From: an uncultured Candidatus Saccharibacteria bacterium
Lineage (GTDB): Bacteria; Patescibacteriota; Minisyncoccia; Minisyncoccales; Staskawiczbacteraceae
NCBI GenBank assembly: GCA_964479955.1
Contig: CAYZNK010000002.1
Span: 156,955 to 220,954 of the forward strand
DNA length: 64,000 nt
Direction of reading: 5' to 3'
Shown here: in pieces, positions 1 through 64,000 of the stretch
Layout of the letters: each line of letters begins with the position of its first letter
Numbering within the stretch: the first letter of the stretch is position 1
The notes under the pieces: generated by a model
What the model was told of the DNA's origin: nothing
Database searches by the model: none
Seen by the model: the letters and a program-made list of their open reading frames with translations, nothing else
Program-made: the position numbers and the translations under genes

Positions 1-584
1 TTCCCTCCTGAAATTAATTGTAAAGCAGGTTTTGTGTATGTGAGACCCAATAGAAAGTCGTTTATTATCTCTTCTGAATTAACAAAGTTGATAATTATTT
101 TTTCATTGATTTTGCTGAATTTTGAACTTGCTTCACGCACATTTTTGCTTATGCCCGTTAAAAACAAGTTATAAGCTTTCATAATTTCCGAAAGGAATAG
201 TAAAACAAGCTGAGTTTTTTGGGTTGTTGTAAAATCAATTTGGTTTTCTGAAAATTTATTTATTATCGGATTTTCATTATTCCCAAAAGTGACGGTAAAA
301 TCCGGGCCGACGGCTATTAATAGGGGAGCTGTTGAAATTTCGTTTTCTTGCTTTTGAGGAACTCGGACAAATATATAAATAATATCACCGTCTTTTTCAA
401 CACGGGGCATTTCATAAAAATCTAAAGCGTCTTTTAAAATATGAGGGTCTAATTTAAACTTTTTTTCTAAAAAGTTAATATCTTCTGTTGTAGGGGATTT
501 AACCCTTATCCAGCATCCGGGCTTAAATTCGGGAATCTCCTTTATTTCTTTGTCGTTTATTCTTTTTTGGTAAATTATCCTCAT
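1..584 (-). CDS. CorA-family Mg2+/Co2+ transporter, N-terminal cytoplasmic part (ORF runs off the left edge)
   Basis: Own translation from ATG at 582-584: MRIIYQKRINDKEIKEIPEFKPGCWIRVKSPTTEDINFLEKKFKLDPHILKDALDFYEMPRVEKDGDIIYIFVRVP..., open to nt 1. Resembles the CorA N-domain. Absent from the ORF track because there is no stop in the window. Confidence 0.5.
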   Translation of the reverse strand, partial: MRIIYQKRINDKEIKEIPEFKPGCWIRVKSPTTEDINFLEKKFKLDPHILKDALDFYEMPRVEKDGDIIYIFVRVPQKQENEISTAPLLIAVGPDFTVTFGNNENPIINKFSENQIDFTTTQKTQLVLLFLSEIMKAYNLFLTGISKNVREASSKFSKINEKIIINFVNSEEIINDFLLGLTYTKPALQLISGG

Positions 585-689
585 TTTTAGAATTTTTCTT
601 ACTTTTTTTCATGATAACAATTTTTTAAATATAATCAAAATATTTGTCAGCTATCATTGAAAAAACTTTAAAAAATGTTAAAATAACAA

Positions 690-795
690 AATCATTGCGG
701 GATCGTCCCTCGGCCGTAGCCCGTTAGGCTACAGCCTACGGGCGAGGCTAATGGCCCCGCCAGAGCGGGGTCCCGCTGCGGCGGGACAGGACATC
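690..795 (+). repeat. Decayed 5' copy of tRNA-Gln (tRNA nt 1-28) split by two GC-rich hairpin blocks
   Basis: 690-707 is identical to 1050-1067 (AATCATTGCGGGATCGTC). CTAATGG (748-754) and AGGACATCA (788-796) match tRNA 1067-1073 and 1075-1083. Inserted blocks at about 708-747 and 755-787 form hairpins (CCCCGC/GCGGGG, GTCCCGC/GCGGGAC). Confidence 0.7.
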
Positions 796-1044
796 ATGTA
801 TTTTGTATATATTTTACAAAGTTTAAAAGACCTTAAGTACTATATTGGACAAACTGAAGATTTTGATGGTCGTCTTGCAAAACATAATTCAGGACAGGTT
901 AAGTCAACAAAATTTAGAAAACCTTTTATTCTTATTAAAAAAGAAGTTTTCACAACAAGAGGAGAAGCTAGAAAAAGAGAAAACTATTTGAAAAGCCTTA
1001 AAGGAGGTAACGAATTCAGAAAAATAATAGGAAGCATAAAATAA
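796..1044 (+). CDS. GIY-YIG nuclease family protein (UPF0213-like)
   Basis: MYFVYILQSLKDLKYYIGQTEDFDGRLAKHNSG...RGEARKRENYLKS contains the GIY..YIG, R and E motifs. Start moved to ATG 796; the 751-795 extension in the ORF track is the GC-rich repeat. Confidence 0.85.
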   Translation: MYFVYILQSLKDLKYYIGQTEDFDGRLAKHNSGQVKSTKFRKPFILIKKEVFTTRGEARKRENYLKSLKGGNEFRKIIGSIK

Positions 1045-1055
1045 TCAACAATCAT

Positions 1056-1126
1056 TGCGGGATCGTCTAATGGTAGGACATCAGGTTTTGGTCCTGAGTA
1101 TCTTGGTTCGAATCCAAGTCCCGCAG
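1056..1126 (+). tRNA. tRNA-Gln (anticodon UUG)
   Basis: Manual cloverleaf: acceptor TGCGGGA/TCCCGCA, anticodon stem TCAGG/CCTGA with loop TTTTGGT, T-arm CTTGG-TTCGAAT-CCAAG, discriminator G. No encoded CCA. Confidence 0.9.
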
Positions 1127-1170
1127 CAACTTAGTGCTCAGTTTCGAGTGAGACCGAGACGCGTAAAAAT

Positions 1171-1812
1171 ATGGAAGTCGAAGAAATATCAAGTTACTTA
1201 AGTAAGTACAGAATTGAAATAATTAAAAAATTATCCTCTAACGGGTGGCGTCATTTCAGGGATTATTTTCTGATAAAAGAGAAATTTTCAAGAAATATAC
1301 TGGACGATAATTTTAAAAATGTTTTTTGTGCTTTTTATGTAATTAATGGCCCAATGGGCTTAAATGATGTTCAGAAAAAAGAGTTTTTTAAATTTTTATC
1401 ATTGAAGGAAAATAGCTTGGAAAAAATCTTAAGGCGATTATACGGGATACCAAGTTATGGGAAAAGACACAGATTATTTTTAAGCTTCGGAACTAAATTA
1501 TTACATACCATAGATAATGATTTACCAATTTATGACCGCAATATTGCACATGTCCTTGACCTAAAAAACCAATCAATTGGAACATTGGAAACGAAAATCG
1601 AAAATAGAATCGAGATTTACAAAGAGTTAAATAATAAGTTTGAAATTCTACTTAGAAACCGTGAAATCGTAAATTGTCTGGAGATTATGCGGAGGGAGCT
1701 TTCTAAAACAGCTGAATCAAGTGGCTTTAACTGGAAAGACAATCTCGTTTCTGATGCAAAATTACTAGATTCTTCGCTGTGGGCACTTTATGACTCTGTA
1801 AAAAATACTTAA
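1171..1812 (+). CDS. hypothetical protein
   Basis: 213-aa ORF of host-like AT-rich composition. No domain recognised. Confidence 0.6.
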   Translation: MEVEEISSYLSKYRIEIIKKLSSNGWRHFRDYFLIKEKFSRNILDDNFKNVFCAFYVINGPMGLNDVQKKEFFKFLSLKENSLEKILRRLYGIPSYGKRHRLFLSFGTKLLHTIDNDLPIYDRNIAHVLDLKNQSIGTLETKIENRIEIYKELNNKFEILLRNREIVNCLEIMRRELSKTAESSGFNWKDNLVSDAKLLDSSLWALYDSVKNT

Positions 1813-1813
1813 T

Positions 1814-2539
1814 ATGAAAAAGATTTTTACTTTTGGAATACTGATAGCGGCAACTTTCCTTGTGCTTGTGGTTATCTTTTTTTATTTACCATCTATTTCC
1901 AATACTAATCCGTCTTCACAAAACGATAACTCTGTTTCTGTCTGGAATGCAGAAACTGCTTCTTTTATAGACTTTGAATCGGATGAGGCATACGAGGAAT
2001 ACAAGCGAGAATTAGAAGAAATAAGAAACAGAGAGCTTACAGAATATAGTAATGCAATAAAAGGAACAATTGTAGAACAAGTGCAAAATATAGCCATACC
2101 ATCGTATCTTGATGAAAAACAGTTAACAAATCTACAACAAGGAGAAATATTGATTAAGGCACCAGCGAGCGAGGAATTTCCTGATGGTGTTAGTTTATGG
2201 GCTGCCAGCTTAGAAAAGAATAAGAACTCGTTTGTTATTGGTGATTTTAATAATGATGGGCTAAATGATGTAGCACATATTATAGGGTATACAGGTTTTG
2301 GTAGTGGATATTTTTACCAACTTACTATTTTTATAAATGATCACGGAAAATTAAAATACTTAATTCAGGGAGAACTCGGCGATAGAATTGTCATCAAGGA
2401 TATGCAATACAAATCTGGATTGTTTGTAATTAACATGATTACACAAGGTAAAGGCGATGATTTTATGGGATATTGCTGTCCAAATGTACCAGCAACTATC
2501 AAATTCAAATTAGAAAACGGTCGTTTAGCAGAGATATAA
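1814..2539 (+). CDS. membrane-anchored hypothetical protein with FG-GAP/VCBS-like loop
   Basis: N-terminal TM helix IFTFGILIAATFLVLVVIFFYL; GDFNNDGLNDV motif. Start is adjacent to the previous stop. Confidence 0.65.
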   Translation: MKKIFTFGILIAATFLVLVVIFFYLPSISNTNPSSQNDNSVSVWNAETASFIDFESDEAYEEYKRELEEIRNRELTEYSNAIKGTIVEQVQNIAIPSYLDEKQLTNLQQGEILIKAPASEEFPDGVSLWAASLEKNKNSFVIGDFNNDGLNDVAHIIGYTGFGSGYFYQLTIFINDHGKLKYLIQGELGDRIVIKDMQYKSGLFVINMITQGKGDDFMGYCCPNVPATIKFKLENGRLAEI

Positions 2540-2557
2540 AAATTCGTAATATTATTT

Positions 2558-3190
2558 ATGGCAAACATTGTAAAAAATAGATTAACGGGAAAAAGCATAG
2601 GAATAAAACATGGAAAAATAAAGGCAGGATTGGGTAGTCTCATTGGAAATACGGGCGAACATTATGTGATAGCCGAACTTTTGAAGAGAGGTATTATCGC
2701 CGCGCAAACTCCGAGAAATGCTATCGCATTTGATATTTTAGCAACTAATGGCGGTCGAACGTTCGGCCAAATGCTTGCATTAATCGCTGATAAGCGATTC
2801 GCGTACGCGGACAAAAAACCAAAGCCAACAGGAGAAGGCAAGAAACAGGAGTACTCCTGGGATCTCTCACAGTTTGAGTTTGAACGAGGAGAATGTGTTG
2901 CTATTGCAGAAGATGTTTATAACAACTTCCAAAATACCGACAACACCTTAGCCGAGGTTGCAGCGACCGGAGCGAAGGTTGTGTGCCTTGTCGGAGCGCT
3001 AAACCGTTCTCCGGTTTGTGACAAAAACTACAAGGGTCTGCCAATAATCGCATCCATCTGTGAAGCATATCCGGAATACAGACAGGATGACCCTGCTGTG
3101 GCTGCTGATATTGCTGCCGGCCGACTTGAACTGGAAGTAAAGAAGAACTGGGCTCGCCTGATGCGGGCAATGGCTGAACATTCGGCCTAA
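2558..3190 (+). CDS. chimeric hypothetical protein: PD-(D/E)XK-like N-terminus fused to a GC-rich foreign-looking C-terminal two-thirds
   Basis: The N-terminal GNTGEHYVIAELLKRGIIAAQTPRNAIAFDILATNGGR resembles the start of a small endonuclease fold. From about 2750 the DNA becomes visibly GC-rich and the protein loses that similarity. Confidence 0.6.
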   Translation: MANIVKNRLTGKSIGIKHGKIKAGLGSLIGNTGEHYVIAELLKRGIIAAQTPRNAIAFDILATNGGRTFGQMLALIADKRFAYADKKPKPTGEGKKQEYSWDLSQFEFERGECVAIAEDVYNNFQNTDNTLAEVAATGAKVVCLVGALNRSPVCDKNYKGLPIIASICEAYPEYRQDDPAVAADIAAGRLELEVKKNWARLMRAMAEHSA

Positions 3191-3211
3191 GGTCAAATTC
3201 ACTGAGACCGA

Positions 3212-3237
3212 CCCCTCAAAACAAAAGAGGGGTTTTT
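3212..3237 (+). terminator. intrinsic terminator
   Basis: CCCCTC-aaaacaaaa-GAGGGG followed by TTTTT. Confidence 0.8.
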
Positions 3238-3297
3238 ATATGCAATATATTAAAAATCATTTGATTTTTTAGCTTAAAAAGAGCAAAATAAGTAATA

Positions 3298-3969
3298 ATG
3301 GATTTTCCAATCAGAATAAACAAATATTTAAAGGATAAGAACATAGCCTCAAGAAGAGAGGCAGATAAACTTGTAAATGCAGGGCTGGTTTTTGTTAACG
3401 GAAAACGCGCAGAAAACGGACAAAAGGTTAATGAGGAAGATAAAATTTCTATTAAAGAAAATAAAAATAATAAAAAAGATTTAAAGTATTTTATTTATTA
3501 CAAGCCGAAAGGACTGCCCACTCAAGCCCAATCAGAATTTCAAAGCGTTATTTTACAATGGAAAGATAAAGGAGTTTATCCTGTTGGAAGATTGGATAAA
3601 GAATCCGAAGGATTGTTAATTTTAACAAACGATGGCAGGTTCGCCAGAGAAGTTTTATCAGATAAAAAGGCTTACGAAAAAGAATATTTAGTGACCACAA
3701 AAGAACGCTTGCGCGCAGGACTTGAAGAAATTTTTGAATCTGGCATGGAAACTGATATATTTGGAAAACTCTTGCCCGTAAAATCAAAAATAATAAGCAA
3801 AAATAAAATCAGTATGATTTTAAATGAGGGAAAAAAACACCAAATTAGAGTAATGTTGAGTGAATTAAACTATAATGTTACATCCCTTAAAAGAGTTCGC
3901 ATTGGAAAATTTGAATTAGGAAATTTAAAACCTGGGGAATCTAAAAAAATTAATCCTGGTCAATTTTAA
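3298..3969 (+). CDS. RsuA/RluB-family rRNA pseudouridine synthase
   Basis: S4 domain (RINKYLKDKNIASRREADKLV), catalytic GRLDKESEGLLILTNDG, and KHQIRVM. Confidence 0.9.
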   Translation: MDFPIRINKYLKDKNIASRREADKLVNAGLVFVNGKRAENGQKVNEEDKISIKENKNNKKDLKYFIYYKPKGLPTQAQSEFQSVILQWKDKGVYPVGRLDKESEGLLILTNDGRFAREVLSDKKAYEKEYLVTTKERLRAGLEEIFESGMETDIFGKLLPVKSKIISKNKISMILNEGKKHQIRVMLSELNYNVTSLKRVRIGKFELGNLKPGESKKINPGQF

Positions 3970-3980
3970 TTTTTAAAAAT

Positions 3981-4583
3981 ATGGCAAATAAAAAATATTA
4001 TGCATATTCAATAGGCAAAGAGCGGGGGATTGTTGACAGTTGGGCGGAATGCGAAAGAATTGTTTCTGGCGTACCTGGGGCAAAATACAAAGGGTTTGTA
4101 ATACAGGAACAGGCGGAAGAATGGCTGGATGCGGGAGCTGATTATAATATAAAGCACATAGGGTTGGAACCTGGTATTTATTTTGATGCGGGCACGGGAG
4201 CGGGCAATGGCGTTGAAATTAGTGTAACAGATGAAAAAGCAAACAGCCTATTACATAAAGTAATGCCTGAAAAAAATATTAATAACAGGGGTTTTTTTCT
4301 TATTCCCGAAGATGTCACCAATAATTACGGAGAATTGCTTGCCTGCAAATATGCGCTGGAAATAGCCATAAATGAAAAAGCAAAAAAAGTGTTTGGCGAC
4401 AGTAAATTAATTATTGAATACTGGTCAAGAGGATTTTTAAAAAAAGACAATGTTTCTGAAAAAACCGCCCAATTGGCAAATATGGTAAAAAAGCTAAGGA
4501 AAAAGTTTGAAGGCCATGGAGGAGCAATGATATTGATTTCAGGTTCAAATAATCCTGCTGATTTGGGTTTTCATAAAGGATAA
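3981..4583 (+). CDS. RNase H1-like protein with N-terminal hybrid-binding (viroplasmin-type) domain
   Basis: KYYAYSIGKERGIVDSWAECERIVSGVPGAKYKGF hybrid-binding domain; RNase H-like core NNYGELLACKYALE, GDSKLIIEYW, C-terminal NPADLGFHKG. Confidence 0.75.
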   Translation: MANKKYYAYSIGKERGIVDSWAECERIVSGVPGAKYKGFVIQEQAEEWLDAGADYNIKHIGLEPGIYFDAGTGAGNGVEISVTDEKANSLLHKVMPEKNINNRGFFLIPEDVTNNYGELLACKYALEIAINEKAKKVFGDSKLIIEYWSRGFLKKDNVSEKTAQLANMVKKLRKKFEGHGGAMILISGSNNPADLGFHKG

Positions 4584-4627
4584 CTAAGCTTAATTAAATT
4601 TTAAATGATAAATTTTAAATAACGGGG

Positions 4628-4655
4628 TTGACAAGGCAAAATAAGGGAATATAGT
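4628..4655 (+). promoter_or_regulatory. sigma70-type promoter
   Basis: TTGACA (4628-4633), 16-nt spacer, TATAGT (4650-4655), about 35 nt upstream of ATG 4690. Confidence 0.5.
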
Positions 4656-4689
4656 GTTAAGTGAGTATAAATTTTAATATTTTAAAATT

Positions 4690-5946
4690 ATGAATAGAAA
4701 TATTAAGAAAATTTTAACATATTCTCTAATAGTTGCGTCTTGTTTCGTTTTAACTTTTTCTGCCAATGCAATAGGTCAGCCTCCGGTTGTTGACGCGGGA
4801 GATAATTTATATTTGGTTTCAGGTCAGGCAGCAACCCTTGCAGGGTCAGCCTATGACGATAATGGAGGAACATTAAAATATTCATGGTCTTGTAGCGGAG
4901 GAAATCTGTCAAGCTACAATATTGCCCAGCCGGCTTATACTGCTCCGCAAATAATAGCTTTTAATAATTATCAAAGTTTTATCTGCACATTGACTGTAAC
5001 TAACAGCTCCGGCCTTTCAAATTCTGACAGCGTGAAGATATATGTAAATTATACAGATTCAATTAATGTGTCCGATATTAATGTAAAAACGGAAAATGCC
5101 ACCAATATTGCAAGCAATCAGGCAACATTTAACGGGTCATTTTCAACTAAAAACGATTTAATCAGCTATGTTTGGTTCCAATACGGATTCAGTTCAAATT
5201 ACGGAAATGAAACAGAGCATCAGGCAATGTCTGTGTCTTCGGGTTCTTTTTTCCAGAATATGTCATCATTATTTTTAAACGCAACATACCACTACAGGGC
5301 AGTTGCTCAAGACTTTTCGGGAAATAGATTTTATGGGCAGGATATGACTTTTCAAACCAAAATGAATGTTTTGAGTGATTTTTCTGTTATTTCAAAAAAA
5401 GCAATAAACCTTACATCCGGAAATTTGGGGTGGTCAAAATCAATAATCGCTAAGCCCTACGACGTTTTAAGCTTTTCAATTACTATACAAACAGATAAAG
5501 ACCTTAACAATGTTTTTTTGAAAGAAACTCTGCCTGCAAATCTGGCGTATAACGGAAATTTACTAATAAACGCAGTAAAAAACGATATTGCAAATCCTGT
5601 TAACGGAATAAATGTGGGCACAATTAAGGCAGGCGAGGTTGTAATAGTTTCTTACCAGGCAAAAGTTAACTCGTCTTCCGATTACGGAACGGCAAGTTTG
5701 GAAGTTCCTACAACAATAACAGCTGACCAAATAAGCCAAGTTATAGACACCGCAACAGTTGTTGTAAGCAATTCGCAAGTATCGGGAGCTGCCACAACTG
5801 CTCCAACAGACCTTTCAACTGGCCAAACAAATAATCTTTTTGCAGACTCATTTTTCTTGCCAATGATGCTGATTATTTTGGGAGGTTGGTTTTATTTTTC
5901 AGGAAGAGTGTATGCTTTTGCAGACTGGCTTAATAAATATCTCTAA
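4690..5946 (+). CDS. secreted/surface protein with PKD-like and DUF11-like repeats and a C-terminal TM anchor
   Basis: N-terminal hydrophobic signal; PPVVDAGDNLYLVSGQAATLAGSAYDDNGGTLKYSWSCSGG; C-terminal FFLPMMLIILGGWFYF. Confidence 0.75.
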   Translation: MNRNIKKILTYSLIVASCFVLTFSANAIGQPPVVDAGDNLYLVSGQAATLAGSAYDDNGGTLKYSWSCSGGNLSSYNIAQPAYTAPQIIAFNNYQSFICTLTVTNSSGLSNSDSVKIYVNYTDSINVSDINVKTENATNIASNQATFNGSFSTKNDLISYVWFQYGFSSNYGNETEHQAMSVSSGSFFQNMSSLFLNATYHYRAVAQDFSGNRFYGQDMTFQTKMNVLSDFSVISKKAINLTSGNLGWSKSIIAKPYDVLSFSITIQTDKDLNNVFLKETLPANLAYNGNLLINAVKNDIANPVNGINVGTIKAGEVVIVSYQAKVNSSSDYGTASLEVPTTITADQISQVIDTATVVVSNSQVSGAATTAPTDLSTGQTNNLFADSFFLPMMLIILGGWFYFSGRVYAFADWLNKYL

Positions 5947-5958
5947 AATAGCTTAAAA

Positions 5959-5982
5959 ATCCCCCTAAACAGGGGATTTTTT
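5959..5982 (+). terminator. intrinsic terminator
   Basis: ATCCCC-ctaaaca-GGGGAT followed by TTTTT. Confidence 0.8.
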
Positions 5983-5996
5983 GTACATAAAATATA

Positions 5997-6026
5997 TTGA
6001 CAATGATATTTAATATATGGTATAAT
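5997..6026 (+). promoter_or_regulatory. near-consensus sigma70-type promoter of a GC-rich cassette
   Basis: TTGACA (5997-6002), 18-nt spacer, TATAAT (6021-6026). Implies a leader of about 155 nt before ATG 6190. Confidence 0.65.
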
Positions 6027-6189
6027 TAATATATAGGGATAAAATAAGAAAATACGAAATTAAATATAAAATATTCAGATATGTTTAACTTCGTCTCTTC
6101 TTATTTTGGGGAGAGCCTGCCAAATTCTATGCGCGTGGAATTAAAGCAGGTTTTGCACATTTAAATAAGCGCGCTTTAGGAGAAAAGCC

Positions 6190-7476
6190 ATGGAAACTAC
6201 TATGACAATCGCCCAGTTGCTGTCCGCGTTGGCTCTCGAGGGCAAAAAAGAGAACGAGGCTGTGCAGCAGCCATACGATTCAAACATGTCACCCATGGAG
6301 GCAGTAAGGGCCGCAGTTGAGCGAGCGCGTCATGTGCCAGAATATATCCAGCGTCTGGAAGCGGCGATGCCCCACATTTTGGAGTTTTACGAGTCTATCG
6401 CTGATAACAAGGTTATCTGGCCTGACGAATCTGGCGTCATCAAGGGAAAGAACTGGAAAGAGATCATGGATGAAATTCGGACGGGCCTTTACTACATTCT
6501 GGACAGCTCAAAAGATCTTAAGGCAATAAGAATTGTTTGCCTTGAATTAATAAAATACAAGTTCAGGGATGGTATTACCCAATCGCAGGCAGAAAGAGCC
6601 ATAGGTGACTGCTTTAGCAGTGGGTTCTTCGTCACAGGCAATGAAGGTGGCATAATGGTTGGCAAAAGGAGAATCATTATTTCCGACAACTTCGGTTTGA
6701 CCGATGCCGACAAAAAGGAAATCGCCTCCATTGTCCAAAAGGCTTTTGCTCCCAAAGAGAACGAGACACCCAAAAAGCCTGTGCCAGCAACCAAGCCAAA
6801 ACGCACCAACACCGACAAAATCACCATCAGAGAGGCATGGAAGGGAAACGTAGGAATATTTGAGCTCCAGATTCCTACTGCAGAGGGGACCAAACTCCTA
6901 AAGATGCAGTCGGTAGACTCGGTAGGGGGTGTGGTTTTTGTGCTTCTTAGCGCCTTCAACGGGCTTAAGGACATAGAGGGGCAGAGCATTCCACTTTCCG
7001 CCCTTAAGGACAGAAACGGAAAAGTGAATCAGGATCATATAGGCGTTGTTTTTCCAGAAAACCAGACAGAAACGCAAAAAGAGAGAATAACAAGGCTGGG
7101 GCTGACCCTGCTTAAGGGTTTTCAATTCGCCCTTGAAGAGCGGCACGATATTGACCCCAAAGAGTTCTTTACCACAGATGTGGTCGGAGACTCTGTTCTT
7201 ACTTATAGGGGGACATTTGAGTGGCGCCCCAATAATGATGATTCTGAGGATAGAGATTTTGAAGACCTCACTCTCAGATTCCATCGTGGAAACGATGAAA
7301 AAATTACTCTCACTGAGATTCTTTCAGAAGAAGCAATGGGTTTTCAAGTCCTCAAAACCGCCGTGGGAAAAAGCTGCTCACCAGGACAAGCGTTTAAGAC
7401 TATGAAGCCGTTTTTCTGTCGGCTGTTTCTCCAGGCGACCTATGGGCAAGTTGTCCAAAGACGCTACGAGAACTAA
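6190..7476 (+). CDS. hypothetical protein (GC-rich ORFan, 428 aa)
   Basis: Long ORF in a visibly GC-rich block. AGGAG lies 7 nt upstream of the ATG. Lys/Pro-rich linker PKKPVPATKPKR. No domain recognised. Confidence 0.8.
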   Translation: METTMTIAQLLSALALEGKKENEAVQQPYDSNMSPMEAVRAAVERARHVPEYIQRLEAAMPHILEFYESIADNKVIWPDESGVIKGKNWKEIMDEIRTGLYYILDSSKDLKAIRIVCLELIKYKFRDGITQSQAERAIGDCFSSGFFVTGNEGGIMVGKRRIIISDNFGLTDADKKEIASIVQKAFAPKENETPKKPVPATKPKRTNTDKITIREAWKGNVGIFELQIPTAEGTKLLKMQSVDSVGGVVFVLLSAFNGLKDIEGQSIPLSALKDRNGKVNQDHIGVVFPENQTETQKERITRLGLTLLKGFQFALEERHDIDPKEFFTTDVVGDSVLTYRGTFEWRPNNDDSEDRDFEDLTLRFHRGNDEKITLTEILSEEAMGFQVLKTAVGKSCSPGQAFKTMKPFFCRLFLQATYGQVVQRRYEN

Positions 7477-7502
7477 GGACCTTCAAAGTCCTGAATGAAC
7501 AT

Positions 7503-7540
7503 AGAGAGGTTATGCAATTCAATTGCAGCCTCTCTTTTTT
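7503..7540 (+). terminator. intrinsic terminator
   Basis: AGAGAGG...CCTCTCT with an inner TGCAATT-C-AATTGCA stem, then TTTTTT. Confidence 0.8.
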
Positions 7541-7596
7541 ATTGCAATTTTTGCTTTTTAAATTTTAAAATAGTAAAATAACATACAAACACAAAA

Positions 7597-10536
7597 ATGC
7601 CATCAGAATTAAACAAAGAACAACAGCAGGCAATAAGCCACCTGCAAGGTCCGCTTTTAATTGTGGCGGGAGCCGGCACAGGAAAAACAACTGTTATTAC
7701 CCAAAGAATCGCAAACCTGATTAAAAATAAACTGGCAACACCAGAAGAAATTTTGGCTGTCACATTTACTGAAAAAGCCGCCTCTGAAATGGAAGAAAGG
7801 GTGGACAGGCTGCTGGATTTTGGTTATGTGGACTTATGGATTTCAACTTTTCACGCTTTTTGTGAAAAGATTTTAAGAGATAATGCTTTGGATATTGGGC
7901 TTTCTCCTGATTTTAAGCTGTTAGATCCAACTTCTGGATGGATTTTGGCACGGCAAAATTTGGATAGGTTTGATTTTGACTATTATAAATCGCTTGGAAA
8001 TCCAACAAAATTTATCCAAGCTTTAATATCTCATTTTTCGCACTGCAAAGACCAGGAAATTTACCCTGAAGACTATTTGGAATACGCAGAAAAATTAAAA
8101 ACAAGGGATGACGCGCCAGATTCCCAGGAAACAGAAAGAATAAAAGAAGTGGCAAATGCCTATCATACATATCAACAAATTCTGCTTGAAAATAGTTGTC
8201 TGGATTTTGGGGACTTAATAAATTACTGTTTAAAAATATTTAGGCAGAGGCCGCATATTTTAAAAAAATACCAAGAAAAATTTAAATATATTTTAGTTGA
8301 CGAATTTCAGGATACAAACTGGGCGCAATATGAGTTGATTAAATTGCTGGCAATACCAAAAAATAATTTATGCGTTTGTGCAGATGACGACCAGGCAATT
8401 TACAGGTGGCGAGGAGCATCTTTTTCAAATATTATAATGTTTAAAAAAGATTTTCCTAATGCCAAGCAAATAGCGCTGATAAAAAATTACAGGTCATGCC
8501 AGGATATTTTAGATAAGTCTTATGAATTTATAAAACAAAACAATCCCGACAGGCTGGAATTTCAGGCAAAAATTGACAAGAAATTAATTGCAGAGGGCAG
8601 AGACAGCAAAAACGGAACCATTGAGCACATATCTGCAAAAAGCATAGACTCTGAAGTGAGCGAAGTTGTAAAAAAAATTCTTGAGATTTTAAAATCAGAT
8701 AAAGAAGCAACATATAACGACTTTGCCATTTTATCACGGGCAAACGACTCTGCAATTCCGTTTATAAAGGGGATTGAAAGGGCAGGGCTTCCATATCAAT
8801 TTATGGCTTCCCGCGGACTTTATTCAAAACCGATAATTCTGGATATTATTTCTTATTTTAAGCTTTTAGACAATTACCACGAGGGAACAGCTGTTTACAG
8901 AATTTTAAACTTGCCGTTTTTGGAAATTCCGGAACAGGACATCTCAACAATTGCTTTTTGGAGCAGAAAAAAAACAAAGTCATTATATGAATCTTTGCAA
9001 GAGCTATCGTTAATACCCTCTATTTCTTCAAAAACAAGGGAAAAAACAGCTTTTCTGCTGGCTTTAATACAAAAGCATAGCTTAATGGCAAGGGAGAAGG
9101 GGGTTTGCGAGCTGATGGTTTTGTTTTTGGAAGATTCGGGATATTTAAAACATCTTGTTAAAAATAATGAAACCGAAAAAATCAGTTTGTTAAACCAGTT
9201 TTATAAAAAATTAAAAACTTTTGAAGAATCGAATCTTGAGCCTGTGTTAAAAAATTTTATGGCCCAACTGGATATGGAGCTTGAGTCAGGAGAGGAAGGG
9301 AAGTTGCAATTTGACCCCGACCAAGGGCCTGATATGATAAAAGTTATGACAATTCACGGAGCAAAAGGACTAGAATTCAAATATGTTTTTTTGGTTAGCA
9401 TGGTTGATAAAAGATTTCCGTCAATTGAAAGAAAAGACCCCATAGAACTCCCAGAAGACTTAATAAAAGACATAAAACCACAGGGCGACATTCATTTGCA
9501 GGAAGAGCGCAGACTTTGTTATGTTGCAATGACAAGAGCAAAAAAGGGATTGTATTTTACTTCATCTGAAGATTACGGGGGGCAAAGGTTAAAAAAAATA
9601 TCTCGATTTTTAGTTGAAATGGGGTACGATAGCAAAGACCAAATACCAAAAACCAATGACCAAAAAGCCGAGAGCGAATTATTGCAAGACAAACCGGAAA
9701 AGCCAAAATTTATACAAAAAACAAGACCTCAATACTTGCCCCAGCATTTTTCTTATTCACAGCTGGCGGCTTTCCAAAAATGCCCCCTGCAGTACAAATT
9801 TAATTTTATTTTAAAAATTCCGATAAAAGGAAAAGCTGTTTTCTCTTTTGGAAAAACAATGCATAATACATTATATGAATTTCTTAAACTGCAAAGCCAA
9901 AAGTCATTAGCAAATCAAAAAAGTCTGTTTAGCGAAAAATCTTCAAAAATAACCAGCGAAGGTCCGACCTCTGTAAGATTTGATGAGATAGAAGAGATTT
10001 ACGAAAAAAATTGGATGGACGAATGGTACGAATCAAAAAAACAAAAAGAAGAATATTATAAAAAAGGAAAAGAAATAATAAAAGATTTTTATAAAAAATT
10101 TGCTGATAATCCGCCAAATATTTTAAAAATAAGCGAACAACCGGCGTTAGAACTACCCTTTAATCTAAAAATAGGAGATAACACCTTATTTGGGGTAATT
10201 GACAGAATTGACGACAGCAAAGACGGAATTACTATTATAGACTACAAGACAGGACAGTCAAAAGACAAACTGGATGCAGAAGCAAAAGACCAATTGCTGA
10301 TTTATCAGATAGCGGCGCAGGAAGTTTTACATTTAAGACCGCAAAAGCTTGCTTATTTTTATTTGGAAGACGGAAAGGTTGCCTCTTTTTTAGGTACTGA
10401 AAAGGAAATTTCAGAGCAAAAAGAAAAAATTGTAGGTTTAATCGAAAAAATTAAAAATTCTGAATTTGACCCAACCCCAGGTTGGCAATGCCAGTATTGC
10501 GACTTTAAGGATATCTGCGACTGGGCCCAAAAATAA
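7597..10536 (+). CDS. UvrD/PcrA-type helicase fused to a C-terminal PD-(D/E)XK (Cas4/AddB-like, Fe-S) nuclease
   Basis: AGAGTGKT, DEFQDTN, TIHGAKGLEF and YVAMTRAK helicase motifs. The C-terminus has IDYKTG and the Cys set C...CQYCDFKDIC. Confidence 0.9.
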   Translation: MPSELNKEQQQAISHLQGPLLIVAGAGTGKTTVITQRIANLIKNKLATPEEILAVTFTEKAASEMEERVDRLLDFGYVDLWISTFHAFCEKILRDNALDIGLSPDFKLLDPTSGWILARQNLDRFDFDYYKSLGNPTKFIQALISHFSHCKDQEIYPEDYLEYAEKLKTRDDAPDSQETERIKEVANAYHTYQQILLENSCLDFGDLINYCLKIFRQRPHILKKYQEKFKYILVDEFQDTNWAQYELIKLLAIPKNNLCVCADDDQAIYRWRGASFSNIIMFKKDFPNAKQIALIKNYRSCQDILDKSYEFIKQNNPDRLEFQAKIDKKLIAEGRDSKNGTIEHISAKSIDSEVSEVVKKILEILKSDKEATYNDFAILSRANDSAIPFIKGIERAGLPYQFMASRGLYSKPIILDIISYFKLLDNYHEGTAVYRILNLPFLEIPEQDISTIAFWSRKKTKSLYESLQELSLIPSISSKTREKTAFLLALIQKHSLMAREKGVCELMVLFLEDSGYLKHLVKNNETEKISLLNQFYKKLKTFEESNLEPVLKNFMAQLDMELESGEEGKLQFDPDQGPDMIKVMTIHGAKGLEFKYVFLVSMVDKRFPSIERKDPIELPEDLIKDIKPQGDIHLQEERRLCYVAMTRAKKGLYFTSSEDYGGQRLKKISRFLVEMGYDSKDQIPKTNDQKAESELLQDKPEKPKFIQKTRPQYLPQHFSYSQLAAFQKCPLQYKFNFILKIPIKGKAVFSFGKTMHNTLYEFLKLQSQKSLANQKSLFSEKSSKITSEGPTSVRFDEIEEIYEKNWMDEWYESKKQKEEYYKKGKEIIKDFYKKFADNPPNILKISEQPALELPFNLKIGDNTLFGVIDRIDDSKDGITIIDYKTGQSKDKLDAEAKDQLLIYQIAAQEVLHLRPQKLAYFYLEDGKVASFLGTEKEISEQKEKIVGLIEKIKNSEFDPTPGWQCQYCDFKDICDWAQK

Positions 10537-10546
10537 CAAAAAATCA

Positions 10547-10567
10547 GTGGGGTTCCTAACACCCCAC
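10547..10567 (+). terminator. GC-clamp hairpin (GGGGT...ACCCC family)
   Basis: GTGGGGT-tcctaac-ACCCCAC directly after the helicase stop. No T-run, so terminator function is uncertain. Confidence 0.35.
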
Positions 10568-10576
10568 AATACTTTA

Positions 10577-11581
10577 ATGAATATAGATAAATTGCCAAAA
10601 GTTTTGGAAGCCTTGCCAAAATACAGGATAAAACAGGCAAAGGAAGCAATTTTTAAAAACCTGATTTCTGATTGGAATAAGGCAACTTTTTTGCCCTTAA
10701 GTTTAAGGCAGGAATTAAATGAAAAGTGTCCCCTGGAAATAAAAGCAGAAATGCTTGTCTCAAAGAAAAAGGATTCTGTAAAAGCCAGGATAACCTTGGA
10801 AGACGGACTGCTGGTTGAAGCTGTTTTGATGCGCCACAAAGACGGAAGAAACACTGTCTGCGTTTCTTCGCAAGTTGGATGCCCTTTGGGATGTTCCTTT
10901 TGCGCAACAGGAAAAATGGGTTTTAAGCGCAACTTAATTCCAATGGAAATTGTTGAGCAAGTAGTTCTTTTTGCAAGATATCTTAAAAAGGGAGGCAAAA
11001 AAGTAACTAATGTGACATTTATGGGAATGGGAGAGCCTTTTTTGAATTATGAAAATGTAATGCGGTCTGCAAGAATTATAAACACAAAAGAAAAACTTAA
11101 TATTGGGGCAAGAAATATTTCAATTTCAACAGCCGGCATTATTGAAGGCATAGAAAAATTTGCAAAAGAGGGAACTCAAATGAATCTGGCAATTTCTTTG
11201 CATGCCCCCGACAATGAATTAAGGTCAAAATTAATGCCAATAAACAGAAAATATCATTTAGAAAGATTGCTTGCTGCTGTTGATGCCTATATTAAAAAGA
11301 CAAAAAGGCAGGTGATGTTTGAATATCTTTTGATTAAAAATGTAAACGATACGGAATCTTGCGCAAGAGAGCTTGCAAGAATTATGAAAAAACCGCTTTA
11401 TTACGTTAACTTAATTTTATACAACCCAACTCAAGGAAACAATTTTCTGCCCTCAAGCGCAGAAAGGGTTAAAAAATTCAAGGAAATTTTAAAAAAGAAC
11501 AAGGTTGTTTTTTCTCAAAGATTCAGATTTGGAGAGGATATCAAGGCCGCATGCGGGCAGTTTGCCGGTTCCAAAGATTAA
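10577..11581 (+). CDS. rlmN: 23S rRNA/tRNA m2A methyltransferase RlmN (radical SAM)
   Basis: CPLGCSFCATG radical-SAM motif and GMGEP. Start moved to ATG 10577 (MNIDKLPKVLE...); the upstream part of the track ORF overlaps the helicase and the hairpin. Confidence 0.9.
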   Translation: MNIDKLPKVLEALPKYRIKQAKEAIFKNLISDWNKATFLPLSLRQELNEKCPLEIKAEMLVSKKKDSVKARITLEDGLLVEAVLMRHKDGRNTVCVSSQVGCPLGCSFCATGKMGFKRNLIPMEIVEQVVLFARYLKKGGKKVTNVTFMGMGEPFLNYENVMRSARIINTKEKLNIGARNISISTAGIIEGIEKFAKEGTQMNLAISLHAPDNELRSKLMPINRKYHLERLLAAVDAYIKKTKRQVMFEYLLIKNVNDTESCARELARIMKKPLYYVNLILYNPTQGNNFLPSSAERVKKFKEILKKNKVVFSQRFRFGEDIKAACGQFAGSKD

Positions 11582-11644
11582 TATAAATATTTAATTATTT
11601 TTTCTTGCGGAATTTTATAATAAGCCTTAAAATTAAAAATAGTC

Positions 11645-11667
11645 ATTGGGGTGTCCGACACCCCAAT
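11645..11667 (+). terminator. GC-clamp hairpin (GGGGT...ACCCC family)
   Basis: ATTGGGGTGT-ccg-ACACCCCAAT, same family as 10547-10567. It abuts a motif copy. Confidence 0.35.
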
Positions 11668-11680
11668 ATTGTGCGACAAA
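11668..11680 (+). repeat. ATTGTGCGAC-word copy (forward)
   Basis: ATTGTGCGACAAA, intergenic, 46 nt upstream of ATG 11726. Confidence 0.8.
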
Positions 11681-11725
11681 CATTACCTTTTAATTTTAAA
11701 ATAAAAGATTATTTAAAACATAATT

Positions 11726-12127
11726 ATGGAAATAATAAGTTTTGAAGATTTCAAAAAGGTTGAAATAAGAATAGGAAAAATTTTGTCAGCAGAAAAAGTT
11801 GAAGGCTCAGACAAGCTTTTAAAATTGGAGGTTGACTTTGGACTGCAAGAAACAGAAATCAAAACAATGGAAATGGCAGAAGAAAGGGGGACTGAAACCG
11901 CAAAAAAAGAGCTTATTCCCATAAAACGCCAGATTATCGCCGGAATAGCCCAGTTTTACACGCCAGAAGAGCTTATTGGCAAAGAGTGCCCATTTGCGTA
12001 TAATTTGGCTCCGCGAATACTTAAAGGCCTGGAATCTCAAGGAATGATTTTGTGCCCAAGCGGTAAAAACGGCCCGGTTTTATTGCATCCAGACAAAGAA
12101 GTCAGTCCGGGCAGCGAAGTAAAATAA
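11726..12127 (+). CDS. tRNA-binding domain protein (CsaA/EMAP-type OB fold)
   Basis: DFKKVEIRIGKILSAEKVEGSDKLLKLEVDFG ... IAQFYTPEELIGK ... GMILC. Confidence 0.75.
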   Translation: MEIISFEDFKKVEIRIGKILSAEKVEGSDKLLKLEVDFGLQETEIKTMEMAEERGTETAKKELIPIKRQIIAGIAQFYTPEELIGKECPFAYNLAPRILKGLESQGMILCPSGKNGPVLLHPDKEVSPGSEVK

Positions 12128-12146
12128 ATATTAAAAAAAACAAGAT

Positions 12147-12731
12147 ATGATTCCTGTTTTATTTGTACACGGAATATGGGGAAACGAAAAGCAGTACCAG
12201 CCTATCATAAAATTTTTAAAGAGCAAGGGATTTTCAAAATTCTACGAGTTTAAATATGAGAGCAGAATTGGAATCCATTCAATTAAAATAATCGCCAAGG
12301 AATTAGCCGAATATATTGAGCAAAATGTAAAAGAAGACAATATAAATATTGTTGCAATGAGTCAAGGAGGAATTATTGCCTTGGCTTATTTAAAATATTT
12401 TTTACCGCTCCCAAACGGAAGAACTATTCATATAAATAAATTATTTACTTTATGCAGTCCACATAAAGGAAGTCCGTTAGCTATGATTTTAAATTGGCCC
12501 GGAATAAAAGATTTGAGACCTGGCAGTGAACTATTAAAAGATTTGGAAATATTTGTAAAAGAAGGCAGGGTAAATATATATTCAATTTATACCCCGTTTG
12601 ACTTGATGGTTTTTCCGGGAATTAGAGCAAAACCCATATTTGGGAAAACAAAAATGGTTTTGGCCCCCACCCACATGCTTGCTTTCTATTGGCCATCTAC
12701 AAAAAATTTTATATATAAAAATATATTGTAA
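12147..12731 (+). CDS. alpha/beta hydrolase (lipase/esterase-like)
   Basis: The nucleophile elbow AMSQGG matches GxSxG. N-terminal VHGIWG oxyanion-type motif. Confidence 0.65.
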   Translation: MIPVLFVHGIWGNEKQYQPIIKFLKSKGFSKFYEFKYESRIGIHSIKIIAKELAEYIEQNVKEDNINIVAMSQGGIIALAYLKYFLPLPNGRTIHINKLFTLCSPHKGSPLAMILNWPGIKDLRPGSELLKDLEIFVKEGRVNIYSIYTPFDLMVFPGIRAKPIFGKTKMVLAPTHMLAFYWPSTKNFIYKNIL

Positions 12732-12742
12732 AAACAAGTTAA

Positions 12743-13948
12743 ATGTTATCCCAAGAAACAAACAAAATATATAGCATTTCGGAATTTGTTGCATTTTTAA
12801 ATGTTGGGTTAAAATCCTCAAAAGCTAAAATTGTAGGAGAAATTGGTGAAGCAAAACAAGGACCAACAGGCCATATGTATTTTACCTTGAAAGACGAAAA
12901 GGACGCTTCAATGTTAAACTGCATTATTTGGGCCTCAAAATACAGACTTTATGGCATAACCCTTGAACCTGGCAAAAAAATTGTGGCTTTTGGAAACCCG
13001 GAGATTTATGCGCCTTCAGGCAGGCTTTCTTTTATTGCAGACAGCATTGAACTTGCAGGAGAAGGAGATTTAAAAAAGCAATACGACGAACTAAAAGCCA
13101 AATTGGAAAAAGAAGGAATTTTTTCTCCTGAAAATAAACGATTCATACCCAAATATCCGCACAAAATTGGAGTTATTACTTCAAAACAGGGAGCGGTCAT
13201 ACATGACTTTTTAAACAATATAGGCAAATTTGGATTTGATATCAAAATGATTGATTCAAGGGTTGAGGGTCAGGAGGCTGTGGCGGATTTGCTTTCAGCA
13301 ATAAAAACTTTCAGAAAAAAAGATATTGATGTTTTGGTCATTATAAGGGGTGGGGGCTCAATGGAGTCTTTGATGTGCTTTAACAATGAGCTGCTTGTAA
13401 GGGAAATTGCGGGGTTTCCTTGCCCCGTTATTGCGGGAATAGGCCACGACAAAGACGTTCCGCTGTCCGCGATGGCTTCTGATATAATGGTTTCAACGCC
13501 AACAGCGGCCGCAAACCTGATTAATGAATCATGGAGCCAGGCTCTATTGCTCTTAGAAAGGCTTGAAAGAAAAATTTTGGCAAGCTACGGCATAATTTTT
13601 GAAAAATTTAACTTTATTGAAAATAAATTTAAGGTTTCCTTGCAGAATTTTAAAAACAATATTATAAACCTAAAAAAAGAGTTGGAAAAACATCCGGAAT
13701 CTTTTTTTACGAAGTTTTCTTTATTGTGCGACAAATTCAGGACTTTTTTGGCAAATTCTGAAAAAATAATAAAATTAAACAGCCCGGAAAGAAATTTAAG
13801 GCTTGGCTACATAATCGCTAATATCAATGGTAGAGTGTTAAAAAGTGTAAAGAATATAAAAGTTGGAGATGTTGTAAACTTAAAACTTACAGACGGCCAA
13901 ATAAAGTCTGAAATAAAATCAATAAACGAGAAAAACAATCCCCAATAA
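12743..13948 (+). CDS. xseA: exodeoxyribonuclease VII large subunit
   Basis: N-terminal OB fold (ISEFVAFLN...GEIGEAKQGPTGHMYFTLKD), IGVITSKQGAVIHDF, IIRGGGS. Confidence 0.9.
   Translation: MLSQETNKIYSISEFVAFLNVGLKSSKAKIVGEIGEAKQGPTGHMYFTLKDEKDASMLNCIIWASKYRLYGITLEPGKKIVAFGNPEIYAPSGRLSFIADSIELAGEGDLKKQYDELKAKLEKEGIFSPENKRFIPKYPHKIGVITSKQGAVIHDFLNNIGKFGFDIKMIDSRVEGQEAVADLLSAIKTFRKKDIDVLVIIRGGGSMESLMCFNNELLVREIAGFPCPVIAGIGHDKDVPLSAMASDIMVSTPTAAANLINESWSQALLLLERLERKILASYGIIFEKFNFIENKFKVSLQNFKNNIINLKKELEKHPESFFTKFSLLCDKFRTFLANSEKIIKLNSPERNLRLGYIIANINGRVLKSVKNIKVGDVVNLKLTDGQIKSEIKSINEKNNPQ
13720..13737 (+). repeat. 18-mer TTTATTGTGCGACAAATT (forward) inside xseA
   Basis: Identical to 16120-16137 and 33695-33712. 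Read here as ..SLLCDKF.. Confidence 0.9.
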
Positions 13949-14056
13949 CCAAAATCCAATGACCAAAAAAATTCTAAGTATAAAAATCCTAAAACGTTTT
14001 GGGATTTATACGCCAATCTGCAAAATTAGGATTTATTTGGAATTTGGACTTTGAGC
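13949..14056 (+). repeat. intergenic two-box repeat element, copy A
   Basis: Box1 CCAATGACCAAA (13956-13967) and box2 TTTTGGGATTT (13997-14007), plus further GGATTT/TTGG iterations. Imperfectly self-complementary. Confidence 0.75.
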
Positions 14057-14075
14057 TTTGGGATTTCAACAATTT

Positions 14076-14276
14076 ATGGCAAAAAATAATTTAAACGAAA
14101 ATTTAAAAAAACTGGAGGAAATTTCCCAGTGGTTTGATAATAGCAAAGAAGTTGACGTAGAGCAGGGCTTGGAGAAGGTAAAAGAAGCCGTTGTCTTAAT
14201 AAAAGAAAGCAAAGAAAGACTGCAAAAAATTGAAAATGAATTTGAGGAAATCAAAAAAGAAATAGATGCAGAATAA
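14076..14276 (+). CDS. xseB: exodeoxyribonuclease VII small subunit
   Basis: MAKNNLNENLKKLEEISQWFDN..DVEQGLEKVKEAVVLIKESKERLQKIE. Start moved to ATG 14076, outside the repeat. Confidence 0.8.
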   Translation: MAKNNLNENLKKLEEISQWFDNSKEVDVEQGLEKVKEAVVLIKESKERLQKIENEFEEIKKEIDAE

Positions 14277-14311
14277 TGTAATTAAGACTTGAGGGGGGTG
14301 GAAAAAATGTA

Positions 14312-14416
14312 ATGGTTCAAGGGGCGGCAAACTCCGACGGGTCTATTACCGCCAAAACAATCCAAATAACCTCCGATACAGAAGCCATACAGGATACACA
14401 AAAACTCGGGCAATAA
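14312..14416 (+). CDS. possible small ORF (34 aa)
   Basis: Own reading: MVQGAANSDGSITAKTIQITSDTEAIQDTQKLGQ. A G-rich SD-like GAGGGGGGTGG lies upstream, in a GC-richer patch between xseB and the FKBP gene. Weak evidence. Confidence 0.2.
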   Translation: MVQGAANSDGSITAKTIQITSDTEAIQDTQKLGQ

Positions 14417-14433
14417 TTTTAAAATTTATAACA

Positions 14434-14901
14434 ATGAAAAAAACAGCGCTAATAACAATTATAATAATAGCATTAATTTTAATGGGTTTTGGAGTTTATG
14501 TCTGGTTAAAGCCTGCGCCAACTAAAGAAGAGCCGCAGAATCAAAACCAGGAACTGCCCCAAAGCCAGAATATACAAGGAATGAAAATTGAGACTTTACA
14601 AGAGGGCTCCGGAGTAGAATGCAAAACAGGAGATACTGTTGTTGTAAATTATGTTGGCACCCTTGAGGATGGAACAAAATTTGATTCATCAATTGACAGA
14701 GGAGAAACTTTTTCCTTTACATTGGGAGAAAACAGGGTAATCCAGGGATGGGAACTTGGAGTATTAGGAATGAAAGTGGGGGAAAAAAGAAAATTGACAA
14801 TTCCACCTGAATTGGGATATGGAAATCAGGCTATTGGAAATATCATACCTGCAAATTCAACATTGATATTTGAAGTCGATTTGGTTGAAATAAAAAATTA
14901 A
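14434..14901 (+). CDS. FKBP-type peptidyl-prolyl cis-trans isomerase, membrane-anchored
   Basis: N-terminal TM helix; GDTVVVNYVGTLEDGTKFDSS...VIQGWELGVLGMKVGEKRKLTIPPELGYG. Confidence 0.9.
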   Translation: MKKTALITIIIIALILMGFGVYVWLKPAPTKEEPQNQNQELPQSQNIQGMKIETLQEGSGVECKTGDTVVVNYVGTLEDGTKFDSSIDRGETFSFTLGENRVIQGWELGVLGMKVGEKRKLTIPPELGYGNQAIGNIIPANSTLIFEVDLVEIKN

Positions 14902-14927
14902 AATTTAAACCATAAGACAGATGAAAA

Positions 14928-14956
14928 AACAAGCGCCCTTAAGGATGCTTGTTTTT
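14928..14956 (+). terminator. intrinsic terminator
   Basis: AACAAGC-(12 nt)-GCTTGTT followed by TTT. Confidence 0.7.
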
Positions 14957-15037
14957 GCTTGCCTTTTTTTATTATATGTGATAATATATAAATAATCATT
15001 TGTTCATTAAATCCATCGTTTCAGAGAGGAGCAAGAT

Positions 15038-15325
15038 ATGAGCTCGATACAATCTATTCCACCTGAAGTCCTGCTGAATCAGGCATTTTCACAATTTGAA
15101 TTTGGGAGAAAAGCGTTCTTTTTCTTCCAAGAAATCAGGCGGAGAATCAGAGAAAAACGGAATGCAATAGCAGCTCAAAGGATAGTGGAAAAGCTCAAAC
15201 GCCTCATAGGAGAAGTAAAGGAGAAAGACTCTGACCTCATTGAGGAGAGCAAAGCCTTCCAAGTTGCCGCCAAAAACTATGAGGCAACAAAAAGCAAGAT
15301 ATTGAAGATTTTAGCAAATAACTAA
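15038..15325 (+). CDS. hypothetical small helical protein (95 aa, GC-richer cassette)
   Basis: GAGGAG lies 6 nt upstream of the ATG. The basic/coiled-coil sequence RRRIREKRNAIAAQRIVEKLKRLIGEVKEK is present. Confidence 0.6.
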   Translation: MSSIQSIPPEVLLNQAFSQFEFGRKAFFFFQEIRRRIREKRNAIAAQRIVEKLKRLIGEVKEKDSDLIEESKAFQVAAKNYEATKSKILKILANN

Positions 15326-15337
15326 AATCTTCAGCGT

Positions 15338-15368
15338 AGACCCGCCCGCCCGGGTCTTTTCTTTTTTT
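15338..15368 (+). terminator. intrinsic terminator
   Basis: AGACCCG-cccgc-CGGGTCT followed by TTTTCTTTTTTT. Confidence 0.8.
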
Positions 15369-15385
15369 AAAAAAGTTATCCACAA

Positions 15386-15413
15386 TTGAATATTTTTTTA
15401 TTTTTGATAATAT
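15386..15413 (+). promoter_or_regulatory. sigma70-type promoter (extended -10)
   Basis: TTGAAT (15386-15391), 16-nt spacer, TGaTAATAT (-10 at 15408-15413). Confidence 0.45.
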
Positions 15414-15496
15414 TATAAATAATCAGCATATTATTGTGCTGATAGAATTGCTGTGAGAAGCAGAGTACCCCGCAACGGTCCAAGGAGACCCTAATT

Positions 15497-15547
15497 ATGA
15501 ATGTGTTCAGCCGAATGAACGCCGTCGAGGTCGCGGAGAAGAACTGA
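15497..15547 (+). CDS. micro-ORF (16 aa) with strong SD
   Basis: AAGGAG lies 9 nt upstream of the ATG; MNVFSRMNAVEVAEKN then stop. Own reading, below the ORF-track cutoff. Confidence 0.3.
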   Translation: MNVFSRMNAVEVAEKN

Positions 15548-15558
15548 AGCCGCCGAAG

Positions 15559-15601
15559 CACCGACAGAGGGATTCAATCCCTCTGTCGGTGGGAATTTTT
15601 T
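15559..15601 (+). terminator. intrinsic terminator
   Basis: A 14-bp stem CACCGACAGAGGGA-ttcaa-TCCCTCTGTCGGTG, followed by GGGAATTTTTT. Confidence 0.85.
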
Positions 15602-15674
15602 GGGGTTGTAGCTCACACCGGGAGAGCGTCCGCCAACTGGCGGAAGGCTGCGGGTTCAAATCCTGCCAACTCCA
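15602..15674 (+). tRNA. atypical tRNA-like gene (Ala-type acceptor with G3:U70 and A73; 6-nt anticodon loop)
   Basis: GGGGTTG/CAACTCC acceptor, D-arm GCTC-ACACCGGGA-GAGC, T-arm GCGGG-TTCAAAT-CCTGC. The anticodon stem TCCGC/GCGGA encloses only CAACTG, with no U33, so no anticodon can be assigned. Confidence 0.6.
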
Positions 15675-15788
15675 CTTTGCACATTATCAACTTAATACAT
15701 CCAAAATCAACTTCTTTTCTGAAACTCCAAAAACCCAATAATAAACTAGGCTTAGGCAACCACCCAAGTCTTTTTTATTGGTTTTTAG

Positions 15789-15815
15789 TTAGCACTCTTG
15801 ACAAGGGAGTGATAA
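15789..15815 (+). promoter_or_regulatory. CIRCE operator (HrcA binding site)
   Basis: TTAGCACTC-N9-GAGTGATAA against the consensus TTAGCACTC-N9-GAGTGCTAA. Overlaps the promoter -35. Confidence 0.85.
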
Positions 15816-15826
15816 TTTAATAAGAT
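15798..15826 (+). promoter_or_regulatory. sigma70-type promoter of the hrcA-grpE operon
   Basis: TTGACA (15798-15803, inside the CIRCE spacer), 17-nt spacer, TAAGAT (15821-15826). Confidence 0.6.
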
Positions 15827-15849
15827 GACTTATCAGTAAATTAATCAGA

Positions 15850-16266
15850 GTGATAATGATAACATTGCGCCAAGAAAAAATTTTAAATTTTCTGGTAAAG
15901 GAATATATAGCCACTTTGGAGCCGGTTGGCTCTTTGGCTTTAAAAAAAGTATGCGACCTTGATGTTTCCGGGGCAACAATAAGAAATGATTTACAGGAAC
16001 TTGCAAGGCAGGGATATATAGAACAGCCCTATACTTCGGCAGGCAGGGTGCCAACAAAAAAAGCATACAGGCATTTTGCAGAGTGCATAAGAAAACAGAA
16101 TGAAATAGAATTTGAAATGTTTATTGTGCGACAAATTAGGCATGCCAGAAGTGAAATGGAACAAGAAATGAAAATGATGGAAAAACTAATGGATACACTT
16201 GAAAACGACAATATTTTTGAAATATTAACAATTTTAGAATCATGGCACAAAAAAATAATGAATTAG
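15850..16266 (+). CDS. hrcA: HrcA-like heat-shock repressor, short form (winged-HTH domain only)
   Basis: LRQEKILNFLVKEYIATLEPVGSLALKK...SGATIRNDLQELARQGYIEQPYTSAGRVPT. Only 138 aa. Lies downstream of CIRCE and overlaps grpE by 25 nt. Confidence 0.75.
   Translation: MIMITLRQEKILNFLVKEYIATLEPVGSLALKKVCDLDVSGATIRNDLQELARQGYIEQPYTSAGRVPTKKAYRHFAECIRKQNEIEFEMFIVRQIRHARSEMEQEMKMMEKLMDTLENDNIFEILTILESWHKKIMN
16120..16137 (+). repeat. 18-mer TTTATTGTGCGACAAATT (forward) inside hrcA
   Basis: Identical to 13720-13737 but read in another frame (..MFIVRQI..). Confidence 0.9.
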
Positions 16267-16736
16267 AAACAAAAGGAAAATCCTTTGATGTATCTGAGGA
16301 TGAATTGAAGGCGCTTCAACTCAAATCAGAAGAATATCTGGCTGGTTGGAAAAGGGAAAGGGCAGACTTTATAAATTATAAAAAAGACGAGGCAGAAAGA
16401 GTTTCAAGTATTATAAAATATGGAAATGAAGACCTTGTTTTAAAACTTTTGCCTATTTTGGATAATTTGCTTTTGGCTCAAGCTCACATAAACGATACAG
16501 GGCTTTTGCAGGTAATAAAACAATTTGAAGATTTTTTAAAACAAGAGGGGATTGAACCAATAAAAACCGTCGGAGAGGCATTTGACCCAAATTCAATGGA
16601 AGCCGTAGGTGCTGAGCAAAGCCGAAGCACAGTAGATGACAAAGAAAACAGCCAAACAGTGTCAGAAGAATTAACCCGCGGATATACAATGCACGGCAAG
16701 CTAATCCGCCCGGCAAAAGTCAAGGTTGCCAAATAG
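16242..16736 (+). CDS. grpE: nucleotide exchange factor GrpE
   Basis: YLAGWKRERADFINYKKDEAER, LLPILDNL, FDPNSMEAV, GYTMHGKLIRPAKVKV. Confidence 0.9.
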   Translation: MAQKNNELETKGKSFDVSEDELKALQLKSEEYLAGWKRERADFINYKKDEAERVSSIIKYGNEDLVLKLLPILDNLLLAQAHINDTGLLQVIKQFEDFLKQEGIEPIKTVGEAFDPNSMEAVGAEQSRSTVDDKENSQTVSEELTRGYTMHGKLIRPAKVKVAK

Positions 16737-16831
16737 GCAACCACAGATTCCGCAATAGCAAAGCCATTTTGCGAGGTCCGACCTCGCAAGGATGATTAAT
16801 TCAGTAATTTAATTAAACAATAAATAAAAAT

Positions 16832-17107
16832 ATGGAAAAAGAACAAAAACAAATTCAAATAAATTTAGACCCCAATGTTTATATGATAACAATGATGAGC
16901 ATGGCCTTTAATGAAGAAAATTTCAATTTTCTGATAACATCAGGAAACCAGGGCAGGCAGTTTACAGCAACCCCAAAGCACGCAAAAAGGATTTATATGC
17001 TTTTAAAACAGCAGATTGAATCATACGAAAAACAATTTAGTGAAATAAAAACCGAATTGCCCCAAAGGCCACAAACAACCCAAGAGGAAACCAAAGTCGG
17101 ATTTTAA
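16832..17107 (+). CDS. hypothetical protein (within the dnaK operon)
   Basis: 91-aa AT-rich ORF between grpE and dnaK. Confidence 0.6.
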   Translation: MEKEQKQIQINLDPNVYMITMMSMAFNEENFNFLITSGNQGRQFTATPKHAKRIYMLLKQQIESYEKQFSEIKTELPQRPQTTQEETKVGF

Positions 17108-17111
17108 AGGC

Positions 17112-17621
17112 ATGAAGATAATAAAACAAACAACTCACGATACTTGCCAAGCCTGTGCGATTTTGATGCTTATTGGCGGGAATAAAAAAGATGAAATTGA
17201 AGTTTGGAAACACGGATGGAAGTTTAATTATCTACTAGGACAAACAAGCTACGTTTCTCAAAAATATAAGAAGAATTTTACCATATATATTGAAAACAAG
17301 TATTATTTTGAAAAGATACAAAAACAAAAAAAGGACAAAGTTAATCTTAAAAACGAAAAAATAAACCTGAAATTAATAGAAAAAGTTATAAAAGATAATA
17401 ATGTAGCGGTGTATGTTGATTCTTATTATCCTTATGTTCCAGGAAATCTCCATGCGCCTCATTTTTGGGTAATATTAGAAATAAATGATAAATTTGTTGA
17501 AGTAGCAGACCCGTGGTATGGCAAAAAACTAAAAATTCCGATAAATATTTTTAAAAAATCAATAATTAGTTTAAGGAATCTACTCAAATATAGTCCTGTC
17601 CTTATAACAACACCAAAATAA
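17112..17621 (+). CDS. hypothetical protein, possible papain-fold (C39-like) peptidase
   Basis: Candidate Cys in HDTCQACAILM and candidate His in HAPHFWVILE...VADPWYG. The assignment is weak. Confidence 0.55.
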   Translation: MKIIKQTTHDTCQACAILMLIGGNKKDEIEVWKHGWKFNYLLGQTSYVSQKYKKNFTIYIENKYYFEKIQKQKKDKVNLKNEKINLKLIEKVIKDNNVAVYVDSYYPYVPGNLHAPHFWVILEINDKFVEVADPWYGKKLKIPINIFKKSIISLRNLLKYSPVLITTPK

Positions 17622-17648
17622 CAAAATAAATTAAATAAATTAAAAATT

Positions 17649-19532
17649 ATGAGCAAAATATTAGGTATAGATTTAGGTACAACTAACTCCGCAATGGCAA
17701 TTGTGGAAGGAGGTGAAGCAAAAATTATTGAAAACAAAGAAGGGGCAAGAACCACGCCTTCTATTGTGGCAACTTCAAAATCAGGAGAAAGGGTTGTTGG
17801 AGTGCTTGCAAAAAGACAAGCTGTCACAAATCCAACAAACACAATATTTTCAGTTAAAAGGCTTATTGGTAGAAAATTTTCTGACCCGGAAGTTCAAAGG
17901 GATAAAAAATTATTGCCTTATGAAATTAAAGAATCCAGCGACGGCGGAGTGGATGTAAAAATGGGCGACAAGTGGTTAAACCCAGCCGAAATTTCTGCAA
18001 TGATTTTGCAAAAATTAAAAGCAGACGCAGAGGCAAAAACTGGAGAAACAATCACAGAAGCAATTATTACAGTGCCCGCTTATTTTGACGACGCACAAAG
18101 AAAAGCCACAAAAATTGCAGGAGAAATTGCGGGGTTTAAAGTAGACAGAGTTATAAACGAACCAACTGCAGCAGCTTTAGCCTACGGATTAACAAAAAAG
18201 AAAGACCAGCAAATTTGTGTATACGACTTTGGCGGAGGAACTTTTGATATTTCAATTTTGGATGTTGGAGCAGACACAGTTGAAGTAAAGGCAACGGGCG
18301 GGGATACGCACCTTGGCGGAGATGATTTTGACCAAAAAATAATGGACTGGGTGGTTGGAGAATTTAAAAAAGAAAACGGCGTTGATTTGTCAAAAGACCA
18401 GTTGGCCTTGCAAAGGATTAAAGAAACAGCAGAAAAAGCAAAAATAGAATTATCATCTGCAATGGAAACGGAAATAAATCTGCCGTTTATAACTTCCGAC
18501 GCAAATGGTCCAAAACATTTATTGATAAAACTTACAAGGGCGCAATTTGAAAATATGGTTGCCGATGACATCAACAAATCAATAGAACTTGTGAAAAAAA
18601 CTTTAAAAGAAGCGAAACTTGAACCAAAAGATATTGAAGAGGTTGTTTTGGTTGGCGGACAGACAAGAATGCCAAAAATGCAAGAAGAAGTAAAAAAATT
18701 ATTTGGCAAAGAACCAAACAAAGAAGTAAATCCCGACGAGGTTGTTGCAATTGGAGCCGCTGTCCAAGGAGGAATTATGCAGGGAGATGTTAGAGACGTT
18801 TTGCTTTTGGATGTGACCCCGCTTTCCCTGGGAATTGAAACGTTTGGAAGCGTAAATACAATCTTAATCCCTAAAAACACAACAGTGCCAACAGCAAAAA
18901 ATCAGATTTTTTCAACTGCGGCCGACAGCCAAACATCCGTTGAAATTCATGTTTTGCAGGGAGAAAGGCCAATGGCGCAGGATAACAAAACTTTGGGAAA
19001 ATTTATTTTAGACGGTATTCCTCCAGCTCCTCGCGGAGTTCCGCAGGTTGAGGTTTCTTTTGACATTGACGCAAACGGAATATTAAATGTTTCTGCAAAA
19101 GACAAAGCAACCGGAAAATCGCAATCAATAAGGATTGAAGGGTCTTCTGGAATATCAAAAGAAGAGGTTGAAAGAATGAAGAAAGATGCAGAAGTCCACG
19201 CAAAAGAGGATAAAGAAAAGCAGTCAGCAATTGAAACAAAAAATATTGCCGATGCTTTAATATACACATCAGAAAAAACCTTAAAAGACAATGCTGACAA
19301 AATAAAGCCAGAAGACAAGAAGTTGGCTGAAGATAAAATAAACGCCTTGAAAGAAGAGCAAAAAACTGATAATATAGAAAACATAAAGTCCAAAACACAG
19401 GAATTATCGGAATTAATGCAAAAAATAGGCGCAGAACTCTACAAACAGGAGCCGCAAAAACAACCGGAACAGGAAAAGAAAGATGGAGGCGATAAAAATA
19501 CCGAGGAAGGAAAGTATACGGAGAAAAATTAA
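17649..19532 (+). CDS. dnaK: molecular chaperone DnaK (Hsp70)
   Basis: [27 protein letters not shown]; full-length Hsp70. Confidence 0.98.
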
Positions 19533-19628
19533 TTTCCAATGACCAAACCCCAATGCCCAACAAAATCATAAATCTCAATTGTTAAAAATGTTTTGGGATT
19601 TGGATTTTGGGGTTTAGGTTTTCAACAA
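19533..19628 (+). repeat. intergenic two-box repeat element, copy B
   Basis: Box1 CCAATGACCAAA (19536-19547) and box2 TTTTGGGATTT (19591-19601). Translates as the spurious GFGFWGLGF extension of the dnaJ track ORF. Confidence 0.75.
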
Positions 19629-20720
19629 ATGAATTACTATGAAATTCTTGGGATTGCGAAAACAGCTACCCAGGAAGAAATTAAAAAAGCTTTTCACAAG
19701 CTGGCTCATAAATACCATCCTGACAAAGGCGGAGATGAAAAAAAATTCAAGGAAATAAACGAAGCATACCAGATTCTTTCAGATAAAGCAAAAAGGGCGC
19801 AATACGACCAGTTTGGCAGAGTTTTTGACGGGTCAGGCCCACAGCCCGGGCAGGATGGATTTGGATTTAATTGGGCTTGGGGCAACAAAGGCCAGCAAGA
19901 CGTTGAATTTGACTTAAATGACTTAGGAGATGTTTTTGAAGAATTTTTCGGATTTGGCGGGGGTGGAAAAACTACAAAAAAAGATGCCAGGAGAGGAAAA
20001 GACATTGAAATACAGATAGAGGTTCCGCTTGAAAAAACCTTAAAAGATTTTACAGAAAAAATTAACTTGCAAAAACATATTGTTTGCAACAGATGCAAAG
20101 GAGCGGGGGCAGAACCAGACACAAAAATAAAAGAGTGCTTTTCATGCAGGGGAACAGGCCAGGTCCAACAGGTCAAAAAAACTTTTTTGGGGTCATACAC
20201 AACAATTGCAACATGCCCTGAATGTAAAGGAGAGGGCACTATGCCCGAAAAGCCATGCAATGTATGCAAAGGAGAAGGCAGGGTAAGGGCAACTGAAACA
20301 ATAGAAGTGAAAATTCCGGCAGGCGTTGATTCAAACCAGTTAATAAAAGTTGAAGGCAAAGGAGAGGCAGGCAAAAAGGGCGCTAAAGCAGGAAACCTTT
20401 ATATAAGAATATATGTAAAACAGCATCCTGTTTTTGAAAGAAAGGAAGACGACCTTTTTTCATTGTTGCAAATTGGCTTGTCACAAGCTGTTTTAGGTGA
20501 TAAGGTTGAATTAAAAATAATTGACGGAACAAATATATTGCTTGAAATTCCGGCAGGAACAGAATCCGGCAAAATTTTAAGAATTACAGGAAAGGGGATT
20601 CCGCATTTCGGAGGATATGGCAGGGGAAACCTGTATGTTGAACTGAAAATTGACACCCCTAAAAAACTGACAAAAAAACAAAAAGAATTGTTTGAACAAA
20701 TAAGAAAAGAAGGATTATAA
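19629..20720 (+). CDS. dnaJ: molecular chaperone DnaJ
   Basis: J-domain YYEILGI...HPD, G/F region, four CxxCxGxG zinc motifs. Start moved to ATG 19629. Confidence 0.95.
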   Translation: MNYYEILGIAKTATQEEIKKAFHKLAHKYHPDKGGDEKKFKEINEAYQILSDKAKRAQYDQFGRVFDGSGPQPGQDGFGFNWAWGNKGQQDVEFDLNDLGDVFEEFFGFGGGGKTTKKDARRGKDIEIQIEVPLEKTLKDFTEKINLQKHIVCNRCKGAGAEPDTKIKECFSCRGTGQVQQVKKTFLGSYTTIATCPECKGEGTMPEKPCNVCKGEGRVRATETIEVKIPAGVDSNQLIKVEGKGEAGKKGAKAGNLYIRIYVKQHPVFERKEDDLFSLLQIGLSQAVLGDKVELKIIDGTNILLEIPAGTESGKILRITGKGIPHFGGYGRGNLYVELKIDTPKKLTKKQKELFEQIRKEGL

Positions 20721-20721
20721 C

Positions 20722-20800
20722 TAAAAAACCCTAAAAACCAAAACCCAATGACCAAAAACATTTTGGAATTTGGATTTTGGGATTTGGGATTTCCGCTGAA
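20722..20800 (+). repeat. intergenic two-box repeat element, copy C
   Basis: Box1 CCAATGACCAAA (20745-20756) and box2 TTTTGGGATTT (20775-20785), followed by the GAAA-tetraloop hairpin TCCGCT-gaaa-AGCGGA. Confidence 0.75.
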
Positions 20801-20811
20801 AAGCGGACTAT

Positions 20812-20849
20812 GCCCTTGTAGCCTGCCTGCCGGTAGGCAGGCTCAATGG
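20812..20849 (+). repeat. Decayed 5' copy of tRNA-Lys (nt 1-19) with a GC-rich hairpin inserted in the D-arm
   Basis: GCCCTTGTAGC compares with tRNA GCCCCCGTAGC. A 19-nt insert CTGCCTGCCGGTAGGCAGG follows, then CTCAATGG, which equals tRNA nt 12-19. Confidence 0.6.
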
Positions 20850-20954
20850 CCCTAACACTTAAGTGTGCCCCCGTAGCTCAATGGTAGAGCAGTAGCCTTT
20901 TAAGCTATTGGTTCCGCGTTCGAGTCGCGGCGGGGGCACACTTAAGTGTTAGGG
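20850..20954. repeat. 17-bp perfect inverted repeat flanking tRNA-Lys
   Basis: CCCTAACACTTAAGTGT (20850-20866) and ACACTTAAGTGTTAGGG (20938-20954, sharing the discriminator A) would extend the acceptor stem to about 24 bp. Confidence 0.85.
20867..20938 (+). tRNA. tRNA-Lys (anticodon UUU)
   Basis: Acceptor GCCCCCG/CGGGGGC, D-arm GCTC-AATGGTA-GAGC, anticodon loop CTTTTAA, T-arm CCGCG-TTCGAGT-CGCGG, discriminator A. Confidence 0.9.
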
Positions 20955-20973
20955 GGCACATAAACTAAAAAAG

Positions 20974-21005
20974 CAGTCCTGAACGTACTCAAAGGGCTGT
21001 TTTTT
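20974..21005 (+). terminator. intrinsic terminator (weak stem)
   Basis: CAGTCC...GGGCTG (one G:U pair) followed by TTTTTT. Confidence 0.5.
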
Positions 21006-21054
21006 AATTAGTACTTAATATATAATTAAGTAATATTAAATAATATAAAAATTT

Positions 21055-21405
21055 ATGGAATATGCAGAAAACCAAGATTGTGAAAAAACAATCAAAAAAT
21101 TAAAAAGAAAAATTCTTTTTCTTGAAATAATAATATTTTTATTTATAGCTGTCTTAATAACATCGGCAGTTTCAGGATACTTTTTAATAAAACCATATAT
21201 AGAAAAATTTAATGAGCTGTCAGAAACATTCCAAAATATTCAACCTTATATTAATCAATTAAGCCAGTTAAAAAACCTGCCAAACCTTGGTTCAAGCCAG
21301 GAGTTGCAGTCAGCTATAAACACGCTAAATTCTTTGTCTGAAAATGTAAAACAAATCCAAGGAACGGTTGATAGTATAAAAAACACCTTTAAATGGCCAT
21401 TTTAA
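21055..21405 (+). CDS. hypothetical membrane protein
   Basis: 116 aa with TM helix ILFLEIIIFLFIAVLITSAVSGYFLI. AT-rich. Confidence 0.6.
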   Translation: MEYAENQDCEKTIKKLKRKILFLEIIIFLFIAVLITSAVSGYFLIKPYIEKFNELSETFQNIQPYINQLSQLKNLPNLGSSQELQSAINTLNSLSENVKQIQGTVDSIKNTFKWPF

Positions 21406-21409
21406 TTAG

Positions 21410-21438
21410 TTTACATAAAAGCAAAAAAGGGGTAATAT
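21410..21438 (+). promoter_or_regulatory. sigma70-type promoter of a GC-rich cassette
   Basis: TTTACA (21410-21415), 17-nt spacer, TAATAT (21433-21438). Confidence 0.5.
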
Positions 21439-21491
21439 GATATATTGTTTGTTTTGACCATTAACAATTTGTTTACGTCAGGAGCCTTATC

Positions 21492-21905
21492 ATGGCAAAA
21501 AGACAAAACGCTGCCCGCAAGCGCAGAAACCCAATCGTAACAGCAAAGGTAAACGAAGCAAGTCTGGAATCTGTTTTGAGACACGCCCAAAAAGAGAATA
21601 AGAGACTAACGGAAGAAATAGATAGGCTAAAATGTTTTAAACAAGGACTTGAGACATCTCACAATGGAGCCTTGGCTAAGTGTCTTGATATGGAAGAAAG
21701 GTGCGCCAAATTGGAGGAAGACAAGAGGGCAGTTGAGATAGCACTTGAAAATATAAATGCTAAGCTCTGTGCGGTCACTGAACTATATGAAGACGCACAG
21801 AATAAGCTTGCCAAAAAAGCAATGGAACTTCTCAAAAGCGAGGGTGCTGTTAGCGCCCTGGGCGGACAAATCGACAGGATGTTCGCGAAGCTGATCGCTA
21901 AGTGA
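21492..21905 (+). CDS. hypothetical coiled-coil protein (137 aa, GC-richer cassette)
   Basis: AGGAG lies 8 nt upstream of the ATG. Basic N-terminus AKRQNAARKRRNP followed by heptad-like helices. Confidence 0.65.
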   Translation: MAKRQNAARKRRNPIVTAKVNEASLESVLRHAQKENKRLTEEIDRLKCFKQGLETSHNGALAKCLDMEERCAKLEEDKRAVEIALENINAKLCAVTELYEDAQNKLAKKAMELLKSEGAVSALGGQIDRMFAKLIAK

Positions 21906-21919
21906 ATGCTACGCGAAAC

Positions 21920-21947
21920 GCGGAGAACCAAAAACCTCCGCTTTTTT
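21920..21947 (+). terminator. intrinsic terminator
   Basis: GCGGAG-aaccaaaaac-CTCCGC followed by TTTTTT. Confidence 0.8.
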
Positions 21948-21967
21948 ATTGCTTGGAGTTTGTTGAA

Positions 21968-23110
21968 ATGATAAAATATACTGTTAAGCAACAAAAATTT
22001 ATGATAACAAAAGGAATTGCAACATTTGGATTGGATTACGGAAAATGCCCAAAGTGGCTTTTTGACAGAATGGTTTTGCTCTCAAAAAGAATGATTTATG
22101 CAATAATCGCAGAAGAAGGTCCCGACGAATTTATAAAAAGGATTTCTAACCCCGTTTGGTTTCAGTCTCTGGGAACTGTCCTGGCTTTTGACTGGAATGC
22201 TTCCGGGCTTACAACAATTCTTACAGCCGCTTTAAAAGAGGCAATAAGGGGCTCTGAAAAAGATTTGGGAATTTTTATTTGCGGGGGAAAAGGCAAAACA
22301 TCTTTGAAAACTCCAGATGAAATTTTAAACTGGTCTTATAAAATCTCTTTACCCGAAAAATCAGCTAATTCTTTGGTTTATAATTCTAAAATGGCAGCCA
22401 AGGTTGACAGCTCGCTGGTTCAAGACGGATTTCAAATTTACCACCATGCTTTTTTCTTTTCAAAAAACGGAGCATGGACGGTTGTCCAGCAGGGAATGAA
22501 CGCAAAGGAGCAGTCTGCCAGAAGATATCACTGGCACTCAAAGGAGTTAAAAGACTTAATTAAAGAACCGCACTCGGGCATTGAAAGCGCGGTAAAATTG
22601 AAAAATGTTCTAAATATGACGGCCCAAGAAAGCGACAAAAACAGGGAACTAAGCAAATCCCTTGTTTTGGAACAAGGATTTAATTCTTTAATGAAAGACA
22701 TAACTCTTTTAAGAAAATATTATACGCCATTGTCGCAGACAATCACAATTAAAAACCAAAAAGAGCAGCTGACCCTGCTTAATTTAGAGACAAAAGAGTT
22801 TCATTGGCATCCGGTTGTAACGGAAAACTTTGCCAAGAGCAAATATTTGGAAAAAATTTTATGGAAGCTGTGCGACCAAAAGCCGGAAAACTATGAAAAA
22901 CTATTGGCAACGCCCGGAGTGGGCCCCAAAACAATAAGGGCGTTAGCTTTGGTTGCAGAAGTTATTTATGGAGCCAAACCTTCATACCAAGACCCCGCTA
23001 GATATTCTTTTGCGCACGGAGGCAAAGACGCAACTCCTTACCCCGTTGACCGCCAGACCTATGACCAAACAATAGACAAACTAAGAGGATTTTTAAGACA
23101 AAAACCTTGA
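21968..23110 (+). CDS. DUF763-family protein
   Basis: ATPGVGPKTIRALALVAEVIYGAKPSYQDPARYSFAHGGKDATPYPVD is typical of DUF763. Start placed after the terminator (ATG 21968; ATG 22001 is also possible). Confidence 0.75.
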   Translation: MIKYTVKQQKFMITKGIATFGLDYGKCPKWLFDRMVLLSKRMIYAIIAEEGPDEFIKRISNPVWFQSLGTVLAFDWNASGLTTILTAALKEAIRGSEKDLGIFICGGKGKTSLKTPDEILNWSYKISLPEKSANSLVYNSKMAAKVDSSLVQDGFQIYHHAFFFSKNGAWTVVQQGMNAKEQSARRYHWHSKELKDLIKEPHSGIESAVKLKNVLNMTAQESDKNRELSKSLVLEQGFNSLMKDITLLRKYYTPLSQTITIKNQKEQLTLLNLETKEFHWHPVVTENFAKSKYLEKILWKLCDQKPENYEKLLATPGVGPKTIRALALVAEVIYGAKPSYQDPARYSFAHGGKDATPYPVDRQTYDQTIDKLRGFLRQKP

Positions 23111-23165
23111 TACTTAATACCAAATACCTTATACTTAATATCAACTAGAATAAATTTCTATGTGA

Positions 23166-23236
23166 GGGCCCATAGTAAAACGGCATTACGGATCCATGGC
23201 ATGGATTAGGTCCGGGTTCGATTCCCGGTGGGTCCA
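23166..23236 (+). tRNA. tRNA-Ala (anticodon GGC)
   Basis: Acceptor GGGCCCA/TGGGTCC with G3:U70, anticodon loop ATGGCAT, T-arm CCGGG-TTCGATT-CCCGG, discriminator A. Confidence 0.85.
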
Positions 23237-23245
23237 CAGATAAAA

Positions 23246-23271
23246 ATACGGCGCTAAATGCCGTATTTTTT
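23246..23271 (+). terminator. intrinsic terminator
   Basis: ATACGGC-gctaaat-GCCGTAT followed by TTTTT. Confidence 0.8.
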
Positions 23272-23275
23272 ATTG

Positions 23276-23306
23276 CCTGCCTGTCCGGCAGGCAGGTGCG
23301 ACAAAT
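23276..23306 (+). repeat. CCTGCCTG/CAGGCAGG hairpin plus partial ATTGTGCGAC-word copy
   Basis: CCTGCCTG-tccgg-CAGGCAGG is the same hairpin family as 20823-20841. It is followed by GTGCGACAAAT (23296-23306, forward). Confidence 0.6.
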
Positions 23307-23338
23307 AATTACTGTGTGGAATATTTTATTAGTCTGGA

Positions 23339-23367
23339 TTGACAAGGGTTTATATATATGATAAGAT
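23339..23367 (+). promoter_or_regulatory. sigma70-type promoter of the orphan RNA
   Basis: TTGACA (23339-23344), 17-nt spacer, TAAGAT (23362-23367). Same -10 as the hrcA promoter. Confidence 0.6.
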
Positions 23368-23373
23368 AAATTA

Positions 23374-23782
23374 TAGGGAGGATATTTCATCCTCTTTGCA
23401 CTTTTACCGTCGGTGAGCTGTTATACAACACAATACAGCGCAACTGACAGAAATGGGGACCCCCGACATGCGTAATCCGACTCAACAGCAGCTTCTAAAG
23501 TAGTTGAAGCCATCGGGCACGGCCACGACGACGGCCCTGTTCGCGCTTCGCTGACGACTTCGCGCCGGCCCCGCGAACAAACAGCCATCCGACACAGAAA
23601 GGGAGAAGAACCAATGACCCCGTATAAACACCCACCGTAGGTGGGTTCCGTAGCGTAAGCGGGTTTGAGGCACTCGGGATTGCGGCAATGGCACCTCCGA
23701 TCCCCAACGATAGCCATTTGCCGCCAGGGAGCAGCAAGAACCAAGTTTTAACAAACGAAGTTCTTGTTGCTCCGTTTTTTTT
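23374..23782 (+). ncRNA. unclassified GC-rich structured RNA (about 400 nt)
   Basis: Bounded by the promoter and a 13-bp-stem terminator (23729-23782). The plus strand is full of stops. Helices at 23378/23389, 23539/23572, 23630/23641 and 23682/23713. Only spurious antisense ORFs overlap it. Confidence 0.55.
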
Positions 23783-23802
23783 GCTTGATTTTGGAAAAAC
23801 TC

Positions 23803-23831
23803 TTGACTTAATTATTGGCTTTTGATAACAT
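23803..23831 (+). promoter_or_regulatory. sigma70-type promoter
   Basis: TTGACT (23803-23808), 17-nt spacer, TGaTAACAT (-10 at 23826-23831). Confidence 0.45.
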
Positions 23832-23874
23832 TGTAAATAATAAATTAACAACTTCTTTTTTCACGGAGGAAATT

Positions 23875-24075
23875 ATGCCATTATACTGGCTTGCACTGAT
23901 TTTGGTGATTCTCTTCTTTTTGACGGTTCATTGTGGACCGCTAAAAAAGCGTGAAATCCGCGAGTGCTACGGCTGCATCCGCGGAAATGGGAAAGCAACC
24001 CGCAACATGTTGACGCCAAAGATTGTGAGGTGCAAAAAGCCTGTAGCGGGGTGCCTGGTTGGTGGCACCTTATAA
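23875..24075 (+). CDS. small Cys-rich membrane peptide (66 aa)
   Basis: GGAGG lies 7 nt upstream of ATG 23875. MPLYWLALILVILFFLTVHCGPLKKREIRECYGCIRGNGKATRNMLTPKIVRCKKPVAGCLVGGTL has one TM helix and 6 Cys. Confidence 0.5.
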   Translation: MPLYWLALILVILFFLTVHCGPLKKREIRECYGCIRGNGKATRNMLTPKIVRCKKPVAGCLVGGTL

Positions 24076-24227
24076 AGCGCGAGACAGTGCTGATATCAAA
24101 AAGCAAAAAGAATACAGCCCCGTAAGGACGCAACCGTCGCAAGGGGGAAAGCCATGAGACATTGGTATCTGGACACTTTCTGATTTCTGCTCTGCTTTCG
24201 GGCGCAACCAACTCACTTCTTTACCAT

Positions 24228-24261
24228 GGGCAAGCCCTTTTAGGACTTGCCCTCTTTTTTT
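24228..24261 (+). terminator. intrinsic terminator
   Basis: GGGCAAG-(11 nt)-CTTGCCC followed by TCTTTTTTT. About 150 nt downstream of the peptide stop. Confidence 0.8.
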
Positions 24262-24339
24262 ATATGAAAATTCAAAAATTCATTGCTTTGCATTGTTTTT
24301 TTTGGTATAAATAGTTTAATATATTTTTAATTTAAAATA

Positions 24340-25542
24340 ATGGACATAAAATATTTTTTTGATAAATATAAAAATAAAATAATTTTTCCTGTTGCGCTGT
24401 TTTTATGTTTTGCAATTATTTTTGCATTGGGGTATTGGGCAGGAGATAAAATGTCTTACTGCGTGCATCAGCCCGGGACAATTGATTTTTCTCTTTTTTG
24501 GGACGCTTATAACAAGCTTAAACAAAACTATATAAATCCAGGCGATATAAATGACGAAAAAATTATTTACGGTGCAATTGAGGGGATGACAAATTCCTTG
24601 AACGACCCGTATACTGCTTTTTTTAATCCAACCGAAGCAAAAAAATTTCAGGATGACCTTTCTGGTTCTTTTGAAGGAATTGGAGTTGAAATTGGCATTA
24701 AAAAAGACCAGCTAGCTGTTATAGCTCCTCTTAAAAACACTCCCGGCGAAAAAGCCGGCTTAAAATCCGGAGATATTATTACCCAAATTGACGGAAAAAG
24801 CACCGCGAATATGACTACAGATAACGCCGTTGATATAATAAGAGGCAAAAGAGGGACAACTGTAACTTTAACAATTTACAGAGAAGGCTGGAAGGACACA
24901 AAAGATATAGATATAATAAGGGATAAAATAGTGATACCTTCGATGAATTGGAAAATCATTGAAGGAGACGTGGCGTATATAGAAATCTATCAATTTGGAG
25001 ACACATTGTTAAGTGATTTTAATTCTGCCGCAAACCAGATACTGCAAAGCGGAGTAAAGAAAATAGTGCTGGATTTAAGAAACAATCCGGGAGGATACTT
25101 AGAAACAGCCAGAAAAATCGCCAGCTACTTTTTATCACCAGACCAAACCGTTGTAATTGAAGATTTTGGAGAAGGAAAAGAGCAGACAATCTACAAGACA
25201 GACGGCAACCACATTCTGCTAAAATATCCCTTGGCTGTTTTGATAAATCAGGGTTCTGCGTCTGCTTCTGAAATTTTGGCAGGAGCTTTAAGAGACAACA
25301 GGGGAATAAAACTGATTGGAGAGAAGTCTTTTGGAAAAGGATCTGTCCAGGAAGTTATCTACTTAAAAGGCAACTCATTTCTTAAGGTTACCATTGCAAA
25401 ATGGCTTACCCCGAACGGCTCATCCATTTCAGAAGTTGGGTTGGAGCCGGACATAAAAGTTGAAGTTAAAAATTCCGATACTGAAACAGAAAAAGACCTC
25501 CAGCTTGAGAAGGCACTTGAAATTATAAACGACTTAAAGTAA
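24340..25542 (+). CDS. S41-family C-terminal processing peptidase
   Basis: N-terminal TM helix, PDZ domain (GIGVEIG...PGEKAGLKSGDIITQIDG), DLRNNPGGYL, GSASASEILAGAL. Confidence 0.9.
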   Translation: MDIKYFFDKYKNKIIFPVALFLCFAIIFALGYWAGDKMSYCVHQPGTIDFSLFWDAYNKLKQNYINPGDINDEKIIYGAIEGMTNSLNDPYTAFFNPTEAKKFQDDLSGSFEGIGVEIGIKKDQLAVIAPLKNTPGEKAGLKSGDIITQIDGKSTANMTTDNAVDIIRGKRGTTVTLTIYREGWKDTKDIDIIRDKIVIPSMNWKIIEGDVAYIEIYQFGDTLLSDFNSAANQILQSGVKKIVLDLRNNPGGYLETARKIASYFLSPDQTVVIEDFGEGKEQTIYKTDGNHILLKYPLAVLINQGSASASEILAGALRDNRGIKLIGEKSFGKGSVQEVIYLKGNSFLKVTIAKWLTPNGSSISEVGLEPDIKVEVKNSDTETEKDLQLEKALEIINDLK

Positions 25543-25586
25543 AATAGTAAAATATAAAAATTAGAGCATAATCTTAAAATACAAAT

Positions 25587-26048
25587 ATGAAAGTAATTCT
25601 ACTACAAGATATTGACGATCTTGGAAAAAAATACGAAGTCAAAGAAGTAAAAGACGGATACGCCAGAAATTTTCTTTTCCCTGAAAAATTGGCAAAGCCT
25701 GCAACAAAAGAAGCGCTGGAACAGCTTGAGTCGCAGAAAGAAATAATTGCCAAGGAAATTGAAGAGGATTTAAAAAAGGCTCAAGAACTGGCATCAAAAA
25801 TTGACGGCTTGGAATTGACTATCCCAGTTAAAATTGGAGAGGAGGGGCAAATGTTTGAATCTGTTAACAGCCAGAAAATCTCTGAAAAGTTAAAAGAAAT
25901 AGGTTTTGAAGTTAAAAAATCCCATATAACTTTGGAGAGTCCAATCAAGGAATTGGGAGAATTCCCCGTAAAAATAAACCTTGAACATAATCTTGAAGTG
26001 GAAATAAAAATAATAATAACAGCAGAAGAAACAAAAGAAGAAAAATGA
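25587..26048 (+). CDS. rplI: 50S ribosomal protein L9
   Basis: MKVILLQDIDDLGKKYEVKEVKDGYARNFLFP. Confidence 0.9.
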   Translation: MKVILLQDIDDLGKKYEVKEVKDGYARNFLFPEKLAKPATKEALEQLESQKEIIAKEIEEDLKKAQELASKIDGLELTIPVKIGEEGQMFESVNSQKISEKLKEIGFEVKKSHITLESPIKELGEFPVKINLEHNLEVEIKIIITAEETKEEK

Positions 26049-27709
26049 TAAAATATATTTTTGTAACAGGCGGAGTAATGTCGGGAGTAGGAAAGGGAGT
26101 AGCGGCAGCTTCAATAGCAAAAATTCTTAAATCTCGCGGTTTTGGTGTCACGGCAATTAAAATCGACCCGTATGTAAACGTTGATGCGGGAACGATGAGC
26201 CCCACCGAACATGGCGAGGTTTTTGTTTTAGACGACGGAATGGAATGCGACCAGGACATGGGCAACTACGAAAGGTTTTTGGACACAAGCTTGTCTAAGG
26301 CAAATTATATGACAACCGGAAGCGTTTATTTGTCGGTAATCAACAGGGAAAGGGCAATGGAATATAACGGAAAACAGGTTGAGGTTGTGCCAAGAATTCC
26401 CCTTGAAGTGATTGATAGGATAAACAAAGCTGCCCAAAAAGAACATGCTGAAATTGTTATTACTGAAATTGGCGGAACTGTTGGCGAATATGAAAACCTG
26501 CTCTTTTTAGAAGCAATCAAAATATTGAAAATAAAACAGCCCAATGATGTTGTCACAATCCTGGTTAGCTTTTTGCCCGCCTTGGGAGCCGGAGGAACAG
26601 AATTAAAAACAAAACCTACCCAGCACGCTGTCAGAAATTTAAATTCCGTAGGATTGCAGCCCGATATTATCTTAGCAAGAGCCGAAGTTCCTTTAGACCA
26701 GAAAAGAAAAGAAAAAATTCAGTTCACCTGCGGAGTTGAAGCAGAAGACGTAGTTTCTGCCCCAAATGTTGAAAGCATTTATGAGGTTCCGGTTAACTTT
26801 GAAAAAGATAACATATCTGAAAGGATTCTGGGAAAATTGCATTTAAAAGCAAAAATCAAGGATTTGGAAGAATGGAAAAAATTTGTTTATGATATACAAA
26901 ATCCAATAGGGCAGGTAAAAATTGGAATTGTTGGGAAGTATTTTGGCACCGGAAATTTTGTCCTTACAGATTCATATATTTCTGTTATAGAATCTGTAAA
27001 GCATGCGGCCTATTCCTTTAAACAAAAGGCAACCATTGAATGGCTGGATGCAGACGCTTACGAAAAAAATAAAAAGCAATTGGAGGAACTTAAAAATTAT
27101 GACGGCATAATAATTCCGGGCGGATTTGGGAACAGAGGCACAGAAGGCAAAATAATGGCAATAGAATACTGCAGAAAGAACAAAATTCCGTTTTTGGGTC
27201 TTTGCCTTGGCATGCAGTTGTCTGTGATTGAATTTTCCAGAAACGTCTGCGGAATAAAAGACGCCACATCCAGAGAATTTGATAAAAAACCAAAAAATCC
27301 GGTTATTGACGTAATGCAGGAGCAGAAAAAAAATATAAAAGAAAAGCATTACGGGGGGACAATGAGGCTTGGAGCATATGACTGCCAAGTCCAAAAAAAT
27401 ACAATCAGCCATAAGGCTTACAAAGACTGGAATAAAAAGGCTGGGCAAGAGGCTTATATTATCTCTGAAAGGCACAGGCACAGATACGAATTAAACAATA
27501 ATTTCAGGGGTGTTTTGGAAAAAAACGGGCTTATAGTTGCCGGAATAAATCCTGATAAAAATTTGGTTGAGATTATAGAGCTGAAAGACCATCCGTTTTT
27601 TGTAGCAACGCAATTTCATCCGGAATTCAAGTCAAGGCCGTTAAAACCGCATCCCTTGTTCAAGGAATTTATCAGGGCGGCAAGAGATTCAAAATTAGGA
27701 AAAAAGTAA
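26045..27709 (+). CDS. pyrG: CTP synthase
   Basis: KYIFVTGGVMSGVGKG, the GATase domain GLCLGMQ, and HRHRYE. Overlaps rplI by ATGA. Confidence 0.97.
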   Translation: MIKYIFVTGGVMSGVGKGVAAASIAKILKSRGFGVTAIKIDPYVNVDAGTMSPTEHGEVFVLDDGMECDQDMGNYERFLDTSLSKANYMTTGSVYLSVINRERAMEYNGKQVEVVPRIPLEVIDRINKAAQKEHAEIVITEIGGTVGEYENLLFLEAIKILKIKQPNDVVTILVSFLPALGAGGTELKTKPTQHAVRNLNSVGLQPDIILARAEVPLDQKRKEKIQFTCGVEAEDVVSAPNVESIYEVPVNFEKDNISERILGKLHLKAKIKDLEEWKKFVYDIQNPIGQVKIGIVGKYFGTGNFVLTDSYISVIESVKHAAYSFKQKATIEWLDADAYEKNKKQLEELKNYDGIIIPGGFGNRGTEGKIMAIEYCRKNKIPFLGLCLGMQLSVIEFSRNVCGIKDATSREFDKKPKNPVIDVMQEQKKNIKEKHYGGTMRLGAYDCQVQKNTISHKAYKDWNKKAGQEAYIISERHRHRYELNNNFRGVLEKNGLIVAGINPDKNLVEIIELKDHPFFVATQFHPEFKSRPLKPHPLFKEFIRAARDSKLGKK

Positions 27710-27724
27710 TTTTTTTGTAAAATA

Positions 27725-27755
27725 AAACCACCCCGATAAGAAAAAGGGTGGTTTT
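27725..27755. terminator. bidirectional intrinsic terminator (pyrG / rpmA)
   Basis: AAACCACCC-(12 nt)-GGGTGGTTT flanked by A-run and T-run, between convergent genes. Confidence 0.75.
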
Positions 27756-27767
27756 AAGAATTTAATT

Positions 27768-28064
27768 TTAGCTCTTTGGGGGTTTGGCGTTGGCTTGGAC
27801 GGAAACTACTTTGGCTGACCTTTGAGTTCCATTAAAAATCCTTTTATTAACAGTGGAAAATTTTACAATCCCGTCTATCATGCTGTAAATAGTATCGTCA
27901 GAACCTTTTTTCACATTTCTGCCCAAAAGATACTTTGTGCCCCTCTGCCTTACTATTATCATTCCAATTTTAACCTCCTGGCCATCGGAAATTTTAATTC
28001 CCAGTCTTTGTGAAGCAGAATCCCTTCCCAACCTGCTTGAGCCTCCTTGTTTGGTTTTTGACAT
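27768..28064 (-). CDS. rpmA: 50S ribosomal protein L27
   Basis: SKTKQGGSSRLGRDSASQRLGIK...IIVRQRGTK. Confidence 0.95.
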   Translation of the reverse strand: MSKTKQGGSSRLGRDSASQRLGIKISDGQEVKIGMIIVRQRGTKYLLGRNVKKGSDDTIYSMIDGIVKFSTVNKRIFNGTQRSAKVVSVQANAKPPKS

Positions 28065-28101
28065 ATTTTTAAGTTTTTTAAGGTTTTTAGCTTAATATAC
28101 A

Positions 28102-28257
28102 ATGTTAACAAAAATATTTGAATTTGTCAAAGCGCATTTTAATGATATAATATTAATTATAATAGTAGCTTTATTGATAATGCTTTCTTTTGCTTCAGGA
28201 TACATAGTGGCTAAATACCAATCCAAAACGCCTGTTCAAATAGAAAAAGCAGATTAA
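28102..28257 (+). CDS. possible small membrane protein (51 aa)
   Basis: Own reading: MLTKIFEFVKAHFNDIILIIIVALLIMLSFASGYIVAKYQSKTPVQIEKAD. It ends 2 nt before uppS. Confidence 0.35.
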   Translation: MLTKIFEFVKAHFNDIILIIIVALLIMLSFASGYIVAKYQSKTPVQIEKAD

Positions 28258-28259
28258 CT

Positions 28260-28946
28260 ATGAAAAACATCCCAAATCATATAGTTTTGTTTCCGGACGG
28301 CAATCGGCGCTGGGCAAAACAAAAAAATATAGCATCCATTGAAGGCCATATGCAGGGATATAAAAACCTTTTGGATTTTTCTGAGTGGTGCAAGAACAGG
28401 GGAGTGAAGGTTCTTACTGCTTTTGGGTTCTCAACTGAAAACTGGAACAGGCCAAAAGAGGAAGTTGATTATTTGATGAAACTGCTGGAAAAATGCTTGC
28501 TGGATAATTTAGAGAAATACGCAAAAGACTCCGTCAAAGTCAGGGCAATAGGGCAAAGGGACAGAATACCCGAATCTCTTAAAAAAGCAATACAAACTGC
28601 AGAAGAGTCCACAAAAGACAACAAAAGCCTGCATTTGAATTTGGCAATCAGCTACGGTGGAAAGTGGGATATTTTGCAGGCAGTAAAAAAGATAGTTGAA
28701 GAAAAAATTCCTGCTGAAAAAATAAACGAAGAACTCTTTGAAAGCTATTTGTCTACTGCGGGTCTGCCGGCTCCGGACCTTATAATCAGGGCAGGCGGAG
28801 AAAAAAGAATGTCCAACTTTGTGCTCTGGCAGGCCGCTTACTCAGAATTATATTTTTCAGACAAACTATGGCCGGATTTTACAGAACAGGACCTTGACCT
28901 GGCAATAGAAGAGTTTGACAAAAGAACCCGCAGATTTGGCAAATAA
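28260..28946 (+). CDS. uppS: undecaprenyl-diphosphate synthase (isoprenyl transferase)
   Basis: HIVLFPDGNRRWA, FGFSTENWNRP, IRAGGEKRMSNF. Confidence 0.95.
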   Translation: MKNIPNHIVLFPDGNRRWAKQKNIASIEGHMQGYKNLLDFSEWCKNRGVKVLTAFGFSTENWNRPKEEVDYLMKLLEKCLLDNLEKYAKDSVKVRAIGQRDRIPESLKKAIQTAEESTKDNKSLHLNLAISYGGKWDILQAVKKIVEEKIPAEKINEELFESYLSTAGLPAPDLIIRAGGEKRMSNFVLWQAAYSELYFSDKLWPDFTEQDLDLAIEEFDKRTRRFGK

Positions 28947-28949
28947 AAA

Positions 28950-28979
28950 ACGCCCTTCGCTATGCTCAGGGTGTTTTTT
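28950..28979 (+). terminator. intrinsic terminator
   Basis: ACGCCCT-(11 nt)-AGGGTGT followed by TTTTT. Confidence 0.7.
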
Positions 28980-28995
28980 ATTATTTTCTGCCTGT

Positions 28996-29490
28996 TTATA
29001 ATGTTTTTGCAAGAGTCTGAGCCATCTGGAACCATTTGGGTTGCCTGGGCCTGGATTTATACTTTGCAGACGACTTATGAATTTCTATTAAGGTGTTTAA
29101 ATCGTTTTTCTTCCATGTTGCAAGATATTTTCCTTTATTTTTCTGGATTACCTCAACCCCTTTTGCCCAAAGCTCAAAATCTTTTTTCTTTTTTTCCGAC
29201 AAAGGATTCTTCCTAAAAAACGGAACTACTGTCTGGGCTATGTCTCCGATTTTCTGCACAGAAAACCTTGCCTGGTCTTTTGAAATTGTAATCTGTCCGC
29301 ATCCAATTTCTTTTTGTATTTTTTCCAAAATTTTAAGACTTTCTTTTTGGCAGGTAACCACAAACTGGGCTTTCCATCTGTAATATGTGGGAGCGTTTGT
29401 CCTTTCGTGCCTTGTGTCTTTGCGAAACTGCAAATCAAAGCATCCGTCATTGTTTACAATTTTTGAAACGCTAAAAATATCCTTTGCCAT
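28996..29490 (-). CDS. free-standing LAGLIDADG-family homing endonuclease (single-motif type)
   Basis: IVNNDGCFDLQF is a degenerate LAGLIDADG motif. KILEKIQKEIGCGQITI...FSVQKIGDIAQTVVPFFRKNPL..KKKDFELW is the typical family scaffold. Confidence 0.7.
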   Translation of the reverse strand: MAKDIFSVSKIVNNDGCFDLQFRKDTRHERTNAPTYYRWKAQFVVTCQKESLKILEKIQKEIGCGQITISKDQARFSVQKIGDIAQTVVPFFRKNPLSEKKKKDFELWAKGVEVIQKNKGKYLATWKKNDLNTLIEIHKSSAKYKSRPRQPKWFQMAQTLAKTL

Positions 29491-29706
29491 ATATTATTAA
29501 ATTAAGTTAGGCCTTAAATTTGATATCTATATTAATTATACCAAATATATTATTATGCGACAATACGCAGGTTTAAATATATATAGTTTTTTGCTAAAAT
29601 ATATGCAATACAATGGTTATAGACATTGAGCTCACTTTAAACAGGGGGCAGAAAATATAAAATCGCTTCTATTAAAATAGGAACCTTATTTATATAAATC
29701 TTAATT

Positions 29707-30114
29707 ATGAATCGGATTCAAATATTTTTTTCACAAATATTCGGAGTAGGGAACGTAATTTTTAAAGATAGATATCTAGAACTTTTTAGAATTTTTATTA
29801 TAGAAGAAATTCCTAGTATTATACAAATTATTACTTTTTTTGCTTTTTTGAACTTTTTAACTAAAAGTTTGGTCTTTAATCTTATATTTTGTATATTGAT
29901 TATTATTTTGCTTTATTTGTATTTGTTAGGGAGAATGCATAGATTTTTAGCGGGTCAGATAGAAAACTCAACTTCAGAATTTAACTGTAGTATTTGTGGA
30001 AAAATGGACTTAAAACAAACACTACATAAATGGAACTATTTCGCATTCTTTTTCTCGGTTGTTATTTCGATTATTATGACAATATTCGCAGTTTTTTACA
30101 GCTGTAAAATATAG
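29707..30114 (+). CDS. hypothetical multi-pass membrane protein
   Basis: 135 aa, three hydrophobic segments, CSICGK motif. Confidence 0.55.
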   Translation: MNRIQIFFSQIFGVGNVIFKDRYLELFRIFIIEEIPSIIQIITFFAFLNFLTKSLVFNLIFCILIIILLYLYLLGRMHRFLAGQIENSTSEFNCSICGKMDLKQTLHKWNYFAFFFSVVISIIMTIFAVFYSCKI

Positions 30115-30309
30115 TTTTATAGGATGTCTGGCATTTTATTGTGCAATATAAAATTGTAAATAAGTATAAAATAAGTTAATATAAATTAACAATTAATAAT
30201 AAGCCTAAACTCGTGGATTTTTGCAGGCATGTCGCCATAATGAGAGCCGAGTTCGTTCGGTTTTTTTGGTTAGATTGAAATTTTAGTGGAAAAAGAGTAA
30301 ATTAAAGCA

Positions 30310-31125
30310 ATGGATGGTAAAATTCTTTCAAAGATAAAACAAAACCCATATTTTTCCGAAGGAAATTTTGTTTTATATAACGCAGATAGCATAAAATTAT
30401 TAGAGGAGCTTCCAGAAAATTCTGTAGACATGATTTTTGCAGATCCGCCGTATAATTTATCTAATGGAGGATTCACTGTTCACGCTGGAAAAATGGTTAG
30501 CGTAAATAAAGGAGAGTGGGATAAAAGTAATGGCTTTGAGAAAGATTACAAGTTTCATTACGCATGGCTTCAGGCTTGCAAGCGGGTGTTAAAACCAGGT
30601 GGAACGCTTTGGGTGAGTGGAACATACCACTCAATTTATAAATGCGGACACGCACTTCAACAATTAGGTTACCATATTCTTAATGATATTTCTTGGTTCA
30701 AGCCTAATGCCTCTCCAAATTTAAGCTGCAGATTTTTTACAGCAAGCCACGAAACACTCATTTGGGCAAGAAAAGAAAAAGATGCAAGTCATACGTTTAA
30801 TTACAGAGAAATGAAAGACGGAAATTGGCCAGAAGATTTTATAAAAAAACCAAACAAACAAATGCGATCTGTCTGGGCCATAAATACTCCTCAGTCTTGG
30901 GAAAAAAAATTTGGAAAACATCCAACTCAAAAACCGTATAATCTTTTAGAAAGGATCATCTTATCTAGCACTAAAAAAGGAGACATTGTTTTAGATCCTT
31001 TTACTGGCGGATCAACAACGGGCTTAGCCGCAATTAAACATAGCAGAAAATTTTTTGGAATAGATACGGAGAAAAAATATCTTGACCTATCAATAAAAAG
31101 ATTTAAAAATATTAAATCAAATTAA
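30310..31125 (+). CDS. beta-class DNA methyltransferase (N6-adenine or N4-cytosine)
   Basis: Motif IV FADPPYNL precedes motif I LDPFTGGSTTG, which is the beta permutation. Confidence 0.85.
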   Translation: MDGKILSKIKQNPYFSEGNFVLYNADSIKLLEELPENSVDMIFADPPYNLSNGGFTVHAGKMVSVNKGEWDKSNGFEKDYKFHYAWLQACKRVLKPGGTLWVSGTYHSIYKCGHALQQLGYHILNDISWFKPNASPNLSCRFFTASHETLIWARKEKDASHTFNYREMKDGNWPEDFIKKPNKQMRSVWAINTPQSWEKKFGKHPTQKPYNLLERIILSSTKKGDIVLDPFTGGSTTGLAAIKHSRKFFGIDTEKKYLDLSIKRFKNIKSN

Positions 31126-31129
31126 TAAT

Positions 31130-31651
31130 ATGAAAACAGGAGGTATTGGAGGAGGTAATACAATAACTGGTCTTAATTTTGAAAAAAAGACTGATATTTT
31201 GAACCTTCTCAAGTCTAAAAAAGGTTATAAAGTTTCTAACAGTATTATTTATTATAATGGCGAAGAGGTTGCTAGAAGTTTTAAGAAAAATGGACTTTAT
31301 AAATTTCTTGAAACAAAGGGAGTAGACTACAAAAAAATTCTATCTAAAAAACTTCTGCCAGATGAGGCTATTTATGTAATTATAAATAACACTCTTTTTA
31401 TAATTGAAGTTAAATTCCAAAAAGTCGCAGGTTCTGTTGATGAAAAGCTGCAGACTTGTGACTTTAAAAGAAAACAGTATGCGAAGCTTATGGCTCCGTT
31501 AAACATAGAAGTTGAATACATTTATATCTTAAGTGATTGGTTTAGAAAACCAGAATATAAAGATGTTTTAGATTATATAATATCCGTGGGATGCCAGTAT
31601 TATTTTAAATATTTACCACTGCAAAAATTAGGGCTACCAGTCCCAAAATAA
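31130..31651 (+). CDS. putative type II restriction endonuclease (PD-(D/E)XK)
   Basis: Lies 4 nt downstream of the methyltransferase. PDEAIYV...IIEVKFQK fits PD...ExK. Confidence 0.45.
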   Translation: MKTGGIGGGNTITGLNFEKKTDILNLLKSKKGYKVSNSIIYYNGEEVARSFKKNGLYKFLETKGVDYKKILSKKLLPDEAIYVIINNTLFIIEVKFQKVAGSVDEKLQTCDFKRKQYAKLMAPLNIEVEYIYILSDWFRKPEYKDVLDYIISVGCQYYFKYLPLQKLGLPVPK

Positions 31652-31672
31652 AAATTAATTAAGAAATAAAAA

Positions 31673-32278
31673 ATGGATTTCTTACGACGGGAAATTTTAA
31701 GGTATAAAGTTACAAACTTAAATTTCTTAATAAGGCCCGTTTTTAAAAATTTTGGGGTAATTACAAAAGAGAAAAATCCTAAGGAATATTTTATTTTATC
31801 TGCGCTAAATAAAATATATTCTATAAATGTTTCTTTAGAAAATATTATTTTTACCAACGACATTTTTTTATCAATATATATTTACCGATACGTATATGAG
31901 CTTTATATAAAAATATTTTATATTTTCTCTGGGAAATCTGAGGTTGAAATTCTAGGTAGAATTAATGATTTCTTTGTAGATGGACCCTCCACAGCTAAAA
32001 TTCATCATTGCGAAAAATATTTGGATAAGAGATTCGTACCATCTAAGGTTACCCGAGATCACGCAAAAAAATATAAAATAATGTCTAAATTTGTTCACCC
32101 AAATTTAGCTAGCCTCGCCCTTCATTACCAGGATCGTAAACAGCAATTTGAGTTTCTTATCCCAAATATAAATTTATCAGTCTGGCTTCTTGTTGATCTA
32201 ATAAGATTTTTTCTTAAAAGCGGGCTAATTATAGGAGTTGATGATAGCAAACTATCTGATATACAAAAGATTAATTAA
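31673..32278 (+). CDS. hypothetical protein
   Basis: 201-aa AT-rich ORF, last gene of the R-M islet. Confidence 0.55.
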   Translation: MDFLRREILRYKVTNLNFLIRPVFKNFGVITKEKNPKEYFILSALNKIYSINVSLENIIFTNDIFLSIYIYRYVYELYIKIFYIFSGKSEVEILGRINDFFVDGPSTAKIHHCEKYLDKRFVPSKVTRDHAKKYKIMSKFVHPNLASLALHYQDRKQQFEFLIPNINLSVWLLVDLIRFFLKSGLIIGVDDSKLSDIQKIN

Positions 32279-32349
32279 AAGAATGTCGCAAAAGATACGT
32301 TTACTAAAGCCGGCTTTCAATTAAGTCGGTTTTTTGGTAGAATTAAAGT

Positions 32350-32892
32350 ATGAAAAATGATTATACAAAAAAAGATGGTTTTGCAAAAATGATTTTGCTA
32401 TACATTGCGATAGTTGTGGCTATCTTTGGACTGACTTATTATTTTTTCTTGCTAAGAAATCCGCAAGCCCAAGATAACCAAAGTTCTATAAACATTGGCG
32501 TTGTTCCACAGGATAAAATTTTAAATTTAAGCAATCAGGGACTAACAAGCATTCCTTCATACGTTTTTAACCGAGCGGATTTAGAAGAATTGAATGTTTC
32601 TCATAATTCCTTAACTGGCGCCATTCAGTCTCAGATAGGAAAATTGAAAAATTTAAAAATCATTGACGCCAGCTACAATCAAATGACCGGCGTGCCAGCA
32701 GAGGTTGGGCAACTGCAAAAATTGCAGATTCTTGATTTATCATACAACCAACTGACGGGTTTGCCTTATGAGTTAGGCAACTTAAGCAACCTAAAAACCT
32801 TGAATTTATCAGGAAATTCATATTCCCAACAAGACCTTGACTATATTCGCGATAAACTGCCGCCAACAGTAAATATTATCGTAAATCAATAA
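32350..32892 (+). CDS. membrane-anchored leucine-rich-repeat protein
   Basis: N-terminal TM helix. Five LxxLxLxxNxLtG repeats (LEELNVSHNSLTG, LKIIDASYNQMTG, ...). Confidence 0.8.
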   Translation: MKNDYTKKDGFAKMILLYIAIVVAIFGLTYYFFLLRNPQAQDNQSSINIGVVPQDKILNLSNQGLTSIPSYVFNRADLEELNVSHNSLTGAIQSQIGKLKNLKIIDASYNQMTGVPAEVGQLQKLQILDLSYNQLTGLPYELGNLSNLKTLNLSGNSYSQQDLDYIRDKLPPTVNIIVNQ

Positions 32893-32914
32893 ATTGGTTT
32901 TAATGACCCTAGCG

Positions 32915-32939
32915 ACCGCCTTTCAATTGAGGCGGTTTT
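32915..32939 (+). terminator. intrinsic terminator
   Basis: ACCGCC-tttcaattga-GGCGGT followed by TTT. Confidence 0.7.
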
Positions 32940-32973
32940 AGTTTGCTAAATTTTATTATTTTAAAAGGAAAAT

Positions 32974-33001
32974 TAAAAGCCATCAGCTAAATGCCGTGGC
33001 T
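32974..33001 (-). terminator. intrinsic terminator of the 129-aa gene
   Basis: Minus strand: AGCCA-(13 nt)-TGGCT followed by TTTTAATTTT. Confidence 0.5.
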
Positions 33002-33027
33002 ATAATGTTTATGAAAGGAGAAGGGGA

Positions 33028-33417
33028 TTATCCTAAATAAACTTCGTCGTCACCCTTTGCTAACCGTTCTATGCGGTCTAGAATGTCAGAGGTAACTCCA
33101 TAAAGCCGCAAGTCTGTTATACAGTCTAATATCTCTTTTCTATGTTCATCGCGCGCCTTTTCTAGCGCCAAGCTGGCCAATCTTTCAGCTTTCCGTAGCT
33201 TAACTAATTCCTTGCAGTTCTTTTCAAATTCTCGTCTAGCTTTTGTTGCCTCATCTAGTACGTCTCTAGCTTTTTTCATTTCTGAAGATGCTTTACCCCT
33301 GACCCCCACAAGGACTTCCTTCAAATCCTTTTTACTTGGCGTGTACGGCTTACGAGTTTTTGGCAATCTCGATTGATTTTTTTTCAAAAAACCGGTTAGA
33401 TCATTGCGATTAGGCAT
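33028..33417 (-). CDS. hypothetical coiled-coil protein (129 aa, GC-richer)
   Basis: AAGGAG lies 8 nt upstream of the ATG. Basic N-terminus, then helices KARDVLDEATKARREFEKNCKELVKLRKAERLASLALEKARDEH. Confidence 0.65.
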   Translation of the reverse strand: MPNRNDLTGFLKKNQSRLPKTRKPYTPSKKDLKEVLVGVRGKASSEMKKARDVLDEATKARREFEKNCKELVKLRKAERLASLALEKARDEHRKEILDCITDLRLYGVTSDILDRIERLAKGDDEVYLG

Positions 33418-33470
33418 GCTTGTATCTCCTTTTATTAAACCTTATTGATGTGCCTTGTTGTAATAGAATA

Positions 33471-33498
33471 TAATAACATAACAAAAAAACAGATTCAA
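33471..33498 (-). promoter_or_regulatory. sigma70-type promoter of the 129-aa gene
   Basis: Minus strand TTGAAT (33498-33493), 16-nt spacer, TATTAT (33476-33471). Confidence 0.5.
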
Positions 33499-33501
33499 AC
33501 A

Positions 33502-33545
33502 TTTTGTCTCACCTGTCTCTGCCGGCAGATACAGGTGAGACAAAA
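33502..33545. promoter_or_regulatory. 44-bp near-perfect palindrome abutting the -35 (candidate operator)
   Basis: TTTTGTCTCACCTGTCTCTGCC|GGCAGATACAGGTGAGACAAAA with one mismatch. An A-run lies 3' in both orientations, so it is not a canonical terminator. Confidence 0.5.
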
Positions 33546-33694
33546 TATGGATTGAAATTTTGCCATAAAAGAGACGAATTTAAATAATAATTAAAATTAA
33601 TTAAGAAATAAAAATCTACAAAAAAATAAATTATTTTGTAGATTGTTTTAATGGCAAAAAATTTATTTAAATCCAAACAAAAACAAAGTTAATC

Positions 33695-33712
33695 TTTATT
33701 GTGCGACAAATT
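33695..33712 (+). repeat. 18-mer TTTATTGTGCGACAAATT (forward)
   Basis: Identical to the xseA and hrcA copies. Nt 33695-33711 are the exact reverse complement of 35050-35066. Confidence 0.9.
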
Positions 33713-33721
33713 AATGGAAGG

Positions 33722-33754
33722 AAAATCGGGCGCCCCATGGGAAAACCCGATTTT
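33722..33754 (-). terminator. intrinsic terminator of the 385-aa gene
   Basis: AAAATCGGG-(15 nt)-CCCGATTTT, 28 nt downstream of the stop at 33782. Confidence 0.7.
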
Positions 33755-33781
33755 ATTGTTGTTTGGCCTAATGGTTTTTGG

Positions 33782-34939
33782 TTAAAACCTGATTGGGCGG
33801 TATCCCGACTGACTGCTAAAACGCACCACCCAGCGATTGTCGTAAGGCGCTACAATTAAAGTTGAGCGCAATTTGCTTGGGTTTGGCATACGAAGCAGCC
33901 AGCTTGTATCCACATACAGCCTTCCGTTATACTGGCGGAAGACACTGTAATTGGGCGGAGTAGACATCAGAACGCCGTCCTTTGTCCACGGTCTATCCTG
34001 AAAAACCTCGTAAAGAATTAGGGCCGGCTTGCTGTCATCATGCTGACATCTGGCATATTGCACAAACGAAAGCCAGTGAATCCACTCGCCAATTTTCTCG
34101 CCGTTGGCAAGAATAAATCCTACGGGGCTAGATTGGGGCTGTAAATCAGAAAGATAAAGCGCCCGCGACGGGCCGCCAGGTTTTCCATAGTGCAGAAACT
34201 GTGCCACTTGGGAATCTTGCATAAACCCGCTATCAATAAAGTTCTCCTTGTAGCCGGCTTTGCCAGCGTCTCCAAGAAAAGTAACAAACCGCTTCATCTC
34301 ACCAACGGCATTAATACTTGGAAAGAGAATTACCTGGCCGTTCGCCTGTATATAGTCAAAGTTGATTTGAGATTCCACATCGTTTGGCAATTTGGTAATC
34401 CTATTACCAGCCGCGCAGGAAATTGCAATTTCCCTGGTGATATAATTAATAATCACCGCGAAAATTGGCACCCCGCGCCGCACACAACTGATTGCTGAAG
34501 TTGCCCCGGTTATGCTTGCTGGCGCGCCAAACTTGGCCTCCCATTTGCTGATAACTTCGGCACTTCCAAAAATATCATTGATTACCGTATCCCGCGGAAA
34601 ATCGCTAAGAAACTCTTTGAGCTGGTTAGAACGGTCGGTGGGGTCAGAAATAAAAACCGTACGAAATGTCTGTGGGTCATTAGGACGAAACGTATCGCCG
34701 TCAACATTGACTCCGCGCGAACCAACCTCTTCAGTAATCACAATGGCGCCCGCGTCATACCTGGCAAGCTCCTCGCAAATAATAATCTCCGGCCCTGCGT
34801 CCATACCAAGAGTGTCTTTTTTTCCATAAGCGGCGATGGGTCTAAGCGCATCGTCAACTGTGGAATGCAACAAATCGCTGTAAGCAGTTAATGCCGCGGA
34901 AATTGCCGCATTCAGATGTGATTTTTCAACGCCTTGCAT
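33782..34939 (-). CDS. divergent IMPase/FBPase-fold (sugar-phosphatase-like) protein, GC-rich
   Basis: Start moved to ATG 34939 (AAGGAG 8 nt upstream): MQGVEKSHLN... EE motif in AIVITEEVG; DP.D motif in VFISDPTDRSNQL. The C-terminal half is unassigned. Confidence 0.75.
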   Translation of the reverse strand: MQGVEKSHLNAAISAALTAYSDLLHSTVDDALRPIAAYGKKDTLGMDAGPEIIICEELARYDAGAIVITEEVGSRGVNVDGDTFRPNDPQTFRTVFISDPTDRSNQLKEFLSDFPRDTVINDIFGSAEVISKWEAKFGAPASITGATSAISCVRRGVPIFAVIINYITREIAISCAAGNRITKLPNDVESQINFDYIQANGQVILFPSINAVGEMKRFVTFLGDAGKAGYKENFIDSGFMQDSQVAQFLHYGKPGGPSRALYLSDLQPQSSPVGFILANGEKIGEWIHWLSFVQYARCQHDDSKPALILYEVFQDRPWTKDGVLMSTPPNYSVFRQYNGRLYVDTSWLLRMPNPSKLRSTLIVAPYDNRWVVRFSSQSGYRPIRF

Positions 34940-34998
34940 AATCAGTACTCCTTTTTCCAATTGATAACAGGCCAAAAAAAATTTAAAGGTACACTTTG

Positions 34999-35027
34999 AA
35001 ACTATCACAAACCCAACTATTTGTAAA
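34999..35027 (-). promoter_or_regulatory. possible promoter of the 385-aa gene
   Basis: Minus strand TTTACA (35027-35022), 17-nt spacer, TAGTTT (35004-34999). Confidence 0.35.
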
Positions 35028-35049
35028 TATTTTTTCCATCTCATTTTAT

Positions 35050-35066
35050 ATTTGTCGCACAATAAA
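35050..35066 (-). repeat. ATTGTGCGAC-word copy (reverse), inverted partner of 33695-33711
   Basis: The plus strand reads ATTTGTCGCACAATAAA. Confidence 0.9.
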
Positions 35067-35111
35067 ACAGACGGGGCACCCGTGGGGCAGGGGAGAGAGA
35101 ACAAGCAATTC

Positions 35112-35128
35112 ATTGTGCGACAGATTGG
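35112..35128 (+). repeat. ATTGTGCGACAGATTGG (forward), inverted partner of 37347-37363
   Basis: A 17-nt exact inverted pair. The last 4 nt overlap the -35 TTGGAA of sigma promoter P1. Confidence 0.9.
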
Positions 35129-35153
35129 AAAAACCCCAAAATAGAACTATAAT
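35125..35153 (+). promoter_or_regulatory. sigma70-type promoter P1 of the sigma-factor gene
   Basis: TTGGAA, 17-nt spacer, TATAAT (35148-35153). Confidence 0.55.
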
Positions 35154-35154
35154 A

Positions 35155-35183
35155 TTGACAAAATTGGGATTTATTTATAAAAT
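35155..35183 (+). promoter_or_regulatory. sigma70-type promoter P2 of the sigma-factor gene
   Basis: TTGACA (35155-35160), 17-nt spacer, TAAAAT (35178-35183). Confidence 0.55.
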
Positions 35184-35214
35184 AAGTTAAGCTCTTTTCA
35201 AGAAAGGATTCCTT

Positions 35215-35760
35215 ATGCAATCGTGCCAGTTAGATGAAATTGGAGAAATTGTTGAAAGAGTACAGGCTGGAGACAATGACTCTTTTGGTCTTCTGTACTC
35301 AATGTTTAGGGGTAGCATCATGGCTTGCTTGATAAACATGGGAATCAAATACCATGAAGCCGAAGACCTTTGTAATGATATTTTTCTCCAGGCACACAGA
35401 AAAATAACCGATCTAAGAGAACCTAAAAAGTTCTTTGCATGGTTGAAGGTTATAGCTAAACGCATGGGCATAAACTTCCTTATCCGAAGAAAATGTCTAC
35501 CATCTCTGGAAGAATTATTTGAGCCAAATGAAATAAGCGACCCCAGTGGCAGACTGGTTAAGCTTGAAGATGTGCATTTTGCCAGAAAATTATTGGAAGA
35601 TTTGCAGCCCATGGATTCGCAATGCCTTAGACTGTTTTACTTTGATGGACTTTCGCTATTGGAAATAGCGGAGATACTTGGGATTCCATCGGGAACAGTG
35701 AAGCGGCGCCTGCACGTTGCCAGAAAGCGGGCAAAAAAACAAAAGAAATTTGCGTTTTAG
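35215..35760 (+). CDS. ECF-type (group 4) sigma-70 family RNA polymerase sigma factor
   Basis: Region 2: DLCNDIFLQAHRKI...FFAWLKVIAKRMGINFLIRR. Region 4: LRLFYFDGLSLLEIAEILGIPSGTVKRRLHVARKRA. Confidence 0.8.
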   Translation: MQSCQLDEIGEIVERVQAGDNDSFGLLYSMFRGSIMACLINMGIKYHEAEDLCNDIFLQAHRKITDLREPKKFFAWLKVIAKRMGINFLIRRKCLPSLEELFEPNEISDPSGRLVKLEDVHFARKLLEDLQPMDSQCLRLFYFDGLSLLEIAEILGIPSGTVKRRLHVARKRAKKQKKFAF

Positions 35761-35764
35761 CAGA

Positions 35765-35787
35765 GCCACCACTTGCGTGGCTTTTTT
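35765..35787 (+). terminator. intrinsic terminator
   Basis: GCCAC-cacttgc-GTGGC followed by TTTTTT, running into the next motif copy. Confidence 0.7.
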
Positions 35788-35798
35788 ATTGTGCGACA
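35784..35798 (+). repeat. TTTTATTGTGCGACA (forward), inverted partner of 37418-37432
   Basis: A 15-nt exact inverted pair enclosing the recombinase and the 119-aa gene. Confidence 0.85.
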
Positions 35799-35818
35799 TT
35801 TTAATAAGTTGAGGTAAA

Positions 35819-36832
35819 CTATTTTTTGTCCGGGTCGCTGTGATATTGGTGGTGAATGTCTCGGAGGCGTTTGTTAGTTACATGAGTATAGATTTGAGTT
35901 GTTGCAATATTTGAGTGGCCCAAAAATTCTTGGATACTGCGCAGGTCAACGCCCTGATTTAGTAAATCTGTTGCGTAGGAATGTCGCAAGGTGTGTGGAG
36001 TGGTAAAAACCGGAATTCCGGATAACAACGCATACTTTTTTACCATACGTTCTATGGAGCGCGGAGTGAGTCTGGCATCAACATTATCTTTCTTGTCACG
36101 AAAATTTATAAACAAGGCCTTGGTATTGGCGTTTGATATATCGTTTCTTATTTCTAAATATTTTTTTATGTGATCTAAGGCACGCTCTGAAAAATAAACA
36201 ACACGCGGTTTTCCGCCTTTTCCTATAACTCCAAGTTCTAAATCTTTTTTATCTTTTATGCTGTTGAACTGCTCAAGGTTTAAAGATGTTAACTCGGCGA
36301 TTCTAAGGCCGGTTGAAAAAAAAGACTCTAAAATAGCCCTGTCTCTTATAGAAATTGCGTCTTTTGGCTCAACAGAGGCTAAAAGCTTACCAATCTGCTC
36401 TAAACTAAGGAATTTCACGGATTTTTGGCTTTTATCTGCCTTTGGAAGCGATATTTTACCCGGAGGGGTAGACAATATGTCTTTTGCCACAAAGTAGCCT
36501 AAAAGGGCTCTCAGGGCTATAAGATAGTAGTTTTGGGTGGATTTTGATAATAATTTGCCTGTGGCTGGGCTTGGCTGACGAGATAAAAATAATCTATATT
36601 TCCAAATGTGATCTGAGGTCAGTTGGTGGGGGAGTAAAGAGCTTAAATTAGCTTTATTTTGCCAATAAAAAAACTTTTCTAAATATTTTTTATAATTCTC
36701 TTGCGTATTATCACGCAAACCTTTTTCAACTTCACAATAATCCAAAAAATCCTGCAGATGATCTTTGATTGGTTTTGTTGATTCTTGCATTTTGTTATAT
36801 GTATACTTCGGTTTACCTACATTTTGCGACAT
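35819..36832 (-). CDS. xerC: Xer-like tyrosine site-specific recombinase
   Basis: N-terminal SAM-like domain. Catalytic region GLRIAEL, HTLRHSYATDLLNQGVDLRSIQEFLGHSNIATTQIYTHV. Confidence 0.85.
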   Translation of the reverse strand: MSQNVGKPKYTYNKMQESTKPIKDHLQDFLDYCEVEKGLRDNTQENYKKYLEKFFYWQNKANLSSLLPHQLTSDHIWKYRLFLSRQPSPATGKLLSKSTQNYYLIALRALLGYFVAKDILSTPPGKISLPKADKSQKSVKFLSLEQIGKLLASVEPKDAISIRDRAILESFFSTGLRIAELTSLNLEQFNSIKDKKDLELGVIGKGGKPRVVYFSERALDHIKKYLEIRNDISNANTKALFINFRDKKDNVDARLTPRSIERMVKKYALLSGIPVFTTPHTLRHSYATDLLNQGVDLRSIQEFLGHSNIATTQIYTHVTNKRLRDIHHQYHSDPDKK

Positions 36833-36918
36833 TCTATATATTTATAATAAATCGCCTCCTAGAGGTGTGTCAATACTCAAAAGCATCAAACGACACGACT
36901 TAAAACGGTTTTTAAAAA

Positions 36919-37278
36919 TTAATTTGCCGGACAATTTTGAGGAGATCCGGGATTTACAATACTATTTTTGATTCCTGAAATATAATCCCCAACTTTTTCC
37001 AAAACATTTTCAGAAATTTCTTCTTTCTGAGTTTCAATGGCATCTTTTGCCATCTCTCCCCTCTTCTGCGACTCTTCCAGCAGGGTAGGATATGCTTTAT
37101 TAGAAACCCAGTTTATGCCATCTTCCCAACGGTCATATATGGCGGCTGAAACATTGGAAAACAAATTTTTGTCCTCTACGTTATTAAAATGGTCCTGCTG
37201 GCTCAAAAAAACTATGGCTGATATTACGACTATTGCGCCAATATAAATTATAAGCTTTTTTTTACTGTTTCCCTTCAT
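36919..37278 (-). CDS. membrane-anchored hypothetical protein (119 aa)
   Basis: N-terminal TM helix KLIIYIGAIVVISAIVFL. Confidence 0.6.
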   Translation of the reverse strand: MKGNSKKKLIIYIGAIVVISAIVFLSQQDHFNNVEDKNLFSNVSAAIYDRWEDGINWVSNKAYPTLLEESQKRGEMAKDAIETQKEEISENVLEKVGDYISGIKNSIVNPGSPQNCPAN

Positions 37279-37346
37279 TTTAATGAAAATATCTTAATCT
37301 TATAATATTATAAATATGTTTTATTTCCTCCCTCACCTGCCATAGC

Positions 37347-37377
37347 CCAATCTGTCGCACAATAGTCGCACAATAAA
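37347..37377 (-). repeat. two reverse ATTGTGCGAC-word copies (tandem GTCGCACAATA x2)
   Basis: CCAATCTGTCGCACAAT (37347-37363) is the inverted partner of 35112-35128. GTCGCACAATA is repeated at 37354-37364 and 37365-37375. Confidence 0.9.
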
Positions 37378-37417
37378 CAGACCTCCCAAAAAATAAAGAT
37401 AAATAAAATTGTAAAAT

Positions 37418-37432
37418 TGTCGCACAATAAAA
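37418..37432 (-). repeat. ATTGTGCGAC-word copy (reverse)
   Basis: The plus strand reads TGTCGCACAATAAAA. Confidence 0.85.
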
Positions 37433-37453
37433 TAACACACTACACCAAATATA

Positions 37454-38980
37454 TTATGTTATTGATAACATCTTAATTGCGTCTTTAATGCGTTTTAAGG
37501 TTTTCTCCTTGCCCAATATATCAGCTATTTCAAACGGGCTTGGAGAAAACTTTTTACCCGACAGGGCAACTCTTAGCGGCCATAGCAGATATCCCCTGTT
37601 ATTTTGCGGATAATTCTTTTCTGAATTAAATTTTTGTGAAGCTGACAATAATTCTTTTTCAACATTTTCATAATTCCATTTGTTTATATTAGACATAACG
37701 CTTTCCGACAAAGATAAAGAATCAAGCACTTCCCCATCTTTCATATTCTGCCATCGCAACATTTCCTTATCAAAAAATAATTCCTTAATAAAGAAAAAAT
37801 CTGACAACTCAGAAATATCGGAAAGTTTTTTCATTCTTGATTTTGAAACTTCAATAATTTTTTGAAGATGCAAATCAGTCATACTCTCCCCTGCCCCGTC
37901 TTTGTAGTTGCCATTTTCTTCTTTGATAAGTTTTTTATCAACAAGATAAGGAATACATAGCTCTGTTAATTTTTCTATTGATTTTTCCCTTATATACACG
38001 CCGTTAATAAAATCCAGCCTTTGTAAATTGAAAACAGCACCTGATTTCTGCACTTTTTCAATTGAAAATTCTTTTTCTAACTGTGACAAAGAAAATATTT
38101 CTTTTTCTGTCCCAGGATTCCACCCCAGCAAAACCATAAAATTTATCATGGCTTCTGGAAGATATCCTTGGTTTTTATATTCACTTACAGATACTGCCCC
38201 AAATCTTTTGCTCATTTTTGACCTGTCTGGCGCCAGTATCAAAGGCAAGTGGCCGTATTCAGGCCTATCAAAACCAAGCGCATCTTGAATTAAAATCTGT
38301 TTCGGGGTATTGGCAATATGGTCTTCTCCTCTTATTACATGGCTTATTTTCATTTCGAAATCATCAACTACAACCGCAAAATTATATAAAGGAGTCTTTA
38401 CGTCTTTTGCTATAACAATATCTCCAATAAGGCCTGCGTCAAACTCAACATTTCCTCTGATTAAATCTTTAAACTTAATTTTTTTATTTTCAACTCTAAA
38501 TCTTATAACTGATGGTATTTTATCTGCAATATTTTTTTCTATTTCCTGCTTGGAAAGACTTGCGCATTTTCCGTCATATTTTGGAGCTAATCCCCTGCTC
38601 ATTTGGTCTTGGCGCTTTTGTTCCAATTCGTCCTGAGAGCAAAAACAATAATACGCCTCATTTTCTTTTAAAAGTTTTTCTAAATATTTTTTATATGAAT
38701 CCAATCTCTGAGTTTGTTTGTACGGCCCAAAATCTCCATCAATGTCAGGTCCTTCGTCCCACTCAATCCCCAACCACTTTAATCCGTCAATTATATCCTG
38801 TGTCCATTTAATGTCAGACCTCTCTAAATCAGTATCTTCTATTCTTAACACAAAAGAACCTGCGTTTTTCTTTGCGAAAAGATAATTAAAAAGCGCGCTT
38901 CTTGCTGTTCCAATATGCAGGGCCCCTGTTGGCGAAGGCGCAATTCTTACTCTTATTTTTTTAAAATCATTGTTTTTCAT
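37454..38980 (-). CDS. gltX: glutamate--tRNA ligase
   Basis: RVRIAPSPTGALHIGTARSALFNY (HIGH motif) and KMSKR. Confidence 0.95.
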   Translation of the reverse strand: MKNNDFKKIRVRIAPSPTGALHIGTARSALFNYLFAKKNAGSFVLRIEDTDLERSDIKWTQDIIDGLKWLGIEWDEGPDIDGDFGPYKQTQRLDSYKKYLEKLLKENEAYYCFCSQDELEQKRQDQMSRGLAPKYDGKCASLSKQEIEKNIADKIPSVIRFRVENKKIKFKDLIRGNVEFDAGLIGDIVIAKDVKTPLYNFAVVVDDFEMKISHVIRGEDHIANTPKQILIQDALGFDRPEYGHLPLILAPDRSKMSKRFGAVSVSEYKNQGYLPEAMINFMVLLGWNPGTEKEIFSLSQLEKEFSIEKVQKSGAVFNLQRLDFINGVYIREKSIEKLTELCIPYLVDKKLIKEENGNYKDGAGESMTDLHLQKIIEVSKSRMKKLSDISELSDFFFIKELFFDKEMLRWQNMKDGEVLDSLSLSESVMSNINKWNYENVEKELLSASQKFNSEKNYPQNNRGYLLWPLRVALSGKKFSPSPFEIADILGKEKTLKRIKDAIKMLSIT

Positions 38981-39120
38981 TTCTGCAAAATTATTTACTT
39001 ATAATAACAAAAATACCAACAAAATAAAATATTATTCAAAACCTTGACAATTATAAAATAATATAATACTATAAAAACAGCACAAACAATACAAAAACAA
39101 TATAAAACAAAGGAAAAAAC

Positions 39121-39243
39121 TTGAAAAACTTGCTGAACATAAGCAGGTCTATCTTCCAAGCAGGATGGACCCTGTCCTTGATGGTGGTCGTATTTCTTCT
39201 TTTCTATCTGTATTTTTTGGTCGGAAAAAAAACTGACCACTGA
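39121..39243 (+). CDS. possible small membrane peptide (40 aa, TTG start) antisense to the flanking operons
   Basis: Own reading: (M)KNLLNISRSIFQAGWTLSLMVVVFLLFYLYFLVGKKTDH. TTGACA-N17-TACTAT at 39044-39072; the hairpin at 39248-39276 follows. Weak evidence. Confidence 0.2.
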   Translation: MKNLLNISRSIFQAGWTLSLMVVVFLLFYLYFLVGKKTDH

Positions 39244-39247
39244 AGTC

Positions 39248-39276
39248 AAAAGCTCGGTATTTATACCGAGCTTTTT
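39248..39276. terminator. bidirectional intrinsic terminator (murG end)
   Basis: AAAAGCTCGGTA-ttta-TACCGAGCTTTT. Confidence 0.75.
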
Positions 39277-39292
39277 CATTTTTAATATTTTT

Positions 39293-40402
39293 TTACAGCA
39301 AAAACTCCAGTATTTCCCTGGCAATGGCGTTTGCTGCCAAAGGTTTTGCAAAAGCTAATGCCGCTTTTTTCATTTCATCTATCTTTCCGGAGTGTAGGAA
39401 TAACAGCTCAATTTTTTCAACAAAAAAATTAGGGGTTAAATTTTCCTGTTCAATTACAATAGCCGCCCCGGAGCCTCCATATATATAAGCGTTTTCAGCC
39501 TGATGATTAAACGATGAAGAAGGCAAAGGAATTAATATGCTTGGTTTTCCCAATGCGGCTATCTCAAAAATAGAACCCGATCCGGACCTTGATACTATAA
39601 TGTTAGCTGCCTTATATGCATGCTTCATTTTTTCTTCACCCAAAAATCCTTCCAGATGGTAATATCTTTCTAAATTTTTATCTATTACAACTTGAGATTC
39701 CGCTCTTACCTGTTGTTCATTTACCTTGCCGCAAACATGGATTATCTCATATTTTTTTAGCAAATCGTTTAAAATCCTTAAAACAAAATCATTTATAGCT
39801 TCTGCCCCCTGAGACCCTCCTATTATTAAAAAAATCGGTTTTGTAAAGGTTAAATCAAACAATTCTCCAGCTATTTTTTCATCCCCTTGCAAAATCTCTT
39901 TTCTAATTGGGTTGCCAACCAAAACTGTCTTTTCGGGGTTAAAATATTTTGTTTTTGGAAAAGAGATAAAAATTTTCCTGGCCCATTTTGAAGTTTGCTG
40001 GTTTGACAGTCCTGGCACAGAATCAGATTCGTGCAGAAAAACGGGGATATTTAGCATCTTGGCCGCAAGTGTTACTGAAATTGACCCGGACCCTCCTTTG
40101 CTAAAAACTAAATCTGGCTTTATTTTTATTAAATTAAAAAAGCTCTGCAAAAATCCTATGGGAATTTTAAAAATAACATCCGTAAAATTTTTCAACGAAA
40201 AATACCTCCTTATTTTTCCTGATATTATTTTTTTAATTTTAAAATCCTCTTGGGACAGATAAATCAAACTCAGTTCATCTTTGGGCCCCATATAATAAAA
40301 TTCTAAATTCTTATCGGTATAGATTCTTCTAATTTCCCTGGCAATGGCAACAAGAGGAAAAACGTGCCCTCCTGTCCCGCCGCCGGTAAATAATATCCTC
40401 AT
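39293..40402 (-). CDS. murG: UDP-N-acetylglucosamine--N-acetylmuramyl-(pentapeptide) pyrophosphoryl-undecaprenol GlcNAc transferase
   Basis: ILFTGGGTGGHVFPLVAIA, IIGGSQGA, SRSGSGSIFE. Confidence 0.95.
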   Translation of the reverse strand: MRILFTGGGTGGHVFPLVAIAREIRRIYTDKNLEFYYMGPKDELSLIYLSQEDFKIKKIISGKIRRYFSLKNFTDVIFKIPIGFLQSFFNLIKIKPDLVFSKGGSGSISVTLAAKMLNIPVFLHESDSVPGLSNQQTSKWARKIFISFPKTKYFNPEKTVLVGNPIRKEILQGDEKIAGELFDLTFTKPIFLIIGGSQGAEAINDFVLRILNDLLKKYEIIHVCGKVNEQQVRAESQVVIDKNLERYYHLEGFLGEEKMKHAYKAANIIVSRSGSGSIFEIAALGKPSILIPLPSSSFNHQAENAYIYGGSGAAIVIEQENLTPNFFVEKIELLFLHSGKIDEMKKAALAFAKPLAANAIAREILEFLL

Positions 40403-40450
40403 ATTTTTAAATTATTAATATGAATATTAACAAACTTTATTTTAACGTTT

Positions 40451-41575
40451 TTAGCCGTTCTTTGAAATATTAAGAAGTATTCCTACTGCTATCAATTCTG
40501 ACACCAGGTGAGACCCTCCGTAGGAAAAAAACGGCAAAGGAATACCCACAAAGGGAAATATTCCTATTGCAGAAGCTATGTTTATAAAGGCTTGAAAAGA
40601 AATCCAAAAGCTTATTCCCGTTGCCGTTAATTTTGCAAACTTATCCGTTGACTTTTTGGCGATATTTAACCCTCTCCAAAAAAACAGCCAAAACAACGTA
40701 ACAACCCCAAGCCCGCCTACCAGTCCAAGCTCCTCTCCTATCACTGAAAATACTGCATCGGAAATAGCTGTTGGCAAAAATCCGAATTTCTGATTTGACA
40801 TTCCAAGCCCTTTGCCTATGATTCCGCCCGAACCAACAGAAATTAATGATTGTTTTAAGTGATAGCTTCTACCCATCGGGTCTTCTTCTGGGTTTAAAAA
40901 AGTCATAAGCCTGTCTAATCTATAAGGCTCTATCTTTATCATAAAACATAACGCCGCTATTCCCAACACAATTATCAAAATGGTATGCCACCAGGGAGTT
41001 TTGGATGAAAAATAAACCGCAAGCAGAGTAATGGTTATAATCCCAAGAGTTGTAGCATCTTTTTGTAGAATCAAAGCAACGGATATTATCCCCAAAAAAA
41101 TAAGAAACGGAAGCAGAATGTATAGAGCATTATGATAATTTTTTTTCATGCTCAATTTCCAGCCGGATACGTTTGCTTCTGATAGTTTTGATGCTATCCA
41201 CGCAGACAAATATAATATAGATGTTATTTTTAAAAATTCTGACGGCTGAAACCCGTGCCCCCCAATACTGACCCATCTGTTTGCTCCCCAAATTTTAGTC
41301 CCGATCCCAGGCAAAAATACAAAAAATAAAACTATTAAATTCAAAATAACAAGTATTGGAGCTGTTTTTTTAAAAAAATCCAACGGTATTTTATAGGCGA
41401 TAAAACCCAAAATAACAGCAACGACGGCCAAAACCAGCTGATGGAACAGATAATAATTAGTATTCCCCCACCTTTGCAAAGACTCATAAGAAGAAAGACA
41501 GGATAAAAACAGCATACCAAAAAAAATTGAAAAGCCCACGATCCCAAGTAAAAAATAATCTGCTTTCTTTTTCAT
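40451..41575 (-). CDS. ftsW: SEDS-family peptidoglycan polymerase FtsW/RodA
   Basis: Multi-pass membrane protein with QPSEFLK and PFFSYGGS motifs. Confidence 0.9.
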   Translation of the reverse strand: MKKKADYFLLGIVGFSIFFGMLFLSCLSSYESLQRWGNTNYYLFHQLVLAVVAVILGFIAYKIPLDFFKKTAPILVILNLIVLFFVFLPGIGTKIWGANRWVSIGGHGFQPSEFLKITSILYLSAWIASKLSEANVSGWKLSMKKNYHNALYILLPFLIFLGIISVALILQKDATTLGIITITLLAVYFSSKTPWWHTILIIVLGIAALCFMIKIEPYRLDRLMTFLNPEEDPMGRSYHLKQSLISVGSGGIIGKGLGMSNQKFGFLPTAISDAVFSVIGEELGLVGGLGVVTLFWLFFWRGLNIAKKSTDKFAKLTATGISFWISFQAFINIASAIGIFPFVGIPLPFFSYGGSHLVSELIAVGILLNISKNG

Positions 41576-42888
41576 TTTAAATTTTTAACTTCTTTTATAA
41601 ACTGGTTTCCCCTGTCAAACTCATTTTTAAACATATTAAAACTTGCGGCCCCAGGAGAAAGAATTACTATGTCCCCTTTGTTTGAAATTTTAGAAGAAGT
41701 CTCAACAGCTTCCTGCATTGATAAAACTTTATGAACTTTTGCAAAACCGTCAAGTTCCCGCATTATCATGTCGGAAGCAGTGCCTGGAAACAAAATTATT
41801 TCTGAAACTTTTTCTTTAATTTTAAGAGACACTTCAACAAAACTTAACCCTTTATTCTGCCCCCCGCAAATTAAAATAATCTTTGAATCCGGAAATTCTG
41901 CAGAAAACGCGTCGATCGCAGCAATAACGGCGTCCGGCATTGTTGCCGCAGTGTCGTTATAATACCTTACACCCCTAAAGTTTCTGATAAATTCCTGCCT
42001 GTTTGGAACGCCCTTAAAGGATTTTATGGCTTTATTGATTTTTAAAACGGGGATTTTCAATATTTTAGCCACGCTTACAGCTGCAGCTAAATTTGAAAGA
42101 TTGTGCCTTCCTATCAATTTAAAATTATCTTTTTTGACCGACTTTTCTATTTCCTTTGCCGAGAAAAAAATAACTTTTGAAACGGCTTCTTTTGCAAAAT
42201 TTTTTAAGATTAAGTCTTCTTGGTTTAGTATCAGATGATCTTTTTTATTCTGATATTTAAAAATTATTTTTTTAGAATCTGCATATTCAGACATATCTCT
42301 GTACCTGTTAAGGTGGTCGGGCAATATGTTGGTTATTACCGCAATATTTGGGCTTTGTTTTAAATTTTCCAACTCAAAACTTGAAAGTTCTAAAACAACG
42401 TAACTGTCTTTTTTAGCTTTTTCAATAATTTCAAAAGGAGATAACCCTATATTCCCTGCCAAAAAAACCTTTTTATATTTTGATTTTAAGAGATTATAAA
42501 TCAGTGCGGATGTGGTTGACTTTCCTTTTGTACCAGTAATACCTATCACAAAAGACTTTGTTGTTTTTAAAAACAAGCTTGTAGGGGTTTCTATCGGTAC
42601 ATTATGTTTTCTTGCGATCTCCAGATAAGGCGATGAATTGGAGACATCCGGGTTTTTTATAATAATGTCAGCTGTCTTAAAGTCGTCTTCTCTATGTTTT
42701 CCTAAAATATACTCCGCCTTTATTTTTTTTAGTTTTTTTAAAGATTCTTCTAATTGAAAATTAGTTTTTAAATCAGTGACTAAAACATGGGCCCCTTGAT
42801 TATAAAAAAATTTTGCCGAACTCACTCCTCCGCCATTAAGGCCCAACCCCATTATTAAAATTTTTTTATTTTTAAAAATTTTACTCAT
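41572..42888 (-). CDS. murD: UDP-N-acetylmuramoylalanine--D-glutamate ligase
   Basis: IMGLGLNGGG and GITGTKGKSTT. Overlaps ftsW by 4 nt. Confidence 0.95.
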   Translation of the reverse strand: MSKIFKNKKILIMGLGLNGGGVSSAKFFYNQGAHVLVTDLKTNFQLEESLKKLKKIKAEYILGKHREDDFKTADIIIKNPDVSNSSPYLEIARKHNVPIETPTSLFLKTTKSFVIGITGTKGKSTTSALIYNLLKSKYKKVFLAGNIGLSPFEIIEKAKKDSYVVLELSSFELENLKQSPNIAVITNILPDHLNRYRDMSEYADSKKIIFKYQNKKDHLILNQEDLILKNFAKEAVSKVIFFSAKEIEKSVKKDNFKLIGRHNLSNLAAAVSVAKILKIPVLKINKAIKSFKGVPNRQEFIRNFRGVRYYNDTAATMPDAVIAAIDAFSAEFPDSKIILICGGQNKGLSFVEVSLKIKEKVSEIILFPGTASDMIMRELDGFAKVHKVLSMQEAVETSSKISNKGDIVILSPGAASFNMFKNEFDRGNQFIKEVKNLK

Positions 42889-43684
42889 TTGAAAAAGGGT
42901 CTTTTACTGTTTTATGTATTTTTTTGTTGAAGCAGAGAGAACTTATTTTTTTAAAATTATAAGGCTCATCACTAAAATAAAACTTGTGTCCCCCGCCCCT
43001 TTTAATTTTATTTTTAATTTTTGGATTTTCGTCCAAATATTTTTTAATTTCTTGAGATAAACTTTCAGCTGGATTTATAATTTTAACCCTTGGCCCGACG
43101 ATTTTTTCAATTGCTTTTTTTAACAGAGGATAATGAGTACACCCCAATACTAGCGTATCTATGTCTTTATCTTTCAGGGGTTTTATATATCTTTTAATTA
43201 TTTGAAGCGTAATTTTATCATCTGTCAATCCTTCTTCAACCAGAGGAACCAGCAATGGACACGAAGCGGAAAATATTTTAATTGAAGGATCTGCTTTTAA
43301 AAGATTATTTTGGTATGCATTGCTTTTTATTGTTCCAGGAGTTCCAATAATGCCCACTTTTTTATTTTTTGTTGCGGAAAGAATATCTGGAATAACAGGT
43401 GTTATCATTTCAAAAATTTTTATATGCTTGAATTTTTTCTTCAAAAAATCAGATGCCCACGCGGAAGATGTATTGCAGGCTATTACAATTATTTTGGCAT
43501 TTTTTTTAGCCAAAAGCCACTCTGTTATTTTTTCAGAATATTCTTTAACAAAATTAGCGCCTTTTGTTCCGTAAGGAAGGCGAGCCGTGTCGCCAAAATA
43601 AACTATTTGGTATTCAGGAAGAACTTTTGTTATTTCTTTTGTAACAGACATCCCCCCCACTCCAGAGTCAAAAATTCCGATCAT
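42881..43684 (-). CDS. murI: glutamate racemase
   Basis: IGIFDSGVGG, ACNTSS, LGCTHYPLL. Start moved to ATG 43684. Confidence 0.9.
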   Translation of the reverse strand: MIGIFDSGVGGMSVTKEITKVLPEYQIVYFGDTARLPYGTKGANFVKEYSEKITEWLLAKKNAKIIVIACNTSSAWASDFLKKKFKHIKIFEMITPVIPDILSATKNKKVGIIGTPGTIKSNAYQNNLLKADPSIKIFSASCPLLVPLVEEGLTDDKITLQIIKRYIKPLKDKDIDTLVLGCTHYPLLKKAIEKIVGPRVKIINPAESLSQEIKKYLDENPKIKNKIKRGGGHKFYFSDEPYNFKKISSLCFNKKIHKTVKDPFSNE

Positions 43685-43790
43685 AATATTCCATTGGATA
43701 AAACCCAAATTTAAATATAATGTTAAATTATAACAATATTTTTCTTAAAATTAAAGCGCCTGCAATTTTAGCAGGCGTTTTAATTTTAAA

Positions 43791-45056
43791 TTAGACGTTC
43801 TTTGAAACTCTTTTAAAGACCACTGAAAAAAGAAAAACCAACACTAATCCTACTATAATCCACATATACCACTTTTTAAAAAATTCCCAAATTACGTTTG
43901 TTTTTATTTCTTCTGAGGAAACAACAGCGGCAAGATTTGATTGGCTTGCGTCAAAGTTAATTGATATAAAATCAGACTGGCTGATTTGGCTGGAATTTAA
44001 AAACGCAATCGCCTGCTTATCCTGCTTGATATCAAATTCTTGAGTTTTCCCTTCAAATGTTATTGTTTTTTTTCCTTGGGCAGGGATAGAACCCACGCTT
44101 ATTCCGGAAACTATATCTCCTGAGACCGGGACATCGTCAACTTTTAAATTTCCTAAATAAGAAATTTCTGTTGGAATATTTACAGAAACAATAAGATTTT
44201 CCGCCTGTAAATTTGAACTGTTATTTATTGTTATCATAAAATATACAGCACCGTTTTGTCCGATTTGAACCATTTTATCCCACTGCAACGAATCTTGCTG
44301 TTTTTTTGCAAAAAAGGAAATTACCAAATTTTGTATTTCAGCCTGATTGTTATTACCCCCTGTATCTGTTTTACAATCAGCGGGGCAATTATCTTTATTT
44401 TCCCCTAAGTTTTGTTCACAGCTCCCGTTTGGACAATTTAATTTTAAGCAATATTTATTGTAACTGTCCGAACCGACGGCGCATGTTGTTCCGTCGCATT
44501 TTTGAATATTTATACATGCAGAATTATTGCAGGAATCCAAGGTACATTCATTTGAATCTGAACATTTCTGATATAATCCGCTTGCAACCCCTAAAGAATC
44601 GTACCAATATATAGAGCCGTTATGACAGGCTTTTGTTGAATAAGCGACATAAGGCGTTTCTTTTATTGGTTGATCCAAATTTGAAACACACTGCCCAAAC
44701 TGACACAAAAGATTATAATTTTGGCAGTTTTGATACAATTCCTGCTGATTTGAGCATGAGTCATACCAATAAATAGAATTACCTACGCAATCTCTGTAAG
44801 CACGGCTATTGCAAGACGAATAATTGTTGTAATAATAACCGTTATAACCATTGTAATTATTGCAAGAACCGTTAGAGCATCCGTTATAGCAGTATTCAGC
44901 CACTTCTTGCTGATTTGAGCATGAGTCATACCAATACAAATAATTTCCTGAACAACTCTTATAGCTGTGGCTATAACAGGCAAAAGCAAAAGAAGCAGCA
45001 GAAAATGCGGCTAAAATTACAGCTAAAAATAAGAGTAATTTACTTATTTTTTTCAT
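43791..45056 (-). CDS. secreted Cys-rich repeat protein with C-terminal TM anchor
   Basis: Signal peptide. Three repeats of C..G..(L/I)YWYDSCSNQQE..C motif units, also visible as DNA repeats near 44745 and 44905. C-terminal WYMWIIVGLVLVFLFSVVF. Confidence 0.75.
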   Translation of the reverse strand: MKKISKLLLFLAVILAAFSAASFAFACYSHSYKSCSGNYLYWYDSCSNQQEVAEYCYNGCSNGSCNNYNGYNGYYYNNYSSCNSRAYRDCVGNSIYWYDSCSNQQELYQNCQNYNLLCQFGQCVSNLDQPIKETPYVAYSTKACHNGSIYWYDSLGVASGLYQKCSDSNECTLDSCNNSACINIQKCDGTTCAVGSDSYNKYCLKLNCPNGSCEQNLGENKDNCPADCKTDTGGNNNQAEIQNLVISFFAKKQQDSLQWDKMVQIGQNGAVYFMITINNSSNLQAENLIVSVNIPTEISYLGNLKVDDVPVSGDIVSGISVGSIPAQGKKTITFEGKTQEFDIKQDKQAIAFLNSSQISQSDFISINFDASQSNLAAVVSSEEIKTNVIWEFFKKWYMWIIVGLVLVFLFSVVFKRVSKNV

Positions 45057-45174
45057 TTTTTAGATTCGTTTTTATAATTTTTAATTTTACCATTTTATAA
45101 CAAAATGTCAATAAAAAAGGCTCCCGCGGGAACACAATTTTATATCTATCAATAATGTGTATACCAAAAAAGTT

Positions 45175-46236
45175 TTAGTAAAATAACCTTACAGCAACTC
45201 CTATAAAAGCTAAGATAATCCCTATTATCCAAAAACGCATCGTAACTTTATAACTTGGCCATCCGATTGCTTCAAAATGATGGTGTATTGGAGTTGAAAG
45301 GAATATTTTTTTCTTCCTAAATTTTTTTGATAAAAGTTGGATTATAACCGACAAAACTTCAATTACAAGGATTCCAGCTATTATAGGTAATACATAAACT
45401 GAATTTGTAAGAAAACTTACCACTGCTAATACTGACGTAAGACCTAATATCCCGGTTTCAGACATATAAAATCTTGCAGGAGGGATATTAAACCACAAAA
45501 AAGAAAACAATGCCCCGCAGATTGCCGCGCAGAATGATGCTAAATCTATTTTTCCAAGCGAAAAAGAAATAATTGAGAAGGCTCCAAAAATTGCTGCAAA
45601 AATTCCCCCGGACAAACCGTCAATCCCATCAACAATTCCTCCCGCCCAACATGCTGTCATAACTATTATAAACAAAGGAATATAAAAGAGTCCTATTGAA
45701 ACATTCCCCAAAAACGGAATATAAACTATATCCCAGCCTAATTTTTGATAAAACCATACACTTCCTATAAGTCCCAAAACCATCACTATTATCAGTCTTT
45801 TTCTAAAAGATAACCCCCCTCCAATGTATTTTCCCCCTCCGGAGACAACTAAAATATCATCGACTAATCCCACAATGGAAGCAACAACCAAAGTAAATAA
45901 GGGCAACCATGTTTCCTGCCTTGATAAAAAATTAAATTGGGATATAGGAAAATTTGGAAAAAGAGAAGAAAGAGCAAAAAACAAAAAAATAACAATCAAA
46001 ACAGTGCCCCAGATAACTATGCCTCCCATGCGGGGTGTTCCCATTTCTCTTTCTTTGTGCAAACTATTAAATATTGTTGCGTCTTCCCCTGAAATAGCTT
46101 TTGCTCTAGCCGTTTTTTTCCATAACTTATGCTTGTACAAAAAATTAATCAAAATCGGAGACCATAATATGGCAACAAAAGAACTTATAGAGGCTATGCT
46201 AAAAACCTTGATTACGCTGAAAGTTAATGGTGTCAT
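45175..46236 (-). CDS. mraY: phospho-N-acetylmuramoyl-pentapeptide transferase
   Basis: GTPRMGG, VGLVDD, DGIDGLSGG, HHHFE. Confidence 0.95.
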   Translation of the reverse strand: MTPLTFSVIKVFSIASISSFVAILWSPILINFLYKHKLWKKTARAKAISGEDATIFNSLHKEREMGTPRMGGIVIWGTVLIVIFLFFALSSLFPNFPISQFNFLSRQETWLPLFTLVVASIVGLVDDILVVSGGGKYIGGGLSFRKRLIIVMVLGLIGSVWFYQKLGWDIVYIPFLGNVSIGLFYIPLFIIVMTACWAGGIVDGIDGLSGGIFAAIFGAFSIISFSLGKIDLASFCAAICGALFSFLWFNIPPARFYMSETGILGLTSVLAVVSFLTNSVYVLPIIAGILVIEVLSVIIQLLSKKFRKKKIFLSTPIHHHFEAIGWPSYKVTMRFWIIGIILAFIGVAVRLFY

Positions 46237-47190
46237 TTAATTTTGTTGTTTTCCTTTATTTATTAATTTTTTCATTTCCAAAAATCTGTCTTCAGCCCCC
46301 AAAACAATGTTTATAAGATAATCAGAACTTTCTGGGTCTTCTAAAACCATTAACAGGCATCCGTTCGCTTCATTAGTAAATCCGGTTTTACTTAAAACTG
46401 TTTTGGAGAACTCCTGCAAAAGCTGGTTTGTGTTTGATGTTTCCTTAAAATTTTGCGGCTCATACTTCTGCAAAACAGTCATTTGGGCAATTTTAGGATA
46501 TTTTTCCAATATATGTTTTGCAAAAAATGATAAATCTTTTGCAGTGGATATATTTTTTTCATCCAAACCTGTTGTGTCTGAAAAAAAAGTGTCTGACATC
46601 CCTATTTCTTCTGCTTTTTTATTCATCAAAGAGATAAATTTTTCATTTCCCATGTATGTTGACAAAATATAAGCTGCTTTATTGTTTGATTCTATGAGCA
46701 TTATGCGCAAAAGGTCTTCTACTATAAAGCTGTCCCCTGTTTTAAAGTCAACTGGCAAAGGTTGGTTGGGAAGAATATCCTCTGTGAGTAAAATTTCTTC
46801 TGACAAGCTATAATTATCAAAAACCACTAATGCTGTCATTAATTTTGTCAGGCTGGCAATAGGAAGTCTTGAGTCTTTATTTTTTTCAAAAATTATTTCT
46901 GTGTTTCCCGCCAAATCGGTTTTTACGCAAATCGCCTCTTTGGCATAAATTTCTTCTTCTAAAAAATCAGGCACTATATTTATTTCTTCTCTGGCTTTTT
47001 CAATATTGCCTATATCTGAATCTTTCTCTGCATTAGCTTCAGATACACTCCCCAGATAAGGTTCTCCGCTGACCTCAAGCACCGGAAGCAAATAAATGTT
47101 GAATCCCAAAATGACAATCAAAAAAACAAAAATAAAAATAAACGACAAAGAGAATCCTTTTAAAAACTTTTTTTGGGCTGAATTCATCAT
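46237..47190 (-). CDS. D-alanyl-D-alanine carboxypeptidase (S11, PBP5/6-like)
   Basis: SLTK (SxxK), ESNN (SxN) and KTGFT (KTG) motifs. N-terminal TM helix. Confidence 0.85.
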   Translation of the reverse strand: MMNSAQKKFLKGFSLSFIFIFVFLIVILGFNIYLLPVLEVSGEPYLGSVSEANAEKDSDIGNIEKAREEINIVPDFLEEEIYAKEAICVKTDLAGNTEIIFEKNKDSRLPIASLTKLMTALVVFDNYSLSEEILLTEDILPNQPLPVDFKTGDSFIVEDLLRIMLIESNNKAAYILSTYMGNEKFISLMNKKAEEIGMSDTFFSDTTGLDEKNISTAKDLSFFAKHILEKYPKIAQMTVLQKYEPQNFKETSNTNQLLQEFSKTVLSKTGFTNEANGCLLMVLEDPESSDYLINIVLGAEDRFLEMKKLINKGKQQN

Positions 47191-47201
47191 TTTGCCTTAT
47201 T

Positions 47202-48614
47202 TTATTTCTTAGGTTCTTTTTTGGTTTCTATTTTTATATGAAGTTCTTTAAGCTGCTTTTTATCAATTTCTGAAGGAGAATCCATCATTAAATCCCTGCC
47301 ATCTCCTGTTTTTGGAAAAGCAATTATTTCTCTTATGTTTGGTTCGTTTCTCAATATTGCCAAAAGCCTTTCTAATCCCCATGCGATTCCTCCGTGTGGA
47401 GGCGCACCAAATTTAAAAGCCTCAAGCATGTGCCCGAAACCCTGCCCGATTTGCTCCTCTTTATATCCCATTATTTCAAAAACTTTCTTTAATAATTCCG
47501 GCTTGTGATTTCTTACGCTTCCTCCGCCAATTTCAAATCCATTAAGGACAACATCATATTGAGTTGTTAAAATTTTATCTATATTTTTCTTCGCCATTAG
47601 ATCTTCTGAAAATTCCTTTTTAGCCGCCGAAAAAGGATTGTGAGTAAATGTCCATTTTTTATCATCTGTCTTTTCAAAAAAAGGAAAATCGATTACCCAA
47701 CAGAAAGCCAATAAGTTTGAATCTGTTTTATCTTTTCTTATGTCGGGCCTGTCTGTTTTATATTTTTTTATTGCCTCCTGGTAAGAAATTCTTGGAAAAG
47801 GAATCTCTTGTATTCTCTTTTCCGGAAATAAATTCTGGACAATGGAAATTAAAAGCCGTTCGTTCAACTCAATTACATCTTCTTCTTCAACAAAGCTCAT
47901 TTCCATATCCAGTTGAGTAAATTCGGGCTGTCTATCCCCTCTTGGGTCCTCATCCCTCAAGCATTTTGCTATTTGAAAATATTTTTCAAGGCCTGCTACC
48001 ATCAAAAGCTGTTTGTACTGCTGGGGAGATTGAGGAAGTGCATAAAATTTTCCGACCTCTGTTCTTGCAGGGACAATATAGTCTCTGGCTCCTTCCGGAG
48101 TTGATTTTGTCAAAATAGGAGTTTCAATTTCAGTAAAACCCTCCCTGTCCAAAAAATTCCGTATAAACTGGTTCACTTTATGGCGGATAACAAGATTATT
48201 TTTCAGCCTTTCCCTTCTCAAGTCCAGATACCTGTATTTCATTCTTATTTCTTCGTTTATTTCGTAGCCAGGCTCCTCAATTGAAAAAGGAAGTGTTTCT
48301 GACTCTGATAAAACCTCCAGCAATTCAACAGACATTTCAATTTGGCCCGTTTCAATCTTTGGATTTACCATGTTGTCTGGCCTTTTTAAAATTTGGCCCT
48401 CAACAGAAATAACCCATTCTGGCCTTAACATTTCAGCTTTTTGGTAGGCCTCCTTATTGGACGGAATAAAAACCAACTGCAAAATTCCGCTTTTATCCCT
48501 AAGGTCAATAAATAAAATTTTGCCATGAGCCCTTCTCACATTCACCCACCCTGAAATTTTTACTTTTTCTCCGATATGTTTTACTGTTTCTGAAATTAAA
48601 AACCTGTGTTGCAT
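47202..48614 (-). CDS. aspS: aspartate--tRNA ligase (short form without GAD insertion)
   Basis: FIDLRDKSGILQLVF, QSPQQYKQLLM, FQIAKCLRDED, GGIAWGLERL. Confidence 0.95.
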   Translation of the reverse strand: MQHRFLISETVKHIGEKVKISGWVNVRRAHGKILFIDLRDKSGILQLVFIPSNKEAYQKAEMLRPEWVISVEGQILKRPDNMVNPKIETGQIEMSVELLEVLSESETLPFSIEEPGYEINEEIRMKYRYLDLRRERLKNNLVIRHKVNQFIRNFLDREGFTEIETPILTKSTPEGARDYIVPARTEVGKFYALPQSPQQYKQLLMVAGLEKYFQIAKCLRDEDPRGDRQPEFTQLDMEMSFVEEEDVIELNERLLISIVQNLFPEKRIQEIPFPRISYQEAIKKYKTDRPDIRKDKTDSNLLAFCWVIDFPFFEKTDDKKWTFTHNPFSAAKKEFSEDLMAKKNIDKILTTQYDVVLNGFEIGGGSVRNHKPELLKKVFEIMGYKEEQIGQGFGHMLEAFKFGAPPHGGIAWGLERLLAILRNEPNIREIIAFPKTGDGRDLMMDSPSEIDKKQLKELHIKIETKKEPKK

Positions 48615-48619
48615 ATTTT

Positions 48620-49846
48620 TTATTTCTTTTTTATTTTTCTAAATTTTCTATTTCCAACTTTTATAACCCTTCCATTGTATATATCTATATTAATCTTTTC
48701 TTTCCAATCATTAATTTTTTGCCAATCGCCTCCTTCTATTTCTATTGCAACACCCCCACCCTCAATTAATCTTTTTGCTTCACTTTTTGATGCGCTCAAT
48801 CCGCTGTCGCACAATAAATCCATGATTGGACAAAAATTCTGGGAAACTTCAAAAATTTCTATTTCTTCGGGCAATTCTCTTTTACTATGAATCTTATTAA
48901 ATTCTTCCTCCGCTTTTTTAGATTCTTTGCCTCCGTAAAAAATTTTTGTTATTTCATAGGCCAGCCTTGCTTTTGCATCTCTTGGATTAAATTCTGTGAT
49001 TATTTTTTCTATTTCCTCAAGCGCCAGATAAGTATTGTTCACAAATAAAATTTTAATCATTTCGTCAGGCTGGGCCATTATTTGCCCGTACATATCCTTT
49101 GGGCCCGCATCCAAAAAAACTCCCGTGCCCTTGCTTTTTGACATTAATTCTCCAGTTTTTGGATTTTCCATCAAAGTGACGGCAACAACAAATTTGTCTT
49201 TATTTTTTAACTTTTTCATCAGGTCCCTGCCTGCTAAAGCATTAAAAATCTGGTCTGTACCGCAAACTTCAACATCAACATCCATTGCCACAGAGTCATA
49301 TCCCTGCATCAAAGGATATAAAAATTCATTTAAATAAATCGGTTTTTGCTCTTTAATTCTTTTTTCAAACATATCCCTTTCAAGCAATCTTTGAACGGTA
49401 AAATTACCTGCCAAATTTATCAAATCTTCCATATTCAACCTTGAAAGCCAGCTGTTATTATACATTATTTTTGGCGGATTCTTAAAATCATTAAAATTCA
49501 TTAAGGGTTTTATTAACTGCTTCCATTTTTTAACATTTTCTGTGACCTCTTTTTTGGTCAGCTGTTTTCTGACAGAATTTTCTCCGGTTGGGTCCCCTAT
49601 TCTTGCTGTGAAATCCCCAAAAAGTATAATAACCTCGTGGCCTAATCTTCTGAATTTTTCCATCAGGATTATGTTTTTGGCATGGCTTAAATGCAGAGTT
49701 GGCGAAGTTGCGTCAAAACCTATATAAAACCTCATCTTCTTGCCGGAAGCCAATTTTCTCCTGAAGTCTTCTTTATCTGGTAAAATTTCCACTATGGTTC
49801 CTCTATTTAGCACCTGGTCAATTTTTTCTATATTTGTTTCTGGCAT
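48620..49846 (-). CDS. tyrS: tyrosine--tRNA ligase
   Basis: YIGFDATSPTLHLSH (HIGH-like), KMSKSKG, C-terminal S4-like domain. Confidence 0.95.
   Translation of the reverse strand: MPETNIEKIDQVLNRGTIVEILPDKEDFRRKLASGKKMRFYIGFDATSPTLHLSHAKNIILMEKFRRLGHEVIILFGDFTARIGDPTGENSVRKQLTKKEVTENVKKWKQLIKPLMNFNDFKNPPKIMYNNSWLSRLNMEDLINLAGNFTVQRLLERDMFEKRIKEQKPIYLNEFLYPLMQGYDSVAMDVDVEVCGTDQIFNALAGRDLMKKLKNKDKFVVAVTLMENPKTGELMSKSKGTGVFLDAGPKDMYGQIMAQPDEMIKILFVNNTYLALEEIEKIITEFNPRDAKARLAYEITKIFYGGKESKKAEEEFNKIHSKRELPEEIEIFEVSQNFCPIMDLLCDSGLSASKSEAKRLIEGGGVAIEIEGGDWQKINDWKEKINIDIYNGRVIKVGNRKFRKIKKK
48805..48819 (-). repeat. ATTGTGCGAC-word copy (reverse) inside tyrS
   Basis: The plus strand reads TGTCGCACAATAAAT, in the sense orientation of tyrS, where it encodes ..DLLCDS.. 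Confidence 0.85.
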
Positions 49847-49947
49847 AAAAATTTAATTAAAACTTTCATTATTGAATAATAACAATTTATACAAAAAAGA
49901 TAAAGATGTTAAAAAGTTTTTGCTGTTTTTTCCACAGTTCAAAAATA

Positions 49948-49976
49948 TTGACATAGTTGTTTAAAAATGAGATTAT
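49948..49976 (+). promoter_or_regulatory. sigma70-type promoter of a GC-rich cassette
   Basis: TTGACA (49948-49953), 17-nt spacer, GATTAT (49971-49976). Leader of about 120 nt. Confidence 0.5.
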
Positions 49977-50104
49977 TATAATAGTTCCAAAACAACAAAC
50001 TTTGCACCTTTTTTATCTGCCACGGAAAGGGGCAGAAACTAGGAAAGGCGGAGAAGAGGCAAACCCGCTTTTCTGCAACGTAATGACACGGAAAGGATGA
50101 AGTC

Positions 50105-50380
50105 ATGTCCTGGAGAGAAAAAACTCTAGACGTTTCAGTGGGATTATTTAATACGAGACCAGAAAACCCTCCGGTCGTTGAAAAAAAATCCAGCAATGGA
50201 AAGAAACTCAACGACACGACGGGAAACCCTCCGCCCCCGGTCTCTGACGAAGACGCCACGCAAGATACCCCCCAAAAAAGAAAAAGGGGGAGAAATCTCA
50301 AAACGCTGAGCCGAGAAAACACAAGGAGAGCCCAACGCCTGCATCAAAAGAAGATGGCCTCGCTACAGAGGGCAATCTAA
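50105..50380 (+). CDS. hypothetical basic, low-complexity protein (91 aa, GC-rich cassette)
   Basis: GAAAGGA lies upstream of the ATG. PPPPVSDEDATQDTPQKRKRGRNLKTLSRENTRRAQRLHQKK. Antisense to the flanking minus-strand operons. Confidence 0.55.
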   Translation: MSWREKTLDVSVGLFNTRPENPPVVEKKSSNGKKLNDTTGNPPPPVSDEDATQDTPQKRKRGRNLKTLSRENTRRAQRLHQKKMASLQRAI

Positions 50381-50387
50381 GCAAATA

Positions 50388-50425
50388 CCCTGCCAGGGAA
50401 AATATCCTGGCAGGGATGTTTTTTT
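50388..50425 (+). terminator. intrinsic terminator
   Basis: CCCTGCCAGG-gaaaatat-CCTGGCAGGG followed by ATGTTTTTTT. Confidence 0.85.
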
Positions 50426-50428
50426 GGT

Positions 50429-51733
50429 TTAAAATCTGTCAGCAAGCTTGTATACATCCCCCGCCCCCATAATCATCAAAACATCCCCTGTCTTTATATT
50501 TTCTTTTACAAACTTTTCTATGTCGCACCTTCCTTCGCCTGAGGCTTCGGACGGGCAAGCAATAGAAATATACCTGACATTTTTGCGGTTTATTTTTTTA
50601 ACAAGCTTTTCAGAATTAATCTCGCTTTTTATGCCCTTTGTTTCTCTGCCAGCCACATCATAAATATCAGTTATAATAATTTCATTTACAGGAGCTGAAC
50701 GGAATGTTTTTACAAAGTCGTCAAACAAATAAAATGTCCTCTGGTATTGATGGGGTTGAAAAACGCACCATATTGTTTTATTAGGATATTTTTCTCTTGC
50801 TGACTGCAATGTTGCCTTAACTTCATTTGGATGATGGGCATAATCAGAAATTACTGCAATATTTTTATTGCCCGCTTTTCCTTTTTTTATTTCAAACCTT
50901 CTCCATGTCCCTTTAAATTCGGAAAGTGATTTAAACGAAATTTTATCAGGCACTCCTAAAATTCTGGCAACCTGCAAAACAGCCAAGGCATTTGAAACAT
51001 TGTGCTGACCCGGGATTTTCAGAATACTTTGGATTTTTTTGGCTTCTTTTTGGCTTAACGAATAATTTTTAATTCCAAATCTTGATTTTTTTATTACGGG
51101 CATAGCCTTGATGTCAGCATTAAAGACCAAAAATCCGTTTTCGGGAAGTTTTAAAATAAAATCTTTAAATACTTTTTTAACATTGGCAAAAGTTTTAAAA
51201 TAATCCATGTGCTCCCTATCAATGTTTGTAATAACAATTATTTCAGGATAATAATTCAAAAACGACGAATTATATTCGCACGCTTCAATAACCAAAAACT
51301 TGCTTTTGCCAAATCTAAAATTATTATTGCCAAATTCCTTTACTTTTGTGCCAACAATCACGGTCGGGTCCAAACCCGCCCTTTGCATTAAAATCCCAAT
51401 CATTGCGGTTGTTGTGCTTTTTCCATGAGCCCCCGCAACAGCGATTGTATAATAATCTTTTGTTATTTTTCCCAGGGCTTCAGGATAGCTTTGGCACTTT
51501 ATTTTTGCGTCTGAAAACTTTTTTAATTCAGGATTGCTCTTCTTGACAGCCGGGCTGTAAATAACCAAATCAGGATTTTCAGGAACAGAAAATATAACCC
51601 CTTTTTCTTTTAAAAAATCTGCAATTTCACTCATTGCCAAGTCAGACCCCGAAACTTCGTGGGCTTTTGACAAATAATACTGGGCTAAAGCCGACATCCC
51701 TATTCCGCCTATGCCTATAAAATGTATTTTCAT
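50429..51733 (-). CDS. murC: UDP-N-acetylmuramate--L-alanine ligase
   Basis: IHFIGIGGIGMSALA, AGAHGKSTTTAM. Confidence 0.95.
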   Translation of the reverse strand: MKIHFIGIGGIGMSALAQYYLSKAHEVSGSDLAMSEIADFLKEKGVIFSVPENPDLVIYSPAVKKSNPELKKFSDAKIKCQSYPEALGKITKDYYTIAVAGAHGKSTTTAMIGILMQRAGLDPTVIVGTKVKEFGNNNFRFGKSKFLVIEACEYNSSFLNYYPEIIVITNIDREHMDYFKTFANVKKVFKDFILKLPENGFLVFNADIKAMPVIKKSRFGIKNYSLSQKEAKKIQSILKIPGQHNVSNALAVLQVARILGVPDKISFKSLSEFKGTWRRFEIKKGKAGNKNIAVISDYAHHPNEVKATLQSAREKYPNKTIWCVFQPHQYQRTFYLFDDFVKTFRSAPVNEIIITDIYDVAGRETKGIKSEINSEKLVKKINRKNVRYISIACPSEASGEGRCDIEKFVKENIKTGDVLMIMGAGDVYKLADRF

Positions 51734-51736
51734 ATT

Positions 51737-52321
51737 TTATCCGCTTAATTTTTGGGAATCCAAGACTGTATATCTTGGCCCGCCTTTTTTTAATTCAGAT
51801 TCCATAACTTCAATTGATTCTGCAGAAAAAACCAAGTCAATGTCTTCTGAAACATCCGGAATTTCATCTGGCTCTGTTTTTCTAAATTCCCAGGCTGAAA
51901 TCCTTGCCAAAGTGATATGCGGAAAAAACTTTCTTTGCTCCGGCTTAAACCTCACTTTTTCCAGCAAACGGTTTTGCAAGTCTTTTTTTAAATCCAAAAG
52001 CTCTTGGCAATTTTCTCCTTCTGCCCATATCATTTTTGGAATTTTATTTTTTTCTTTTAAATAATCATTTGGCCCATACAAAATCTTCTTCAAATTTATT
52101 GAAAATGGCCCATGAAGCTTTGCTGTTTCTTTTACTGCCATGCAGGCATCCCCTATTTCCTGAACTGTAAGATCGCCCAAAAACTCCAATGTAATATGAA
52201 GATTATCTCTGGCCGTCCATTTGCATGGAAGTTCTGAATATTTTGATTCAACCTTTGCCAGCTCTTTTTTTATATCCTCTGGCAAATTTATTGCTATAAA
52301 AATCCTGTGTCGTTTTTCCAT
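51737..52321 (-). CDS. thpR: RNA 2',3'-cyclic phosphodiesterase (2H family, ThpR/LigT)
   Basis: Two HxT motifs: HITLEFLG and HITLARI. Confidence 0.85.
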   Translation of the reverse strand: MEKRHRIFIAINLPEDIKKELAKVESKYSELPCKWTARDNLHITLEFLGDLTVQEIGDACMAVKETAKLHGPFSINLKKILYGPNDYLKEKNKIPKMIWAEGENCQELLDLKKDLQNRLLEKVRFKPEQRKFFPHITLARISAWEFRKTEPDEIPDVSEDIDLVFSAESIEVMESELKKGGPRYTVLDSQKLSG

Positions 52322-52358
52322 ATGATTATTTTACCAAAAAAATCGGCTTCTTTCACTA

Positions 52359-52388
52359 TTGACAATAAATATATAAATATGCTATAAT
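52359..52388 (+). promoter_or_regulatory. near-consensus sigma70-type promoter of a GC-rich cassette
   Basis: TTGACA (52359-52364), 18-nt spacer, TATAAT (52383-52388). Confidence 0.6.
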
Positions 52389-52429
52389 AAAATATAGGCG
52401 TAAAACATCGAGACCAGGAGAAAAAAGCC

Positions 52430-52630
52430 GTGAGCGATATCAAAGCCGGAGATAAGGTTAAACTCACAGAACACTATGTTTCAAACCTCAAGAGAGAACC
52501 AAAGAAGGCTTTTTCCGGAGAGCTTATTGTGTTGGCCTCAGAAGGAGGAAAAGTATTCCTTTCCAATGGAAAACAACACGGACTCTGCAAGCACACCTGC
52601 TCGGAAAAACATGTCCGCAAAATATCATAG
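52430..52630 (+). CDS. hypothetical small protein (66 aa, GTG start, GC-richer cassette)
   Basis: AGGAG lies 9 nt upstream of the GTG. MSDIKAGDKVKLTEHYVSNLKREPKKAFSGELIVLASEGGKVFLSNGKQHGLCKHTCSEKHVRKIS. Confidence 0.5.
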   Translation: MSDIKAGDKVKLTEHYVSNLKREPKKAFSGELIVLASEGGKVFLSNGKQHGLCKHTCSEKHVRKIS

Positions 52631-52723
52631 TTTACCGCCGCACAACATAGGCTTGTTCAGAAATGGACGGCCTCTTTTTTTTCTTTGAAAAATTGATAAT
52701 ATAAAATTAAATAAGGCAAACTT

Positions 52724-53395
52724 ATGAATAAAGAAATTTCCCAGATTTTTAAAGAAATTATTAAACTCCTGGAAATAAAAGGAGACAAAGCTTTAAATTA
52801 TAAAATAAGGGCGTATAAAAATGCCATAAATATTTTGGAAAATCTTTCCGAAGATATTTCTGAAATTTATAAAAAATCAGGAATTGAAGGAATTAAAAAA
52901 CTAGGGATCGGGGAAAAAAACGCAAAAAAAATTGAAGAGTATGCAAAGAAGCAAAAAATAAAAGACTTTGAAGAGCTTAAAGAAGAAACTGCTATAAGGC
53001 AAGTTATCACCCATTTTTTTCTGTCAAAGGGCTTAGGGTTGCAAGAATTGAAAGAAAATGCTAAAAAAAGGAAGATAATCTATTCAAGGTACACAAAGCC
53101 TGCAAAACAGCTGTTGGAATTAGCCGGTGGAATTGAAAAAGCAAAAGAAGCAATCAGTAAAGTTGCCTCTTGGGCAAATTCAAGGAAATTAGACTATACA
53201 ATTGAAACTGTCTTTAAAAAATGGTTGGAATTGGACAGGCTGAAACCAAAAGAAATTGTAAAAAAACCGTTTTACAAGGGAGACCCGATGATTTATTCAG
53301 AAACAAAAAAGAAATGGTTTGTAATTTCAAAATACGGTGAATGGCTTGAATTTGCAGACAAAGAAAACACTATTGAATGGAAAATCATTGAATAA
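52724..53395 (+). CDS. hypothetical protein with PolX-N-terminal-like helix-hairpin-helix region
   Basis: NKEISQIFKEIIKLLEIKGDKALNYKIRAYKNAINILENL resembles the 8-kDa domain of family X polymerases. No polymerase core is present. Confidence 0.55.
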   Translation: MNKEISQIFKEIIKLLEIKGDKALNYKIRAYKNAINILENLSEDISEIYKKSGIEGIKKLGIGEKNAKKIEEYAKKQKIKDFEELKEETAIRQVITHFFLSKGLGLQELKENAKKRKIIYSRYTKPAKQLLELAGGIEKAKEAISKVASWANSRKLDYTIETVFKKWLELDRLKPKEIVKKPFYKGDPMIYSETKKKWFVISKYGEWLEFADKENTIEWKIIE

Positions 53396-53488
53396 TTAAT
53401 ACATCAACGAATAACAAATTCTGCCTGTTGGCGGATTACGAATATATGAATATATGAATTTGCATTTCGCTGGTGAAGTTAAGTAAAC

Positions 53489-54049
53489 ATGCTAACACAT
53501 ACAGATTTAAAAAAAGGAGTTGAATTTATTTACGAGGGCCAGCCTTGGGTGGTTTTAGAGGCCCAGCTTTTAAAAATGGCGCAAAGGCGCCCTGTTATAC
53601 AAAGCAAAATAAAAAATTTAATAGACGGCAAAGTTCAGGAAAAAAATTTCCAACAGGGGGATGTTTTTGAGGAAGCTGATTTGCAAAAGCGTGAAATAAA
53701 ATACCTTTACCAAAACAAAGGCCAGTATTTTTTTTGCGAACCAAACGACCCTTCAAAAAGATTTTTTTTCACAGAAGAACAGATAGGCCCACAGGCAAAA
53801 TTTTTAAAACCAAATGAAATTGTGGTTGGTATTGTTTATGAAGATAAAATCATAAACTTTAAACTTCCAATAAAAGTTGAGCTAAAAGTAAAAGAAACTC
53901 CGCCGGGCATCAAAGGAAACACCGCCCAAGGAGGAACAAAAGAAGCTAAAATGGAATCTGGAGCCGTAATACAGGTTCCACTATTTATTGAAGAAGGAGA
54001 TACCCTTGAAATCAACACAGAAACAGAACAATACGTCCGCCGCGTATAA
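53489..54049 (+). CDS. efp: elongation factor P
   Basis: DLKKGVEFIYEGQPWVVLE...KPGIKGNTAQGGTKEAKMESGAVIQVPLFI. Confidence 0.95.
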   Translation: MLTHTDLKKGVEFIYEGQPWVVLEAQLLKMAQRRPVIQSKIKNLIDGKVQEKNFQQGDVFEEADLQKREIKYLYQNKGQYFFCEPNDPSKRFFFTEEQIGPQAKFLKPNEIVVGIVYEDKIINFKLPIKVELKVKETPPGIKGNTAQGGTKEAKMESGAVIQVPLFIEEGDTLEINTETEQYVRRV

Positions 54050-54073
54050 AAATAAAAAAGTAAGAGTATAAAT

Positions 54074-54117
54074 AAAATGTCGGAAAATTTCACGGCCGTG
54101 AAATTTTCCGACATTTT
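54074..54117. terminator. bidirectional intrinsic terminator (perfect 44-bp palindrome)
   Basis: AAAATGTCGGAAAATTTCACGG|CCGTGAAATTTTCCGACATTTT between the convergent efp and the 1027-aa gene. Confidence 0.85.
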
Positions 54118-54134
54118 ATTTATTGACCGTAGCG

Positions 54135-57100
54135 CTAACTCTTCATCAAAGCTATCTGTTCATAAAGCATTTGTATGACTTGAGTAATAAGAGTTATGAG
54201 CTGTTGTTTTAATTGAGCAATCACTGCTTCTTTCTGAGATGATGTTTGCTCTTGGGTTGTTGTCTGGGTATTTTCTTGCTGTTGTGAGCTTGTTGATTGT
54301 TCTGTTTGTGTTGTCTGCTGGGTGGTTCCTGTTTGTTCGGTTCCAATCTTTGAGAATGTTGCTGAAATGGAGTGTGAGTTATCTATGGAGCTGAATGTGT
54401 AGGATGGCTGTGCTCCGATGGAAACTCCGTCAACTAAGACATCTGCTATCTGGTAACCTGAGTTTGGGGTGATATTGAATGTTTGGCTGGTTCCGGAGTA
54501 AAACATCAGACCCCAGGAAGGGCTTATCTTTCCATTGGGTCCTGGAGACACGGAGACATCAAAGAAGAGCGACGGAGGAGCGCCTCCGCCAGCGGTAGTG
54601 GTGGTGGCGTTGCTCCAGGTTAATGTGAATGTGTCTGAATTTGAATTTCCAGCATTGTCTGACGCTGTAAAACTGATTACGTATGTACCGTCAGTGTCTG
54701 CTGTTATTGTTGTGCTTAATGCAGTGGCTGTTCCAAAGGTTACTGTGCCAGAACCTGAAACCTTTGCCCACTGGTAGGTTGATGCGTTGATTCCGCCTGA
54801 GTCTGTTGCTGTGGCTGTTTGGGTAAAACTGGCTGTTTTTGTTTGGTCGTCTCCTGCGCTTACTGTTGGGTTGACGTTGTCTACTCCAAAAGAGTCTGTT
54901 GTGTAGGCTGACAAACCGCCTCCGCCGTCTGACGGAGTGATTTTAATGTAGACTGTGGAGTCTTCGGTTGTTGGCAGGTCTGTTGCTGTGTCCCAGACAA
55001 AAGTGTGGGACGTACCTCCGGATGAAGAGGCTAATCCGGTTGTTCCGTCGCCTCCTGAACCTTGTGTTGCTGTTGACCAGTTTGAGTTGTCTGTTGAGTA
55101 TTGCACTGTCAAAGTGTTTGTGTCCGCGTCAGCGTCAGTGAGACTGTATGTGATTGTCATGTCTCCTGTGTTCCAGGTATCCGGGCTGGTGTAGCTTATT
55201 GACGGGGCTGTGTTGCTGTTGGCTACGGCTCCGATATCACCGCTGTCGTGAGCTGTTCCTCGGAGAGCTGCGTTGGTGGGGGCGAAACCGGCAAAAATTG
55301 CATCAATTAAACTAGAAATCCTACTGGTATTTTCTCTCAAACGATAAGCTGATTGATATTCCCAATTAGTTCTAAATGTTGCAACGGCTCCGGGCTTTCC
55401 ATTAGTCGCATGCCCAGCCTCCGATGTGTGGGCGGTTATACAACGATAATTAATTGTTGCTCCTCCGTAAAATCCAGCAGTTGCAGCAGAAACTACATCG
55501 CCAACCACATAAGCTGTTGCATCTGCCCAAGCTGTTCCTTGTACGTTTTCTAAGCCCCATGAAGCCGTATCATAAAGCGGCAGTGTTCGTGTTTCGTCAA
55601 CAAATTCAGGGTCGCCACTGCCACCGTTTATATCAAGGGTTGATGTATTAACAGTAAACATATCATTAGTACTATTATCATCTTGAAATCCATTGCCCTC
55701 TGTCCCCTCTGCAAGATTAGACGCCCAGTTATAATCAATCTCTGTTGGGTCAATCAAATCCTGCACCGCAGACGAAACTGATCTCCATGCCTTAAAACCA
55801 GGCGTTTTTCCACTCGGCGTATGAAAAATATTTGATTTAAATGACTCTAATTTACCGGCGTTCATATGATTTGAATAACCCACACACACCCCAGATTCAC
55901 CATCATCTGATACTATTACCGTATTATGTTCATAAACAATACGTGCGTTATCTCCGCTATCGGCATATTGAAAATTAGTACCAGCTCCCGTGCCGGCAAC
56001 ATTTGGCAAATAAACCGACCTTGTAATAGTTGCGACATTAGCCACATCGCATGTTGGTTGGAATATTGTTGCATCGCTTGATATATCGGAGTTATCGGTG
56101 TGAAAAATAAATTGGTCTATCTCTACGTCTCCGTATTGAGTCATTACATTAAGAAGATGTGAGTTAACTTGGCCATTTGTCATTAAATATGTGCGATTCA
56201 TACTGCGATATGTTGTTATTGGAGTAAGGTCTTCCCAACCAAAAATGAAATTGTTTTGCCATGATGTAAATGTTCCAGTAGTGTGTAATACTGATCCATA
56301 AACATAGTTATCCTCAAATGTAATATCATATTTAGTGTCAACTCCTACATTTCCTCCAACAAAAACATTACCGGTAACGGTCCTTGCCCCAGAAGCAACT
56401 GTAGATGTTCCACCTAAGGTCAAACAATAACCATTGTAGTTTGATGGATTGGTGATAGTATTATTTGTAAAAACATACGGCTCAGTTGTTGCTGTTAACA
56501 CGACCCTCCTGCAATTATCAAATGTACAATTATCAATGGTTCCATAATCAGATGAAAAAATAAGAGAAAAACCACTGCCACCGTCGTTTCCAAGATTTTG
56601 AAAGTCACAATATTCTGCGTGAAAACCATTCCCAGCGGTTGACCAACCTACCAAAAAATTGCCTGTACGCTGGCCAGAAACAGCACCAAATGTACACCTA
56701 TTATTCGACTCTCCGAAGATACGAATTTGCTGCACTGATGCGCCATTGAACGTATAATATTGACCAGTGGCGGACGAATCAAAAAGAAATGAGGCACCTG
56801 CATTTAAATGTATTGCCCCTTTTTTAGAAACATTGCCTTTTACTGTAAGTGTTACATCTGTGTCTATTGTAAGTGTTGCTGTGCCCATTATCAATACATT
56901 TGTAGTCGTATCATTTGGCGATGTGCCAATCGTAGTATTTACATCAACCGTAACATTATGGTTGATAGTTGCTGTATCCCCTTCTCCCGGGACAACTCCG
57001 CCGGTCCAAGTAGATGTTGATGACCAATTTCCAGATTGAGCTGATGTTATTGCAGCTGCGCTTGCGGAGTTTGGGATAAAACAAAACGCCGCAAGTAAAA

Positions 57101-57218
57101 TTACGGCAAAGAATATTAAAATTTTCCGGGCGTTACCTGTCCTGAGCCGCGAGGGAGGATTTACTCTCTCTCTCTCTCTCTCGGATTTTGATTTAATTTG
57201 TATACCCTCTTCATTCAT
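54135..57218 (-). CDS. large secreted surface protein (parallel beta-helix plus Ig/PKD-like repeats plus Q/T-rich C-terminal coiled coil)
   Basis: TM/signal ILIFFAVILLAAFCFIPNSASA; SGNWSSTSTWTGGVVPGEGDTATINHNVTV beta-helix-type repeats; PTVSAGDDQT PKD-like repeat; Thr/Gln-rich tail. Confidence 0.85.
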   Translation of the reverse strand: MNEEGIQIKSKSERERERVNPPSRLRTGNARKILIFFAVILLAAFCFIPNSASAAAITSAQSGNWSSTSTWTGGVVPGEGDTATINHNVTVDVNTTIGTSPNDTTTNVLIMGTATLTIDTDVTLTVKGNVSKKGAIHLNAGASFLFDSSATGQYYTFNGASVQQIRIFGESNNRCTFGAVSGQRTGNFLVGWSTAGNGFHAEYCDFQNLGNDGGSGFSLIFSSDYGTIDNCTFDNCRRVVLTATTEPYVFTNNTITNPSNYNGYCLTLGGTSTVASGARTVTGNVFVGGNVGVDTKYDITFEDNYVYGSVLHTTGTFTSWQNNFIFGWEDLTPITTYRSMNRTYLMTNGQVNSHLLNVMTQYGDVEIDQFIFHTDNSDISSDATIFQPTCDVANVATITRSVYLPNVAGTGAGTNFQYADSGDNARIVYEHNTVIVSDDGESGVCVGYSNHMNAGKLESFKSNIFHTPSGKTPGFKAWRSVSSAVQDLIDPTEIDYNWASNLAEGTEGNGFQDDNSTNDMFTVNTSTLDINGGSGDPEFVDETRTLPLYDTASWGLENVQGTAWADATAYVVGDVVSAATAGFYGGATINYRCITAHTSEAGHATNGKPGAVATFRTNWEYQSAYRLRENTSRISSLIDAIFAGFAPTNAALRGTAHDSGDIGAVANSNTAPSISYTSPDTWNTGDMTITYSLTDADADTNTLTVQYSTDNSNWSTATQGSGGDGTTGLASSSGGTSHTFVWDTATDLPTTEDSTVYIKITPSDGGGGLSAYTTDSFGVDNVNPTVSAGDDQTKTASFTQTATATDSGGINASTYQWAKVSGSGTVTFGTATALSTTITADTDGTYVISFTASDNAGNSNSDTFTLTWSNATTTTAGGGAPPSLFFDVSVSPGPNGKISPSWGLMFYSGTSQTFNITPNSGYQIADVLVDGVSIGAQPSYTFSSIDNSHSISATFSKIGTEQTGTTQQTTQTEQSTSSQQQENTQTTTQEQTSSQKEAVIAQLKQQLITLITQVIQMLYEQIALMKS
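57164..57182. repeat. (CT)9 / (GA)9 dinucleotide tract inside the 5' end of the 1027-aa ORF
   Basis: The plus strand reads CTCTCTCTCTCTCTCTCTC. It encodes ..SERERERV.. at codons 12-19, upstream of the signal/TM segment. Confidence 0.95.
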
Positions 57219-57229
57219 TTTTTAAAAAT

Positions 57230-57517
57230 TTAAAATACTCGCAATTTATCAATTTCTGACGCTTCTTGGTCAGATAAAATCTGATTCTTTCTCAAAGCAT
57301 TGTTATGAATTTCCAAAACCTTTTTCTGCCCTTCACTCTGAGAATCTTCAATTATCTTCTCCTATGTAAGTGTTTTTAATTCCTTCAATATTTCGTCTTG
57401 TCCAGTCAAAATTTCGTTTTTAAACTCAGCGATATCGTCTTTTTTGGCAAAATCTTTTATATCCTCTTTTGTTGCAAAAACATCAATTAATTTTTGTATG
57501 TCTTCGTTGTCTAACAT
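57230..57517 (-). pseudogene. small helical protein ORF interrupted by an in-frame TAG
   Basis: Own reading: MLDNEDIQKLIDVFATKEDIKDFAKKDDIAEFKNEILTGQDEILKELKTLT, then TAG (57364-57362), then EKIIEDSQSEGQKKVLEIHNNALRKNQILSDQEASEIDKLRVF and stop. Confidence 0.35.
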
Positions 57518-57560
57518 ATTTTTTATTTATATTTCTATTATATCTTCATAGAAACCTTTG

Positions 57561-60014
57561 TCAATTAACTGGCGGAGGCGACGGGGGTTCAATAAATGAC
57601 CTTTGGCTGATTTCTGACTCAACTGTTTCCTTGGGCTTGCCGTATTTTAATTTTGATATTTTTTTAATTGGCTCTACAATATTTGGCTTTCCTTTATGAA
57701 AAGGCAGCAACTGCATTTTGAAAGGCGTGGAAGTTTTTCCGTTTATCATCATTTTAACAATTAGGTTCAGGTTATCTAAGTTAATCAGGTCAAATTTTGA
57801 AAAAACTGGCATAAACTGTTTTTCCAAACTCTCTGCATCTTCAGCTCCAACGCGGAAACTTCCCATTGTGCCAACATTTCCCAAAACAGCATCTTTAATT
57901 TCATCTTTTAACTGGGGCATATACTGATGGGCCATAATTAAGTTTAACCTGTATTTTCTGGCTTCAGACAAAATTGTGGAAATTGAATCTGTTGTGAAGT
58001 TTTGGAATTCGTCAATATACAAATAAAAATCTTTTCTTTCTTCCTCTGGAATCCTTGCGCGTTTCATTGCGGCCATCTGCATTTTTGAAACCAAAATCAA
58101 TCCAAGTAAGGAGCTGTTTACCTCTCCCGTTAATCCTTTTGACAAGTTTGCCAAAAAGATTTTTTTATTATCCATTATTTCAGCTAAATCAAATCCGGAA
58201 TGCGACTGTCCAATTATATTTCTCATCATTTCGTTTTCAATAAATCTGCCCAGTTTTGAAACAACGTAACCCAGCATATCTGACCTTGTAGAGCCCGTTG
58301 TTTGGGCCCATTCTTTTAGCCAGAAATTTTTAACAATTGGGTCTGAAACATTTTTTATCCTTTCTTGCAAAAAACCCGGGTCTGTAAACATCTTTGGAAT
58401 TTCAACCAAAGTTCCTGGGTTTTTCTGGTCTGCCATTAAGGCCAGCATTGCATTTCTCATATAATGCTCAAACATAGGGCCTATGATTTCTGGCGGAAAA
58501 AGCTTCATAAAAATTGCAATCATTTCCTGCACTGCAAAATCTTTTTGCCCCGGTGAGTCATATTCTAGCATATTAAGCCCGCAGGGCCTCTCTGTGTCAA
58601 ACGGCTCAAATAAAACAACATCTTCCACCCTGGATTTTGGAATATTTGCCAAAGTGTCTTCTACTAAGTCTCCATGCGGGTCTATAACAGCAACACCTTG
58701 GCCACTTTCAATGTCCTGCCTTATCATATCTCTTATTAAAGAAGTTTTTCCTGTTCCTGTTTGCCCTACAATATAAAAATGCCTTCTTCTGTCTTCATTA
58801 TTGGCAAAATAAACATCTTTTTCTTCTCCCCTGAATAAAACCTTGCCTATTAAATTAACCCCTGATTCCGGCAAATCGGCAGGAGGAGCGGAAGCTACAG
58901 ACTTTACTGATTTTATGTACGGAGTTTCTATAAAATGATTTGGGAAATGATAAACAGAAGCAAGCTCTTCTAAATTTAATATATTTGTCTGCTTTACATT
59001 AAAATTTCTGAAGCTGAAATCATAAACTAATTTTTTCAGCTCTTTTTTAAAAACTTCTTTTGGTTCCAGGCTGTTGACAGAGGACATTGAAAACTGCCCA
59101 AAAGAAGAAATAAGCTGATTGAGAATTTCCCTTGCCCTGTTTTCTGATTGCGCGGATGCCAATATCCTTATATTTGTTTCAAAGGGCTTTTTCTGTATTT
59201 TCCCTTGTATAGCATCATATGGCTTTTGGTCAAAACTTTGATTTTTTGAAAAACCCTGCTGATTTGAATCCTTTTCTTTGCTATTTTGGGGCGATTCAAA
59301 CATTTCGCTGATAACTTCCAATACACCGGAACTTGATGCCTGATAAACCGCATCCTTGACTGATTTTCCCTCCCTGATTTTTTTGAGCGCCCTCTCCCCT
59401 TTTTTTCTAAAATTAAAGCTTGTCAGGGGCCTTATTACAACCTGCACAGCGGCTCCTTCATTAGCTGTTATTTTGCTTAAATTATTTGTTATCAAGGCCA
59501 AGGGGTCTTTTTCCAAAATTTGGTATGTGCTTATTGGCAGAAGAGGATTTGTAAAAAGTTTTAAATAAGCTCCCGCAACTGCCCCCTGGGGCTCAAAAAT
59601 AGTATAGTCCTGCGGAATTTTTTCTACCAAAGCGTCAGAATAAATTCCCTGAACATATTTTTCAAAAACAGTTTCCAGATATTTTGGAACCGCAACATAA
59701 AAAGAAATGTCAGAACCCCCTATCTGTGAAGCAACCTCAAAAGCAACACAAGGAGGGTCCTGAAAGAGCTTTGGTTTTCTTAGATATAAAAAATTAGAAA
59801 AAACCTGCTCCATTTGGGAAATCAGATTTTTTTCATCTTTATCTTTTGACCCGTCTTTTTTGTTAAAGTTATCAGGCATCGTTACCAAAAACAAAACCTT
59901 GTCCAGGCCGGAAAAAACAGAGGATTTCTCTCTTGCCTCGTATCTTAAGGAAACAAAAAATGCCGCGACAATTAAGAAAAAAGCTAAAATAAATCCCGCG
60001 ATGATTATTTCCAT
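57561..60014 (-). CDS. membrane-anchored TraD/VirD4/TrwB-like (type IV coupling protein-type) P-loop ATPase
   Basis: N-terminal TM helix. HFYIVGQTGTGKTSLIRDMIRQDIESGQGVAVIDPHGDL (Walker A context) and LYIDEFQNF (Walker B). Confidence 0.6.
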   Translation of the reverse strand: MEIIIAGFILAFFLIVAAFFVSLRYEAREKSSVFSGLDKVLFLVTMPDNFNKKDGSKDKDEKNLISQMEQVFSNFLYLRKPKLFQDPPCVAFEVASQIGGSDISFYVAVPKYLETVFEKYVQGIYSDALVEKIPQDYTIFEPQGAVAGAYLKLFTNPLLPISTYQILEKDPLALITNNLSKITANEGAAVQVVIRPLTSFNFRKKGERALKKIREGKSVKDAVYQASSSGVLEVISEMFESPQNSKEKDSNQQGFSKNQSFDQKPYDAIQGKIQKKPFETNIRILASAQSENRAREILNQLISSFGQFSMSSVNSLEPKEVFKKELKKLVYDFSFRNFNVKQTNILNLEELASVYHFPNHFIETPYIKSVKSVASAPPADLPESGVNLIGKVLFRGEEKDVYFANNEDRRRHFYIVGQTGTGKTSLIRDMIRQDIESGQGVAVIDPHGDLVEDTLANIPKSRVEDVVLFEPFDTERPCGLNMLEYDSPGQKDFAVQEMIAIFMKLFPPEIIGPMFEHYMRNAMLALMADQKNPGTLVEIPKMFTDPGFLQERIKNVSDPIVKNFWLKEWAQTTGSTRSDMLGYVVSKLGRFIENEMMRNIIGQSHSGFDLAEIMDNKKIFLANLSKGLTGEVNSSLLGLILVSKMQMAAMKRARIPEEERKDFYLYIDEFQNFTTDSISTILSEARKYRLNLIMAHQYMPQLKDEIKDAVLGNVGTMGSFRVGAEDAESLEKQFMPVFSKFDLINLDNLNLIVKMMINGKTSTPFKMQLLPFHKGKPNIVEPIKKISKLKYGKPKETVESEISQRSFIEPPSPPPVN

Positions 60015-60044
60015 AATACTTTATAAATTTAAAATTACAGAAAT

Positions 60045-60455
60045 CTATTTTACAAATTTCTGGTAATATCCTTCTTTTGCCAAAATATCGTGAAACAAGT
60101 CCAGAAGATAAGAATCGTTTGTTTCCTTTGCTGTCTTTATTGCAAAAACTACGCCTTTTTCCCTGGCAATTTTTAAAAGATGGTCAATTTTTTCTTTTTC
60201 TCCCAAGAATTCTATTTTTGAGGCTTTTGCTTTTGCCTCTTCATTTAATTTCTCATCTGTTTCCATCATTTTCAATTCCTGCCTTATCTTTTCGGCAACA
60301 ATTCTTTCTTGTTCTGGCAATCCCCTTTCGCTTGAAATTCCGTATTCTTTTTTGCCTTCAAGCGGGCCTTCGGGATTTTGAAACGTTTTTTCCGGAATTT
60401 TTATTTGCTTTTCAAAATTTTCTTCTGGCATAATATTATAAAAATTGCTTTGCAA
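60045..60455 (-). CDS. hypothetical protein
   Basis: 136-aa acidic/helical ORF, contiguous with the upstream ORF. Confidence 0.55.
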   Translation of the reverse strand: MQSNFYNIMPEENFEKQIKIPEKTFQNPEGPLEGKKEYGISSERGLPEQERIVAEKIRQELKMMETDEKLNEEAKAKASKIEFLGEKEKIDHLLKIAREKGVVFAIKTAKETNDSYLLDLFHDILAKEGYYQKFVK

Positions 60456-61055
60456 TTATTGAGTTACTATTAAATCAATCAAAGCTGATTCTTCTTTGTT
60501 ATTTATTTTTGTGGTTACCCTTACCTTTAATCCTGTTGATTTTTTTGAAACTTCATATATTTTTACGCACGGAGTTGGGTCAAATGCAGGCTTTAGCAAA
60601 ATTCCGCACAAATCATCTTCGGGCAACCATGGGTCAATGGAATAGTCATCCAAAGGCACAAATTCCCTGCCCTCTGAATCAATAATATTTTCAATGTCCC
60701 ACGCATTGTCCTTTGTATTCAGTTTTCCCATATTCTGGGCCCCGATTTTTATTTCTATAAAATTTTCTTTTGTTGTCAAATTGGTTTTATAGCTTCTATG
60801 GGTATCGCTTTTAATATTTGATGCATATAATGTATCTCCGTGGTTTATCGCTCCTTGAAAAATAAACTTTATGTCAGACAAGGTCTGCTCATATACAGGC
60901 ATCGCGACTGTTTCTTCCGGACCCGTAGGCTTTGATGGAGCTTCCGCCATTCTCATAATAAGATAAACAATAATTGCGGCTACGAAAACAACAATAGAAA
61001 GTATCAAAAGCAGTCTTGAAATTTGTCCCGATGATTTGTTTATATTTTTAAACAT
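60456..61055 (-). CDS. membrane-anchored hypothetical protein (possible DUF4352-like Ig fold)
   Basis: N-terminal TM helix LLLILSIVVFVAAIIVYLI, then a beta-rich ectodomain. Confidence 0.55.
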   Translation of the reverse strand: MFKNINKSSGQISRLLLILSIVVFVAAIIVYLIMRMAEAPSKPTGPEETVAMPVYEQTLSDIKFIFQGAINHGDTLYASNIKSDTHRSYKTNLTTKENFIEIKIGAQNMGKLNTKDNAWDIENIIDSEGREFVPLDDYSIDPWLPEDDLCGILLKPAFDPTPCVKIYEVSKKSTGLKVRVTTKINNKEESALIDLIVTQ

Positions 61056-61101
61056 AAGCAGATTGATTTTTTTATTCGTTATTATTTATTATACATTATC
61101 T

Positions 61102-62349
61102 TTACTCATACCTCAAAGCGTCAACCGGCCTTAGCTTGGAAGCTGATTTTGACGGGAAATAACCGGAAACGCATCCAACTAAAAAAGAAAAAGCCAAAGA
61201 GAATAAAATCAGTCCCGGACCAATTTTAGCCTTTAAATAAAACATTGGATGAATTTGAAAATATATCTCAATCCCTTTTGCAAAAAACAGGCCCATTAAA
61301 GTTCCCCCTATTCCTCCCAGCATTCCAAAAATTCCGGATTCAATCAAAAATATAGTTGTTATTGTTTTATTTTTTGCCCCTATTGCTTTCATAATTCCTA
61401 TTTCTTTTGTTCTTTCCCTGACAGAGGTATACATTGTATTCATAATTCCAATTCCGCCCACAACTATTGCAATTGATGCAAAGCCAATAATAACGGCCTG
61501 TATAAGCCCCATCACATTCCCAACAATGCTTGCTAAAGTTTCGGATGTTAAAACGGTATAAGAAGAATCCGTTTCTTTCTGGCCTATCTGGCGTTTTCTG
61601 TTTTCATTAAGATTGCTTTTCAATTCTTTTGCCACAAAATCCGGCGTATATTCCGGGTCTATTTTTGCCATTGCCATCCTGGCTCCTGTCCTTTCTCCTG
61701 TAACCGTCCTAAAAATATTCAAATCAATGCCAACCATTGAGTCATCCTGTTTTGAGCCCACAGAATTTAAAATTCCTACAACCGTAAATTTTCTTCCCTT
61801 TATCACTATTTCGTTTCCCACTTTTATTCCGGGAAAAGTTTCGGTTGCCACAATGCTTCCAAGTATTATCTCGTTTTTGCGGGAATACGGCCATCTTCCC
61901 TGCGCGATTGACCAACCAATATCACTTTTGATTACATCAGAATCATTTTTCCAATCAACCCCGTATACCAAAGCTGTCTTCTTCAAGTCTTTATATCTCA
62001 TAACAATTGAAGTGTAATCCATCTCAACCACATTTTTAACACCTCTTGTTTTTTTTATAATATCCAAATCTTCTTCGCTTAGTTTTTGTCCTGCCATCAT
62101 AGACGCCATATCAGTCATATCCCCTGCCATAATAGTAATCAAATCTTTTCCCATCATATTTAACTGGTCCAAAACAGCATTTTTTAACCCTTGGCTCAAT
62201 GATAAAAGTGAAACAATTAAAAAAACTCCGATTACAATTCCCAATATTGTAAGCCAAGAACGAACCTTTCTTGTTACAAGGCTTTTGACAGCTATTTTGG
62301 AATATTCCTTGAATGTGTTAAAAATTTTTGTTGCGTCAAAAATTGCCAT
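61102..62349 (-). CDS. ABC transporter permease (MacB/FtsX family)
   Basis: MacB-type periplasmic domain followed by an FtsX-like 3-TM C-terminus (ERTKEIGIMKAIGA). Confidence 0.85.
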   Translation of the reverse strand: MAIFDATKIFNTFKEYSKIAVKSLVTRKVRSWLTILGIVIGVFLIVSLLSLSQGLKNAVLDQLNMMGKDLITIMAGDMTDMASMMAGQKLSEEDLDIIKKTRGVKNVVEMDYTSIVMRYKDLKKTALVYGVDWKNDSDVIKSDIGWSIAQGRWPYSRKNEIILGSIVATETFPGIKVGNEIVIKGRKFTVVGILNSVGSKQDDSMVGIDLNIFRTVTGERTGARMAMAKIDPEYTPDFVAKELKSNLNENRKRQIGQKETDSSYTVLTSETLASIVGNVMGLIQAVIIGFASIAIVVGGIGIMNTMYTSVRERTKEIGIMKAIGAKNKTITTIFLIESGIFGMLGGIGGTLMGLFFAKGIEIYFQIHPMFYLKAKIGPGLILFSLAFSFLVGCVSGYFPSKSASKLRPVDALRYE

Positions 62350-62360
62350 ATAATTAATTT

Positions 62361-63101
62361 CTATGATTTTACAGACTGATTATCCTCTTCAGACCATAAA
62401 ACTTCCTTATCTTGAAAATGATTTGAAACTACATTTCCATCCTGTATATGAATCGTTGTCTGGCTGTAGTGGGCAATATTCGGGTCATGGGTTACAATCA
62501 CAATTGTTTTTTTCTGCTCTTTGTGCAGTTTTGTCAAAACTTCCATTACGTTTTTTCCCGTTGAAGAGTCCAGGTTTCCTGTTGGTTCGTCTGCAATCAA
62601 AATTTCAGGGTCATTCACCAAAGACCTTGCAATCGCTATTCTTTGCTGTTCTCCACCCGACATTTCCATTGGCTTGTGGCTTGACCTTTTACTTAGACCA
62701 ACAGAATCTAAAAGTGCCTGAGCTTTTTGCTTTCTTTCGGCTTCCGGAATTCCCTGAAAAACCATTGGCAGCATCACATTTTCCAATGCAGTTAAATTCT
62801 GCAACAAGTTGAATTGCTGAAAAATAAAGCCAATTTTTTTACCGCGAATTTGTGCCAAACTATCTTCGGAAAAATCTGAAACATCTTTGCCTGACAAAAA
62901 TATTTTTCCTTCAGTGGGCATATCTAATAACCCCAGCAAATACATCAGCGTTGATTTTCCTGAGCCAGAAGGCCCCATTATGGTCACAAAAGAACCCGGC
63001 ATTATTTCCAGGCTTACTCCTTTCAAAATAGGAAGATATCCGTCACCTGCCAGTTTATACTTTTTCCAGACATTTTCTAATTTTAAAACTGCCTCTGGCA
63101 T
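62361..63101 (-). CDS. ABC transporter ATP-binding protein (MacB/LolD type)
   Basis: GPSGSGKST, LSGGEQQR-like MSGGEQQRIAIARSL, ILIADEPTGNLD. Confidence 0.95.
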   Translation of the reverse strand: MPEAVLKLENVWKKYKLAGDGYLPILKGVSLEIMPGSFVTIMGPSGSGKSTLMYLLGLLDMPTEGKIFLSGKDVSDFSEDSLAQIRGKKIGFIFQQFNLLQNLTALENVMLPMVFQGIPEAERKQKAQALLDSVGLSKRSSHKPMEMSGGEQQRIAIARSLVNDPEILIADEPTGNLDSSTGKNVMEVLTKLHKEQKKTIVIVTHDPNIAHYSQTTIHIQDGNVVSNHFQDKEVLWSEEDNQSVKS

Positions 63102-63105
63102 ATTT

Positions 63106-64000
63106 TTAATTTTGGCTTAAGATAATTTCATCTCCTTCGCTTAATCCCGAGGCAACTTCAAAATAATCAGTCCCCTCAAGGCCCGTTATAATTTCTTTTT
63201 CTTGTATTTTTTTATTTACAAGCACTTGGACTAACTCTTTTCCCCCGATTAACTCCACCGCGTTTTTAGAGACTCTTAGAACATCTTCTTTTTTATTGGT
63301 TTCTATGACTATATCAGCTGTCATTCCAGATCTTATGCCATCAGGCTGTTTTGGAAAATCAATTGTTACTTGATAATAAACAACATTATCAATTATTTTT
63401 TCTGCCGGATCTATTGATAAAACCTTACCTTCAAAAACATCTTTTGGAAAAGCCACTAACTCTATCTTCACAGAATCCCCCGTTTTAACATTTATTATAT
63501 CCTGCTCATAAATATCCACCTTGATTTGAAAAGGCTCTGAAGAAAGCAGGTTGATTGTTGAATTTGAATTTACAGTCTCCCCTTTTTTGGCATTTATTGC
63601 AGTGACTTTTCCGTCTATGGGACTGTAAATATAATTGTCGCCTATTTGGCTCTGATACATTTCAAGGTTAGCTCTTGCCTTTTCAACCGCTAGGCTGTAA
63701 ATATCAATGTCTTCCTGCCTGGGAGTTGCTGTCATATAAGTTAAATTATTATTGGCCGTCTGCAAACTGATTCTATAAGAAGAAATATTTTGCTGCGAAG
63801 TTGTAATATTATCAAGGGCGGTATTTATATTCGTTTTTTGCGTATCCAGTGAAGTTTTGTCTGTTGAAGAAACATCTGCATAATATATTCCCTGGTCACA
63901 CATTTCCCTGACAATTTTTAAATCATTGAAAACATTATCAAGGACTGTTAGCATATGGGAAAGCGCCGAGTCAATATCCTGTTCAGATTTGCTGCTTTTT
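63106..64000 (-). CDS. HlyD/MacA-family periplasmic adaptor (partial; N-terminus beyond the right edge)
   Basis: Coiled-coil hairpin, then the beta-barrel GKVTAINAKKGETV...GMTADIVIET. The frame stays open from 63954 to nt 64000. Confidence 0.8.
   Translation of the reverse strand, partial: KSSKSEQDIDSALSHMLTVLDNVFNDLKIVREMCDQGIYYADVSSTDKTSLDTQKTNINTALDNITTSQQNISSYRISLQTANNNLTYMTATPRQEDIDIYSLAVEKARANLEMYQSQIGDNYIYSPIDGKVTAINAKKGETVNSNSTINLLSSEPFQIKVDIYEQDIINVKTGDSVKIELVAFPKDVFEGKVLSIDPAEKIIDNVVYYQVTIDFPKQPDGIRSGMTADIVIETNKKEDVLRVSKNAVELIGGKELVQVLVNKKIQEKEIITGLEGTDYFEVASGLSEGDEIILSQN

Follow-up and report, generated by a model that had tools for sequence, protein, structure and literature searches.

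The 64-kb stretch of DNA analysed here (64,000 nt, below called the window) contains a replication terminus, and around this terminus we found an array of copies of one asymmetric word, which almost always points toward a dif-like site beside an Xer-type recombinase gene and which resembles one arm of that site. With a probability of about one half, we read the copies as dif half-sites that would be bound by Xer and would mark or insulate the terminus, that is, as an XDS-like but mirror-polar array.

The 10-mer core of the word, TTGTGCGACA, occurred exactly 10 times in the window against about 0.1 expected, namely at 11669+, 13724+, 16124+, 33699+, 35053-, 35113+, 35789+, 37353-, 37418-, and 48805- (the sign gives the strand). 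Cores with one mismatch lay at 29553+ and 37364-, and 14 cores with at most one mismatch were observed in the window when 2.36 were expected. The 18-mer TTTATTGTGCGACAAATT had three exact copies, all on the plus strand (starting at 13720, 16120, and 33695), and six further copies with one to three mismatches, which makes nine in total against 0.24 expected from shuffles of the window. An earlier note on this DNA had reported a recurring, over-represented word, and these counts bear it out, except that its 11 full cores should read 10. The note had also argued that selection acts on the DNA word and not on the protein, and we agree. As it had stated, the reading frame differs between the copies in tyrS, in xseA, and in the short hrcA-like gene. 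The fuller motif around the core was tTTTATTGTGCGACAAwt, with a conserved span of 15-19 bp that is asymmetric apart from the 4-3-4 core. No second arm was found at a spacing of 4-9 bp in the copies checked, and no other conserved positions lay within 60 nt on either side of the word.

The Xer-type tyrosine recombinase gene occupies 35819..36790 on the minus strand (the ORF is readable up to 36832, and relatives align from residue 15). Its product matched the XerD and XerC models (E about 1e-66), and XerA and XerD were the best homologues of solved structure. At 36805..36832 (minus strand), where this gene has its 5' leader or first codons, lies a putative dif site of 28 bp (11 + 6 + 11), ATGTCGCAAAA-TGTAGG-TAAACCGAAGT, which the earlier note had overlooked. 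It has the architecture of dif, with two imperfect inverted 11-bp arms around a centre of 6-8 bp, and the outer inverted repeats are perfect over 7 bp. The site was conserved in relatives, where it reads ATGTCGCAAAA-TGTAGG-TAAAGCGACAT, so that the right arm of the window copy differs by three changes. The dif consensus of Proteobacteria and Firmicutes gave no match to it within three mismatches. Since it adjoins an Xer-family gene, the site is the putative substrate of the cognate Xer for resolving chromosome dimers. Directly upstream of it is a sigma-70-like promoter of xer (TTGACA, about 18 nt, TATTAT; 36844..36873, minus strand), which was also conserved in relatives. The GC skew changes from plus to minus at 32-37 kb in the window, with the flip at about 36 kb, and all 11 relatives with long flanks (11 of 11) likewise switch sign at xer, so the replication terminus falls within the window, at the xer-dif locus. 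A xer gene immediately beside a dif-like site at a skew switch, with one arm well conserved and the other degenerate, is also known from XerS/difSL, XerH/difH, and archaeal xerA, and archaeal xerA operons carry an upstream dif-like site (PMC11840125).

To the left of the dif-like site, the outermost copy, AATATTGTGCGACAAACA (11665..11682, plus), is intergenic, with a terminator hairpin just 5' of it and the next gene 48 nt downstream, and it points toward dif from about 25 kb away. The exact 18-mer in xseA (13720..13737, plus), 215 nt before the stop codon, also points toward dif, and the position of the one in the short hrcA-like gene (16120..16137, plus) is occupied in the relatives L123, L139, and L152 as well. 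The partial copy GTGCGACAAAT at 23296..23306 (plus), already listed by the earlier note, is present but contains only the outer arm, and it is weak and may be a chance match or a decayed copy. Both degenerate copies of that note were found again: the one at 29550 is the recurrent variant TTATTATGCGACAA (29549..29566, plus), and the other (30135..30147, plus) is the decayed word TTTATTGTGC^AAT, which has lost GAC. In the relative L138 the word at this place is intact and lies 5' of the orthologous methylase gene. A variable island contains an isolated exact copy of the strong dif arm ATGTCGCAAAA (32283..32293, plus) without a second arm at 6-bp spacing, and an intergenic exact 18-mer (33695..33712, plus). 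Nearer to xer, the only copy in the window that faces away from dif (35049..35066, minus) forms an inverted pair with TTCATTGTGCGACAGATT (35109..35126, plus), which lies 93 nt upstream of an ECF sigma gene; this composite pair with its G-rich spacer also occurred in L179, L180, and L209. The innermost left word (35785..35802, plus) lies about 20 nt past the xer stop codon, and most relatives have a word just past the xer 3' end, at distances from stop overlap to about 110 nt. On the right, the innermost copies are two tandem words that overlap at an offset of 11 nt (37349..37377, minus) and point toward dif, and they are followed by a copy with one mismatch (37414..37431, minus) just downstream of gltX, whose counterpart in seven relatives is inside gltX, about 240 nt before the stop. 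The last copy is in tyrS (48801..48818, minus), 12 kb to the right of dif and again toward it. Comparison of relatives showed that the words in hrcA, gltX, and a murD-like gene keep fixed positions and are invariant while their flanks vary.

The comparison of polarity covered the window and about 60 related Patescibacteria loci (mostly Staskawiczbacteria), including a set picked by Xer protein similarity alone. In 29 of the 33 loci of this set that were scanned, words to the left of dif pointed right and words to the right pointed left in 74 of 78 copies, with upstream copies on the plus strand in 33/33 and downstream copies on the minus strand in 41/45. The same polarity was seen in 11 of the 12 copies in the window, and exact cores pointed toward dif 48 times and away from it 4 times. 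The word is thus polar relative to the chromosome, as the earlier note had supposed, and its orientation inverts at dif. That note had further stated that, outside the recombinase cluster, copies are in the sense orientation of the local genes, and had proposed to check strand bias against transcription; the statement holds in the window but fails in relatives, where words between two minus-strand genes are still on the plus strand. This argues that orientation follows the side of the xer-dif locus and not transcription. Transcription and replication direction are largely confounded, and the cases that separate them mostly come from one orthologous position. A search of 185,579 genomes for the exact 18-mer gave 31 Patescibacteria loci, of which 27 were syntenic with the window, and each related genome had only one or two stretches with it. 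The word is therefore regional rather than genome-wide, and judged by these exact matches and by loci of 8-21 kb it is confined to the terminus region. The earlier guess of a KOPS-like or terminus role was a fair one, but a genome-wide spread as in uptake sequences, Chi, or KOPS is not supported. Like KOPS and SRS (read by FtsK and SpoIIIE), the word lies on the strand read toward dif and flips exactly there, whereas KOPS are 8-mers that run along whole replichores and are bound by the FtsK gamma domain, and the word is longer, regional, and similar to an Xer arm. We found no earlier description in the literature of strict mirror polarity about dif.

The link to Xer comes from the comparison of the word with the dif site, which the earlier note had also missed. 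The word TTGTGCGACAA and the strong dif arm TTTTGCGACAT are identical at 9-10 of 11 positions, and the reverse complement of the innermost left word, ATGTCGCACAA, reaches 10/11. The clade of L198 has TTGTGCGACC as its own dif arm. However, word and dif do not co-vary cleanly, since the dif arms are less conserved than the word, which remains TTGTGCGACAA in L133, L158, and L154, whose dif is AGTTCGCATAA...TTAAGCGAAT. The conserved span of the word, about 19 bp, exceeds the typical Xer arm of 11 bp.

What binds the word and what binding does, we infer as follows. The word would consist of the strong Xer-binding dif arm plus about four conserved bases on the inner side of the arm, and roughly a dozen such isolated half-sites would be kept up to about 25-30 kb to the left and right of the terminus. 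The adjacent Xer-type recombinase would bind them as monomers, which could not recombine because the partner arm is absent, and the bound Xer would mark or insulate the terminus zone. As nearly all words face xer-dif, each copy is oriented like the far arm of dif. Mirror polarity would then mean that the bound protein presents one and the same face to every machine coming from the origin side (SMC-ScpAB, the replisome, or FtsK), and a machine leaving the dif zone would meet the face that is seen when dif is reached from outside.

The nearest known system is probably the XDS of B. subtilis. Work attributed to Karaboja et al. (2021, Mol Cell) reportedly dealt with these sites and found that XerD unloads SMC complexes independently of recombination; SMC unloading would apply to the words here by analogy, and the window contains no SMC genes. 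XDS are described as dif-like XerD sites in the B. subtilis terminus (PMC11840125, PMC10945525, and PMC11894783, all citing that work), and the words share several features with them: multiple dif-like copies restricted to the terminus, Xer thought to be bound without recombining, and a positional rather than gene-regulatory role. The words likewise resemble one arm of their own dif and have no second arm. In contrast to B. subtilis, the host here is a Patescibacterium with the xer gene directly beside dif, the array is much denser (about 12 words within 40 kb), and several words occupy conserved positions in essential genes. The array described here also has a strict mirror polarity about dif. 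To our knowledge, no flanking half-site array has been described for the single-recombinase Xer systems named above.

The main alternative is that the words form a polar, Ter-like fork trap bound by a protein other than Xer, for which a LAGLIDADG-family neighbour is the candidate; we regard this as unlikely, although it explains a good part of the layout. The neighbour is a 164-aa single-domain protein encoded near xer at 28996..29490 (minus strand), and in 22 of the relatives in which that side is visible its gene is again near xer, with one word or the variable island between them. Its promoter in the window has the -35 box TTGTCG, the reverse complement of part of the word at 29549..29566, followed by a 17-nt spacer and TATAAT, and the word served as -35 box with this spacer in 9 of 12 loci. 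The protein would then autoregulate through the word in its own promoter; Tus autoregulates at TerB and RTP at TerI, and TerB likewise overlaps the promoter of tus, the DNA-binding protein gene next to it. Long, information-rich sites are typical of LAGLIDADG proteins, the closest solved structures to this one were I-OnuI-family meganucleases, and L207 lacks both the gene and the words. The layout fits as well: in Tus-Ter of E. coli and RTP-Ter of B. subtilis the terminus lies between two opposed groups of asymmetric sites, which are about 20-30 bp long and both genic and intergenic, and here asymmetric sites of about 19 bp, roughly 5-8 per side and likewise genic and intergenic, form two opposed groups at the skew switch, which matches the Ter layouts reviewed in PMC13220808. 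But a fork trap leaves the 9-10/11 identity to the dif arm as a coincidence, and the words cover tens of kb, where the known traps take up 10-43% of the chromosome. With a single domain, a LAGLIDADG protein has to homodimerise and should favour an even-centred pseudo-palindrome, whereas the word has an odd centre (4-3-4) and asymmetric flanks. The catalytic-type Asp of NNDG is apparently retained, as read by eye from the sequence, so that about 12 cuts in the host chromosome would be expected if the nuclease were active. Moreover, polar words are present in L198, L200, L203, and L205, where no LAGLIDADG gene is in view, and none of about 35 window proteins scanned matched the Tus or RTP family.

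It is improbable that the words are scars or attachment sites of Xer recombination, such as junctions of IMEX- or pdif-module-like elements or ends of an invertible segment. The interval between the LAGLIDADG gene and xer does behave as a variable island, being 6.3 kb in the window, filled with different genes in L138, L159, L170, L175, L148, and L128, and missing from many relatives. Gene blocks are separated by directly oriented words, the island holds the exact isolated dif arm, and inverted pairs of words, separated by about 40-55 nt, recur at the xer 3' end. However, the words in hrcA, gltX, the murD-like gene, xseA, and tyrS, up to 25 kb away, cannot be cassette junctions because their positions are conserved between species. 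Integration is not expected to give mirror orientation across dif, and every word lacks a second arm at 6-8 bp. There is also no sign of inversion, as the orientation of xer relative to gltX was identical in every locus.

A transcription signal that controls a regulon, either an operator of GntR-like or other type or a promoter element of an ECF sigma factor, seems very unlikely to us. In its favour, intergenic DNA makes up only about 10% of the sequence but holds 67% of the copies, many copies lie in sense orientation 20-150 nt before a start codon, one is upstream of the ECF sigma gene and another is a -35 box, and the core fits TnGT-N3-ACnA, the GntR/FadR pattern proposed in the earlier note. 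Only the 4-3-4 core fits, however, since the conserved span is asymmetric and the orientation polar, and a scan of genes around the cluster gave no GntR-type regulator. No partner promoter element was found at a fixed distance from the word, the genes concerned are functionally unrelated and share only their closeness to the terminus, and the plus orientation persists between two minus-strand genes. The ECF sigma gene is on a window-specific island and is missing from relatives that retain the words. The earlier note had also suggested a polar or uptake word of the whole genome (DNA uptake sequence, Chi, or KOPS). Over-representation, several reading frames, and leading-strand bias speak for it, but it is largely refuted and hardly credible, because an uptake sequence has hundreds to thousands of copies per genome and the exact 18-mer has one or two stretches, almost all syntenic with the terminus window, the outer 27 kb of the window have no copies, the span far exceeds that of KOPS or Chi, and the 14-mer gave only single chance matches, in viral contigs.

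Like matS of the E. coli Ter macrodomain, which is read by MatP, the proposed Xer half-site is short, confined to the terminus region, and denser toward dif, and it may likewise keep SMC-type complexes out, but matS is a palindrome without polarity and MatP is a dedicated reader unrelated to Xer. Between the right-hand words and xer lies a gene for a 119-aa protein (36919..37278, minus strand), which is poorly conserved (26-51% identity in relatives) and matched no family, and its N-terminal hydrophobic stretch, as judged by eye, is a putative membrane helix.

In Staskawiczbacteria-like Patescibacteria the repeated word belongs, on the evidence of sequence comparison, to a conserved array of dif half-sites that is mirror-polar, restricted to the terminus, and surrounds a newly recognised xer-dif locus. 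GC skew in the window was positive to ~32 kb and negative from ~36 kb, with plus-strand genes to its left side and minus-strand genes to its right, as is characteristic of a replication terminus. A tyrosine recombinase gene, xer (35819-36832, minus strand, 323-337 aa), is located at the switch; its product matched the XerD and XerC models with E of about 1e-66, under the equivalog cut-offs, and had XerA and XerD as its best solved homologues. The skew changed sign at xer in 11/11 relatives with long flanks.

Directly 5' of the xer coding region we found a promoter common to the relatives (TTGACA, 17-18 nt, TATTAT; in the window TTGACA at 36868-36873 and TATTAT at 36844-36849, minus strand), and a dif-like site began a few bases past the predicted transcription start (~7 nt beyond the -10 box). 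In the relatives this site reads ATGTCGCAAAA-TGTAGG-TAAAGCGACAT, two arms of 11 bp around a 6-bp centre (11+6+11), of which the outer 7 bp are perfect inverted repeats; conservation is very high in the left arm and lower in the right. The window copy ATGTCGCAAAATGTAGGTAAACCGAAGT is at 36805-36832 (minus strand). The general, canonical dif consensus had no match in the window. The sites of three divergent related loci resembled the classical site more closely (AGTTCGCATAA-TTATAG-TTAAGCGAAT in L133 and L158, ATGTCGCGTAA-TGTATA-TTAAGTGCC in L207), and we take the central TGTATA of L207 to be that of E. coli dif. Because it sits at the skew switch, has this architecture and adjoins xer, we regard the 28-bp site as a candidate dif. 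The layout of xer beside a dif-like site resembles XerS/difSL and XerH/difH, and it is also similar to that of archaeal xerA operons, which have a dif-like site upstream (PMC11840125). With the putative dif placed between promoter and coding region of xer, Xer bound there would cover its own 5' leader, which suggests autoregulation of xer through the putative dif. The xer leaders of L136, L173 and L154 also contained extra dif-arm copies as perfect hairpins.

The recurrence of the word, which an earlier note on this DNA had claimed, was real and far above chance. The 18-mer TTTATTGTGCGACAAATT was exact at 13720, 16120 and 33695 and had six other copies with 1-3 mismatches in the window, giving 9 copies with ≤3 mismatches against 0.24 expected from dinucleotide shuffles, while its 10-mer core TTGTGCGACA had 10 exact copies, and 14 at ≤1 mismatch against 2.36 expected. 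The 14-mer form with ≤2 mismatches had 12 copies in the window (plus strand: 11666, 13721, 16121, 29550, 33696, 35110 and 35786; minus strand: 35052, 37352, 37363, 37417 and 48804). The lesser copies of the earlier note were also recovered, namely a partial copy at 23296, a degenerate version at 29550, which is the variant TTATTATGCGACAA, and another at 30135, which is a decayed copy that lost GAC; the word copies within xseA, tyrS and the short hrcA-like gene do indeed differ in reading frame. Alignment of 68 non-redundant copies gave a self-contained, asymmetric motif, tTTTATTGTGCGACAAwt, with no other conserved position within 60 nt on either side. In the loci found via the 18-mer, 49/73 copies were intergenic, though ~90% of the DNA is coding, and the in-gene copies were 19 sense and 5 antisense.

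To see the distribution of the word, the exact 18-mer was scanned in one genome per species (185,579 genomes), which returned 57 stretches. By our assignment from record titles, Patescibacteria, mostly Candidatus Staskawiczbacteria, accounted for 31 of the 57, and the number outside Patescibacteria was about that of chance. The Saccharibacteria labels on some word-bearing MAGs are doubtful, since their GltX is 60-70% identical to Staskawiczbacteria GltX. Synteny with the window was found in 27 of the 31 Patescibacteria loci, most of these had an orthologue of the recombinase (58-90% identity to that of the window), and each related genome had 1-2 stretches with the exact 18-mer. An evenly spread word in a ~1 Mb genome would fall in the synteny block ~6-8% of the time, and no copy was present in the outer 27 kb of the window. 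The word thus appears regional and terminus-restricted in Staskawiczbacteria-like Patescibacteria. Viral origin was rejected, the 14-mer giving no more than lone chance matches in IMG/VR.

When all loci were turned like the window, copies left of the recombinase were plus and right-hand copies were minus, with few exceptions (35052 in the window, L125:634, L127:5821, L133:784, L138:1911 and L154:967). Most of the wrongly oriented copies were accounted for by a composite element beyond the xer 3' end, in which two inverted words surround a C/G-rich spacer of ~40-55 nt (35049-35126 in the window, L179:10496-10577, L180:11042-11120 and L209:10974-11040). As a guard against ascertainment bias, 33 metagenome loci were fetched by Xer protein query alone and 29 were scanned; upstream of xer 33/33 copies had one orientation, and downstream 41 had the opposite orientation against 4. 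In 254 kb of relatives, 48 exact cores pointed towards the locus and 4 away. The strand preference described in the earlier note stood, as a mirror about xer-dif, but its tie to local transcription, true of the window outside the cluster, failed in relatives: the copy between a LAGLIDADG-family gene and xer, both minus, was still plus in L127, L136, L147, L155, L158, L169 and L173. Because these copies stay plus between two minus-strand genes, orientation appears to be set by the side of the xer-dif locus and not by transcription, the separating cases being mostly one orthologous position.

Several in-gene positions were fixed. The word was at the same hrcA position in the window, L123, L139 and L152, in a murD-like gene in L133, L141 and L142, and in seven relatives ~240 nt ahead of the stop codon of gltX; the window has three copies just past gltX instead. 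Word columns were 83-100% invariant against 20-60% in the flanks, a difference that is partly ascertainment, as some loci were picked via the 18-mer. The fixed positions and this invariance uphold the proposal that selection acts on the DNA word.

Read from inner to outer, the dif arms are TTTTGCGACAT and TAAAGCGACAT, and the word is TTGTGCGACAA with TTTA before it. The innermost left copy (35789-35799) matched the strong (better-conserved) arm at 10/11 positions, the strong arm of the L198 clade reads TTGTGCGACC, which is the word core, and the recurrent word variant TTATGCGACAA has the classical inner TTATG; in L133, L158 and L154 the dif differs and the word is unchanged. Among divergent clades, L198 thus favours a link between word and dif arm, and these three loci do not. 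A second inverted arm was sought at 4-9 bp spacing, and the best candidates had 3-4 mismatches of 11, which is chance level, so a full dif site at each word was ruled out. Because of the dif-arm match and the lack of a second arm, we interpret the words as isolated dif half-sites, each facing the same way as the far arm of dif (-> -> -> [<- dif ->] <- <- <-). De novo repeat searches in the divergent L198, L203 and L205 brought up just degenerate forms of the word core, and no further polar word. An exact 11-mer of the strong arm, ATGTCGCAAAA, was also present at 32283-32293 (+) in a variable island, with a terminator hairpin after it and no second arm at 6 bp, and it may be a remnant of an Xer-mediated event.

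The closest known system is the XDS, the XerD-specific binding sites of the Bacillus subtilis terminus, described as dif-like sequences where XerD unloads Smc-ScpAB independently of recombination (PMC11840125, PMC10945525, PMC11894783). Because of this likeness, we propose that the adjacent Xer would bind the half-sites without recombining, and the array, as a new version of the XDS idea, would mark or insulate the terminus. A machine arriving from the origin would in every case encounter the inner face of the bound protein, and one leaving the dif zone the outer face, the same as presented at dif, a geometry that would suit a one-way gate. A bolder reading, which we consider unlikely at roughly one chance in seven, is that the array works as a one-way trap, letting DNA-tracking machines (replisome, FtsK or SMC) into the dif zone and blocking them outward, with an Xer monomer on a single dif arm, or the co-located domesticated LAGLIDADG protein instead, as polar barrier; Tus/RTP-like terminus traps would then have been invented independently for a third time, in small-genome Patescibacteria and from the dif/Xer system. 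The window itself encodes no FtsK and no SMC.

A Ter-like fork trap could also be read by a protein other than Xer, and the candidate is the 164-aa LAGLIDADG-family protein of a free-standing, single-domain gene at 28996-29490. This gene was near xer in 22 relatives, with one word or a variable island between them, and in 9/12 loci the word was the -35 box of its promoter (TTGTCG, 17 nt, TAnnnT), which recalls tus/TerB and rtp/TerI (PMC13220808). But such a trap leaves the match of the word to dif unexplained, a LAGLIDADG homodimer should favour an even-centred pseudo-palindrome, and polar words were found without a LAGLIDADG gene in view in L198, L200, L203 and L205, which contradict the co-occurrence of gene and word suggested by L202 versus L207. 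The closest solved structures of the protein were I-OnuI-type meganucleases, and the acidic residue in its NNDG motif, read by eye, appears kept.

Some copies may instead be junctions left where Xer integrated elements. Between the LAGLIDADG gene and xer is a 6.3-kb island missing in most relatives, and other relatives have different genes in this site with words between the blocks. In the window the island (29500-35800) contained an N6/N4 DNA methylase (30310-31125), a weak match to a PD-(D/E)XK protein (31130-31651), an LRR protein (32350-32892), a GC-rich (~45-50%) 389-aa ORF with no Pfam/NCBIfam match (33782-34951) and an ECF sigma gene (35215-35760) that lacks an evident anti-sigma partner. 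Integration junctions, however, fail to explain the conserved in-gene copies and the mirror polarity. The word as an operator or promoter is a weaker rival, as the genes concerned are functionally unrelated and word orientation is independent of flanking genes; the 68 non-redundant copies had no -35/-10 partner at fixed spacing, the copy upstream of the LAGLIDADG gene being the sole -35 box. A genome-wide polar word for uptake, Chi or KOPS, as the earlier note had favoured, is contradicted by the regional distribution, and overall the observation of that note held while its interpretation was only partly supported.

To our knowledge, almost nothing is known about replication completion and chromosome segregation in CPR (Patescibacteria), and our literature search turned up no publication on dif or Xer in these bacteria. 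The half-site array and its locus supply a candidate dif, a probably autoregulated xer and a strictly polar set of sites recognisable from sequence alone, and the word and dif site could be used as terminus markers in fragmented metagenome-assembled genomes of the clade. If Xer binds the sites, recombination-independent use of the XDS type would be ancient or recurrent and not a Bacillus peculiarity, and the mirror polarity would predict that a machine is affected by which way round the recombinase it encounters is bound.

Other strand-biased sequences were also present. The KOPS-like GGGNAGGG was 30:4 towards dif in relatives, but all G-rich oligomers were comparably skewed (GGGGG 182:34, AGGGGA 151:9), so the claim of a KOPS-like motif was dropped. 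The AGGGGA count, 151 on the strand read towards dif versus 9, comes from L179-L209 (254 kb), and this bias could stem from a Shine-Dalgarno-like element in co-oriented genes. A 14-mer, GGGGCAGGGGAGAG, was at 35084-35097 (+) and 37884-37897 (-), mirrored and both pointing at dif, with 0 expected; GGGCAGGG inside it agrees with the KOPS consensus of E. coli, GGGNAGGG. The inverted word pairs of L179 and L180 enclose related G-rich spacers (GGCAGGTGAGGGGAG), and such a spacer also occurs at 37330 (-). A tRNA-like gene at 15602-15675 was reported by ARAGORN as 'tRNA-???' with an unassignable anticodon and had an Rfam tRNA score of 50 bits. Just downstream of it a CIRCE-like inverted repeat (TTAGCACTC...GAGTGATAA) was seen by eye, and the HrcA-like stretch at 15785-16266 encodes an unusually short protein of 138 aa with the winged-helix domain only. 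Two proteins flank the terminus region: at 7597-10536 an AddA/PcrA-like helicase-nuclease with UvrD and PD-(D/E)XK domains, and at 57561-60014 a protein of 817 aa that resembles HerA or a type IV secretion coupling protein.

Follow-up and report, generated by a model that had tools for sequence, protein, structure and literature searches.

The stretch of DNA analysed here, called the window, is 64,000 nucleotides long and comes from a Candidatus Staskawiczbacteria-like (Patescibacteria) genome with a G+C content of about 36%. The genes grpE, dnaK and dnaJ are followed by tRNA-Lys, two small genes and the DUF763 gene (21902-23110). Next come tRNA-Ala(GGC) (23166-23237) with its terminator, a palindrome, and two consecutive units, which are referred to below as unit 1 and unit 2. 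A Ctp-type S41 peptidase gene (24340-25542), L9 and CTP synthase complete the order. The locus is a core-genome neighbourhood and not an obvious mobile element.

Unit 1 occupies positions 23368-23782 of the plus strand and is about 410 nt long. The evidence supports a genuine gene for a structured RNA, predicted to be transcribed on its own. In the initial annotation it had been regarded as an orphan. However, four homologues, about 390-640 nt long, exist in the related loci L081, L097, L094 and L011/L167. The family is uncatalogued so far and has a narrow spread, having been found in some Candidatus Staskawiczbacteria-like (Patescibacteria/CPR) genomes. The features of the two units are as follows (SD, Shine-Dalgarno).

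23339-23367, plus strand: promoter of unit 1, with the -35 element TTGACA, a 17-nt spacer and the extended -10 element TGATAAGAT (TAAGAT); 10 of 12 in a consensus scan, with TG directly 5' of the -10 element
23375-23397, plus strand: 5' hairpin hiding the SD-like sequence GGGAGG, AGGGAGGAU paired with AUCCUCUUU, predicted by the MFE fold and by the two-sequence consensus
23409-23448, plus strand: stem-loop of helix P1 (23409-23414 with 23443-23448) around helix P2 (23417-23421 with 23435-23439), with CAACACA in the loop, predicted by MFE in five homologues
23449-23503, plus strand: module 1, with the SD-like element AGAAA-GGGGA(CC), an AUG at 23468 and the 11-codon ORF1 (MRNPTQQQLLK*)
23593-23671, plus strand: module 2, with the SD sequence GGGAG at 23601-23605, an AUG at 23614 and the 8-codon mini-ORF2 (MTPYKHPP*), the peptide being the same in L081
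23682-23724, plus strand: long hairpin P7, GCGGCAAUGGC paired with GCCAUUUGCCGC, which folds in the window and in L081
23724-23782, plus strand: intrinsic terminator CCAGGGAGCAGCAAGAACC...GGUUCUUGUUGCUCC followed by U8, with arms at 23728-23748 and 23753-23773 and the T8 run at 23775-23782
23803-24262, plus strand: unit 2, consisting of a promoter, an SD sequence, an ORF, a conserved 3' tail and a terminator
23875-24075, plus strand: ORF of unit 2, encoding a basic 66-aa protein with a single TM segment

The promoter and the strong hairpin terminator with its T8 run had both been proposed in the initial annotation and were found where they were claimed to be. The terminator was overlooked by a simple terminator scan, and was located by its hairpin arms and the T8 run. 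Unit 1 was also rightly described as G+C-rich, because positions 23386-23790 form the strongest G+C peak of the 64-kb window, reaching a G+C fraction of 0.63 (150 nt) compared with a mean of 0.36 and a standard deviation of 0.068. Compared with shuffles, the plus strand of unit 1 folds better (MFE z = -3.3), as does, less clearly, its minus strand (z = -2.5); the L081 copy has a z value of -3.1.

The plus strand is full of stop codons, as had been stated, with 21 stop triplets between 23339 and 23790. The ORF listing contains no plus-strand ORF of at least 30 codons inside the core of unit 1. The triplets TTA, CTA and TCA are missing from positions 23495-23748, a run of 253 nt that was reached in none of 5000 dinucleotide shuffles; shuffling of 23497-23745 gave zero such triplets in 3 of 5000 cases. 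This antisense stop-free stretch had been taken as a footprint of structured RNA. The stretch is indeed present, but it is not conserved, as the L081 copy has antisense stops within it, at L081 positions 4459 and 4586. The run is therefore an unselected by-product of the low T content (14%). A protein-coding gene on either strand was rejected, since the antisense ORFs are broken in L081, have no Pfam match and lack meaningful homologues. None of the three overlapping antisense ORFs contains a Pfam domain. A search of 5.8 billion clustered proteins gave no homologue of the 118-aa ORF, and the 107-aa ORF, compared with 1.84 billion representatives, gave a single spurious match, a translated tandem repeat whose score comes from the repetition.

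No Rfam family fits unit 1, in agreement with the previous statement that it is not RNase P RNA, tmRNA, SRP RNA or 6S RNA. The cmscan search that had been suggested was performed on the window with Rfam 15. Four tRNAs were found at gathering score, and unit 1 had no match either at gathering score or at E<=10, there being nothing relevant at the latter threshold in 23368-23727. The longer L097 homologue had no Rfam match at E<=1. For RNase P RNA neither threshold gave a hit, even with permissive filters at E<=10, and this identity is further disfavoured because unit 1 is absent at this locus from most close relatives, which would be a misfit for an essential RNA. ARAGORN found no tmRNA, and no tmRNA hit lies within 23368-23782 even at E<=10; the only matches to tmRNA families (8-13 bits) overlap the adjacent tRNA gene or lie shortly before it. 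In addition, the mini-ORFs of unit 1 have SD sequences and AUG or GUG starts, unlike a tag reading frame. SRP RNA and 6S RNA had no Rfam hit, and in the MFE fold local hairpins follow one another, with no rod that joins the two ends. A T-box leader or riboswitch was rejected, there being no Rfam hit and the downstream unit having its own conserved promoter and encoding a small membrane peptide. Motifs that by eye resemble those of a T-box or the RNase P CR-V region are unsupported by covariance models. A CsrA sponge was also rejected, because GGA motifs are, by a rough estimate, not enriched in the window copy.

Homologues and predicted structure

Relatives were collected from the DUF763 neighbourhoods of 80 GTDB species representatives and 80 metagenome contigs. 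When unit 1 was used as a single query in nhmmer and blastn, a homologue was found in L081 only. The DUF763, S41 and CTP synthase genes of L081 are 94%, 91% and 95% identical to those of the window, and its units 1 and 2 are 77.5% and 79% identical, respectively. A two-sequence profile weakly detected L097, and a three-sequence profile of the 5' part detected L094 (E = 2e-8) and L011 (E = 3e-6). The full copy of the L011 homologue is L167, obtained by a wider fetch of the L011 contig. Apart from this complete locus, DUF763-based look-ups of further contigs gave no new member. There are no further members in the other approximately 160 loci, covering roughly 3-7 kb either side of DUF763, and unit 1 is therefore either dispensable or located elsewhere in those genomes. 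The family thus comprises five sequences, two of them close. It can be described by the exact pattern ACCGYYGGY-N20-40-RCYRRC-N0-2-AGAAAGGAGACC.

The boundaries of unit 1 are shared by its homologues. A promoter of the type TTGACA[A/G]GG ... TG[A/C]TAAGAT also heads the copies in L081, L097 and L094, and the -10 element in L011 is TGATATTAT. The terminator block is identical in the window and L081 at 59 of 59 positions (P = 1.3e-8). Terminators starting with (C)AGGG end the homologues in L097, L094 and L167.

The P1/P2 stem-loop is the MFE fold in all five homologues when each is folded separately. P1 has 6 bp. P2 has 4-6 bp, and its sequence differs between nearly all members; a CAAC-type motif, CACC in L011, lies in the loop. 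Across the five-sequence alignment, 96.7% of the P1 cells pair and double changes are found in three of the six pairs. This score was matched by one of 500 shuffles, and sliding the partner strand by 1-3 columns leaves 0-50% of the cells paired. The G-U pairs of P1 are compatible with the plus strand only. RNAalifold recovered both helices. P2 could not be aligned by MAFFT in one register across the five sequences, so that its support comes from the individual folds and from manual pairing. Between the window and L081, P2 has three compensatory changes.

The remaining hairpins were compared mainly between the window and L081. The 5' hairpin at 23375-23397 gives no information on covariation because L081 is identical there, and L097, L094 and L011 have a different sequence at this position. 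In the core, a hairpin formed by GGCC at 23521-23524 and 23533-23536 becomes GACC/GGUC in L081, which is one compensatory change. Near the shared CGACGNCGGCC region of the other homologues a hairpin of different sequence can be seen by eye. The central block contains a hairpin (23630-23636 with 23640-23646) that is followed by CGUAAGCGGGUUUGAGGC. In L081 the arms of P7 are CAGGAUGGC/GCCAUUCUG, with about three double changes relative to the window by manual pairing.

Four helices had been listed in the initial annotation. All four pairs of arms are present at the positions given there, but their support from L081 is uneven. The helix GCGGCAATGGC/GCCATTTGCCGC (23682/23713) is backed by compensatory changes. 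The helices GAGGAT/ATCCTC and ACCCAC/GTGGGT are unchanged in L081 and hence uninformative, and GTTCGCG/CGCGAAC is lost, its 3' arm falling into a gap. The best-backed helices, P1 and P2 (23409-23448), were missing from that list.

Folding and alignment predict that unit 1 consists of successive hairpins that stay in place as their sequences diverge, with compensatory substitutions in P1/P2, P7 and the GGCC hairpin. The covariation represents few independent events, because there are only five sequences, two of which are close. The search of relatives that had been proposed thus found both conservation and compensatory changes, and the prediction survives it. With five members and predicted helices backed by compensatory changes, the RNA qualifies as a new structured-RNA family.

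Start modules and selection

Two modules, each consisting of a Shine-Dalgarno sequence and a start codon, occupy homologous positions in all five homologues. Module 1 lies directly 3' of P1 and has a GGAG-type element 6-8 nt 5' of the AUG, with a variable spacer between the two. The element is GGGGA in the window, GGAGA in three homologues and GGAAC in L011. ORF1 has 10-26 codons, and its peptide is not conserved (ORF1 of the window and of L011 was read by eye). Mini-ORF2 of module 2 has 4-8 codons and starts with AUG or GUG. It reads MHWT* in L097 (by eye), MHWP* in L094 (GUG) and MHWTTI* in L011/L167 (GUG). Where its stop codon is UAG, this sits in the sequence CGUAG, which in the window is the loop of the hairpin at 23630-23646. 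The five RNAs contain 11 strict SD-start sites, compared with about 2.1 expected from dinucleotide shuffles (per-RNA values summed). In the host, an SD-like tetramer precedes only four of the 48 long ORFs of the window. This shows that signals of the Shine-Dalgarno type have survived in special cassettes of this genome, while its core genes are without them. The earlier view of unit 1 as non-protein-coding stands in its core, but the two conserved modules make it uncertain that the RNA is purely non-coding.

The modules raise the question of whether unit 1 is an mRNA or a leader, whose mini-ORFs would be translated as micro-peptides or would act as attenuation leaders that set the read-through into the membrane-protein and S41 genes. 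We regard this as possible, though rather unlikely. It would account for the homologous positions of the modules, with their variable spacers, and for their excess over expectation. As the UAG of mini-ORF2 is inside a loop, a translating ribosome would melt that hairpin. Moreover, the Pro-Pro-stop ending of mini-ORF2 in the window and L081 and the H-W-(T/P) mini-ORFs elsewhere resemble arrest-type leaders. However, the ORF1 peptides are unrelated to each other, mini-ORF2 differs between clades, and SD sequences are not what the genes of this host use.

The pattern of selection was found by comparing the window with L081. The yardsticks were the four-fold codon sites of the flanking genes, which are 73.5% identical (317 of 431), and the free spacers, which are 41-45% identical. 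Judged by these, unit 1 is a mosaic of conserved and variable blocks.

23368-23417, plus strand: the 5' 50 nt, from the 5' hairpin to the 5' arm of P1, identical to L081 at 46 of 50 positions, above neutral
23463-23592, plus strand: variable G+C-rich core, 45% identical to L081, with indels, like a free spacer
23593-23671, plus strand: central block, identical at 73 of 79 positions (P = 2e-5 against the neutral rate of 73.5%)
23672-23723, plus strand: P7 region, 51% identical, with the hairpin kept

In the conserved blocks none of the three codon positions varies, which points to a function at the level of RNA or DNA and not of codons. The invariance at the would-be third codon positions also counts against translated mini-ORFs. 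The variable core has a G+C content of 54-61% in the window and L081, compared with about 36% for the genome. That it keeps this composition despite its fast divergence argues for selection on composition or structure and not for neutral decay toward A+T.

These results bear on the suggestion that unit 1 might have no function and be left over from G+C-rich DNA that was acquired horizontally at a variable cassette site beside tRNA-Ala. The site is variable. In relatives lacking unit 1, the interval between tRNA-Ala and S41 is 349-2300 nt long, is mostly non-homologous even among close relatives, and carries other small cassettes led by strong SD sequences, unlike host genes. In L010 it contains G+C-rich protein genes. 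A TTGACAAGG-type promoter right after the tRNA recurs with different payloads. The central 130 nt of unit 1, moreover, diverge as fast as the free spacers. A remnant, however, would not be expected to have blocks conserved far above neutral, helices covarying across five genomes, a conserved promoter and terminator, and a G+C richness that is kept despite sequence turnover. The 3' end of the tRNA is not repeated nearby as an att-like direct repeat. A blastn search of phages and plasmids gave nothing meaningful for unit 1, and exact-pattern scans of viral contigs gave no hits. A metagenome scan with the exact pattern of the P7 arms also gave no hits, although P7, being a variable helix, is a poor query. 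The conservation pattern largely excludes a functionless remnant, and we consider it highly improbable.

Unit 2 and the downstream genes

The order unit 1, unit 2, S41 is found in the window, L081, L097 and L167, which are the four of the five loci for which downstream sequence is available. The S41 gene of L097 is 75% identical to that of the window. Unit 2 homologues have a promoter, a strong SD sequence, an ORF of 56-66 aa with a single TM segment, a structured tail and a terminator. In L081 the ORF of unit 2 is in frame and has 47% amino-acid identity to that of the window, evolving about as fast as expected under neutrality, but the 3' tail has 89% nucleotide identity. Unit 2 peptides used as queries for further loci or protein homologues gave no hits. 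In L094, about 185 nt of non-coding sequence separate unit 1 from a minus-strand ORF, with no visible unit 2.

In four genomes unit 2 and S41 come after unit 1, as would be expected if it were a leader that controls them. Nevertheless, both unit 2 and S41 have retained a conserved promoter of their own, and the L094 copy has no visible unit 2 to control. No antiterminator competing with the 5' arm of the terminator was seen by eye, the only alternative being a weak helix in which 23601-23611 pairs with the 3' arm. Because of this, and because of the separate promoters of unit 2 and S41, cis control by read-through remains a candidate only.

The adjoining of an RNA gene and a gene for a hydrophobic peptide in four genomes is also what might be seen if unit 1 were the RNA half of a locus like a type I toxin-antitoxin system, or if it had arisen as a tandem paralogue of the gene for the small hydrophobic protein, had decayed, and were maintained as a decoy for that gene. 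The peptide of unit 2 has a single TM segment, and its gene has a strong SD sequence, a highly structured mRNA and fast evolution. The two units also have the same layout of promoter, SD sequence, variable centre, conserved 3' part and terminator, and the alignment of unit 1 of the window with unit 2 of L081 scores 44, compared with a shuffle maximum of 32. Of the four local alignments made between the units, however, the other three are not significant. Both units are encoded on the plus strand and have no conserved complementarity, which led to the rejection of unit 1 as a type I antitoxin RNA. There is no conserved antisense promoter, and the lone promoter-like site on the minus strand appears, as read from the alignment, to be lost in L081. 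Cognate duplexes of units 1 and 2 have energies of -28 to -37 kcal/mol, no better than the -25 to -36 kcal/mol of non-cognate duplexes, and the sites are not homologous between genomes. A pseudogene would not hold blocks at 92-100% identity, and the unit 2 peptide had no protein homologues in the search. Either form of this explanation appears to be very improbable.

Possible role and relation to known systems

The leading ideas are that unit 1 is a ribosome-engaging riboregulator, or a partner of the neighbouring small protein. For the riboregulator reading, taken as a whole, belief and doubt are about evenly balanced. In such a mechanism unit 1 would act as RNA and not via a protein product. 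Ribosomes, or a factor that binds RNA at GGAG-type motifs, would be engaged by the conserved 5' stem-loop and the two start modules, in a host where Shine-Dalgarno sequences are hardly used by the genes themselves. The effect might fall on the adjacent unit of small membrane protein and protease. A possible route would be conditional read-through of the terminator into unit 2, or an action on the mRNA or protein of the neighbour. Duplex folding of unit 1 against the translation-initiation regions of the window genes gave no informative target, the predicted pairings being long-loop artefacts.

A further idea is that unit 1 and the small basic single-pass membrane peptide might constitute a functional pair new to biology that would control cell-envelope proteolysis by S41 in ultra-small CPR bacteria, either as a membrane-anchored RNP similar in logic to OLE and OapA, or through an RNA that engages ribosomes or anti-Shine-Dalgarno sequences in a lineage that otherwise starts translation without Shine-Dalgarno sequences. 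This we think improbable, if worth stating. OLE RNA of Firmicutes is a large, structured, G+C-rich, stand-alone RNA that is encoded beside the gene of the membrane protein OapA, with which it forms a conserved pair. Similarly, unit 1 is several hundred nucleotides long, structured and G+C-rich, lies beside the gene of a small membrane protein, and has a role that is not obvious from its sequence. It differs from OLE in having no sequence or Rfam match, and its neighbour is a single-pass peptide of 61-66 aa, whereas OapA is multi-pass. Unit 1 is also far less conserved in sequence, contains SD-start modules and occurs in only a few CPR genomes.

Other known systems resemble unit 1 in part. Like SgrS/SgrT, RNAIII/hld and SR1/SR1P, it is a stand-alone structured RNA with its own promoter and intrinsic terminator and with short frames inside, although their translation is putative here. 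Those RNAs have conserved peptides and defined base-pairing seeds, in contrast to unit 1, which has unconserved peptides and for which the search for target pairing found none. Leader-peptide transcription attenuators, both those of the trp type and arrest leaders of the erm/cat/ABCF type, share with it very short SD-led ORFs, a stop codon inside a hairpin and a strong terminator upstream of genes. Unlike these attenuators, unit 1 has a structured region of 240 nt 5' of mini-ORF2 and no identified antiterminator, and the genes downstream, each with a promoter of its own, serve neither biosynthesis nor resistance. As in type I toxin-antitoxin loci, the gene of a small TM peptide adjoins an RNA gene, turnover is fast, the mRNAs are structured and an SD sequence is sequestered. 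In contrast to those loci there is neither antisense overlap nor conserved complementarity, and the length of the family RNAs (410-640 nt) far exceeds that of known antitoxins.

The cells of Patescibacteria (CPR) are tiny and uncultivated, have reduced genomes and probably live as symbionts. To our knowledge, few functional RNAs have been described in them beyond rRNA, tRNA and the universal housekeeping RNAs. The unit 1 family is a well-supported new candidate, narrow in its distribution, of moderate value and not a surprise. The conserved RNA gene stays G+C-rich against the A+T bias of the genome and is paired with the gene of a small membrane protein, which precedes that of a cell-envelope protease; this suggests a regulatory module specific to the lineage.

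The tRNA-Ala(GGC)-to-S41 peptidase interval

The stretch from the tRNA-Ala(GGC) gene to the S41 peptidase gene forms a hypervariable cassette site, with equivalents in eight of the loci collected around DUF763 from related genomes and metagenome contigs (L001, L002, L004, L010, L085, L094, L109 and L113). Its length ranges from 349 to 2300 nt, and close relatives are mostly non-homologous there. A TTGACAAGG-type promoter is situated directly 3' of the tRNA gene and drives a payload that differs among genomes and comprises small transmembrane (TM) ORFs, a secreted protein or non-coding RNAs. In this window the site carries unit 1, the structured RNA gene of about 410 nt, followed directly by a second stand-alone unit.

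Features of the cassette site in the window
23238-24339, hypervariable cassette site, tRNA-Ala(GGC) to S41 peptidase
23276-23297, perfect palindrome GCCTGCCTGTCCGGCAGGCAGG, 3' of the tRNA terminator and 5' of the unit 1 promoter
23803-24262 (+), unit 2, directly 3' of unit 1
Unit 2 promoter (+), TTGACT-N17-TAACAT
Unit 2 ORF (+), ATG at 23875 preceded by a Shine-Dalgarno (SD) sequence; 66 aa, basic, single-pass membrane protein

Unit 2 and stand-alone units in relatives

The unit 2 ORF is 66% identical in nucleotides and 47% identical in amino acids to its counterpart in L081, the locus with the closest unit 1 homologue. The 3' tail of the unit (24076-24227) is 89% identical between the two and appears to be an RNA element with a function of its own. 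Unit 2 homologues are also placed after unit 1 in L097 and L167 (a longer stretch of the L011 contig).

Stand-alone units in related loci
L001 5999-6585 and L094 2480-3200, 5' of S41; 61-aa TM ORF and a 3' region of about 300 nt
L002 6179-6578, 3' of tRNA-Ala; about 370 nt, rich in G+C, again headed by the TTGACAAGGGTTT promoter

The L001 and L094 units have the architecture of unit 2; no sequence similarity to it is detectable. Upon comparing their 3' regions with each other by eye, the hairpin pairing was found to be kept through compensatory changes. The L002 unit consists of a two-helix 5' stem-loop, an SD-N7-ATG start with a six-codon ORF (MQTPPG*) and a terminator. It was detected by no profile and is possibly a unit 1 analogue that has diverged strongly.

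Shine-Dalgarno usage and other features of the window

An SD-like tetramer precedes the start in only 4 of the 48 long ORFs of the window, whose usual leader is A/T-rich. By contrast, strong GGAGG-type SD sequences are present in those cassettes of the tRNA-Ala-to-S41 interval that were examined, both here and in relatives.

Other features
15431-15675 (+), small G+C-rich unit with a hairpin, a 16-codon ORF starting at AAGGAGACC-N6-ATG, a terminator (about 15549-15598) and, directly after it, a tRNA (15602-15675)
28996-29490 (-), free-standing LAGLIDADG homing-endonuclease ORF, 164 aa, flanked by the undecaprenyl-diphosphate synthase and DNA methylase genes

Against Rfam, the small unit gave the tRNA match only. 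ARAGORN assigns this tRNA a two-base anticodon, 'ac'; we read a 6-nt anticodon loop.

The palindrome and a genome-wide repeated motif

The GCCTGCCTGTCCGGCAGGCAGG palindrome is 97% conserved in L081, and in L165 a profile match to its columns lies directly 3' of DUF763.

The motif TTATTGTGCGACAAAT is repeated genome-wide. Its core, TGTGCGACA, has 21 matches at no more than one mismatch (5.5 expected), a number reached by none of 100 shuffles.

Example copies of the motif in the window
11670, 13725, 16125, 23295, 33700, 35114, 35790
35061, 37361, 37426, 48813 (-)

The copies lie mostly at gene ends or adjoin terminators, and the motif also flanks unit 1 in L097, L011 and L081. It could be a protein-binding site, an uptake sequence or a boundary element.

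Follow-up and report, generated by a model that had tools for sequence, protein, structure and literature searches.

Lone, polar copies of a dif-like arm around a Xer-family recombinase gene where replication terminates in a Staskawiczbacteria-like CPR chromosome

Introduction

Short inverted repeats beside a tyrosine recombinase gene raise the question of whether the enzyme rearranges the DNA that they enclose. An earlier note on this locus described exact inverted repeats bracketing gene modules around a Xer-like recombinase gene and took them as candidate sites for inversion or cassette shuffling. The computational analysis reported here covers the 64-kb stretch of DNA that contains the locus (the window) together with related loci, and leads to a different answer. 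Replication of a Staskawiczbacteria-like CPR chromosome terminates at this locus, which probably operates a housekeeping single-recombinase Xer system with a dif site; the repeats may be Xer-bound, oriented markers of the terminus.

Results

The repeats themselves are real. All seven core copies reported around the recombinase gene were recovered at their positions, as were the tandem GTCGCACAATA-GTCGCACAATA at 37354-37375 and the three inverted pairs, which are exact (33695-33711 with 35050-35066 and 35112-35128 with 37347-37363, each 17 nt and 100% identical, and a 15-mer at 35784 and 37418). The window contains 11 copies of the word ATTGTGCGAC, where shuffled sequence would yield 0.02, and 7 of the 11 lie around the recombinase gene. 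Four further copies, distant from the gene and absent from the earlier note, lie at 11668, 13723 and 16123 on the plus strand and at 48806 on the minus strand; three of these fall within coding sequence, namely in the genes for the ExoVII large subunit, for an HTH protein encoded upstream of grpE, and for a TyrRS whose identity (ORF 48620-49846) was assigned by reading its translation. The word is not evenly dense, as it would be if indifferent to the recombinase, but concentrated there, with copies also 12-25 kb away in housekeeping genes, and it is present in many other CPR genomes as well. Nor are the inverted pairs private, since the 17-mer of the 33695/35050 pair recurs at 13720 and 16120, and the 15-mer of the 35784/37418 pair recurs at 35053. 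The repeat consensus is the 14-bp TTTATTGTGCGACA. With one copy excepted, repeats in the window lie on the plus strand to the left of about 36.8 kb and on the minus strand to the right.

Table 1. Features of the recombinase locus and repeat copies in the window
Feature	Position	Strand	Context
Distal polar half-site	11665..11678	+	Intergenic, past terminator hairpin
Distal polar half-site	13720..13733	+	Within ExoVII large-subunit gene
Distal polar half-site	16120..16133	+	Within HTH-protein gene upstream of grpE; encodes FIVRQ
Variant half-site TATTATGCGACA	29551..29562	+	Outer edge of variable island, adjoins LAGLIDADG ORF
Variable island, 6.3 kb	29566..35818	.	Between xer stop codon and LAGLIDADG/uppS backbone
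Second dif-like site, ATGTCGCAAAA-GATACG-TTTACTAAAGC	32283..32310	+	Inverted relative to dif
Polar half-site	33695..33708	+	Downstream of IMPase-like gene; follows replichore, not local minus-strand genes
IMPase-like protein gene	33782-34942	-	47% GC
Anti-polar half-site, sole one of window	35053..35066	-	Divergent pair with 35109-35122 across G-rich 45-nt spacer (35067-35111)
Polar half-site	35109..35122	+	Abuts -35 box of sigma-gene promoter
ECF sigma factor gene	35215-35760	+	
Polar half-site	35785..35798	+	Directly 3' of sigma-gene terminator (35762-35784); points into xer 3' end
Xer-family tyrosine recombinase gene (xer)	35819..36790	-	Homologues start at ATG 36790
Candidate dif, 28 bp, 11-6-11, ATGTCGCAAAA-TGTAGG-TAAACCGAAGT	36805..36832	-	Between xer promoter and real xer start codon
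Predicted xer promoter	36844..36873	-	TTGACA, 18-nt spacer, TATTAT; 11/12 matches, region's best
Small membrane protein gene, conserved, 119 aa	36919..37278	-	Always between gltX and dif/xer
Two tandem polar half-sites	37353..37377	-	11-bp period; upstream of small membrane protein gene
Polar half-site	37418..37431	-	Reverse complement of TTTATTGTGCGACA; directly 3' of gltX stop codon; position kept in relatives
Glutamyl-tRNA synthetase gene (gltX)	37454..38980	-	Last large backbone gene of its replichore
Distal polar half-site	48805..48818	-	Within TyrRS-like gene, other replichore; encodes LLCD

The recombinase contains Phage_integrase and SAM-like domains, and its catalytic set of R, K, H, R, H and Y is complete and invariant. 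Its best family matches are XerD, XerC and XerA, the best solved structures are XerA and XerD, and its scores fall below every equivalog cut-off. More than 100 protein clusters are 78-90% identical to it; among relatives its identity is 80-90%, compared with 65-71% for GluRS in the same loci, and judged by its sequence it is a core, very conserved Xer-family enzyme. The Xer-family assignment made previously thus stands, but the gene extent of 35819..36832 does not: the open frame reaches 36832 by running through dif, and the real start, going by homologues, is at 36790. The surrounding synteny, MurD-FtsW-MurG-GluRS-small gene-xer, is conserved, and the predicted xer transcription start lies about 5 nt before dif, a layout that is repeated in relatives.

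Upstream of xer, about 78 of 84 related loci carry a 28-mer dif-like site at the equivalent position, and in all loci searched the matches to a strict full-site pattern are nearly confined to it. In the window the candidate dif sits at the GC-skew switch. Its arms covary symmetrically, positions 3/26 being complementary in 81% of sites versus 50% in shuffles and positions 2/27 showing all four complementary pair types, as is expected for one recombinase. Binding of the recombinase to only a conventional 28-30 bp dif site elsewhere had been named as grounds for abandoning the shuffling proposal; a conventional 28-bp dif-like site is present, but it adjoins the recombinase gene. The only conserved non-coding elements around xer are dif and the motif copies, and the two are related. 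The left arm of dif is exactly GTCGCACAAT in ten lineages (L140, L143, L145, L146, L150, L154, L155, L156, L158 and L178), the full site of L077 is built from the motif, and that of L082 contains TTTTATTGTGCGACA. Beside the copies, right-arm-like words occur at control frequency and information content spans 14 bp only. By these alignments the repeat is a lone dif left arm plus a T-rich flank, lacking its partner arm. The proposed tie between repeats and recombinase therefore holds insofar as they match the left arm of the dif-like site in the recombinase-gene leader, but they are not crossover sites. Lineages in which both dif arms have changed to TTCGC/GCGAA (L162-L166, L041) keep ATTGTGCGAC as a polar word; hence the motif does not track arm specificity. 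A separate reader of the half-sites, such as the FtsK gamma domain, is possible.

The cumulative GC skew of the window reaches its maximum at 35-37 kb, where genes converge, and skew and gene direction also flip at xer in every relative examined, L122-L126, L067 and L073 included. The motif was followed over about 10 kb around xer in relatives and over the 64-kb window. Of 101 copies in 44 genomes, 96 face dif (p = 7e-23, a value that treats copies as independent, though many occupy homologous positions in related genomes). Copy density is 0.41 and 0.64 per kb adjoining dif/xer versus at most 0.15 farther out, with the maximum within 2 kb. Of 9 cases in which the two can be told apart, 7 have the orientation of the replichore and not that of the gene strand, and in loci not linked to xer the G-rich strand carries 17 of 20 copies. 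Most copies are intergenic; others lie inside genes, where all three reading frames are represented, a sign that the half-sites are under selection at the DNA level. The family's most conserved position is that of the half-site at 35785..35798, with a copy 0-110 bp past the xer stop in more than 25 related loci. Two anti-polar copies, one in the window (35054) and one in L207 (11408), both adjoin a shared G/C-rich spacer, and this spacer with its anti-polar copy is common to the window and its closest relative, L207/L208. As the copies face dif from both replichores and their orientation flips there, exact inverted pairs across the terminus are to be expected. The inverted pairs reflect this polarity flip, and no sign that the repeats serve as a DNA-flipping switch was found.

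Past the xer stop codon the locus adjoins a variable gene island, a point in favour of the earlier proposal. The genes of the island encode a type II methyltransferase and its 173-aa partner, a 201-aa protein, an LRR protein, a 129-aa protein, the IMPase-like protein and the ECF sigma factor. Most of these genes are missing from all relatives, only the methyltransferase pair being common, with L124. The sigma and IMPase-like genes are cargo of a variable island adjoining the terminus.

Discussion

In the favoured interpretation, the recombinase would be a chromosome-dimer resolvase whose crossover target is a conventional 28-bp dif with two 11-bp inverted arms and a 6-bp centre. This site lies within the leader of xer itself, just past the predicted transcription start, so that dif-bound Xer would throttle its own transcription. 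Xer monomers may bind the lone half-sites as well, which could then mark the terminus with an orientation or block passage in one direction; a motor exiting the dif zone would meet the outer face of Xer, the same as at dif. By analogy, we infer a function of the XDS, KOPS or Ter type.

The word might instead be read by a DNA motor, as a KOPS/SRS-like sequence for FtsK or a Chi-like sequence for an AddAB-type nuclease, with the likeness to the dif arm being secondary. Such a reader would fit the strict leading-strand polarity that flips at dif, the over-representation, the tolerance of copies within genes and the absence of covariation with the dif arms in the TTCGC lineages, and an AddA-like helicase-nuclease is encoded in the window. 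However, known KOPS, SRS and Chi words comprise 5-8 bases, far fewer than the 14 conserved here. The word is moreover the dif left arm in ten lineages and a true arm in L077 and L082, and its copies are mostly intergenic and concentrated less than 2 kb from dif instead of being spread along the replichore. A motor in place of Xer as the reader is rather unlikely.

It is improbable that the half-sites mark gene acquisition, whether as junction scars left by Xer-exploiting mobile elements (IMEX-like or Acinetobacter-pdif-like) or as sites where such elements dock, with the island built up there module by module. The region past the xer stop does differ between close relatives, and in a single comparison, L207 versus L211, the variable region has one added motif copy per extra gene; yet homology between relatives may stop at the motif merely because no conserved element lies beyond it. 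Secondary full dif-like sites are present in L122, L124 and L141, at 5-9 kb from dif, and one in the window, at 4.5 kb. CPR-type full dif-like sites also occur on phage contigs bearing terminase and head genes, and their centres (TATATG, GATATG) resemble those of the secondary chromosomal sites. The repeat copies, however, have no second arm; some lie in housekeeping genes that are conserved, others at conserved positions in the backbone on the side of dif that does not vary; and no phage genes adjoin xer in the chromosomal loci examined. Copies to either side of dif mirror each other, a pattern that scars of integration would not show.

The shufflon, inverton or cassette-shuffling proposal was not borne out, because the repeats are lone 14-bp half-sites and hence incomplete crossover sites, distributed chromosome-wide and not specific to the locus. 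Exact inverted repeats adjoining a tyrosine recombinase gene remain suggestive, and a precedent exists in Ureaplasma, for which one report proposes that Xer-like recombinases mediate DNA inversion at short inverted repeats (PMC3599477). Nevertheless, relatives keep an identical orientation, part of what the earlier note had named as evidence against the proposal: GluRS, the small gene and xer have the same order and orientation in 45 of 45 GluRS-bearing related loci, the other arrangement in 9 loci belongs to distant lineages without the motif, and an inverted arrangement was seen in no motif-bearing related locus. An independent SRR8925719 assembly spans the 35784 repeat with the same junction, and neither alternative gene ends nor a promoter-in-segment logic is present. 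In a modified form, the 4.5 kb including xer between dif and the second site at 32283-32310 could in principle invert, as the left arm of that site and 3 flanking nt are identical to dif (14-nt identity); its right arm, however, is degenerate and the inverted orientation is confined to this genome. Inversion in either form appears very improbable.

It is equally improbable that a transcription factor, for example the neighbouring ECF sigma, uses the word as an operator or promoter element, with polarity merely reflecting gene orientation. Many copies do sit past a terminator and ahead of the next promoter, 2-20 bp from its -35 box, and a variant copy often overlaps the ATG of the next gene, but every motif-bearing relative lacks the sigma gene, the spacing to the promoter is not constant, some copies are found past the last gene and point into the xer 3' end, others are within coding sequence in three reading frames, the replichore wins where its orientation conflicts with that of the gene, and the word matches a dif arm.

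Comparison with known systems

Shufflons (Rci), fim-type and other tyrosine-recombinase invertons, and integrons share with this locus a tyrosine recombinase gene adjoining short inverted repeats; here, in contrast, the repeats are not locus-specific, are incomplete crossover sites and show no orientation variants. Integron-integrase and invertase profiles score the recombinase far under their cut-offs, and no attC-like hairpins carrying the repeat word were found. Acinetobacter pdif modules and IMEX elements such as CTX-phi, TLC and the gonococcal genetic island (PMC12907356, PMC11705084, PMC6744903) are similar in having gene modules beside or between Xer-type sites, in phages that carry dif-like sites without a visible integrase, and in secondary sites in the island. 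They differ in being bounded by full 28-bp sites, whereas the repeats here are half-sites, and an integrated phage was not seen at this locus.

Tus-Ter and RTP-Ter fork traps likewise place two opposed groups of polar sites around the terminus. In Bacillus the innermost inverted Ter pair adjoins the gene of the binding protein, much as the copies here bracket xer; however, no Tus or RTP homologue was identified, and the site resembles a recombinase arm. Similarities to KOPS/FtsK, SpoIIIE SRS and skewed 'architecture-imparting' octamers include leading-strand over-representation, the switch at dif, a density rising toward dif and tolerance within genes, whereas this word has 14 conserved bases versus an 8-mer, is not G-rich, is mostly intergenic and matches a recombinase arm.

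XerS/difSL of streptococci and lactococci, XerH/difH of Helicobacter and XerA/dif of archaea likewise use one recombinase on both arms of a terminus site of about 28-31 bp that adjoins the recombinase gene, and in Halobacterium a dif-like sequence lies upstream of the xerA operon (PMC11840125). The present protein resembles XerD, XerC and XerA more closely in sequence than it does XerS or XerH, and its dif differs in being placed within the xer leader, past the promoter and ahead of the start codon. To our knowledge, a polar array of lone arm copies is known in no single-recombinase Xer system (XerS, XerH, XerA). A further parallel is offered by the XDS, dif-like sequences at the Bacillus subtilis terminus that are bound by XerD and unload Smc-ScpAB (Karaboja et al. 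2021, cited in PMC11840125 and PMC11894783). The half-sites differ from XDS, as described there, in being strict 14-bp units of strict polarity within about 2 kb around dif, with Xer binding being predicted here, but in both cases extra Xer-type sites that are not for crossover surround the terminus, and here too several of them would act together.

A Xer recombinase and a candidate dif site at the replication terminus

The recombinase locus lies at the replication terminus, as shown by the combined signature of GC skew and gene direction: cumulative GC skew climbs to 35-37 kb and declines after it, and genes are on the plus strand to the left of this interval and on the minus strand to the right. 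The skew also switches at xer in every comparison locus for which it was computed (L122-L126, L067 and L073), so that in the window and in its relatives the putative dif is found where GC skew and gene orientation switch. The xer product combines a catalytic Phage_integrase domain (Pfam, 5.9e-37) with the SAM-like N-terminal DNA-binding domain Phage_int_SAM, and its catalytic set (R149, K191, H266, R269, H292, Y301) is complete and invariant in the alignment of homologues. Its closest solved structures are XerA (4a8e) and XerD (1a0p), and its best NCBIfam matches, to XerD (224 bits, cut-off 330), XerC (219, cut-off 335) and XerA (189, cut-off 220), are all below the cut-off; the protein is assigned here to the Xer family, outside every described equivalog.

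Conservation of the recombinase (more than 100 protein clusters at 78-90% identity, versus 65-71% for GluRS in the same loci) marks xer as a core gene. The relatives with the longest contigs (L122, L123, L124/125, L126, L207, L209 and L211) share the order MurD/MurL-FtsW-MurG-GluRS-small membrane protein-xer on one strand, followed beyond xer by convergent genes that are different in each genome. Three further loci, L005, L015 and L096, encode proteins 60-83% identical to those of the window in the same gene order; their records are titled 'uncultured Candidatus Saccharibacteria', a label that is probably unreliable.

Directly upstream of xer there is a 28-bp candidate dif site, and a metagenome scan with the alignment of recombinase homologues, which yielded 80 additional loci at 53-84% identity, provided the material for comparison. 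A dif-like site precedes xer in approximately 78 of 84 loci, most commonly in the form ATGTCGCAAAA-TGTAGG-TAAAGCGACGT, and the consensus of the ~78 sites is AnGTCGCA(T/C/A)AA-TGTAGG-T(T/A)AAGCGACnT, the left arm of which resembles the E. coli XerC arm. The open frame of the window extends through the site; since the homologues begin at the next ATG (36790), dif can be placed in the xer leader, a short distance beyond the best promoter match of the region. The 28-bp site is read as dif because the strict full-site pattern has almost no match elsewhere in the loci searched, and because dif-like sites and motif copies are the only conserved non-coding elements around xer in relatives. The two arms covary, with positions 3/26 complementary in 81% of sites versus 50% in shuffles and all four complementary pair types present at positions 2/27; this symmetric covariation is the pattern expected if one recombinase reads both arms, in a test that is not independent as the sites are phylogenetically related. 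A classical E. coli/Bacillus-type dif near gltX (37440-37465) was also considered and discarded, as its resemblance, judged by eye, is weak and no conserved block exists there in relatives.

In Xer/dif systems, dimer resolution is usually controlled by FtsK, and each chromosome has one functional dif. Those defining features of such a system that can be tested are present here: the recombinase has the full catalytic set, the site is of 11-6-11 form and the locus lies at the terminus; no ftsK gene was found within the 64-kb window.

Features of the window and of the comparison loci
Feature	Position	Strand	Remarks
Candidate dif, 11-6-11, 28 bp	36805-36832	-	ATGTCGCAAAA-TGTAGG-TAAACCGAAGT; directly upstream of xer
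xer	35819-36790	-	
gltX (GluRS)	37454-38980	-	
Best promoter match of the region	36873-36844		TTGACA-18-TATTAT; ends ~12 nt ahead of dif
Conserved copy position 1			~600 bp upstream of xer, after gltX
Conserved copy position 2			Directly after xer stop codon; often a tandem pair, 24-25 bp apart
Distal copies of ATTGTGCGAC	11668, 13723, 16123	+	
Distal copy of ATTGTGCGAC	48806	-	
G/C-rich spacers (45-58 nt) beside anti-polar copy	35067-35111 (window); 11340-11407 (L207); 10600-10656 (L209)		
Variant copies ATTATGCGACA	9561, 11708 (L122); 8942 (L124); 10588-11612 (L209)		
Second dif-like site	32283-32310	+	ATGTCGCAAAA-GATACG-TTTACTAAAGC; between 201-aa gene and LRR gene
Secondary sites in relatives	15068-15095 (L122); 19122-19149 (L124/L125); 18433-18460 (L141)		Flanks not homologous
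Viral dif-like sites	8306-8333 (L221); 5651-5678 (L219); 14403-14430 (L225); 1595-1622 (L215)		
Island	29566-35818		xer stop codon to LAGLIDADG/uppS backbone
LAGLIDADG_1-like ORF	28996-29490	-	
Methyltransferase and 173-aa protein	30310-31651		
IMPase-like gene	33782-34942	-	
AddA-type helicase-nuclease	7597-10536	+	UvrD helicase + PD-(D/E)XK nuclease
tRNA-like gene (ARAGORN)	15602-15675	+	Two-base 'ac' anticodon call

The repeats as lone copies of a dif arm

The seven copies of the repeat core ATTGTGCGAC reported in the earlier note between 33.7 and 37.4 kb were recovered at their positions; its three inverted pairs are indeed exact, and its tandem duplication is real. With four further copies at a distance, the window holds 11 copies of ATTGTGCGAC against 0.02 expected. 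Three of the four distal copies are within coding sequence, in the genes for the ExoVII large subunit, an HTH protein upstream of grpE-dnaK, and TyrRS, where they encode LLCD or FIVRQ. The exactness of the pairs stands, but their exclusivity does not: the 17-mer of the pair around the IMPase-like gene occurs again at 13720 and 16120, and at 35053 there is another copy of the 15-mer whose pair encloses only the recombinase and a small membrane protein. A comparison with Rfam gave no match to an RNA element.

The polar word can be written TTTATTGTGCGACA. Information content across 39 distinct copies is confined to 14 bp, TTTA-TTGTGCGAC-A, with neither flank conserved, and no partner arm was found beside the copies by eye, by position-specific information content or by a right-arm pattern compared with random controls. 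Because conservation is limited to these 14 bp and right-arm-like words adjoin the copies at the same frequency as in the control, the repeats are lone half-sites. Their identity comes from dif itself, whose left arm is exactly GTCGCACAAT in ten lineages; in L077, a locus with a 42%-identical homologue, the full site is ATGTCGCAAAA-GGTATA-TTGTGCGACAT and the motif corresponds to the right arm, and the site of L082 includes TTTTATTGTGCGACA. In the window's own lineage the polar word and the dif arm are one base apart. These matches identify the polar word, at the level of sequence, as the dif left arm, and the clustering of such half-sites, identical or almost identical to that arm, at the terminus but away from dif is as described for sites of the XDS type, dif-like sequences that take no part in crossover. 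A variant, ATTATGCGACA, keeps the polarity and often provides the ATG of the next called gene, the products of which begin with MRH or MRQ; G, A or T at the varying position preserves an NTG codon.

Polarity and distribution of the half-sites

Of the 101 copies in 44 motif-bearing genomes, 96 are directed at dif (p = 7e-23, a value that counts copies as independent even though many occupy homologous positions). In each copy the T-rich, centre-like end points to the origin and the outer end to dif. As copies are oriented toward dif from both sides, the inverted pairs of the earlier note are to be expected. Copy density is 0.41 per kb in the 2 kb before dif and 0.64 per kb in the 2 kb after xer, and falls to 0.15 or less further out; two copy positions are retained down to approximately 57% recombinase identity. 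Where gene strand and replichore are in conflict, the copy obeys the replichore in seven of nine informative cases, and in CPR loci unlinked to xer, 17 of 20 copies are on the G-rich strand. Copies within genes occupy all three reading frames (YCAT in MurL, LLCD in TyrRS, GluRS and XseA, and FIVRQ elsewhere), which argues for selection on the DNA itself. In a 14-mer scan of GTDB, CPR genomes were enriched, the matches being mostly due to chance among the at least 120 listed.

Motif copies in the window are on the plus strand to the left and on the minus strand to the right, with a single exception at 35054. This anti-polar copy adjoins a G-rich spacer, TGGGGCAGGGGAGAG, that is common only to the window and its closest relative (L207/L208), and both in the window and in L209 a G/C-rich spacer separates a divergent pair of copies.

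The main doubt concerns the reader of the motif. Lineages in which both dif arms have changed to TTCGC/GCGAA retain ATTGTGCGAC as the polar word, a search of the clade with ACTTCGC arms for a polar word of its own found none, and the polar word does not covary with the arms of dif. That the polar word appears not to track the dif arms counts against the simplest model of Xer binding, and its retention in the TTCGC/GCGAA lineages makes a separate reader, other than Xer, possible.

For a distant clade (L169, L177, L179, L180, L184, L187, L188 and L197), the dif takes the form ACTTCGCATAA-TGTAGA-TTAAGCGAAGT in inverted orientation with respect to xer, and a polar word was not found there. In L177 and L187 the GluRS gene is downstream of xer and convergent with it, an arrangement also present in L171, L189, L196, L198 and L206, which are likewise distant and motif-less but have a normally oriented dif. 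It follows from the inverted dif and the GluRS arrangement that the side of dif on which xer lies changed during CPR evolution.

Inversion, gene cassettes and the island cargo

The earlier note had proposed an invertible or cassette-shuffling locus on the layout of the repeats around the recombinase. Each copy is a 14-bp half-site that lacks a partner arm, not a complete crossover site, and further copies are present within genes at a distance of 12-25 kb as well as in many other genomes, so the word cannot be considered specific to this locus. No alternative orientation was found among relatives: GluRS is upstream of xer and on its strand in 45 of 45 loci of the motif-bearing group, and the nine loci with GluRS downstream belong to distant lineages without the motif, some with dif inverted relative to xer. 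A second, independent assembly of SRR8925719 is colinear, with an identical junction across the repeat at 35784. The logic of an invertible segment, with a mobile promoter or alternative gene ends, is absent from the bracketed segments, which hold entire genes along with promoters and terminators of their own.

An integron is defined by three elements: an integrase of the IntI type, an attI site and gene cassettes, every one of which terminates in an attC hairpin. The loose likeness to integrons that had been suggested is not borne out: the integron integrase profiles reach 115 bits against a cut-off of 265, and 56 bits against one of 435, the hairpins adjoining the copies are ordinary terminators without the word or its inverse, and the modules have their own promoters and mixed orientations. 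Pdif modules and IMEX are bounded by full 28-bp Xer sites, whereas the flagged repeats of the window have one arm only. Judged from its sequence, the locus does not show what defines a shufflon, an inverton, an integron or a pdif module.

The sigma, IMPase-like, 129-aa, LRR and 201-aa genes, which lack homologues in all related loci, belong to a 6.3-kb island; in the closest relatives this interval is occupied by a cold-shock gene, either by itself or accompanied by 1.6 kb of other genes. The sigma and IMPase-like modules are accordingly island cargo rather than alternative states of a switch. A role of the motif as the promoter or regulon signal of the ECF sigma factor was rejected, because a sigma gene absent from all motif-bearing relatives cannot read it. 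Uptake sequences are not characterised by replichore polarity, dif clustering or dif-arm identity, and a DNA-uptake sequence was rejected on the strict replichore polarity of the motif, its clustering at dif and its identity with a dif arm.

The IMPase-like gene is distinguished by its GC content (47% versus ~35% in the surroundings) and opposes the direction of replication; its product has no sequence match in Pfam, NCBIfam, PADLOC or PDB, and a DPxDxS/T-like motif in the translation (FISDPTDRS) is all that hints at the IMPase/FBPase family. The island also contains a type II DNA methyltransferase (PADLOC MTase_II, 9e-99) and an adjoining 173-aa protein; these are 74% and 61% identical, respectively, to a gene pair in the island of L124 and may constitute a restriction-modification pair. 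A free-standing ORF at the inner boundary of the conserved backbone is 66-83% identical to ORFs with a LAGLIDADG_1 hit (Pfam) that stand beside uppS and the L27 gene in L123, L207, L209 and L211. Elsewhere in the window there are a tRNA-like gene and a gene for an AddA-type helicase-nuclease; the latter implies that a Chi-like signal is to be expected in this organism.

Secondary dif-like sites and phages

A second dif-like site in the window agrees with dif at 14 bases, those of the left arm and its flank, but its right arm is degenerate and its orientation is opposite to that of dif; if active, it would allow a 4.5 kb inversion that places the LRR gene behind the xer promoter. Among relatives, full secondary sites were identified only in L122, L124/L125 and L141, 5-9 kb beyond xer and in direct orientation, two of them being ACGTCGCAAAA-TATATG-TTYYGCGAAG and one having the centre GATGCG. 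In L124, the segment from dif to the second site carries xer together with Mrr, a methyltransferase and an OLD-family ATPase with a UvrD helicase (Gabija-like).

Full 28-bp sites of the CPR type, such as ATGTCGCAAAA-TATATG-TTAAGCGACGT, are also present in intergenic DNA of low-GC viral contigs (IMG/VR), with centres that resemble those of the chromosomal secondary sites. Two of these contigs, L219 and L221, are phage-like, encoding a terminase large subunit and a major head or portal protein, and their sites adjoin the packaging module; no xer homologue was found in the stretches of them examined. This suggests that L219 and L221 are candidate Xer-exploiting phages of CPR hosts, and that Xer-exploiting integration occurs in CPR too. 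No phage or prophage genes were found beside xer in any chromosomal locus examined. The secondary and viral sites, and the anti-polar copy at 35054, lend a low probability to a role in gene acquisition.

Proposed function and comparison with known systems

In the mechanism proposed here, Xer would resolve chromosome dimers at the 28-bp dif, would impede its own transcription when bound there, and its monomers would occupy the half-sites. A motor leaving dif would meet at the half-sites the same face as at dif, and an approaching motor would meet the inner face; because the outer face is turned toward dif, the half-sites could act as one-way markers or obstacles around it. A broader reading, which we hold only tentatively and rate as somewhat doubtful, is that Xer of CPR bacteria is a chromosome-architecture protein whose monomers on oriented half-sites form a one-way gate, which would hold a motor (FtsK, Smc-ScpAB or the replisome) inside or outside a dif zone of ~2-4 kb, as a Xer-based functional equivalent of KOPS, Ter or XDS; through the half-sites, the secondary dif-like sites and phages with dif-like sites, the terminus could also serve new genes as a Xer-dependent landing pad.

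The apparent gene-shuffling switch is thus reinterpreted as probable terminus machinery, which is useful for the annotation of CPR genomes, as it offers a dif consensus, a terminus marker and a reason why xer-adjacent genes vary among genomes. If Xer binds the half-sites, the XDS idea from Bacillus would reach a distant lineage of tiny genomes, in which one protein possibly replaces several terminus systems, and a simple sequence code for terminus organisation would be available in organisms yet uncultured. The literature searched contained nothing on this motif or on a dif site in CPR, nor did it describe an array of single recombinase arms that converge on dif with strict polarity.

Words of the KOPS type are read by the gamma domain of FtsK/SpoIIIE. 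KOPS and Ter sites share the geometry of the window half-sites, and the motif resembles KOPS both as an over-represented word of the leading strand and in switching orientation at dif; however, a KOPS-type word is ~8 bp long and is spread along the whole replichore, whereas the motif has 14 conserved bases and is concentrated, in the loci examined, within 2 kb of dif. Among documented cases the closest, cited in PMC11840125 and PMC11894783, is the unloading of Smc-ScpAB by XerD at XDS sites in the Bacillus terminus.
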